This document shows positions 1 through 37,677 of a stretch of 37,677 bases of DNA, piece after piece. Positions within the stretch are counted from its first letter, which is position 1. Each line of letters begins with the position of its first letter. The DNA comes from Lenisia limosa (lineage: Eukaryota; Protista; Breviatea), in contig LPNZ01011378.1 of the NCBI GenBank assembly GCA_001655205.1, positions 1 through 37,677 of the forward strand, in the 5' to 3' direction. The notes below the pieces were generated by a model. It saw nothing but the letters and a program-made list of their open reading frames with translations, searched no databases and had not been told where the DNA came from. The translations under genes were made by a program, and so were the position numbers.

Positions 1-162
1 TGTTGTTATCAACCCTCCGTGTCTTATCGGCCAACAGAGTTGATTTTGGGCTTTTTGTTTCATAAATTATCCAATTTTGCTCCTTTCTTTTTCCTTATTT
101 GCCTTTTTATAAGTTGAATTTTTTTTTTGTTTCAGATACCCCAATCCTCACCCCCTCCCCAG

Positions 163-2964
163 CAACTGCAGCGGTACCGGCAATTGGTGAAGAAGGCCGA
201 GCAGCACCGCAATGAGGTGATTGAGGCGACTGAGAAGCTGCATCAGATCGACCAGGGGTANNNNNNNNNNNNNNNNNNNNNNNNNNNNNNNNNNNNNNNN
301 NNNNNNNNNNNNNNNNNNNNNNNNNNNNNNNNNNNNNNNNNNNNNNNNNNNNNNNNNNNNNNNNNNNNNNNNNNNNNNNNNNNNNNNNNNNNNNNNNNNN
401 NNNNNNNNNNNNNNNNNNNNNNNNNNNNNNNNNNNNNNNNNNNNNNNNNNNNNNNNNNNNNNNNNNNNNNNNNNNNNNNNNNNNNNNNNNNNNNNNNNNN
501 NNNNNNNNNNNNNNNNNNNNNNNNNNNNNNNNNNNNNNGCAAAGACATCGCTCACTGCTCGTGTTTGTTATTGCCTGGTTTTTATATTTTTGTTTGTTTG
601 GAGTTTCAGATTATACTGTTCGTGATCAGTACCTTTACGCTAGTATTCTTCATCGACATTTCCTTCGGTTTACCCCCCCCCTCACTCCTGTCCAGTAACT
701 GGCGCGAGCAGCTGGAGGAACTCACCCAAAAACTCCATCGCAAATCCAATGAGGTGCGTGCGGGGGGGGGGGGNNNNNNNNNNNNNNNNNNNNNNNNNNN
801 NNNNNNNNNNNNNNNNNNNNNNNNNNNNNNNNNNNNNNNNNNNNNNNNNNNNNNNNNNNNNNNNNNNNNNNNNNNNNGATATTTATCGAGAATTTATCGG
901 GGAAACGTCTTTTTTGGACCGAAGTGAAGCCCTAGGTATAGGTAAGGCGAAAGAAGACATTCAGATGTGGGGTGAGCAAGGGGACAATGAAGAAGGAGGC
1001 AGAGTTGATTTTGGGTTTTTCTAACACATTTGTCTTTTTTGCCCCCCTCCCTTACGGCTTCAGCTTGCGCGAGTGGGAGGCGGGTTACAAGCCTTGGTGG
1101 AAGAGAAGAAGTCTCTGCAGGACAAAAGAAAAGGTGGGAGCAGAAGGGGAAAGGGCGGAATGATAGAATTTACATGAGACGCCTCAGCTGACGATTCTAG
1201 TGGTTTATTCTTTTTGAATTGATCATTTACCCATTTAGAGATGAAATGGGATAATATGGAGCTTGATTACAAATTCACGTGCTCAGATTATGAGGTTGGG
1301 ATTGGTTAATTTGATATCACCTTCCTCGAAATAGTTGAAATTGTTTCACCTTTCATTACAATAATTTATATTATATTCTAACTTCGTAGTTGAAATTCTT
1401 TCTTAGGTTGTTTACATTAGATAGCCTTCCTTTTGGTAGTTAGTATTACATATAACCTTCCTTTTTAGGTTGTTTAAATTCTTTAACCTTCCGCTTTAGG
1501 TGGTTGAATTGGCCATTAAGGATGTGATAATCTATCGAAAAGCTTTAGATGAGTGAGGGGTTGGGATATTGGTAGATGATTATTACTTCCCCGCTCAATC
1601 CCTCCCCAAACATACACCGTGTTTTTCATTATACCCTATCCCGTCCCATTATTCCTGTTCATTTACCCTTGATAGAGCTCTACAAGAGTTCCACCATCAC
1701 AAAATCGAGGAGGTCAACCGAATTATTCATGCACTCTGGATCGCCACTTACAAGGGAACTGGTAGGAGAAATGGAGTGACGGTTCGTTTAGGTGGTATAG
1801 TTATTCTAACGTAGTTGTGAAGACGGTTTTATCATATCCCATTATCTCCTTACCTTTTTAGGTAATGTGACCCTACCATATCATATAGCTACAATATACA
1901 TATCATAGAGCTATGTATACATATCATAGAGCTAGATTTTCAGTATCAAATTAATGGAGTCGATATTGACCCCCTTGTTGTAGATAGAAACTAACCTCTT
2001 TAGATATTGACAGTATCAAACTGATGTTTGAGGAGTCAAATGACAATAAGAAGAAATCTTACGACTACAGAGTAGGGCGTCCACAGTTTACCGAATGACG
2101 TTTTTTTGGAGGTTTTTTGGTTTCATAAACCATTTTCACTGTTTCTCCAACCTAATCAACCCCTCAGTTGGTCTCCATCCGCAACGGCCAGGCGATGGAC
2201 ATGAGGGGAAGGTGCAGTGCTGGACAGAAGGTTTTGGCAAGTCTCATGGTGCGGCTTGCTTTGGCTGAGGCGTTTTGTGTCGACTGCGGCATCCTTACGC
2301 TTGATGGTGGGTTTGGGGGGAGTAATTCTTATTGTGACCGGATAAGTCTTGACCGATTTGCCATATGATTTCCCAGGAAAATTGTTCAAGACTTATTCCG
2401 GTCACTTTATCATCAATTATGCATTTATTTGCTCAGAAAAAAATCAACTTACCTATATAGAACCTACCACCAATTTGGACCAGGCAAACATCATGTCCCT
2501 TGCTTCAGGATTGCAGAAGTGCGGGGGGGGGGGTTGANNNNNNNNNNNNNNNNNNNNNNNNNNNNNNNNNNNNNNNNNNNNNNNNNNNNNNNNNNNNNNN
2601 NNNNNNNNNNNNNNNCTCTTGAGTTTCTGTCTCTAATCCACTACTGTTTTTACCCGACAGTCTTATTGAAACTCTGTTACACTCGTGATGTCACCTTTTA
2701 TCATTTCGACTCAAAATCCGTTCATGGTACTCCTGAATATGAAATACCATTTTGGGGTTCTTTCTGCTCATTCATTGTTTAGCATCCTTGTTCTGTCCGA
2801 TTACAATGCAACGTCTCATCATATTCCCCCAGAATTATTAAGGAATCACTGGAGCGTCGGGGCGTCTTCCAACTCATCATTATCACGCATGACGAGGAGT
2901 TCGTGCGAGCATTGAAGAACGATGGTATCACTGACAAGTTCTACCGAATCAAAAGGAACGAATA
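163..2964 (+). CDS. RAD50: DNA repair protein RAD50, 3' portion (spliced; 5' end outside window, final exon probably in or after the 2967-3098 gap)
   Basis: GT-AG exons 163-257, 686-753, 1064-1133, 1239-1294, 1500-1552, 1676-1761, 2004-2071, 2168-2306, 2461-2518 and 2833-2964; phases agree from 686 onward. They translate to coiled coil then [42 protein letters not shown]...SYDYRLV...[44 protein letters not shown]...[12 protein letters not shown]. These are the Rad50 signature (CSAGQ), Walker B, D-loop and H-switch motifs. Confidence 0.97.
1876..1933. repeat. ~21-bp degenerate tandem repeat (ATACATATCATAGAGCTA core) in a RAD50 intron
   Basis: About 3 visible copies. Confidence 0.8.
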
Positions 2965-3907
2965 GTNNNNNNNNNNNNNNNNNNNNNNNNNNNNNNNNNN
3001 NNNNNNNNNNNNNNNNNNNNNNNNNNNNNNNNNNNNNNNNNNNNNNNNNNNNNNNNNNNNNNNNNNNNNNNNNNNNNNNNNNNNNNNNNNNNNNNNNNAA
3101 ATGAGACAAATATCGGAGCTGTAATTTATGTGTTTTTTTCAAAATGTACAATGTTGTAATTTATTCACACGAATTCGTGGGGAGAGTGCTGTGATGATGA
3201 TCAACATGGTAACTCCAACCGGGGAGTCTGACCGACTGTCAAAGGGTTAAAGGTATCTACGTATCTGACACTGGTCAAGACTCACCGATCACTGTATTAT
3301 TAGTATCGCAGGATTGGATTGTTCTTTCTGGTCACTGTATCAGTATTTTATATTAATATTTCTTGCATCAAATCAAAATCAGTTGAAACATAATGGCAAT
3401 AACATAAAATACAGAGGCAGTGCTAATAAGGAGGAAACATGGGGAGGAGGGGGGGGGGGGACANNNNNNNNNNNNNNNNNNNNNNNNNNNNNNNNNNNNN
3501 NNNNNNNNNNNNNNNNNNNNNNNNNNNNNNNNNNNNNNNNNNNNNNNNNNNNNNNNNNNNNNNNNNNNNNNNNNNNNNNNNGGCCTTGGCAACAGGCGCG
3601 GTGGTGTGACAATGTGGCGTGATGGGAGAGGTAAGCTTGCATGTTGTTGATATCGGCCTGAATCTGGGGATGGGGGGATCAGATTAAGATCAAAAATTGA
3701 AAACTATAGCACATTTAAACCAATGGAGGAAGGGGTAGGGTTGACAGAATGCCATCATACTCATCTTCAAGTTCAGGCACTTGGACTCGCAGTGGTGTCA
3801 CCGCCTCGGGTGTTTTCCCAGTATTGGACCTAGGAACATCAACACAGTTTTCTTCAAGTCTTGCTAACATATTCACCTACCCAAATAATTATATGTACAA
3901 AACATGC

Positions 3908-6074
3908 TTACTTGTTTGCAGGAGCCTGGATTTTGAGGCTGAGTTGGTACAGCCGCTCTGAGGCCTTGTTCATGGACTGGAGCGGTGAAAAGCCCTTTCA
4001 ATAAAGATATCACATTAATACGATGTCACTTAATTGGTTGACCACAACATCCCTCCCTCCCACCTCTTTTTCGAAATCGTGCCGTCGGAGGAATCGGCCT
4101 AATGGAATTGTGACCGACACCGAATAGTGGACTTTCTACATTTGGTGAGCTTACAAAAATTGCTGAATGCAATTGGAAAGCTGGTCTTTTACATTCTAAA
4201 TTTAGAGTTTGAAATGGAAATTAGCACTGATATGGATATAATAAACAAATGAGTTTCCTCTTGAAGACCTGATGGAGCTTTATATCCTCAATGATTTTGT
4301 AGTACAGTCTCCGCTTGTTGATGTTGATTAATCCTTGGAGACGGTTGGGGTTGCCTGGGTTGGATTAAGCATGAAATTTTAGACAGATTAAAATCAGACC
4401 AGTAAATTTGTTGAGTGGTCATTGTTATTTACCCTGAGACCTTCAGTGATTGAGGTGAGGTCGGAAAGGTACAGTCCAACGTAGGGCACTGCAGGGTGGT
4501 GTCGGCTGCGTTGTAAGAAAGAGGGATTTGGTAATATTTATTGATGTGGGAATGTTTGATTGCCAGTGAAAACTATCTTGGCCTGAAGGGAATTCATATT
4601 CTAAAGTCCAAATATCATGAAATTGTGCTGGTTTTTTACTTCAAATGTTGTTGAAAATGGGCCCACTTTTTGGCAAGCTCTTGTCGGTAGTTTTTAAATG
4701 AAGACATGGGGTGCATCAAGACTTCAATTTCAGAAAGAATCTAAATCGTAAGCAGATAAAGACCACATTGGAAATACACATGTTAATGTTTTGAATTTTC
4801 ATCTAGTCTAATTTCAATCCCTTTTCATCTTGAATTACAAACCGCACCTCAAGTGTGTCCTTTTTGAGAGGTGCTGTTTTCAACCTTGTAACGGCTGAGT
4901 TGTTGATAGATGCATAGATCACCATAAGTGACTGGAAGTTCCTACAATATAAAGGCCAATAGTTTGCCTTTAAAATGATAAGGTTGTATTATCTAAAATA
5001 GCATATCGTATAATTACTTATCGAGATGTATATATCAATAAATATACTCTATCATAAACATAAGCTTTTGTTTGATTAAAATAATTAAGTGTCAGTTTGG
5101 GAGTAATGAGAATTGAGGCTTTCTTGGAATAAAATGATAATTAGGTCTGTTTGAACAACTGGACAAGTTCTTAAAATATCAATACTCTAAAGCTAAAGTA
5201 GCATTGTCTTATATTTGAATCGAGATTTGGTGCTGTTAGATCTTACCTGAGATGTATCAACTCGGAGGCCACAGACACAAGACGGCTAATTACAGCACCT
5301 CTTTCTCGCGGACCAGGTTGATTGATCACCATGTCCATAACCTACTAGTTAACATGTTCGTCTGTTGGCAAACACTGTGATATTATTGATTTTCTATAAT
5401 CTGTGTGAATATAAACTTGTGGTTGATTTACCTATATAAATGAAAACATAGCTTCTTTGTTATTGTATAACCAGTTAGTTATAGTTATGACTCAAAGAGA
5501 GGTGTTTCAAACTCTCTACTGAGGCTTTTCGGTCCCAACCATCCCACCCAGAGCGACACTTGGTTGAACTGTTGAACGCTCTCGTAAACGTTTGGAGCTT
5601 GTAAGCGGAAATCTCGTGACCAATCCGGTTGGAGCAGCTCGTGGGACTAATGGGTGAGGAAAGAAGCAGTATTGAGGGATTATACAGTATACTAAATATG
5701 AATAGGCAAGGTAAATTGTTAAGGGCCTAAAACTGCTTGAAGTGTTGAAGAAAATATGGGAAAGAGTGTTATTGTCTTGTAAATGAGATTTGAGGGACGT
5801 TAAATGAAACGAATATATAAAACAATGTATACATACTGTAGTTCTTCAATATATGAGCGTATATGTAGAGAGATCAACTTGTCAAGCATGGTATGATTTG
5901 GTGACAAGTCATGTTTGAATACCTGAGATTGAGGCCAATGTATTAACACATAAAGATTTCCAGCCACCTCAATTCGACAAAAGAAGTCGTGATCCACTCT
6001 TGTGAGGGAGATTGCGATTTCCTTGGCTGACATTGCCTCAAAAGTCCGTTGCATTGACCCCCCGGCCCCTCCAG
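3908..6074 (-). other. CDC25-type RasGEF catalytic domain of the giant gene
   Basis: SAKEIAISLTRVDHDFFCRIE|SHELL...APNV...FNQVSLW|VMDMVI...RERGAVISRLVSVASELIHLR|NFQSLMVIYASINNSAVTRLK...SFKNYR...AVPYVGLYLSDLTSITEG|NP...LINInKRR...ERLYQLSLKIQAPANK*. Confidence 0.96.
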
Positions 6075-9000
6075 CTAAAAAGTCGGATTCCGGTTGGCCT
6101 ATATTGTATTCCATAACTAGCTCTAGTTTCAAAGCAAAATAACCAAATCAAACACTGTTTTTATGGGTACTGCGTTTTGTTGTAAATGAATTCAAAAAGG
6201 TCTCATTCACAAGTGCTTTTATCAATTGCGTTATCAAAATATTTAAAATGACTTGTTGATCAATTATCACAAATCAGCATAAATAAAATGAAAATATAAC
6301 CAATATCAAGGAATAACATCAATTATCTCATATTTTATTCAAAAAATGGTTATCATAGGTGGTGTGGTCTAACCAAAGTTGTCGTCAAAGAAAAACGATT
6401 CATTGCCGGTGCAATATCTATATGGTTAAAAGGCGGCTGTGGCTAAATGATATTTAAGAACCTGAATTACAACTCTGGGAACCCCTAATTACTTTGAATG
6501 ATTGTCCATGATAAGACTCGAGGACTGTTTGACTCCGTTTGTAGTGTTACTCCGCATGGATCTTCTCTGGTCGGTTAGTAATTTGTTTATGTTATCATAC
6601 ATCAAAGTGTGTCATTGAAATGTGTCGATATCAAATGTTTCATTTATAATTTTCTTGTTCTGGTTTGTTTTTATATTTCATTGATAAATTCCTAGTTTTG
6701 AAAGGAAGAAAAAAAAAGATACGTGTCATTAAATGAAAATATTGACATTTCTATTCATCCCACTTTGTCCTTAATATTTCCGTCTTGGTCTACAGGAAGA
6801 TAGTCCAACCGAATGTCCTAAGAATGGGGTTAGTTTTCGGATAATAGTAGATGACAGACGATAAGATTGTTACTGTGTATTAATTTTATAGTTTCGCTGG
6901 AAGCGGAGACAGATGTATAGATTTATTAAAATGTTACTTTAAGAGAAGATAAGGTAATACATCCTAGAATGCTATGAGAAAGTGGATTCAGTCTTCTTCG
7001 ATATTGCCATTTTGTCATGTTCTTACTCGATATTGCCATTTTGTCATGTTTATCTCCCTCCGATCAGCCTACTTTATCGAAGTCCAAGTCCCAAACGTAA
7101 TCATCCTGACCCGGTATGGAGGTGCCATGGTTGGGCCGTGACAGAAAGAGGGTATACATCATGGATTCAGCCCTTCAAAACAGTAAGAAGCAGAAACTGA
7201 ACATGATATGTGCTAAAGTGTATAATCCAAGAAAATGTTGAGTGAGTGGAATCTGAAATTCTCACATTTCAGAACAACCCAAACCCCTTATCCTCATATC
7301 TTCCCCTCCTTCTTCCAGGATAAGGGTATCCAAGAGGTGGAAAGGATATGGTTTTATCAAACATATTATTAAAGATAATAGTGCCTTATCTGCAAACTAA
7401 CCCAGTTAAAATTATTTAATTATTAAATCTTGGTATCACAATTACGCATAAACAAATAGCAGAAATAAACTAACACATAACAGTGATGTAATTTGATAAA
7501 TGTAATTAATATTTCTACCAGCTTTTCTGTGTATTTCTATTTTATTGCAAGCATATCAGTATCATGAAATATATAATATAACTCACAACCTTGTGCCTAC
7601 ATTGTAAGATCGATCTTGTTTTGAAGCTGTTTAATCAGCTCAGAGACTTTAGTATCCGTTGAAATCTGAGAAATATATCAGAGCAGTATTAAGAAGGATA
7701 GAGAGTAAGATAAATATAATTAAATTCGAGCGAGTTTGTAAAATTTCTAATTGTAATTGAAATATTTAAACAATATTTTTTTTTTGATATCTTGATTTGA
7801 ATTGGAGTTTGTTTTCACTTTATTAATAGCTGAAATAGTGTTCCATTTTAGTTACTTGACATTCCAACAGGCCAACTTTAATCGTGCGATAGCCGTGGAT
7901 TTCGGTGAGGAAAACTCGAACCTGTTATGTTATTTTCAAAGCATAAGAGCTAAAAGAAAGTCGCATAGTATCTTCTGATTATTTGTGAGCTTCTATACAA
8001 CAGAATAACAATTATTAAAATTCAAATTAAGGGTATTGTTAATGTAATGTTAACATTAATAAGTATATACAATATTATATAGAATTTATAAAAAGGCTTT
8101 AGTCATTGGACAAACCAATTTAGTGGGCAGGTCACAAATCACTGGCTGGCTACTTTGCTGATGCAGGACTTTACTCGCTGTCATACGGAGGGACTGGACA
8201 AAAGTTTTCGGAATCACACAATCTGGGGGGAGGTATTATTACAATTTGCGGTCTCACTGTTGGGAGGTATTTGAGAAAAGTTGTTATTCAAGGAGTAATT
8301 TCACTAATATATGTGTCTACGACCAAGAATAGGACAGTCACTTGTACACTAACAGAAGATCGAATAATATTGAATCTTGATATGGAGTGACAACCAGCCT
8401 TGCAAACCCTCGTCATCAAGCTCCCTTTCAATTGTGTCAATGAAGGAATGCACCTTATCCAAAGTTCTGAAATATTACAATAAATATAGTAATAAACGGG
8501 TTAAACCTTATAATATATGATGACAACACTAAGATATATTAAATATCTCACATTTAGTAAAAAGATTCCTAAATAAAAGATAATGTGTGAGTATCAATTA
8601 CTTAAAATCCTTTTAAAATCAAAGTGATCTAATAAGTGATCTAAGTGATCCCTCATAGTAAAATCCTTACACCGCCCACCCATATGAGAAGTCAGCGTAG
8701 TTAAAGTTGGCCATCCACCACTCGAGAACACAGAGAATTCGGGCCTTCAGATTGTTGAAATCCTCGTCACTATCTTTGGGTGGTGGCGTGGAGTATCTGG
8801 ATATGGAGTGAAAGTGGAGGAGAAAGAAATTCATTGTGAAAAAGGAAGTAAAATCAAGAGTAATTAGAGGTGAAAATGCAAAATCATACTATACTAGCTG
8901 TTTATATCATAGATAAGAATGAAAAATGACACAAGAGTTCTTAGACCACATTATTACAGTGAATTTCCAAGAAAGAGATCATGAGCTGTCAGAACACGGA

Positions 9001-12000
9001 AAAATTCTTCTTATTTCCCAAGAGTTATATGAAATCAATGGCACCTTTCACAAAACTCCAGCATTTTGGATAAGAAGATTGCACTTCTTTATTATTTATT
9101 AGTAACTTAATTAAACGAAATCCCACAAACAGTTCAATGAGCTTTGTAAGGAATATCTTTGACGTGGTGTAAGTCGGCAGGGTTGAAATTAGCACCTTAC
9201 AGATGTCTAAACCATTATATGCAAAATAAAAGCCTCTTAGTAATATGGTTTGCATTGATAACTTTCCCAACTTTATCCCCAGTTCAAAATATTGAGGAGT
9301 TTACCACTAAATTTTATGCCAGCACATCAGGGCTAACTTTTACAAGATTCGCAAGCATACCAATGCTAACTTTTTATCCCCTCTCATACAATATTACATA
9401 TGATTTTGCATAATGCTCAAATATCACCCCTGCAAACTATTCAAGGGCTCACGGACGGTCAAATGAATGATTTCGTTCAAACTGGCGGCTGAGACGCTGA
9501 TGTGTGGAAGGCCCCCATAGTTCCTGAAAAGGTTGGAAATAATGGCACATTACCATAGTTATTCTGTCATGGATTTTTTGAAAATACACTTACACCCCGT
9601 TATCTCAATTTAGGTTAGACTCCCATAGGAACAACAGCGACATACTTTTCGGTTTTTCTCTCAACGTTGAATACTTCATGACTTATTTTGCGAGAGGCAG
9701 GGTCCCAAATTGGAGAGTCGCCTGTTATTGTTAAGTAAATGGTCCACGAGGTTTAATGTGTGAGTGTTTCGTTATTAACAACTTTGATATTCTATTTTTT
9801 CAGTCTATCCTTACATTGGGTACTATTGGAATTAATCTTGAATGTGTAAGTCACCTATGAATTTTTTTCATAAACAAGAGCAAATGCCAATTTTCATTGA
9901 ACAAATTGTAGCGTACCAGTGTTACAGGCGTCTTCTTCACTCTCACACTCCATGACGTTTGATGATGGAATTGACATTTCCACTGACATCAATAAAAACT
10001 GAAATCAACGCTGTTTAAGGGCAATATTCTATGATATAATGGTATATTGATATGTATTATATTGGTTCATCAAAGAAATATTGTCACCAAAATCTATCCA
10101 TAAACTATGATCTCAACAATAGTAATCAATTTGATGAATTTTGCATATCATGCACACCATGCATGCATAAGCCAACATCTATCCAAGTTTTGGAAAAGTC
10201 AGATTCCTAATAAAATTATTTTCCTTGCTTCCAATTTTTACACTATATCCCTTTCTATCTCATACTGAACGCATGAGTCGGTGACAACACAGTCGTTTGG
10301 TTGTCAAGTGGCTTGGAAAGACTGAACTTAAGGAGACTGTCAATCTACAGGATGAATAGAATGCGAAGGTTTTTAAGATCGTATATCCCCACCCAACCAC
10401 CAGTTCACATTATGCCACATACAAATGCTAATGACTAAGCAGCACCCCTTCGAACAACTGGCCATATCCCTTCTGCCATTATAATCTCTCCCAAAACATT
10501 CTCCACACCAAGTTACTGAAGTCGCCGAGCTGCTCGTCTAGTCTATCCTGGTTTCTGACGTCGGCTGGTGTGTTTATGACTGCGTTGGTGCTGTTACAGA
10601 TGGCTGCAATACCTATAGGGTGAGAAATGATGGATAAATCAGTACATGGATGAATGACAGAACTGCGTGTAATAAATTGTGTTGAGATTATTCAAAAATT
10701 TGAAATTTCATTGTCTGTTATAGAATTCGAAAGTCATTTTGTTTTCTTTTAGTAAAGTGTTCAAATAACAAAAACAATATTTCATCCTTTATTTCCGCAC
10801 TCAATGATTGTGATTCCACTCTATCCACCGACTGGAGAATACACGGTCATTGAATAATTCCAATAAAGCTCCGATACGTGTAAGTTCCAGACTGACTGCA
10901 GTTGAGGTTTGCTGAGAATGGTGGTGGGTAAAGATGGACAAGTGTATGTGATGGAATAGGGGGGGGGGGGGNNNNNNNNNNNNNNNNNNNNNNNNNNNNN
11001 NNNNNNNNNNNNNNNNNNNNNNNNNNNNNNNNNNNNNNNNNNNNNNNNNNNNNNNNNNNNNNNNCAATCCAAAATAATTACATGGATTTGCACTAAATGG
11101 CGAATTTAACACGAAAGCACGAATTATGCTTATTGCTTGATAATTGACTCATTATTCAAGGGTTTTTGTTGATAAATCATAATACTAGATCAGGTTTATG
11201 ATTGATAAATCTATGATATTGTTTCAACTTGAATGTTGCGTACCTTCTTGAGCTTATTAAAGCAACTGATAAACAGTTTGAAGCGATGTTGAGTCTCATT
11301 TGGTTCTAAAGGTGACTTCGCAAGGTCTACTTGAGACCCCACTGAACACTCAGCTTTGCTTGAATTACAGCTTAGTATCTGCAAGGTAATTAGATGTGTA
11401 TATACACAGTAATATCATAAGGGCGACAGTTCAGTATTCATGGGCAAGTTGTTGTAAAGTTAATGATATCGCTTTGCATTGTGTGGCCATAGTCGATAAA
11501 ACAAATATTTCGTATTTAAGCAAACACATGATCAAAGTGCACAAGAATGTCAAAACACATCTATTCATATTAAAATTCTAGGGAAATGTATTTCATGTAA
11601 GAACAATGAGAACAAATGCAAAGTTAAGTTGATAGTGAAATGATGTAATATTTTGAAAGCTTAAAGGGAAGTTGAATGACTAGGGATTGACTAAATGTGG
11701 AATCATGGATTGAATAAGTGGAGATAATAGACAATGTACATTGCCTTATTACCAGAGGTTGTACTTACATTTGGTGAATCGGGGTGTTCTTCTGTCATAC
11801 TCATTTCGCTCTAACTGGTCAAGATTTGCCGAAGTTTTCAATGATGGTATTTTGTGTTTAACTAGGTCAGAATTGACAATCAAGGTCCAACATTGGTTCT
11901 TCGGAGACCATGTTAACTACTTCTCTTTCTCACCTTTGAAGTGTCAATTTGGTCCAGAGCCGTCTATAATGTCAAATTCTGTGTTGTGATGGTTACCATA

Positions 12001-15000
12001 TTGCTGTCTAAAAAATTTACCATTCATTTTTCTCATGTAAATCACCTCCTATCCCCACGCACATGGTATTGGAACTGTCTGCTCTCCAGGCCCGCAATGG
12101 CGTCCAGTGCCACCTGTGAGATAATTCGCGCCTGTTCTTCTCCCTCCACCGTTCCGTCATTGTCGAGGATTGTGTTGAAATCGATTTTACAGACGGGAGC
12201 GCTGGGGGTCATGGCTAAAGCTTGTTAGGGTGATCATCCAAGACATATAATAATACCAAACTCTATGGGAAGGTTTCATAGCTTGGTGGTATTCACTTGG
12301 TGTACAGGTAGTAGAATGAAGAATGGGATCGGGCAGATATATTATAAAAAAAATGGTACGCATTATATATATGATATACTATATAGATATACATCATATA
12401 CTAAAACGCACTACTATTATGAAAATGATATTGGGAGACCACTTTAGTAAGCCTTTTTAGGATTATGACTTTAGTATTATGATATGATACATCATGACAA
12501 GTCAATCTACCCTTTTTACGTTGGTCATCAGAGGGGTCACAAATGTCATTATCTTCGTAGTTGTTGTCTTCATCATCTTCATTAAGGGCATTATCAATGG
12601 ACACCCTGCTATGTGTTAATAACACATACTATGAACGATAAAATACACATACTTCAAATTGATGATTTATATAATATCATATAGCTATATGAAAACAATG
12701 GAAAACTCCCATAAGAATTTTCTGATAATATGCAACAGTAATTTCACGATAGAAACAATTAGTATCTACTCATGTCTTACTCTCAGAACAAGTTAGATTA
12801 CCGCACCGCCCGACTTATCAATGATATTGAGGTCGAACAGTGAGGGGTGGCGTGATGCGTGAGAGCTCTCTGACAACAAATGCCGAATCACATTTGACTC
12901 CACTCCCACATCTAAGTTGGTGAATGTTGCAATGGAATATATGAAAACATAAATAGAGTATATTATACATATCAATATAGTGTATACAAACATAAACATG
13001 TATATACAATGTATACATATGCATGAACGGCTAAACCCTATAAAACCCTATAAATCCCGATATTTTTATAAATTTTNNNNNNNNNNNNNNNNNNNNNNNN
13101 NNNNNNNNNNNNNNNNNNNNNNNNNNNNNNNNNNNNNNNNNNNNNNNNNNNNNNNNNNNNNNNNNNNNNNNNNNNNNNNNNNNNNNNNNNNNNNNNNNNN
13201 NNNNNNNNNNNNNNNNNNNNNNNNNNNNNNNNNNNNNNNNNNNNNNNNNNNNNNNNNNNNNNNNNNNNNNNNNNNNNNNNNNNNNNNNNNNNNNNNNNNN
13301 NNNNNNNNNNNNNNNNNNNNNNNNNNNNNNNNNNNNNNNNNNNNNNATTAGAAACAGAAAGTCAGACCCCCAAAACCCTTAAAATGGTCGAATCAGATTT
13401 TGAAATGACGTTAGTAGGCTCCAGATATGAAGCCTGATATTTTGACTGAAATTACCAACAAAGGAATATTCGAGAATTTTGGTAATTTCAGTCAAAATGT
13501 CAGGCTTCATATCTGGAGCCTACTAACGTCATTATAAGTTTTAAAGGGCTGTCAGAAGAGAAAAGGCTGTTTTTGACTTTCAAAGCCGCCCTATTTTCCT
13601 ATTAGGCAAGTAAGGAACTTTCTGGAACTTTCGGGGTCCGAATCACAAAAATATCGCAAAAGTTATGAAACTTCCACAAACTTAATTCCAAATTTGAGAA
13701 CATCCCAAAATAACAAAAAGAGCAAGATTTTTGAACTGATTATTTCAGAAAATGACCTCGGGTGCCCGGCTCGGAGTGCCATTTTTTCTGCAATTTGTGT
13801 GAAATTTTACATTTGGTCATTATTTCGTATTTTTATTGGTTTTTATTGATGTCCAAGTTTTTTGAGGGAAATTATTCAAAAAGTTTATAAAAATATCGGG
13901 ATTTATAGGGGGTTTAGCCGTTCATGCATATGTGATGTTGTATTCAATAAGAGTGAATTAAACAAAAAATTAAATCACCGATATTAGTCACCTTTCCCAC
14001 ACACCTACAACTAAGGCATCCTTGAAGTCCCATAGAGCGTACTGAAACTGACGCGCTGTTGTCCTGTTGAATGATAAAGGGTGTCATAACAAGAATAACG
14101 CAGTGGAGAAAAGTAGTGTTTGTTTATTTGTAGAGAATAAAACTTGTGAATGTGATAATACATGGTCGAGAAGTGGTGAACGACACAAGCTGAGACGTTT
14201 GTTGGTGTATATTTTAATAAAACCAAAGTATTATTCCTATAATATATCCATTATTATCAAGAAAACATCTCATATTTCTTCCAATTGTATAGTGTTGTTT
14301 TATTGATACTAGACCTACCTGCAGTCCACTAGGTGCTCGGTTTGCTGCAAGCCCTGACTGAATTCATCGGAATGTTCTAAAATCAATCAAATTATTAAGT
14401 TTTCATAAATTATATATTAACACAATTATTGCCCGTTTTGGACAACAATGTAGCTAAAATTAAACAACCCACGCCAAGGGAAGAGAAGTTTGATGATTGA
14501 CTTGGTAACGTCCTCCAGCATGTTCAAATTGGCATCGCAGATACTAATGTCTCCCTGTACGTAGCATTCGGGCGCGACCTGCAATGATAAAGATAAGTGT
14601 TAGTGCTGTTTTACATGTTCATTTTGAAATTTTCACAAATGGTACTTTAAGTGTTAAAAGCGATGAATAACTACATTTGAAGCGTTGATGAGTTGGAATA
14701 AATGCACTTTTAGGATGAAATCAGTTATGAAATATCCTTCTATAAAATCTCTAAGGCGGACTTTGAACTCGCTAGGTAGAATGAGACGATCAGCCGTTTG
14801 GCTGATCTTGGCGCATCGGCATCCAATCAACGCTGAGGAATTTAGTAATATTTCTTTAGAAATATTTCTACATATCAGAAGTTTACACATTCCTATATAT
14901 AAGAAATACTCCCATTGCAAGGGAATAAAGCAAGTTATTCACTCCCCTCCAACTTGTAATATCGTTCATGAGTAAGGAAGTGATTTGGGCGGTCTTGTTG

Positions 15001-18000
15001 GCATTCTGCACCAGAGACCTAATAAACTTGCTGCGCAGACTTGACTTGGCTTGTTCGATTTGAAGAAGCAGTGCCCTCCGTGTGTTAGATTGGATGTGTG
15101 TTTGAATTTAACTCGATGACACCAACCATACATATATTGATTAAAGGAATATTTTAAATGTTTTCAATTTATTTGATATCAACATGGAGAGAATAGTTTG
15201 AGTATCATTTTGAAAGTTAACAATTTTGTAATTTTTACAATATTTCATTGATATTGTAAATCAAATGTTTTTACGTACTCTTTTGGTGATACAAGAATAT
15301 TACGGTATCACTTTCCATCCAGAAGAGCATACTCAGACTGATCCAATACAAGTTTGGCTTCGTTTGAAATGTCCTTGTCAGCTTGAAATGACCTAAATAA
15401 AGTCAAATATCAAATAATCATGAAGAAATGGAAATTTGAGGATTATTTAACAACATAATGAACAATTGTAGATGATAGCATAATATACTTGATCTGAGAA
15501 ATCTAATGCAAAGATGACCAACACTACTTGAGTCTGAGGGGCTAGTAACCAACCTGATGGTGTTGACAAACGACTCGTTTTCAGATTCCGGGAGGTAGGG
15601 CGCATGGGTGATGTTACCTGTGAGGACGCACGACTATGGTAGTGTGTAAGTGTTAACACTGTTAAAAGTCAAATTAATTCAGCAAATAAGCTGCAACCCA
15701 TAAGTCCCCAAACAACCATGATTCTTCTGAAACTTACAGCAATATGAAGTTTACAGTGTATTGAATCATAGCCCAATATTGTACATATAATACGTACATC
15801 TGATATTTCTCCAATAGCTTACGGCAATATAAGTGTCTTCCCAGATGGCTGTTCTTGGTCCCACGTTGGTCTTTGACTCCACCACTGTACCATCGGACTA
15901 AACGGAAGGAAATAATATTACAAAGGGAATATTAAGCTTTATAATAATTGAGAAAATGAAGGAATGTGTACGTGTTCTTTACAAATATTACAAAAAAATT
16001 GAAATTTCATTTGGTTTTATTTTACTTAAAATTAGTGATTTTAAAGTGGCTGTTTTGGTAATTGAAGAAAATGAAACTACGCTATTTTCAACAGTTCATA
16101 TGATGACAAATGAGCAAAATCTAAGTATTTTTCCAACAATGTGAGTAAATGACGATAAAGGAAAAGAGCCTACAGCTAGATCAAAATCGGCGTGGAGCTC
16201 CTGCTGGTATGACTGCCACGACTTTTGGAAGGCAATCTACATCTTTGAGCAGCAAATGTTACCCGCGCAGCCACAATGGATCCAATGCAATCAAAAATTG
16301 AACAATTTGGTTTAAAAAAATATAAGGTTAATCATTACTTACCAGCCAAGAATTTAATAATATAGGAAACTCCCCAAACTTTGTGTACAACATGCTTGTA
16401 GTCTTGACTGAATCTAGAGATAAAGAACTCCGATCGCGACTCGTCGACTGAGAGCAGCGCAGACTGTGAATAGGCATAGGTTATTTTTAATCATTCAATG
16501 GAACTTTTGACAAAGCACATTTGAATACTGAGTAGTTTTCAACTATCAATTAATAGAGGGAAGGTATTTGTGGGAATTGTTATGTAATGGGGCTTATAGA
16601 GATTTTGTGAAGTAAAATGACCAGAGGAAGATTTGTGATCGGTTTTCTGTGTACCTCGAGGAGCAAACAGAGAGCAAAGTAGACTCTGACAAAGGAATTT
16701 TGGGTGAATATAAAAATGGGGGGATGGTGGAATGAAAGAATTTTAATAAAGATTATTGGCTGAGAGTGGTTGCTTTGTTTGAAAAATGACAACAAAAGAT
16801 TATCACAGTGAAGGTAAAAAGATTGTTTGTTTAGTGTCAATTCATACAAAAGACATGTTTTTTATGCCACTTACAGAAGATATGTTGATACTTTGAAGCA
16901 ATTTGCCGTTAATGAGGGTCCGAACTTCAACTAAAAACTTAGTTGTACAAATATCCCAATACTTTTGGTGATTAAAATATTTGATAAGTATTATTTTCAA
17001 TGTAGTGACTTGCGAATGCTATTTGTTGACAATTATCAATTTGTAAAATGGGTTGTTCATAAAAAGACACACTTGTTGATCTAGTAATCAAGCTAAAGTC
17101 ATGTTTTGCATGGTCATCATACTAACTTGCCCAAATCTCACCAAATCCTTGAGACACAGCCACTACGTAGGGAAATACAAAACCTAAATCAGTGAAACAG
17201 GAGCTTTGAATTAGAACTATCTTTTTGATTTTGTTTTCTTGTCACTATATTTGTATTTTTCCTGATTTTCGTAGGTTTCTTAGCTCACCGATCCCAAGGG
17301 GAACAGCGTTCCATTTGAAGACAAAGTCGCGAGTTGGCTTCCCGAGGGAGTCTACCAGGATACCAATTGCTGCAGTCGTAAACCGGAAACAACTCAAATA
17401 CTCAAATTTGAAAAAATCAATATGGAAGTACGAGTGATTACACATACCATCTGCAAACTGTATTCATAAGGTGCCAGCTTACTATTGTAACAAAGGAGGA
17501 AGTTATTTGACCCGACATCATGGACGGTCAGGGGTACCAACTTAGTCTGGGTGCACGTTAAAATGCCATTACTTTTAACTAATACACTGGCAAATAGATT
17601 TTCCATATTCAAAATATCATCGTTTTATTATGAATTGAAATAGAAATAAAGACAACCCCAGAATACCGCGGGTTTGAACAGCAGACGAGGGGGAGCTACG
17701 GTGCCATTGAGAGGAACCAGGAAGAAGGCGTTTCCTATGACGACAATGGCAACGTTGTGGAACAGGTAGGCAGCTGTAACTCTTCCGCACGCTTCCACTG
17801 TCTGCCATAGTCATAAGTTGTATTGAGTTGAGACACTGTGAGTTTGATTAGGATCAAAATATTCTCAGATTAATATCAAATATTTACCACGAGGAGAATA
17901 GAATTAAAGACTATAATCATCTTGCTTGATAAATATATCATAATAAGTATTTGGTAAGAAAGAACTGTACTCCACCTTCTATCATCCAAATCTATCACCA

Positions 18001-21000
18001 CCCCCCTCCACTTTTATCACAACATCCCTACTTTTATCTCCACCCTCAATCTCCCCACCTTGATCTCCCTCACGCCGCCAACGCTCCAGGTGCCGATGGT
18101 AATGAGCTTTTTGTTGGCCGCAACAAAGTCATATTTTGTCGTTTTGTGGCCTACTTAGAATTAATCTAGTTGGTAGCCTTAAAGTGCATAGTCCCTTCAT
18201 GTTTTTTTTTGTTTTGGGAATATAATTATATCTAATTGATCTTCTAGAGTAATGTTTATACTTGACAAATCATACATAGTTGTCTTTAATGGTTCAATCT
18301 CAGAATAAACAGTAACAATATTCTCCATCACAAAAGACTCCGTATACATTTAATTTAATCTTAAAATTTTGGAATTTTTTTTCATATTACAGTTTAAGGA
18401 ATAGTTAAAGCTAAATAACTTCCTTAAACCGTTTCTAATAGCAAACAAATTCAAAAGATGAAACCATCTGGCAACAAAAACCTATACCTTGAACAATAAA
18501 GATGTCGGAGTGATCAGGTGTCACCTCCCGCTTAACCTAAAACATTATTACCAGCGGAAACACTTGTGTTCTCAATGATAACAAATACTATATGATTTAC
18601 TATACACTAAAGCTTGTAGCATGATTCACCTCCAGATTAAGCATCACAAAAAAGACGTCCCACGTGGCCTAACTTTTACACAGCGTTTATTCTATAGTAT
18701 CAAGTATAAAAATATGATCCAGTCACACTTCTCACAAACTCAACATTACCAAAACTGGGACCTAAAGCAGTATGCACCACCACCCTGAGGTCTTACAATT
18801 TATAACGCGTACCCACCTTTTAATACTAGTAAGATATAACTTCGTTTCTATGCCCGAAACAAACCTCCCTTGCCCTGATGGCACCTCTCTTGCCCTGATG
18901 GCACACCTCCCTTGCCCTGATGGCACACCTCCCTTGCCCTGATGTCAAACCTCCCTTGCCCTGATGGCAAACACATCAGCTTTGATACTTGACGTTGTAG
19001 CGGTGGGAGAACCTGCTGTCAACTAAAATATTAAAGTTATGATTGAGATTCTTTGATTTGAACAATAAGATTGTCAGAGGTACTATTACTTAATTCTTAG
19101 TTAATAAAGAAGCAATTTCTTATTGCTGGCGCTGTAAAATAAGCAATTCAAATAAGCAGAGCACTAGTAGAATTTCCAAACTTAACAAAGATTTAAACTT
19201 GAACTTTACCCCGTCTACCAGAGGGAAAACTGCAGGACGTGCGTGGCTGCCCAACGATGATAAGTTGTATGAAAAGACGTTGGAACCTAAAAATCATAGG
19301 TCAGAGAAAAAGTCGGCTTTAATCTTGAGAATTTATGAGATTACTTTAAGGACGTTTTTCTGTGTTTTGCCAGTGATAATTCTAAACTTCAAATCATTTT
19401 TCAAGACTAACCGCAATAAGTTCAGTAATTTCAAGAAGATAAACCCACTCACCAGTGACAATAAACACGGTATTGAGAGATTCAGCTATGTGAATGTCCC
19501 GAATATGCGACGTTGTAAGGCATCGGATTAATCTTTGGTGTTTTCCTATTGAGATGAACAGCTCCAAAAGAGTTGTGCATTATTATACCAGAATTTGTCA
19601 CAAATCGACTATCCTTCAATAACCAAAAAATAAAAGGACTATACAAAGGATATACCATATATTGTAAATTTCAGATATTGGGGATGTCATATATTATTGA
19701 GTTTAGGCCCAATTTACCAGCCAGCGGAGAGAACAGATACAGCCCATTCTCTGCTGCAAAGACGTAACAACGGTCATGTCCTTGGTAAGTGAGTCTTGAA
19801 GACAGAACATTTATTTGAGTGATTCATTTAGCAACACAGCACTATAGAATGTGATTTTGAATTACTAACATATAACTTCAAGTGAGTTTTCAAAAAAACG
19901 AGAAGTGTATTTACAAAGCCACAAATCTGAAAAATGAACCATTATTAATGCCACTTGAGTAACATAGCAGCTTATCAAGTATTTGAGAAATGAGTGATAT
20001 TCAATAAGATCTGGCTCAAAAAGACAGCACCTAATGAAAAGCCTTATATTATCATGTGACTTTTGATTTTAGAATAACGCAGCACCAACCTTGTCGATAC
20101 CATGGCTTGAGAGCCAAAATCAAGAGAGGAAACGAGAGTTCTTTGCTAGGCTCAAATACCTTGATTCTCATTTGTTGCATCACAAATTTAATGCTTCATT
20201 AGGTGGCTATTATTGTTTTTTTAGTTTTAAAGCATTGAATTTGTGATGCAATAATTTTCATTTCATTTAATTATAATTTTAATTAAATGAAATGTCCAAA
20301 TTCTTTTCAAAAACCAAATTATAATCGAACATTCATAACTTCACGTACATTTCCCAAGTTTAATGCTCAGTAAAATGAGTATTGTAATTGTCAAATTTTG
20401 AACATAACCGAAAATGTTGTAAAAATTATTCAGCTTGTATCAAAAACAAAAAAAATAATGACTGTTTTCTATCAGACTGAATCCTCTAACACCATATGCC
20501 CAGTTACCTGTACGGTTGAGGCCAATTCAAACTTCAAGGCGCGCTCTCTACTTACTAAAGCTTTTGCTAAAGATGCCTCGGACGGTTCAATCTGAAAGGT
20601 AACAATTTTCCATATGGCAATAAGCAAAATCGAAACGGTTGTGATGGTTTATTGAATCATTTGTTTGGTATAAACGTGAAGTAGACAATTATATTCTGTT
20701 GTTGTCAGTCACGGACACACCATTTTGCCCTTCTCCTTGCTTTTGCCATTGTCACTGTGAATAGAACTGATGAGGTACTCCACTGTGTTCATCATCTTCA
20801 TTCGGAAAGCTGGTGCAGTGTAGGTTGCCCTCTCACCGTTTACTGTGTTATTAAGGGGACGTTACCTTGGGATGTTTAAAACGTGTTTCGGAAGATGCAA
20901 AGAGATTGAAAGAGATTTTCAAAGATAATTAAAAAGAGATTTACAAAGAGATTTACAAAGATATAATGATGTTTCAAGAGTTTTACAAAAGAATTTACAG

Positions 21001-24000
21001 GGAAGTCTGTGCCACATTTATTGGAGATGATAAAGTACCTCAAAATGTGTTAAAACCCCCATACCCTTGGAATTAGGATAACTGATCTGAAAAATCGTAT
21101 ACACATTCTAGCCCTTACCAAGTCACATTCTAGCTCTTACCAAGTCACATTCTAGCCCTTATACCAAGTTTGGCGATGAGAAAGTCTGAGAAGTCACTGT
21201 TTTTAGACTTCGAGAACAGCGGGATTTTGGGCAGTGAAGGGCCAAATGCTGGCACATTGTCTTTGACTGCGACAGCTACTCTGGGGAGGGGGGGTGATGC
21301 AAGCTTGGGATTAATGAATCAAGCTATTTATTGGTGGTGGTTGGGGTCAAATTCTAATTGCATTTGGGTATGGGTGGCTAAATGGGTACTAGTGGGTTAA
21401 TGAAGGAAATAATCATGAGAGAGGGAGAGATTGGAAGTGGTGAGATAAATTCATGAAGGAATAACACAAATTCCGATCTCCACTCTGGTAGGGGTGTAAA
21501 GCTATTTGTGGATTAATATTAAAATAAATCTCTGAAATTAATTTGAAAACACAAGGTGAAATTGATAGAGGCAAATCCAACCTGTACCGCTTCACTCCGT
21601 CCTTCCCCTCTTCAGGCCGGACAACAACAAACAAGTCTAAAATGTTGTTGCAAATATGAGATTTTCGTATATCTATTTAATAGTATTGTCTTCATAATCA
21701 TTGGAAGATTTGCTGCAAAAAGAAGACCAATTGAAAATTCATTTCCTTTTAGTTATCAAATGTTCGATGCAAATAGTGCACGATTTAATGAAAAGCAAAT
21801 CCAATTGGGAATAAAGTTGCCGATAATCAAATGGTAGCATCATTTAATCATGAATATGTTGCATTCAACAGTTTTTTTAATATTATGCAAAGAATAAACC
21901 CTACGATTGAATTGGGAATGGATAATTGTTGGATCAAATGGTGTCAAACAGTCTTCATCCTGAGAATGGGTTGAAAGATTCTCATAATAAAAACTACTAC
22001 AAATGATGATTATGAGAAAAATTTTCTACTTTAACACGTTTTACAACTTGATTGAAATCTATAACAGAATGATAAATGTGAATCACTTCAAGAAAGGCCA
22101 TTTCTTTTCTCATCTGATATACCGAGAACTTGCGACCAACCTGATATACAACAACACAAATATCATTCCCGATGTGCCGTTTCCTCTCAATCTACAAGTG
22201 TAACAATATCAATTCAAATAAGAACAAAGAGAAGTTTTAGACAACGCAATCAATACGCTCAATACAACCTAAGAAGAATGTTTTGTTGCATACTAACATC
22301 AACCATCTGCATAGTGGTCAGTGAGAATTGAAATTCAGTGGTATAAAATAGTGAGATAACTCAAAATGGATAAATTCATTGTAACAAGGAAAACCGTTTA
22401 ATATAAGGGATGAAAACATAGGTTTTATTTCATCCACAGAGTGGAACCAACCTGCTGGAGGTCAATGGAGTTGTAAGGCAGCAAGGGGGCGACATGGGAC
22501 ATGATCTCGTAACCTGACCACTCCATATAAACCGATTCGGTTCCGGTTTGAAGAGATTCTGGAGGTGAAAATTGAAACAACTCAAGCTGTCCAAATGTGT
22601 TCTCATACAGCCCTTTCCACCTTTATTATCCAGTCCAGCACGGAATTTCGACCAGCCGAGCAGGGAAATCCGATCACCTAAATCGTAACTTTCTAGTTTT
22701 AATTACTCTCAACTCCCAGTATAGTTAATTAGTCGCCTAAGATACAATATAAACCCCCCATGTCTCCCAGGTCTATGAAGTTGCCAAAATTGATTTATAA
22801 AAACAAAATCTTCACAATATTAATTTTGCTGAAATAAATTTCATCAAAATAGTTAAGAAACACTGATACAGAGTTGTACAAAGTAACACACATATTTATT
22901 TTATACATCAGAATGAAAACCAAAATATACTACAATCCTATTAAGGAACACTCCTTAGAAATACCCAATAATTATACAACTGTACAAAAAATCCCCGAAA
23001 GTTTCAACGCCTACCCATGAATGTAAGAAACTGGTTGAAAGCCATTGTGTAGTTCACATTCGCCACGTTCCTGGTAAGTAATAGATTATCAAATCATGTC
23101 ACTTTTGGGTTCATTGCCATATTCTACGTGATATGACACGACATTATCTAGTTTCATAGTTTGATCAACAAGTCTCAATAATTCTTTGATACACTCCTGA
23201 TGAACCCTCCTGATATCTTCATCATTTCAACATGAAAGTCGGTCATATTATCATATCACTCATAGATTAGGGCCAACATTTACTACTGATAACAAGTATG
23301 ATATGATATATCACGTTTCTTCTAAAGGTTCTTCGTTCATTATTAGAAAGATAACTCATCCTCCCATCACTTCACCATCTATATTTTTAATCCTCCAAAC
23401 TGTTCTTCGTTCTTCCCATCCGCATTGTAGGCTGCAGCCAGAGTGTTATTAGCGTTCATGAGATCAAGAGGCTTCATTGTCTGTGTGAATCGCTTGCCTC
23501 CACAAGAGGTCACAATGTCAACCTGATTGTGACTATTTATCAAATTGTGGCAATAATGTGTTTGAATACCTTATTTATGTCGCGTATAAATCATAATAAA
23601 AACAGCCCATTCACCTCTTTCGAGTCAATTCGCGACCCATTGAGACAGTTATTGTATATCTGTTCCTCCTCCGTCTGGCCATCATGTTGCCACACCACAC
23701 CGAACTTGTAGGCGGGGTAGGTCTGAAGAGATAAATCTAGAATTTATGTCTGTGGTCCTTATTGTTACGATATTAGCACAAATATTAATTACAATCAGGC
23801 GTTTTACATCAGATGTAACCAACCGCAGTATTATTGCAATTATTATCCCATATTCTCAATAATTTAATTTTCAACATTATTGCAAATTCAGATCTCGTAC
23901 TTGCATTTCTTCAAGTCGTAGAAGAGAGTCAAAGATCTGACTGTTCGTAGCGCTGGTGACTTTTGAGACGATGATGCCGAAGTAGTATGACAGCAGGTAG

Positions 24001-27000
24001 GCGGGGCTCTGTTTAGCTGTAATTGGAGCACACATTCGGTCGGTACCCTGATGGAAGTATTAATGCAGAATAATCAAATTTTCATATTTTGTAGCAAGAC
24101 AGTGTCAATTATATCTTCTCCAGTATTTTTGAAGTAAAGGGAAGCCAAGAATATGGGGAAGGGCTTGACTGTTTTCAGATATCAGTTGTGATTAGAAATT
24201 TATGTAAATACTTTTTTCTTATATTATTTTTGATGTATGGGAATTCCAAATGAAAACTCTACTAATAATGATTTTGAATATATCATAAGATGGTTTGAAA
24301 ATACTATTTTGCCAACGCCATTCATGCTGTACTAGCAATTGGTGAGTATCCTTCAATAACATCATAGCTGTCATATCAACCCACCACACAAGTCTGTTAA
24401 CTCCCCATAAGTCTGATAAGTTGCCCCTCACCGCACGAGTCCAGAGAATGAGCCGCAGTTGTGGGGATAAGTCTTCCTTGAGAACCGATAAGACAAACTC
24501 TTCATCAGAGTACTTGTCTTTTCCCAGGTAGTTTGTGTGTGCTGTAAATGTTACAATTGAACGGATTTATAAGACTGGTGAATTTTATGATGTGTTTCTT
24601 GACGTGCTTCATATTCAAACATAGCTTTTTACATATTGAAATAATAACTCTAAACTGTTACCTCCCACGTCTGTCAATGAAGTGTTGGGCATACCAGGCG
24701 CAGCTGAACCTGGAATACACCAGTTAGGAATAAAGAAAAAGGAGACGCAAGGGTAATTAATCCCCCCAAAATCTTCCGCTCCCCAAGACTGAAACCCCCA
24801 ACCCCTCACCCCACTCACTCGGCATTTTCCACCACTGCAGCAGACCCGAAGGAACTCTGTAAATGGGCCTGTCCGAGTTAATAGCAGAATATACCCCCAC
24901 GTCGTGAGTGTATAAAAATACTACTGAATCACATGTACATGTATACATTTATATTATTCAAATATAGATGTCACCCCACTTCATTTGTCGATCTGCCGTC
25001 CTCAATTCTCCAGCCTTCGACAGGTTTAATCAGAGTTGGCTGCTTCAACTCCCTATACTGTGATTAAAGCGTTTTTTTACAAATATTTTGAAATCAAACC
25101 ACCCTTCTATCAAAACCTAATTTACATTCTTTTCAAATTAAAAAAGTATAGAAACTGTAGCCAATTCAATCTCTAAAAATACAGTTAAGAAGATTGATCA
25201 TATATAGTATATTGAATTTTACTCCCCAAAATTAGTCACGTTTGTGAAAGCCAAACCAAATAACCATATTTTCCTCACAAGAAAATCTTTTTGTAGTTCT
25301 GGCGGTCAATTGCCCAACACACTACGTTGTTGCTTGCCTTGATTGATAAAGGAAAATATTCTATCATCGATAGAGTTAGACATTCAAGTCATCAAATTCC
25401 ACTGTAAGTAGGTTTTTATCTTTTTACCTACATTCATCCACTGTATTTCGAAGAGTTTATTTGTTGGGAATTATTGGTGGTGTTTTTCTGAGATCATAGT
25501 AATATCATTCCTATGAAAGCTACTCTCAAGTGTTCCTCACGAGATTTAGGTTTCAAATATAATATTTATTAGAGCTATATTCCAAGTGTTCCCACTGTAA
25601 CAGTAGCCGAGCGCATCATAGGTGCATTCAACGAGCGTTCACCAAAAGAATCTCCAGGACCTAAGGTGTGCGATGAATGATAATTGTGGTGTAATGAATT
25701 TTGTTTGGTGATATTTGTATTACAATTTAAAACAAAAGACATAATTAAAAGCAGAAAGAGTGAATAAGACTGACACCCCTCAAGAATGGGTATCAAATTA
25801 TCTAACATTTATACCAATATCTTAACGTTTATACCAATATCTTAACATTTATACCAATATCTAAACATTGCCAAATGGTCTTGTGAGTTAACACCCTCAA
25901 AGCTCGTTAAATGGTCACAATAACATTATGTATTGTTACGAGATTGAAATTTGGGGTGATACTGTTTTAATAAACATTGGCTATTTCAGTGTTCCTGAAT
26001 TGACGCTTCAAATAATTAGAGGTTAAAATCAATATTGGATTACCAAAACATTCATAATTGTCACCGTGTAGACGATCCCCTTTGAAACCTGCAGTGGTGG
26101 TGTTTGGCCTCCCCCACCAGCCCTGAAGACTTCTCTTGGAACGCCCTTGTCAACACTGACGGTAACGATGCAGTCTCTGAGACAATTAAAGAGCTAAATA
26201 CTGCAGACAGTTGGTACCGTGTCATGACACTGTTCTCGGGCCATAACTCTATACATCCACCATACCCTTGCTCCAAGAGGAAAAACTTATCTCCAATTGT
26301 ACCTAACACGTTAGAATAACTAACAATTTGAAAATGATGACCTACTTTGGAAGAGTATAACAGATTTTCTGTTGATGCTAAATGAAATGTACACATAAAT
26401 GGCTATTTGATACTTAGCATTTTATTGTATTATAATCTGAACTTTATTGAACCTGCCCAACCTTGTCTGATAAGAACAGAACCGGGACTAAAGTCTAGTC
26501 TGTTCATTGCTGCGAAAAGCTCCTCAATCTAATATGTAAGGAATGCGGAATATCACGAATGATTTCATCTTCACATTTAACAAATCCAATCAATACTTAT
26601 AATATTAATAAACAAATGAAAGCCACTCCAGGTTGAAACGGTTCAAACAGAGATTACCATGAGGTTTGTTAATTTGGTATGGACAATAATGGTATTCGGA
26701 ATCCCTTACTTATTCAAACATTCAACCAAATAAAAATATTTACCATTAATGAATAAGGTGTAGAAAATAAACGACAAACCTGTTCATCCTGCAAGTCCGC
26801 AAAGAACTTGTTGCGTTTGATCGACTAGAGAGATGAGGGCATTCCAAGCGGGGAAGTCCACAATACCTGATAGAGTAGCTGTTTTAGTTTCTCATCCATT
26901 TTGTGAGAGTTCTGCATGGCGAGAAAACCTTGAAGAGGACTTAAGCCTCAGGACAAATGCGGAAGTTCCACTTATTGAGAGTTTATTTGAATATTATACT

Positions 27001-27130
27001 AGTATATGGTGTTACGTAATGTGATATCAACTTTAAGAGTAAAATAGTGATGTTTACTGCGATTAAGTGCTGGTTTTGGTTTCCCTGGACGCCGGCGGGT
27101 ATATTCTCGGACAACTTCCTTATATTTCAT
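3908..27130 (-). CDS. Giant multidomain signalling protein: cNMP-binding, RapGAP, CNH, unknown region, REM, RA-like, CDC25 RasGEF (~75-80 exons; 5' end tentative)
   Basis: Manual exon chain with canonical GT-AG sites and compatible phases from 26824 to the stop TAA at 3908-3910; domain motifs are listed in the separate features. Least certain parts: start (ATG 27130 tentative), 18600-19010, 16600-16700 and 11400-11900, each of which has at least one phase-compatible path. Confidence 0.8.
6998..7050. repeat. Intronic direct duplication of TCGATATTGCCATTTTGTCATGTT (period 29)
   Basis: Identical 24-mers at 6998-7021 and 7027-7050. Confidence 0.9.
7073..7921 (-). other. RA/ubiquitin-like domain between REM and CDC25 domains
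   Basis: VRVFLTEIHGYRTIK|ISTDTKVSELIKQLQNKIDLTM|AESMMYTLFL matches the RA-fold pattern (beta-beta-alpha-beta). Confidence 0.7.
8408..9721 (-). other. REM (RasGEF N-terminal) domain of the giant gene
   Basis: GDSPIW...ISVSAASLNEIIHLT...ICKVLISTLPTYTTSKIFLTKLIELYSTPPP...LKARILCVLEWWMANFNYADFSYGTLDKVHSFI follows the REM consensus. Confidence 0.85.
13016..13932. mobile_element. MITE-like non-autonomous DNA element in an intron of the giant gene
   Basis: Left end CATATGCATGAACGGCTAAACCC...TATAAATCCCGATATTTTTATAAA (13016-13072) is the reverse complement of the right end (13884-13932), apart from an ~8-nt indel. The palindromic CATATG at both ends contains the possible target-site duplication. No transposase ORF is visible, though 13077-13347 is N. 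Confidence 0.8.
13404..13533. repeat. Near-perfect 55-bp inverted repeat (hairpin) with a 20-nt spacer inside the MITE-like element
   Basis: 13404-13458 aatgacgttagtaggctccagatatgaagcctgatattttgactgaaattaccaa versus the reverse complement of 13479-13533: one mismatch. Confidence 0.95.
16174..19794 (-). other. CNH (citron homology) beta-propeller domain of the giant gene
   Basis: YVFAAENGLYLF; IRDIHIAESLNTVFIVTGSNVFSYNL; FVAANKKLITIGTW; FLLCYNTAIGILVDSLGKPTRDFVFKWNAVPLGIVAVSQGFVEVRTLINGKLLQ; ESRSEFFISRFSQDYKHVVHK|IAF. These match the typical CNH blade motifs. Confidence 0.85.
18861..18968. repeat. 22-bp minisatellite, ~5 copies (ACACCTCCCTTGCCCTGATGGC)
   Basis: Directly visible tandem units with 1-3 differences each. 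Confidence 0.95.
20898..21000. repeat. Degenerate ~12-bp repeat (AAAGAGATTTAC) in an intron
   Basis: Multiple imperfect aaagagattt(a/t)c units. Confidence 0.7.
21102..21169. repeat. 22-bp tandem repeat x3 (CACATTCTAGCCCTTACCAAGT) overlapping a 5' splice site
   Basis: Units at 21102-21123, 21124-21145 and 21146-21169 (last has a 2-nt insertion). The RapGAP exon ends at 21165, inside the last unit. Confidence 0.95.
25279..26824 (-). other. Cyclic-nucleotide-binding (CNB) domain of the giant gene
   Basis: Six exons give SIKRNKFFADLQDEQ|IEELFAAMNRLDFSPGSVLIRQ|GTIGDKFFLLEQG|DCIVTVSVDKGVPREVFRA|GPGDSFGERSLNAPMMRSATVT|ASNNVVCWAIDRQNYKKIFL. This is a PKA-R/PKG-type CNB with phosphate-binding cassette FGE...RSAT (exon 25596-25660). 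Confidence 0.93.
25801..25868. repeat. 20-bp intronic tandem repeat, ~3.4 copies (CTTAACATTTATACCAATAT)
   Basis: Visible period of 20. Confidence 0.9.
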
Positions 27131-27303
27131 GAGATCCCGGGAAGTTATGGTTTATGTTTATTTGTTGCTGGGGAAGTAACTCAGCATGTTTGCACTATCA
27201 GATCAGTAAAAGTGATTAAAACCGTCACAAAATGTTTCTTAATTAATGAAATAGTACAAGAATTATAAATATAGTTACATTACTTTGCAAAATACCGCTT
27301 GAG
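27131..27303. promoter_or_regulatory. Putative short divergent (bidirectional) promoter between the giant gene and the secreted propeller gene
   Basis: Head-to-head arrangement. The length depends on the tentative ATG at 27130; no specific promoter motifs were identified. Confidence 0.4.
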
Positions 27304-30300
27304 ATGCTTATGCTGCTTATCTCGCTTTTATCTCTCCTGTTGATTCCAACAGTGAGGGGGGAACCACCAGTTAAAGTTGGCAGTAATAATGAAGTCTTTG
27401 TTGACGACTTGATTGTCAAGAACAGTTTTTCGTTTGTCGGAAGTAGTACCAACACCTTCATTGTAAGCGATGGTGCTCTCCTGTTCATCAAGCATCATAA
27501 CTTCTCATATTCATTGAAATGAGAAAGATCCCGTGGTCTTATAGCTTTAGGCCTCTTGTTCAGCATCTACCGTCGGAGCTTGTAAGTGGGATCATGGATA
27601 CTTTAACAATCATGTTGAGTACCTTGGTGTCATGTTCCTCTATTTTGATTTACTTGTTTATTGATAGGCAGAAAAGCTCTATTTAAGAAGATTGCTGGAT
27701 ATATTTTGGCAATTCAATTGGAGAAAGTAGCAAAAATTCCACATCATTAAACAACTCCCCGCATCTTTCTGATCTTACCAAGAAACTTGTTACATGCCCA
27801 CCTATAGACTTCCTTCAATGGAGAGATTTTATTTTAAGAATTTTGGAGATTTTACTGGCTTTTCTCAGAAACCCCTCTCTTCATGATGATTGATTGGTTC
27901 CTGTTTTTGTCATTTGAATTTCTGCAATCATACTCTTGATTAACTCTTTGTCGATTTTATAAGACTAAGATAGTTCTAAAATAAAGCATTCATCCTGAGG
28001 GGATCTGAGAATCATTGATAATTGCAAGTCACTTGTCATATACGAATATTACTATGGGAAATGCGAGTTGAATTGGTGTATTCATATGACTGAAATATGG
28101 TGTCAGCTTACTCAACTCACAACATTTCAGCGTGCATGGGTGTGCCAAAGAGGGAAAGGCTAATCACTCCTAAAAATGGTTTGCTGGGTTGAGGAAAACG
28201 TGCTTTATTTTGGGAATGAAGGTATTGATCAGTGATGGTTATTTCTGGTCTTGTCCACCAATAATAATGAAAACTTGGTTAAGTACAGATTCATTACTTC
28301 ATAACAATGCCCCCCCCTTTTATTGTTGTCAAAAACAGCGTAAATCACTGTCGTTTCTGTTGGAACAAAAGAATAACCGCGCGATAACGACTACAGCTGA
28401 CCTGAATCACTACAACATGGCCATCAATAAGAAGGGTGATATTTTTAGGGCCACCTACAGCGCTCTTCGTAAGCTTTTTGGGGTTAGAGATTCTTGGGGT
28501 TACTACAGTTGTGTGATTGGTTACACCAAATCGGATAGTTAATCAGGTACTAATGGAGAATATGGCCTCTCTAACATGTTCAGATATGCTTTCCTCAATA
28601 CACTCCAATATTCTGATCCCTTTTGTTGGTAATCATATTATAGTGCCTCACTTTAACAACTCAATCATATCTTGTTAGTAATAACCTGACTGTAGATGAA
28701 AGAATTTTCTTTTATAAAGTACCATTTTTAATTGGTCCAGCTGGACGGCCCACCCACGAGTGTACACTCCAACGCTTCAATGCCGACAAGGCCTACGAGG
28801 AGCTCTCATGCTGCCTTCCTTTCGGTTTGTTGGAATCCTTGTGAGTGAAAGTGTATTAATGATGAAGGGGTGTTGCTGGTGATGAAGAGGTGTTGCTGTT
28901 GGCATATTGTTACATTGTATGTTGTCTTACCATGACAGAATCTCTGAAAAATTTCTTTCTCATCTTTGGATATGACGGTGGTGTACGCAGTTTTTGCTGT
29001 TCAAAAGCGTCACCTCTTTCAGAAAACGTCTATGCGGTCTCTCTCGACATCTTCCACGAAACGGGCGAGTTCGTTGTTATGGACCGCAATAGAACACAGG
29101 TATGGGGTAAAATGAGAGTTGTGGGGGGGAGGCTTGTATGGAGGAAAAAGAGGCTGTCAGGGCAACCATAGTTTTATTCTTGGCTTCCAGTAAAGACTAT
29201 CAAGCATTGATAATAATGCCGATTTCTGCCTCCAAAAGCACGGATCCACTCACACCCAGGTCCTCCTCTATCCCGAAGGTTCCGACGGCTGTCCCTCGGG
29301 CACGCCGACTGTGCTGGCCACTCTGGGCGATCCGGGCCTTGTTTTTAACGTCACTGAATTGGGAACACCTTTGTATGGGGGGGGGGGGGTATAANNNNNN
29401 NNNNNNNNNNNNNNNNNNNNNNNNNNNNNNNNNNNNNNNNNNNNNNNNNNNNNNNNNNNNNNNNNNNNNNNNNNNNNNNGTCCGAAGCCACAATTAACTC
29501 GAGCTTTTTTATTCCAATTATTGTCCATTTTTACCCCGCTGCCCACCTTATAACAACCAACAATTCACGGATCCAGCTACCTTGTTTGGACCGTGCACTT
29601 CGACCAGGATACTGGGCACGTTCGATTCTGCACCCAGAAAACCGCGGAATGTACAATTGTGGGCGGGAGGAGGTCCCTGTCTGCTGCTTGTGGGAGGAGG
29701 AGGGTAGGCATTTTTTTTGTTTTTTTTGGGGGTGAGGGTCCTAAATGTGGTTTGCTGTATTTCATAATAACCCTCACATTTAAGATTACTCGCTATATGA
29801 ACGGCACTTACGCGGCGCCCGAAATCTTCTACAAAGGAAATACCACTGAGGAGGGCTACTATGTTAGGGGGTCAATTTTTTGAGGAAGAGGGTATTGTGT
29901 ATTATGTTGCCCATTCCGACATTTCAATTGATCTGATTAATGTTCCGCAACTCCCCGTATTGACGTCAATAGTGAAATATACAGATTGCTGGCAATTCAA
30001 TAATATAATATTAATTACCGAAAATCAATAATGTAATATAGATTACTAACATTTCAACAATATCATGTACAGCAGTGGTATTTCAAAAATAGTTTTCAGC
30101 TAATTGACATTCAAGGAGGCTTTGCGCGATGTTTCATTCGACCCTTTCACTCGCGAAATCTTCATCAACAACCACGGTAATATCTCGTATGTTGGGAAAA
30201 GAGCGCATGGGCAGCTTATAATCAGGCCATTGCATATTTTAAAAGAAGCATAAAATCTGGAACAAACCCAAATGATTGCTTCTTGCAGCCGTTTATAAAC

Positions 30301-31449
30301 ATTACCCTCCGTAGAAGCGTGATTCACATGAAACCCTTAGTCCTTGAGCCGAAATACCAGGAGGTACGGCGGATGACAGGTCGTGAAAATGACCAAAAAG
30401 TGATATGTTCCTTTTCACTTATCACACCCTACAGGACTACGAAATTGTTCAGACACCCACAAAATACCTTCCGCTTAGCATGAGCTACATTCCAAAGACT
30501 AGAGTAGGACAATTGGAAGTTAAATGTTGTAAGACAATAACCTAGGTGTATTCTAAGGAATCAAATGCAATATTATAAACAAGAATTATGTCCAACTGCT
30601 CTACCTTAGTCTGAGCCATAATCTAATATGCATGTTTAATTTGTCTCACATTTTAGGAAATTATTTATGGGCACTTTGAGGTCAGACACTTCAACCTCGA
30701 GCTTATGAACATTGAAAATGGAATTGTGAGTGGAGAGGGGGGTGGGGGGTGGGTGCTAGGGAGAATAGCGATATAAATACACGGATACACACAGATGAAT
30801 ACTATCTTTAAAACAGAATTTGTTATTCTTTCCATGAGAAAATATACCATTTTGACTGACGTCGTAGACCCGTGAAGTCTTTCTTCCAGTCGAACGTGTT
30901 TTTATCATGGGTGTGACATATAGCCCAAAANNNNNNNNNNNNNNNNNNNNNNNNNNNNNNNNNNNNNNNNNNNNNNNNNNNNNNNNNNNNNNNNNNNNNN
31001 NNNNNNNNNNNNNNNNNNNNNNNNNNNNNNNNNNNNNNNNNNNNNNNNNNNNNNNNNNNNNNNNNNNNNNNNNNNNNNNNNNNNNNNNNNNNNNNNNNNN
31101 ATTATCTGACGTTCCAGTCGTCAACAGTGGTAGTGAGCAATCTCCGTGGCGAAATCACCATTATTGACCTCTTCAATGAACAGAAGGTAAACTGCTTTAA
31201 ACTATTTACCTGTTTTATTAAACCTTTCTTACATGTTCAGGTGAGCCCCGGCTACTGCTCAACTCAGAGTGAGTGCGTGGTCTCATTGTGAGCATGTGTA
31301 TGTTTGTGTGTCCTTAACTAATTTGACCTCTTTTCGTATATCAGTATTTATGTATTTCCTCAGCCATAATCAAAGGGAAAGTAAGTGCCAATAATACCAA
31401 AATGGTTGAAATACCTTGTCGAAACCGCCCGCGCCATTATGGTAACTAA
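27304..31449 (+). CDS. Putative secreted protein with NHL-like beta-propeller repeats (spliced; middle exons and 3' end uncertain)
   Basis: Signal-peptide-like start MLMLLISLLSLLLIPTVRG with donor at 27463 and exon 27551-27581 (ASCSASTVGA). A later phase-consistent run reads ENVYAVSLDIFHETGEFVVMDRNRTQ|VLLYPEGSDG...|YLVWTVHFDQDTGHVRFCTQ...|EALRDVSFDPFTREIFINNHGNIS|...LSMSYIPKTR|EIIYGHF, with repeated 'V-S-x-D-x2-T-G/R-x-hydrophobic' blades. Confidence 0.6.
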
Positions 31450-31551
31450 TTTACCCATTCATTTGCTCTCATACCCCTTCAATAAGTACCACAATACAAA
31501 AGCTACATTTTCCTGTCTATACCATAACCCCTCCCCCCTATTGTAGCGTCA

Positions 31552-34500
31552 CTACAAATTATAGTATGTTTGCTGGTAGTAAATGTTTCCTGGCTCGTAG
31601 ACGGGGGTGTAGTTCCAGATCAGCAGCCCATCAGTCACACTTGAATGCTGGTAAAATGAGAAAAATGAGATTTGATAGCGGATCAACCCCTGTCGATCTT
31701 AAACATCCCCTTCCACCTTGGCACTACCATTCCGGGCTTGGTCAACAAAAAACTTAGCAAACGACTGATTAACCTAAGGTGTGAGGCAGATAGAGGTTCA
31801 TTATGTTCTTTTTTTTGTATTAGAATACAAAAAGTGCATTTCAGATACTATTTTTGATGAAAACAAATTTCTTAGACATATTAGAATGACGACTTTACCA
31901 AGATCAGATATAAAAAATGTCAATTGATATCGAGATAGCCTTAATTATGCTCAAAAATATAAAAAAAGACCCACAACAAACAGAAGACAGATACTCATCC
32001 CATGTGGTCACAGACCATCCCTAACGGCCTGACACCCCCTAACTTGGATAGCTATCGCAGATCTGTTTATATGGTTCTTCGTTGTGTACTCGAAGGGAAC
32101 CTGAGGAAATAAGACTATCAGAGGTTAAAAGACTTTTAGTGAGGTGAGAAGACAACAAGAAGAATTAATTCAGATTCTTATGCTATTCAAAAAGTATTCC
32201 GTGCAATCCAAAAATAAATGTGAAGCTTAGGTCGTTCAGAGAAATCCATAATACAATCCACATCTCTGATTATAAAAAAGAAAATAATGGGAAAAATACA
32301 AACATACCATTTCGGGGTGGAATTGTGTTCCCCAATAAGGCCGATCAATGCCCTGATTTAGTCAAAAAAAAAACAGGTCAAAAATGGATTAGGTGAATTA
32401 TGTGGAATCCCTGTTATCAAAAGGGCTATTTGGTACCAACAACCCATTTAAAGAACTAGAGAACATATAAAAACAATACTGAAATACAAGAACAAACACT
32501 GTGATTACAAAATATGCCTTATACCCCCCCCCCCCCNNNNNNNNNNNNNNNNNNNNNNNNNNNNNNNNNNNNNNNNNNNNNNNNNNNNNNNNNNNNNNNN
32601 NNNNNNNNNNNNNNNNNNNNNNNNNNTCTCGCCATTTAGGTCATTATTTGTCGTCAGTGGGGTTAGAATGGACCTGAAAAATCAGATGATGATGATGATG
32701 ATGATGATGTGTGTGTGTGTTTGGGTTAAATAAAGTCACGGGCGTAAAAATATCTGAAAAAAACACTTGCACCTACCCAAGAACCGGGTTTGTCACAAAT
32801 GTGTTGGGATGGATTCCACCGCGGTGGGTGTTGAGAAAAAGGCTCTCATGCTGTATAACCTGGACTTGGATGATCGGCTGATAACCTTGAATTATACCAC
32901 GTAAGACGACTGTACGATACACATATAGATGCCCAATAGCTGTGTAATTCACCCGTCTACTATATATATAAACTCCTTACCTCTCTTGTCATGCTATCCA
33001 TGGACTGGCCAATGACACTAGTTTTGAAGCCCTGAAAGTAAAATTTTTGAAAACGAATTGTATTGCTATTTTATGGCATCTCTTTGTATTTTTCTTGTCC
33101 CTAGACGCTCACAAATGGAAAATACCCCTGTGTATATTTGTATCACTAGAAGTGGATTTTTTTCAAAGCGAGTAATTGCTACATACATGTAATATGTGTA
33201 TGATACACCATGTCTGAAAAACATACTGCTTTGATCCCAAACGCCTCAAAATAACCAAAATAACAACGTCATCCCACAGCAACCTCATATATATCACAAA
33301 ATAAACCCATAATCCCCAAATCAGCCCCAAACATCCATGAGGGTGAGCGACAGCGTCTGGTCCCATGATTCATAGGCGCCAAGAATTGAGGTGTTCATGT
33401 GTGCCAAGCCAATTGCAATACTCTCATAGCCCATACCTGGTATGTCATGCTTGGATATGGTAGATATCCAATTAATTATCATATATTTATAGCTGCATAC
33501 AAAAAACAACGTTTTACGAATCTGAGTTTTGAGTTTGGATCACAATACGGCAACCAATCAGCTTCGACATCATGACAGCCATCCCCCCCCCCCCCCCNNN
33601 NNNNNNNNNNNNNNNNNNNNNNNNNNNNNNNNNNNNNNNNNNNNNNNNNNNNNNNNNNNNNNNNNNNNNNNNNNNNNNNNNNNNNNNNNNNNNNNNNNNA
33701 CAACGGTGTTGACAAAAGAACGGTAGCGCTGGTGCTTCTCCAGAATGGTCAAGTCCCCTCCGGGGAATTGGACACTATAAGAGGGTTAAAACAAGGACAT
33801 ATCTTCAATCCATTTAATGTGAATCTAGCACTAATGAAGAGACCGATGCAACTGATATGATATCCTTGTTCTATTAATCTCTCACTACCCATAATCAAAT
33901 GCGGCGGTGATCTCATTTTCACCCCAGAAAGATATTACCGACATTGCATCAAATTCACAAAACGATTACTTACAATAGTGGAATGGTGCAATTGAATAAA
34001 ACATACCCGTCAATATGAGGCAGAATTCCATCTAGCTCATCTTTCTCCATTGAATACTTCAGTACCTGAATGAATGAACAAATATATCATATCATACATA
34101 TGGATATTTATTATGATATATATAGTATATATTATATATATATAATATATGCATATCGATATTGATTATATTATATAAATAGCTATCGTATACTATATAT
34201 TGTACTATTTCCAGACATTTTATAATTAGGATACATGTATATCTAGCAGAACTTCATGGAATTATAGTTTTGAAAAATTGTTTCTCAACATTAGCAATTA
34301 AAGTCGTGTAGAAGCAATACGTCTCACTTCAATTGTGAAATCACTTGTTGTTTGAACTAAAGAAACCTCTTTGATATACTATATGTATGACCCTCAAGCA
34401 CACCATTTTTCATATGACCGCCCTACCACTACACGGGCGCCTGCGCCTTCCAGCCACTTCACATAACTGGCGGCAATGAAGGGGCTGGAGTACTCATCTT

Positions 34501-34879
34501 CGGCATGCAGGGGCTGGTCGGGGTGAAAGCAAAATAGGTTCTTAACTGCTCTTGAAATTATGAACATATTCAAAATTAATGATTATAAATATATACTTTA
34601 CGAATGGAGAAATAATTAAGGGGGCATCAGGCTGAAGCCGTCCATTTCAGTATATAAGTGTTACTAGTTTAGAGAGCAATTCATAAAGTATGAACAATGT
34701 TTTATTTGAGTGCGCAACTCGGATAACAACGGCAGTTGAAATGTTGTGTTTCAGCATACTTGAGCAACAAGACCAATAATTGGGTCAGCTTTTGGTGCAT
34801 TGAAGCCTGCTATCATTGGTATTAATAGAACTGAGAGGAAAAGGCCTAGAATAGGCATGCTACGCGAGAAAGACAGCAT
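31552..34879 (-). CDS. GGH: Gamma-glutamyl hydrolase (peptidase C26, class I glutamine amidotransferase fold) with signal peptide
   Basis: MLSFSRSMPILGLFLSVLLIPMIAG..DPIIGLVAQ|..FIAASYVKWLEGAGARVV|VLKY..IDG|VQFPGG..[exon in N gap]..(T|GT=C)MGYE..LFLNTHRGGIHP..YWGTQFHPEM (32308-32352)|VPFEY..AIAIQ|SFAKFFVDQAR..LLIWNYTPVY..QQTYYNL*. Catalytic His (FHPE) is seen. The Cys codon is inferred to be split by the intron upstream of 33436. Confidence 0.95.
32686..32720. repeat. Compound microsatellite (GAT)n-(GT)n
   Basis: gatgatgatgatgatgatgatgatgtgtgtgtgtgt in a GGH intron. Confidence 0.9.
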
Positions 34880-35134
34880 TTTTGACTCAGTTCGCTGGTT
34901 TTCCCCGATATTTCTTATGATTGCCTTATTAACAGTATAAAAGACTCGGAATCAGCTCCAAACACGCGCCAAGCACTCCAAATCAGCTCATGCAGCCAAT
35001 GTTAAATATTGCATTTGTTGCATAATTTACATGTACTTGACCTCAAAATTCAAAAAAATCAGCAGACACACAAGTTCAACAGCAGTAGATTCTAATAACC
35101 CTTTCCTTCCTATTTCTCTACGCCATTATCAAAA
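34880..35134. promoter_or_regulatory. Putative divergent promoter between GGH and NCAPH
   Basis: Head-to-head starts ~255 bp apart; the NCAPH ATG is tentative. Confidence 0.4.
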
Positions 35135-37274
35135 ATGCCTCCAAGGTTTGCGTTAAGCCGGGGTATCTTGAAACTGAAGCATCCCTCCGCATCCCCCTTT
35201 ATATATGTGTCATATAATTCAATATTAAGTATAATATCAAGAGCCTACCGTACATGGATTCTTGTCTGACCAGATCTTCTCTATTTCACTTCCATCTGCC
35301 ACTGTTGATCACTGTTTTACTGTGACTTAGGAAAAAACCGGACTTTCCGGACTCAAATCGTCCCCAGGAGGCGAAAAAGGGTATGGGGTGATATCACATA
35401 AGGCAATCCTCCAATGTTGATTGATCTGTATTTTGGTCGTTATGCTTGTCAGTTCGTGTGGGGTAGGTGTAATCTGACTACACTGAGCCGTTAGCCAATT
35501 ATTTGAGTTAGTTTAAATGGTAAAGCATTTATTATCCTGATCTTTGGGATGCTGTGGACGGCTTTGGCTTATAGACCTTTACAATATATTTCTCTCTGAA
35601 CACTTCGACAGTTACATTTTCCAACTTTTCTTAACCCCATTCTGTTCTATGAAATGATGTCCTGTCCTCTCTTGGGTGCAAGAAAATATGCGTCACAACA
35701 ACTCTTGTATTTATATCAATAGATAAACAAATGGAGTATTTAGTTTTATGGGAACATTTCGTTATACTGTCCAGTCCGTTAATCTATGTGTACGCCACAG
35801 ATTCATTTTTAGTTTGATGATTTTGAGTGTATCAGAGGAGATTGTAGTAGTAGAGCCTGTTGGGGATATCTAAAATCTTAGATTTAATCTTATAACAATC
35901 ATGCCATTCTGTTGAGAGTCTACCCCGCGCTCACCTAGCAGATATGACGGATGAGGAACTCTCTGACATGTATGCCAAAATCCTCAAGCTTTCGGCTGAA
36001 AATGTGAGCTTCTCTTTGGAACCATTTTCTCATTTTGAGAGGGCAACAAGTTTATGTAATTTGGAATAAAATGTTTTTCGGTTCCAGAGAATAATTGTCA
36101 TGGGCATTTGGTTTTAGTTTTAGCTTTTTTTTTTTGTTTTGTTTTTGTCAGTGGATTGCCCTTTGCATATCATTTTATTCACTGAGTACATGCATGGTAC
36201 ACCATCGATGCCATGACAGCCAAGAGGGAAGCTCACTATTTCAGAAAATCACAGCGAAAAACAGTTGGTCCATTCCACTGATCGATCACATCGACAAAGT
36301 CACCCAGGAAGAGGGTATGTTGGTCTTGATGGAAAATGATTTGGTAAATAATGTTATATGCTCAAGTATAATACAATGTGTATGGTCGACCAGATACTCC
36401 CTTCTTGTTTTCTTCTTATTTCTACGTCTTAATGAAAGTAGTGTTATTGTCTCTTCTCTTTAGTAGAAACCCGAAAACAGTAAATGTGAAATATTCTGCC
36501 CCATTGTTTATACTAATGATTAGGTCATAATAAGAATCATTGTCTATACTAATGATTTGGTCATAATCAGGATCGATTATCGTAGCAATGACAAGTATCG
36601 CCATGAAATATTATAATGATGTAGATGGAACAACAAACTTTGCGAAAGCTTCCTGTACGCTTGACGCTTCCGTCAAAATCTACTCCCACAGGTTGGCTCA
36701 TATGTTGGGTGTCTCCTTTGCTGTTTAACCGCCAGATCTTTATGATCCAAGTTGAAATAGAGCTTGCATTTTTTTACTGCAAAACTCTGCGGTTTTGTTT
36801 TCTTCTTTCCACATAGGATGTTAGTTTTCACGAGGACTCCATTCCAGGCCCTCTTATTTAAAATTTATTGCACTAAGTCCTAATACTTTGGCAGTAGTGG
36901 CACTTTTCCCCTCATTTCTCTTCAGAGTTGACAACACGCATAAGTCGACTTTTGATGTACTATCGGGTATCAGTAGTATGACAAAAGGTGAGAACCAGTG
37001 ATTATTTAACTGTGTTGAATATTGACAGCTATGTCTGTTATATATGTTGATTGACTGGGCAAACGCGGGTTTTGGGTAACTATACCTTCTTTCCTTGCCG
37101 TATTAAGAAAGTTACAACTCTTTGAGTTCAATATGTGAGAAAAGAACGTTGCAATATCGACCAAGAAATGCCATCCCCACTTCTCTGATGTAACGTTTTC
37201 TCCAGACCCCCCGAAGAAGACTGACGAAGAAAGTGAAGATGAAGATGACCCTGACAACCCCAAAGAAGGACTGG
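35135..37274 (+). CDS. NCAPH: Condensin complex subunit 2 (kleisin; barren/Brn1/Cnd2), 5' portion; start and first exons tentative, continues past window
   Basis: Exons 35942-36003, 36245-36314, 36625-36691, from 36926 and from 37206 give MYAKILKLSAEN|KITAKNSWSIPLIDHI..|DGTTNFAKASCTLDASVKIYSHR|VDNTHKSTFDVLSGI, then an acidic stretch. This is the conserved N-terminal kleisin motif of Cnd2/NCAPH. Confidence 0.93.
36510..36570. repeat. 36-bp-period duplication (TATACTAATGATT-GGTCATAAT) in an NCAPH intron
   Basis: Two near-identical copies visible. Confidence 0.75.
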
Positions 37275-37677
37275 GTATATTAGATGGGGGGGGGGGGGNN
37301 NNNNNNNNNNNNNNNNNNNNNNNNNNNNNNNNNNNNNNNNNNNNNNNNNNNNNNNNNNNNNNNNNNNNNNNNNNNNNNNNNNNNNNNNNNNNNNNNNNNN
37401 NNNNNNNNNNNNNNNNNNTTGTAAAATGTCCAGGTCTGTGTTTATTTGTTTTTGTAGATACACAATTTCGTTTGAATTTTAGAATATATGTCTGAAATGG
37501 CGTATTCCAAAACAAAGTAGATCACATTGAAAGCAATGAGTCCAAATAATGAATAATTCCCCAATGATCAATTCACTGATACCTTTTTGTCAACTTTAAT
37601 ATGCCTAGCCAAAGCGAAGGCTAAAGCGAGGCGGAATGGCAAGCTTAATAGCACCATTGAAAATGATGAGTCCAAAC

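What the first reader, a model, noticed from the sequence alone, without database searches (positions are those of the whole stretch)
3908..27130. Single giant gene fusing a cNMP sensor, a Rap-GAP, a CNH propeller and a REM-RA-CDC25 GEF (GAP and GEF in one protein)
Seen: all domains lie on the minus strand in one exon chain with compatible phases, with no forced stop and no intergenic-sized break between them. The key junction is strong: the last strands of the CNH domain (SRSEFFISRFSQDYKHVVHK|IAF) run from exon 16380-16463 into exon 16174-16236. That exon begins the phase-consistent chain through the MITE-bearing intron (phase 1 to phase 1) to the GEF stop. Established: CNB...REM-RA-CDC25 is the Epac/RAPGEF layout and RapGAP+CNH is the GARNL3 layout. 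Inference: this looks like an Epac-like GEF with a GARNL3-like module placed between the CNB and REM domains. It could act as a cyclic-nucleotide-gated switch that turns off Rap while turning on Ras/Rap, or cycles one GTPase locally. I know of no characterised protein with this architecture.
Basis: partly seen in the sequence, partly recalled or inferred. Interest (0 to 1): 0.92.

Follow-up and report, generated by a model that had tools for sequence, protein, structure and literature searches.

The report
Possible fused Rap-GAP and Ras-GEF gene
A minus-strand stretch of an unidentified, intron-rich eukaryote encodes a cyclic-nucleotide sensor, a Rap "off-switch" with a CNH propeller, and a Ras-family "on-switch" in a row. 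They probably, but not provably, form one very long gene, a combination I found described nowhere.

Summary
Four of the five claimed domain types are on the minus strand in the stated order: a cNMP-binding domain with an intact phosphate-binding cassette, a Rap-GAP with its dimerisation region and catalytic Asn, the C-terminal blades of a GARNL3-type CNH, and CDC25. The REM match is weak. The RA domain was not detected.

CNB–RapGAP–CNH as one gene is well supported: exons lie at most about 230 nt apart and phases fit.

The GAP–GEF join rests on gene structure only. GC-rich, ORF-bearing exons with G-rich donors continue through the 6-kb linker. The "MITE intron" is one ~920-nt inverted-repeat element holding the 13077–13346 gap. 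Without it, the flanking exons lie ~174 nt apart and are phase compatible.

The 10972–11064 gap is bridged by a DNA contig and lies near the 3' end of a putative intron. The second gap is not bridged.

No RNA run holds the locus. No close relative exists. None of 240 listed Rap-GAP proteins carries RasGEF or cNMP domains.

My odds:
- one gene, about 0.6
- two tandem genes split at 12.0–10.9 kb, about 0.2
- split at the transposon, or a mis-scaffold, about 0.12

If it is one gene, it is a new architecture built from known domains.

The parts
27128..27130 (-).
   Evidence: An ATG opens the stop-free piece 27002-27151. Not tested further. My chaining runs preferred ATGs at 27498 or 27595, so the 5' end is undetermined.
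24975..26302 (-). Cyclic-nucleotide-binding domain. Approximate exons: 26302-26266 (GDKFFLLEQG), ~25733-25596 (phosphate-binding cassette FGERSLNAPMMRSATV), 25337-25279, 25052-24975
   Evidence: Pfam cNMP_binding E 0.013. PDB cGMP-dependent kinase CNB-B E 2.5e-4, with alignment over 43 residues. Exon boundaries read by eye.
24656..24856 (-). Two short bridging exons (24856-24810, 24709-24656) between CNB and the Rap-GAP N-terminal region
   Evidence: Strong Y-rich acceptors, G-tract donors (GTGAGGGG, GTAACA) and matching phases 2>1, 1>2, 1>2.
23901..24541 (-). Rap-GAP N-terminal / dimerisation region (exons 24541-24432, 24047-23901)
   Evidence: GARNL3 HMM positions 155-275, E 6.6e-11 on the rough spliced model. 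Piece hit at hmm 157-196.
20721..23722 (-). Rap-GAP catalytic domain. About nine exons: 23722-23648, 23070-23015, 22694-22621, 22558-22452, 22191-22141 (KRHIGND, Asn thumb), 21959-21905, 21636-21582, 21280-21165, 20842-20721
   Evidence: Pfam Rap_GAP on three pieces. tblastn colinear with many Rap-GAPs. HMM 4e-46. 37-44% identity to the nearest proteins. A 62-nt intron at 22620-22559.
16380..20650 (-). CNH domain. The C-terminal blades are secure (17578-17448, 17400-17289, 17183-17127, 16952-16875, probably 16463-16380). The N-terminal half is only suggested, e.g. 19794-19718 'YVFAAENGLYLF'
   Evidence: Pfam CNH pieces at E 0.028 and 0.26, colinear. GARNL3 HMM 781-825 at 4.6e-8. blastp to animal GARNL3 CNH C-terminus, E down to about 7e-7. 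The N-terminal half was not detected by any profile.
14005..16236 (-). Linker part A. Candidate exons: 16236-16174, 15897-15823, 15633-15554, 15075-14943 (or -14954), 14578-14473, 14376-14319, 14063-14005
   Evidence: GC islands of 46-54%. For the six with correct coordinates, the proposed frame is best by stop-independent codon score; 14376-14319 was scored with coordinates off by a base. Most splice-site scores are at the 63rd-98th percentile, with the 14376 acceptor weak at the 36th. Read by eye. No Pfam match.
13015..13933 (.). High-copy transposable element. Terminal inverted repeats at 13015-13076 and 13880-13933, a nested 55-nt palindromic MITE at 13404-13533, and the unbridged assembly gap 13077-13346 inside it
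   Evidence: Inverted repeats I1-I3. Read depth of about 360-1000 against 34-38, with contigs ending at 13046 and restarting near 13881. Copies from elsewhere diverge at 13012-13017. No clean target-site duplication.
12059..12911 (-). Linker part B. Exon 12911-12807 and exon 12214-12063/12059 (MTPSAPVCKIDF...QFQYH). A possible acidic exon 12605-12511 does not fit the phase
   Evidence: GC 50-55% and best codon frame. Donors GTGCGG and GTGCGTGGGG at the 86th-97th percentile. Read by eye. Neither Pfam nor a metagenome scan found relatives.
10912..12058 (-). The 1.1-kb interval with only weak exon candidates (11963-11934; 11810-11769 with ATG and a GTAAGT donor; 11378-11244). It contains gap 10972-11064 and a C13 tract (10959-10971) just upstream of acceptors at 10911/10895. 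This is the main place where two genes could be separated
   Evidence: Three-frame reading. Gap bridged by a DNA contig with 69 letters between. The weak exons fail or barely pass the codon-frame test. C-tracts before acceptors are also seen at 21294 and 8230.
10509..10911 (-). Exons after the gap: 10911/10895-10845/10829 (TAVSLELTRIGALLELFND) and 10612-10509. The local structure is unresolved
   Evidence: Acceptor percentiles of 0.93-0.98. Best-site phases do not all fit. No Pfam match.
8408..10345 (-). REM (RasGEF_N) region. The best piece is 8888/8796-8680, followed by 8466-8408
   Evidence: Pfam RasGEF_N E 0.046, profile positions 33-94. PDB and metagenome searches found nothing. Weak, but colinear with CDC25.
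6100..8400 (-). Interval between REM and CDC25, claimed as RA. It has GC islands near 8200, 7200 and 6600
   Evidence: No Pfam match on any piece tried. RA is not verified. The spliced sequence could not be submitted to domain tools.
4400..6068 (-). CDC25 (RasGEF) catalytic domain. Exons about 6068-5968, 5646-5540, 4941-4843, 4505-4441
   Evidence: Pfam RasGEF on three colinear pieces (profile 20-53, 83-106, 144-169). Weak PDB matches to RalGPS1 and RasGRF1. Motif PAVPYVGLYLSDLTSITEG.
3908..4354 (-). C-terminal exons and stop codon (terminal exon about 3976-3908)
   Evidence: Chaining runs end at 3908, or at 3715 in the over-fitted run. Not otherwise tested.

Best explanation
One long minus-strand gene of about 60-80 small exons, from ~27.1 kb to 3.9 kb, encodes roughly 2,000 residues or more. 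The domain order is CNB, Rap-GAP (with dimerisation region), GARNL3-type CNH, a ~400-residue linker without recognisable domains, REM, an unassigned insert, and CDC25.

Shown:
- The domains are present, in this order, on this strand.
- CNB-RapGAP-CNH form a tight exon chain.
- The catalytic and ligand motifs are intact: the PBC Glu/Arg, the Asn of KRHIGND, and the CDC25 hairpin motif.

Inferred:
- The linker exons join the two halves in one mRNA.

Most likely mode of action, all inferred from the known families:
- The protein is a cyclic-nucleotide-responsive, bifunctional regulator of Rap/Ras-family GTPases.
- The CNB sits directly before the GAP. As in Epac, PKA and PKG, ligand binding would relieve or impose an intramolecular block, here most plausibly on the GAP module.
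- The CNH propeller, which binds Rap2-GTP in MAP4K-type kinases, would dock the protein on an active GTPase.
- The CDC25 domain would load GTP on a second GTPase, or on the same one elsewhere. One polypeptide would then couple switching one GTPase off to switching another on.
For: - Domains.
- CNB to GAP continuity: five exons at most 230 nt apart, strong sites, all phases fit.
- Linker: GC-rich islands every 300-500 nt through 16.4-12.0 kb. In 13 of 16 candidate exons the proposed frame is best by a stop-independent codon score trained outside the linker. Donors are of the same G-rich type as those in the homology-supported Rap-GAP introns.
- Transposon interval: the 1.1-kb interval 14004-12912 is about 84% one inverted-repeat transposon. 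Without it the interval is ~174 nt, an ordinary intron size here (62-384 nt) and very short for a 3' UTR, intergenic spacer, promoter and 5' UTR together.
- Exon 14063-14005 has a donor at the 97th percentile and phase 1. Exon 12911-12807 starts in phase 2 and has no in-frame ATG.
- Gap 1 is bridged. It sits beside a C13 tract and strong acceptors, as at other intron 3' ends in this gene.
- Prior (my reasoning, not a tool result): chance adjacency of a Rap-GAP gene and a Ras-GEF gene on one strand is improbable. First-stage notes also report other unusual signalling fusions in this genome, including another CNB-RapGAP (unchecked).
Against: - No transcript evidence. No RNA run holds either half, and the one RNA run of the same study lays nothing on the junction.
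- No ortholog or paralog with this architecture. There were no relatives above ~62% identity on the best exon, none of 240 listed Rap-GAP proteins has RasGEF, RasGEF_N or cNMP, and metagenome scans were blank.
- Gap 13077-13346 at the critical junction is not bridged and has no clean target-site duplication.
- The acceptor of exon 12911 is only at the 62nd percentile.
- The 12.06-10.91 kb interval has only weak exons and allows a coherent two-gene parse.
- The objective best-site phase test gave only 7 of 12 (my binomial estimate p about 0.07).
- My self-trained chain score in the linker is only twice that of the opposite strand (6.5 against 3.0 per kb).
- Exon structure at 10.9-10.6 kb is unresolved.
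Confidence: 0.6

Rival explanations
1. There are two tandem genes on the minus strand, split in the 12.06-10.91 kb interval. The first is a CNB-RapGAP-CNH protein (GARNL3-like with a long tail). It ends by read-through of exon 12214-12059 into the stop at 12044-12042 (...QFQYHVRGDRR*). The second is a separate REM-CDC25 GEF that starts at the ATG of exon 11810-11769 (MSMTEEHPDSPN, canonical GTAAGT donor).
For: This interval is the only ~1.1-kb stretch of unique sequence without convincing exons; its candidates fail or barely pass the codon-frame test. The ATG exon has a canonical donor and is phase compatible with the next exon. Animal GARNL3 proteins end about 150-250 residues after CNH and carry no GEF. 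No listed Rap-GAP protein carries a RasGEF domain.
Against: The distance from the stop (12042) to the ATG (11802) is only ~240 nt and contains several upstream ATGs. Exon 12214-12059 carries two adjacent G-rich donors at the 86th-93rd percentile, which a terminal exon does not need. Chance adjacency of a Rap-GAP and a Ras-GEF on one strand is unlikely (my reasoning).
Confidence: 0.2
2. There are two genes separated at the transposon (14.0-12.9 kb). The GAP gene ends by read-through after exon 14063-14005 (...DALVVGVWER*, stop near 13990). The GEF gene starts at or after 12999. The split is either ancestral or caused by the insertion.
For: The junction coincides with a high-copy element and an unbridged gap. 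The post-CNH tail up to 14005 is about 240-260 residues, similar to GARNL3 tails. The acceptor of exon 12911 is mediocre. An ATG-initiated ORF (12999-12793) runs into that exon.
Against: Outside the element only ~174 nt separate the two exons. The donor at 14005 is at the 97th percentile and its phase matches exon 12911. The ATG ORF's N-terminus is translated TA-rich microsatellite sequence. Exon 12911-12807 itself has no ATG.
Confidence: 0.07
3. This is a scaffolding artefact. The two contigs ending in copies of the same high-copy element were wrongly joined, so the GAP half and the GEF half are not neighbours.
For: Independent DNA contigs stop at 13046 and restart near 13881. Any two contigs ending in this element would show inverted terminal repeats facing a gap. 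No target-site duplication was found.
Against: Same strand, matching phase, and both contig ends lying in mid-gene, with a donor on one side and an acceptor without ATG on the other, are unlikely together under a random join. The unique flanks are only ~920 nt apart, which I take to be within reach of ordinary read pairs.
Confidence: 0.05
4. The locus, or its GEF half or linker, is a decaying pseudogene or is not expressed, so no such protein is made.
For: No RNA coverage in the only RNA run of the study. The N-terminal half of CNH and the RA domain are undetectable. There is a transposon insertion.
Against: The catalytic and ligand motifs are intact. No frame-breaking stop is forced within the homology-supported exons. 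The RNA run is small, about 46 Mb of contigs.
Confidence: 0.08

Closest known systems
GARNL3 (GTPase-activating Rap/Ran-GAP domain-like protein 3) of animals, and similar CNH-bearing Rap-GAPs in unnamed metagenomic or metaclust records
   Same: Rap-GAP dimerisation region, Rap-GAP catalytic domain, then CNH, in the same order. A family HMM matches all three parts. The CNH C-terminus is 29-47% identical.
   Different: Only 37-44% identical in the Rap-GAP domain. It has an N-terminal cNMP-binding domain that none of the listed GARNL3 proteins carries. It is probably continued by a REM-CDC25 GEF instead of ending after a short tail.
Epac / RAPGEF3-4 and PDZ-GEF (CNB-REM-RA-CDC25 Rap exchange factors)
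   Same: It contains a CNB, a REM-like region and a CDC25 domain on one strand. A cyclic nucleotide is the likely input.
   Different: The CNB is separated from REM by a complete Rap-GAP, a CNH and a linker, so the Epac auto-inhibitory CNB-lid/REM geometry is absent. No DEP was found and RA was not detected. The weak best structural-sequence matches of CDC25 exons are RalGPS1 and RasGRF1, not Epac.
Dictyostelium GbpD/RasGEFU and GbpC/RasGEFT (cGMP-binding RasGEF proteins)
   Same: These are protist proteins that combine cNMP-binding domains with a RasGEF (PMC1273635).
   Different: There the cNMP domains lie after the GEF, and there is no Rap-GAP or CNH (PMC1273635).
GEF+GAP dual proteins: Dictyostelium RasGEFD and GflB, and yeast BEM2 (RasGEF-type domain plus RhoGAP)
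   Same: They are a precedent for a CDC25-type domain and a GAP domain in one polypeptide that links two GTPase systems (PMC1273635, PMC4865317).
   Different: In those proteins the GAP is a RhoGAP acting on another GTPase family. A Rap-GAP with a RasGEF was not found in a 24-species survey (PMC3141262) or in my two listings.

Membership tests
GARNL3-like Rap-GAP | Rap-GAP catalytic domain with the catalytic Asn (KRHIGND) | tested here: met
   Pfam Rap_GAP on three exons. HMM 4e-46. IERKRHIGNDICVVVYQ at 22191-22141.
GARNL3-like Rap-GAP | CNH domain C-terminal to the Rap-GAP | tested here: met
   The C-terminal blades match the GARNL3 HMM at 4.6e-8 and many GARNL3 proteins. Pfam CNH pieces are colinear. 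The N-terminal half was not detected.
GARNL3-like Rap-GAP | Rap-GAP dimerisation region N-terminal to the catalytic domain | tested here: met
   HMM positions 155-275, E 6.6e-11.
GARNL3-like Rap-GAP | No other catalytic or sensor domain; protein of about 950-1200 residues | tested here: not met
   A CNB domain lies in the same tight exon chain. A GEF probably follows. The listed GARNL3 proteins carry only PF21022, PF02145 and PF00780.
Epac/RAPGEF | CNB directly followed by REM, so that the CNB lid contacts REM/CDC25 | tested here: not met
   About 15 kb of genome lies between CNB (26.3-25.0 kb) and REM (10.3-8.4 kb), encoding a Rap-GAP, a CNH and a linker.
Epac/RAPGEF | RA domain between REM and CDC25 | tested here: inconclusive
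   No Pfam match on any single-exon piece. About 2.3 kb with GC islands lies there. The spliced sequence could not be submitted to domain tools.
Epac/RAPGEF | CDC25 domain with REM | tested here: met
   RasGEF on three colinear pieces. RasGEF_N is weak at E 0.046.
Epac/RAPGEF | GEF specificity for Rap | not testable with these tools
   Only weak exon-level matches, to RalGPS1 and RasGRF1.
cNMP-binding domain (PKA/PKG/Epac type) | Phosphate-binding cassette with conserved Gly-Glu and Arg-(Ser/Thr)-Ala | tested here: met
   FGERSLNAPMMRSATV aligned to the PKG CNB-B cassette, E 2.5e-4.
Single-gene GAP-GEF fusion (the claim itself) | One mRNA spanning the CNH, linker and REM exons | not testable with these tools
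   No RNA run holds the locus. There is only structural inference.

The most novel reading that the evidence does not exclude
The locus is one expressed gene whose product unites a functional cNMP sensor, a Rap-GAP with a GTPase-docking CNH propeller and a CDC25 exchange factor. It would be the first described Rap-GAP/Ras-GEF bifunctional protein, a second-messenger-gated device that switches one Ras-family GTPase off while switching another, or the same one elsewhere, on.
Probability: 0.5. Interest if true: 0.68.

Novelty: new variant of a known kind. Interest (0 to 1): 0.52.

Why it matters
GAPs and GEFs for Ras-family GTPases are normally separate proteins. A 24-species survey found no Pfam domain shared between Rap-GAP and RasGEF architectures (PMC3141262). 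A natural polypeptide that carries both, with a cyclic-nucleotide sensor and a CNH docking module, would give a compact model for how on- and off-reactions are coupled in space. It would also be a template for engineered GTPase switches.

Even if the GEF turns out to be a separate gene, a CNB-RapGAP-CNH protein is a cyclic-nucleotide-linked relative of GARNL3. I did not find that combination among 240 listed Rap-GAP proteins. It suggests direct cAMP/cGMP control of Rap inactivation.

Tried and rejected
- Representative-library search with the best Rap-GAP exon: 23 weak, mostly fragmentary hits and no ortholog.
- Contigs of those fragments: stand-alone Rap-GAPs, one from Acytostelium. No architecture information.
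- Look-up of a window ORF: not on record.
- Protein atlas with a CDC25 exon: noise only.
- Two metagenome scans, with linker exon 12045-12224 and the REM piece: nothing.
- Profile search with an alignment of a long carrier plus window exons: it failed because the words were drawn from the carrier's N-terminus. Only 2 hits.
- RNA runs: none holds the locus.
- Self-trained exon-chaining program: it over-fitted with a mild intron penalty (115 exons) and under-called with a strong one. Its linker score is only twice that of the opposite strand, so I did not use it to decide between one and two genes.
- Target-site duplication at the transposon ends: none clean.
- Physarum as the source: considered because of homopolymer-flanked gaps and repeat-built introns (PMC4758236). 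The one Physarum transcript-derived Rap-GAP that came up is only ~55-60% identical on the conserved exons. The organism remains unidentified.
- Spliced protein models could not be given to Pfam, structure or homology tools, because there is no reference for a spliced sequence. RA, REM and whole-protein architecture were therefore not tested on the assembled protein.


Full report
**What the window is.** It is a ~36% GC eukaryotic scaffold with many short N gaps. Nine of the 12 gaps abut poly-G or poly-C tracts. Coding sequence is split into very small exons of about 30-160 nt. Introns are about 60-400 nt. Donors are G-rich (GTGAGGGG, GTGGAAAGGG, GTTGGT, GTGTGT) and acceptors are pyrimidine-rich or preceded by C-tracts. 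The organism is unknown. The nearest Rap-GAP proteins, from amoebozoans, other protists and animals, are all only 37-44% identical.

**Domains (observation).** Single stop-free pieces on the minus strand give the following.
- cNMP_binding: Pfam E 0.013. The same piece matches the CNB-B domain of cGMP-dependent kinase at E 2.5e-4 over 43 residues, with an intact cassette FGERSL...RSATV.
- Rap_GAP: three pieces at E 2e-6 to 1.5e-4.
- CNH: two colinear pieces at E 0.028 and 0.26.
- RasGEF_N: one piece at E 0.046.
- RasGEF: three colinear pieces at E 1e-2 to 1e-4.

I built an HMM from 87 GARNL3-type proteins fetched. Its matches to minus-strand pieces are colinear from profile position 157 (24.5 kb) to 831 (16.87 kb). 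A rough spliced model scores 6.6e-11 for the dimerisation region, 4.3e-46 for Rap-GAP and 4.6e-8 for the CNH C-terminal blades. Dozens of animal GARNL3 proteins align to those blades at 29-47% identity. The catalytic Asn (KRHIGND) and the CDC25 hairpin motif are present. RA was not detected on any piece. The N-terminal half of CNH is only suggested by a motif. The linker has no Pfam match.

**The gaps.** An independent DNA contig bridges 10972-11064 with 69 letters between. On the minus strand the gap is followed by a C13 tract and, 48-64 nt further on, strong acceptors. This matches other intron 3' ends in this gene, so I read the gap as intronic.

Gap 13077-13346 is not bridged. Contigs stop at 13046 and resume near 13881, and depth rises from ~35 to about 360-1000. 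The block 13015-13933 has inverted terminal repeats (13015-13076 and 13880-13933) and a nested 55-nt palindrome. Copies elsewhere in the genome diverge at 13012-13017. It is therefore one high-copy transposable element with the gap inside it. I found no clean target-site duplication, so the scaffold join is plausible but unproven.

**CNB to GAP.** Reading the three frames, these exons follow each other at intervals of at most 230 nt, with good sites and matching phases: 25337-25279, 25052-24975, 24856-24810, 24709-24656 and 24541-24432. A first-stage note reports another CNB fused to a Rap-GAP elsewhere in this genome (unchecked). I consider CNB-RapGAP-CNH one gene.

**CNH to GEF.** After the last CNH exons come GC-rich (46-55%) ORF-bearing islands every 300-500 nt. 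They are:
- 16463-16380, 16236-16174, 15897-15823, 15633-15554, 15075-14943
- 14578-14473, 14376-14319, 14063-14005
- the transposon
- 12911-12807 and 12214-12063/12059
- a 1.1-kb interval with only weak candidates
- 10911/10895-10845/10829, 10612-10509, and then the REM region

With a codon model trained only outside the linker, and with stops ignored, the proposed frame is best in 13 of 16 candidate exons. There is some circularity, because the frames were first chosen by ORF. Splice-site scores from matrices trained outside the linker are mostly at the 60th-98th percentile, similar to the homology-supported Rap-GAP introns.

The key point is the "MITE intron". Outside the element, the donor after 14005 (97th percentile, phase 1) and the acceptor before 12911 (62nd percentile, phase 2, no in-frame ATG in the exon) are ~174 nt apart. 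That is an ordinary intron length here. It is hardly enough for a 3' UTR, spacer, promoter and 5' UTR.

**Why this is not proof.**
- A flexible chaining program always returns a phase-consistent chain.
- When I took the single best acceptor and donor of each island without regard to its neighbours, 7 of 12 junctions were compatible, against 4 expected. My binomial estimate is p about 0.07.
- My chain score in the linker is only twice that of the opposite strand.
- The interval 12.06-10.91 kb allows a coherent two-gene reading. Exon 12214-12059 can read through to a stop five or six codons later. Exon 11810-11769 offers ATG-MSMTEEHPDSPN with a canonical GTAAGT donor.
- Against that reading, only ~240 nt separate the stop and the ATG, and exon 12214-12059 has good G-rich donors.

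**External evidence.** None could be obtained.
- No RNA run holds either half. The only RNA run of the same study lays nothing on 10.6-16.6 kb.
- The representative library has no relative above ~62% identity on the best exon.
- Metagenome scans were blank.
- Two listings of 120 Rap-GAP proteins each, covering 377-1199 and 977-3110 residues, show many architectures (LRR, Roc/Ras, DEP, RA, PH, LIM, PDZ, CNH). None has RasGEF, RasGEF_N or cNMP_binding. The second listing shows only 120 of 3,652 hits, so absence is not established.
- Literature: a 24-species survey states that Rap-GAP architectures share no Pfam domain with RasGEF ones (PMC3141262). The known GEF+GAP proteins (RasGEFD, BEM2, GflB) pair a CDC25-type domain with a RhoGAP (PMC1273635; PMC4865317).

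**Verdict.** The single-gene interpretation is the best reading at about 0.6, helped by the transposon argument and by the improbability of chance adjacency. It remains untested.

The Epac analogy is weak. This looks like a CNB-bearing GARNL3-like Rap-GAP extended by a GEF. The mechanism is inferred from the families: a cyclic nucleotide acts on the adjacent GAP module, CNH docks on an active GTPase, and CDC25 activates a second GTPase. GEF specificity is unknown; the weak exon matches are to RalGPS1 and RasGRF1.

If real, it is a new architecture made of known domains. That is interesting to GTPase specialists but needs cDNA evidence first.

Noticed in passing
window 13015-13933 (nested 13404-13533): A high-copy DNA transposon with ~55-62-nt terminal inverted repeats. 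It carries a nested, near-perfect 55-nt palindromic MITE. Read depth is about 10-30 times that of unique sequence, and this copy breaks the assembly.
   Followed up: partly
window gaps at 774, 2538, 3464, 10972, 29395, 32537, 33598, 37299 and others: Nine of the 12 N gaps abut a G or C homopolymer run of about 5-16 letters. The gaps look like sequencing failures at homopolymers, often near intron ends, rather than missing genes.
   Followed up: partly
window 27391-27504, minus strand: Upstream of the CNB exons, an ORF 'MMLDEQESTIAYNEGVGTTSDKRK' weakly resembles the start of a Rap-GAP domain (LLLEEQE..KFGV..GQT; tblastn E 4.5). It could be chance or a decayed duplicated exon.
   Followed up: no
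window 27.7-30 kb and 0-3.9 kb: The coding-score maps suggest that neighbouring genes may lie mostly on the plus strand, with only ~0.7-0.9 kb of low-scoring sequence before the next gene upstream (27.3-28.2 kb). The genome appears gene-dense.
   Followed up: no
window 12511-12605, minus strand: An acidic ORF (NEDDEDNNYEDNDICDPSDDQRKK) has a good acceptor and donor and a good codon score. Its phase does not fit between the flanking exons. It may be an alternative exon, need a missed micro-exon, or be non-coding low complexity.
   Followed up: partly
P0143, P0149, P0150, P0155 (proteins fetched): Unnamed proteins from transcriptome and metagenome sources combine glutaredoxin, DEP, LRR and DUF547 domains with a C-terminal Rap-GAP. 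Others combine Roc/Ras, or RA plus LRR, with a Rap-GAP. Rap-GAP architectures appear far more varied outside the named animal families than within them.
   Followed up: no
window 5488-5646 (CDC25 exon): The best solved-structure match of this exon is RalGPS1 (E 0.21, weak). From memory, and not tested here, human RALGPS1 and GARNL3 are adjacent genes on 9q33. That is worth a synteny check as a possible echo of an old GEF-GAP linkage.
   Followed up: no
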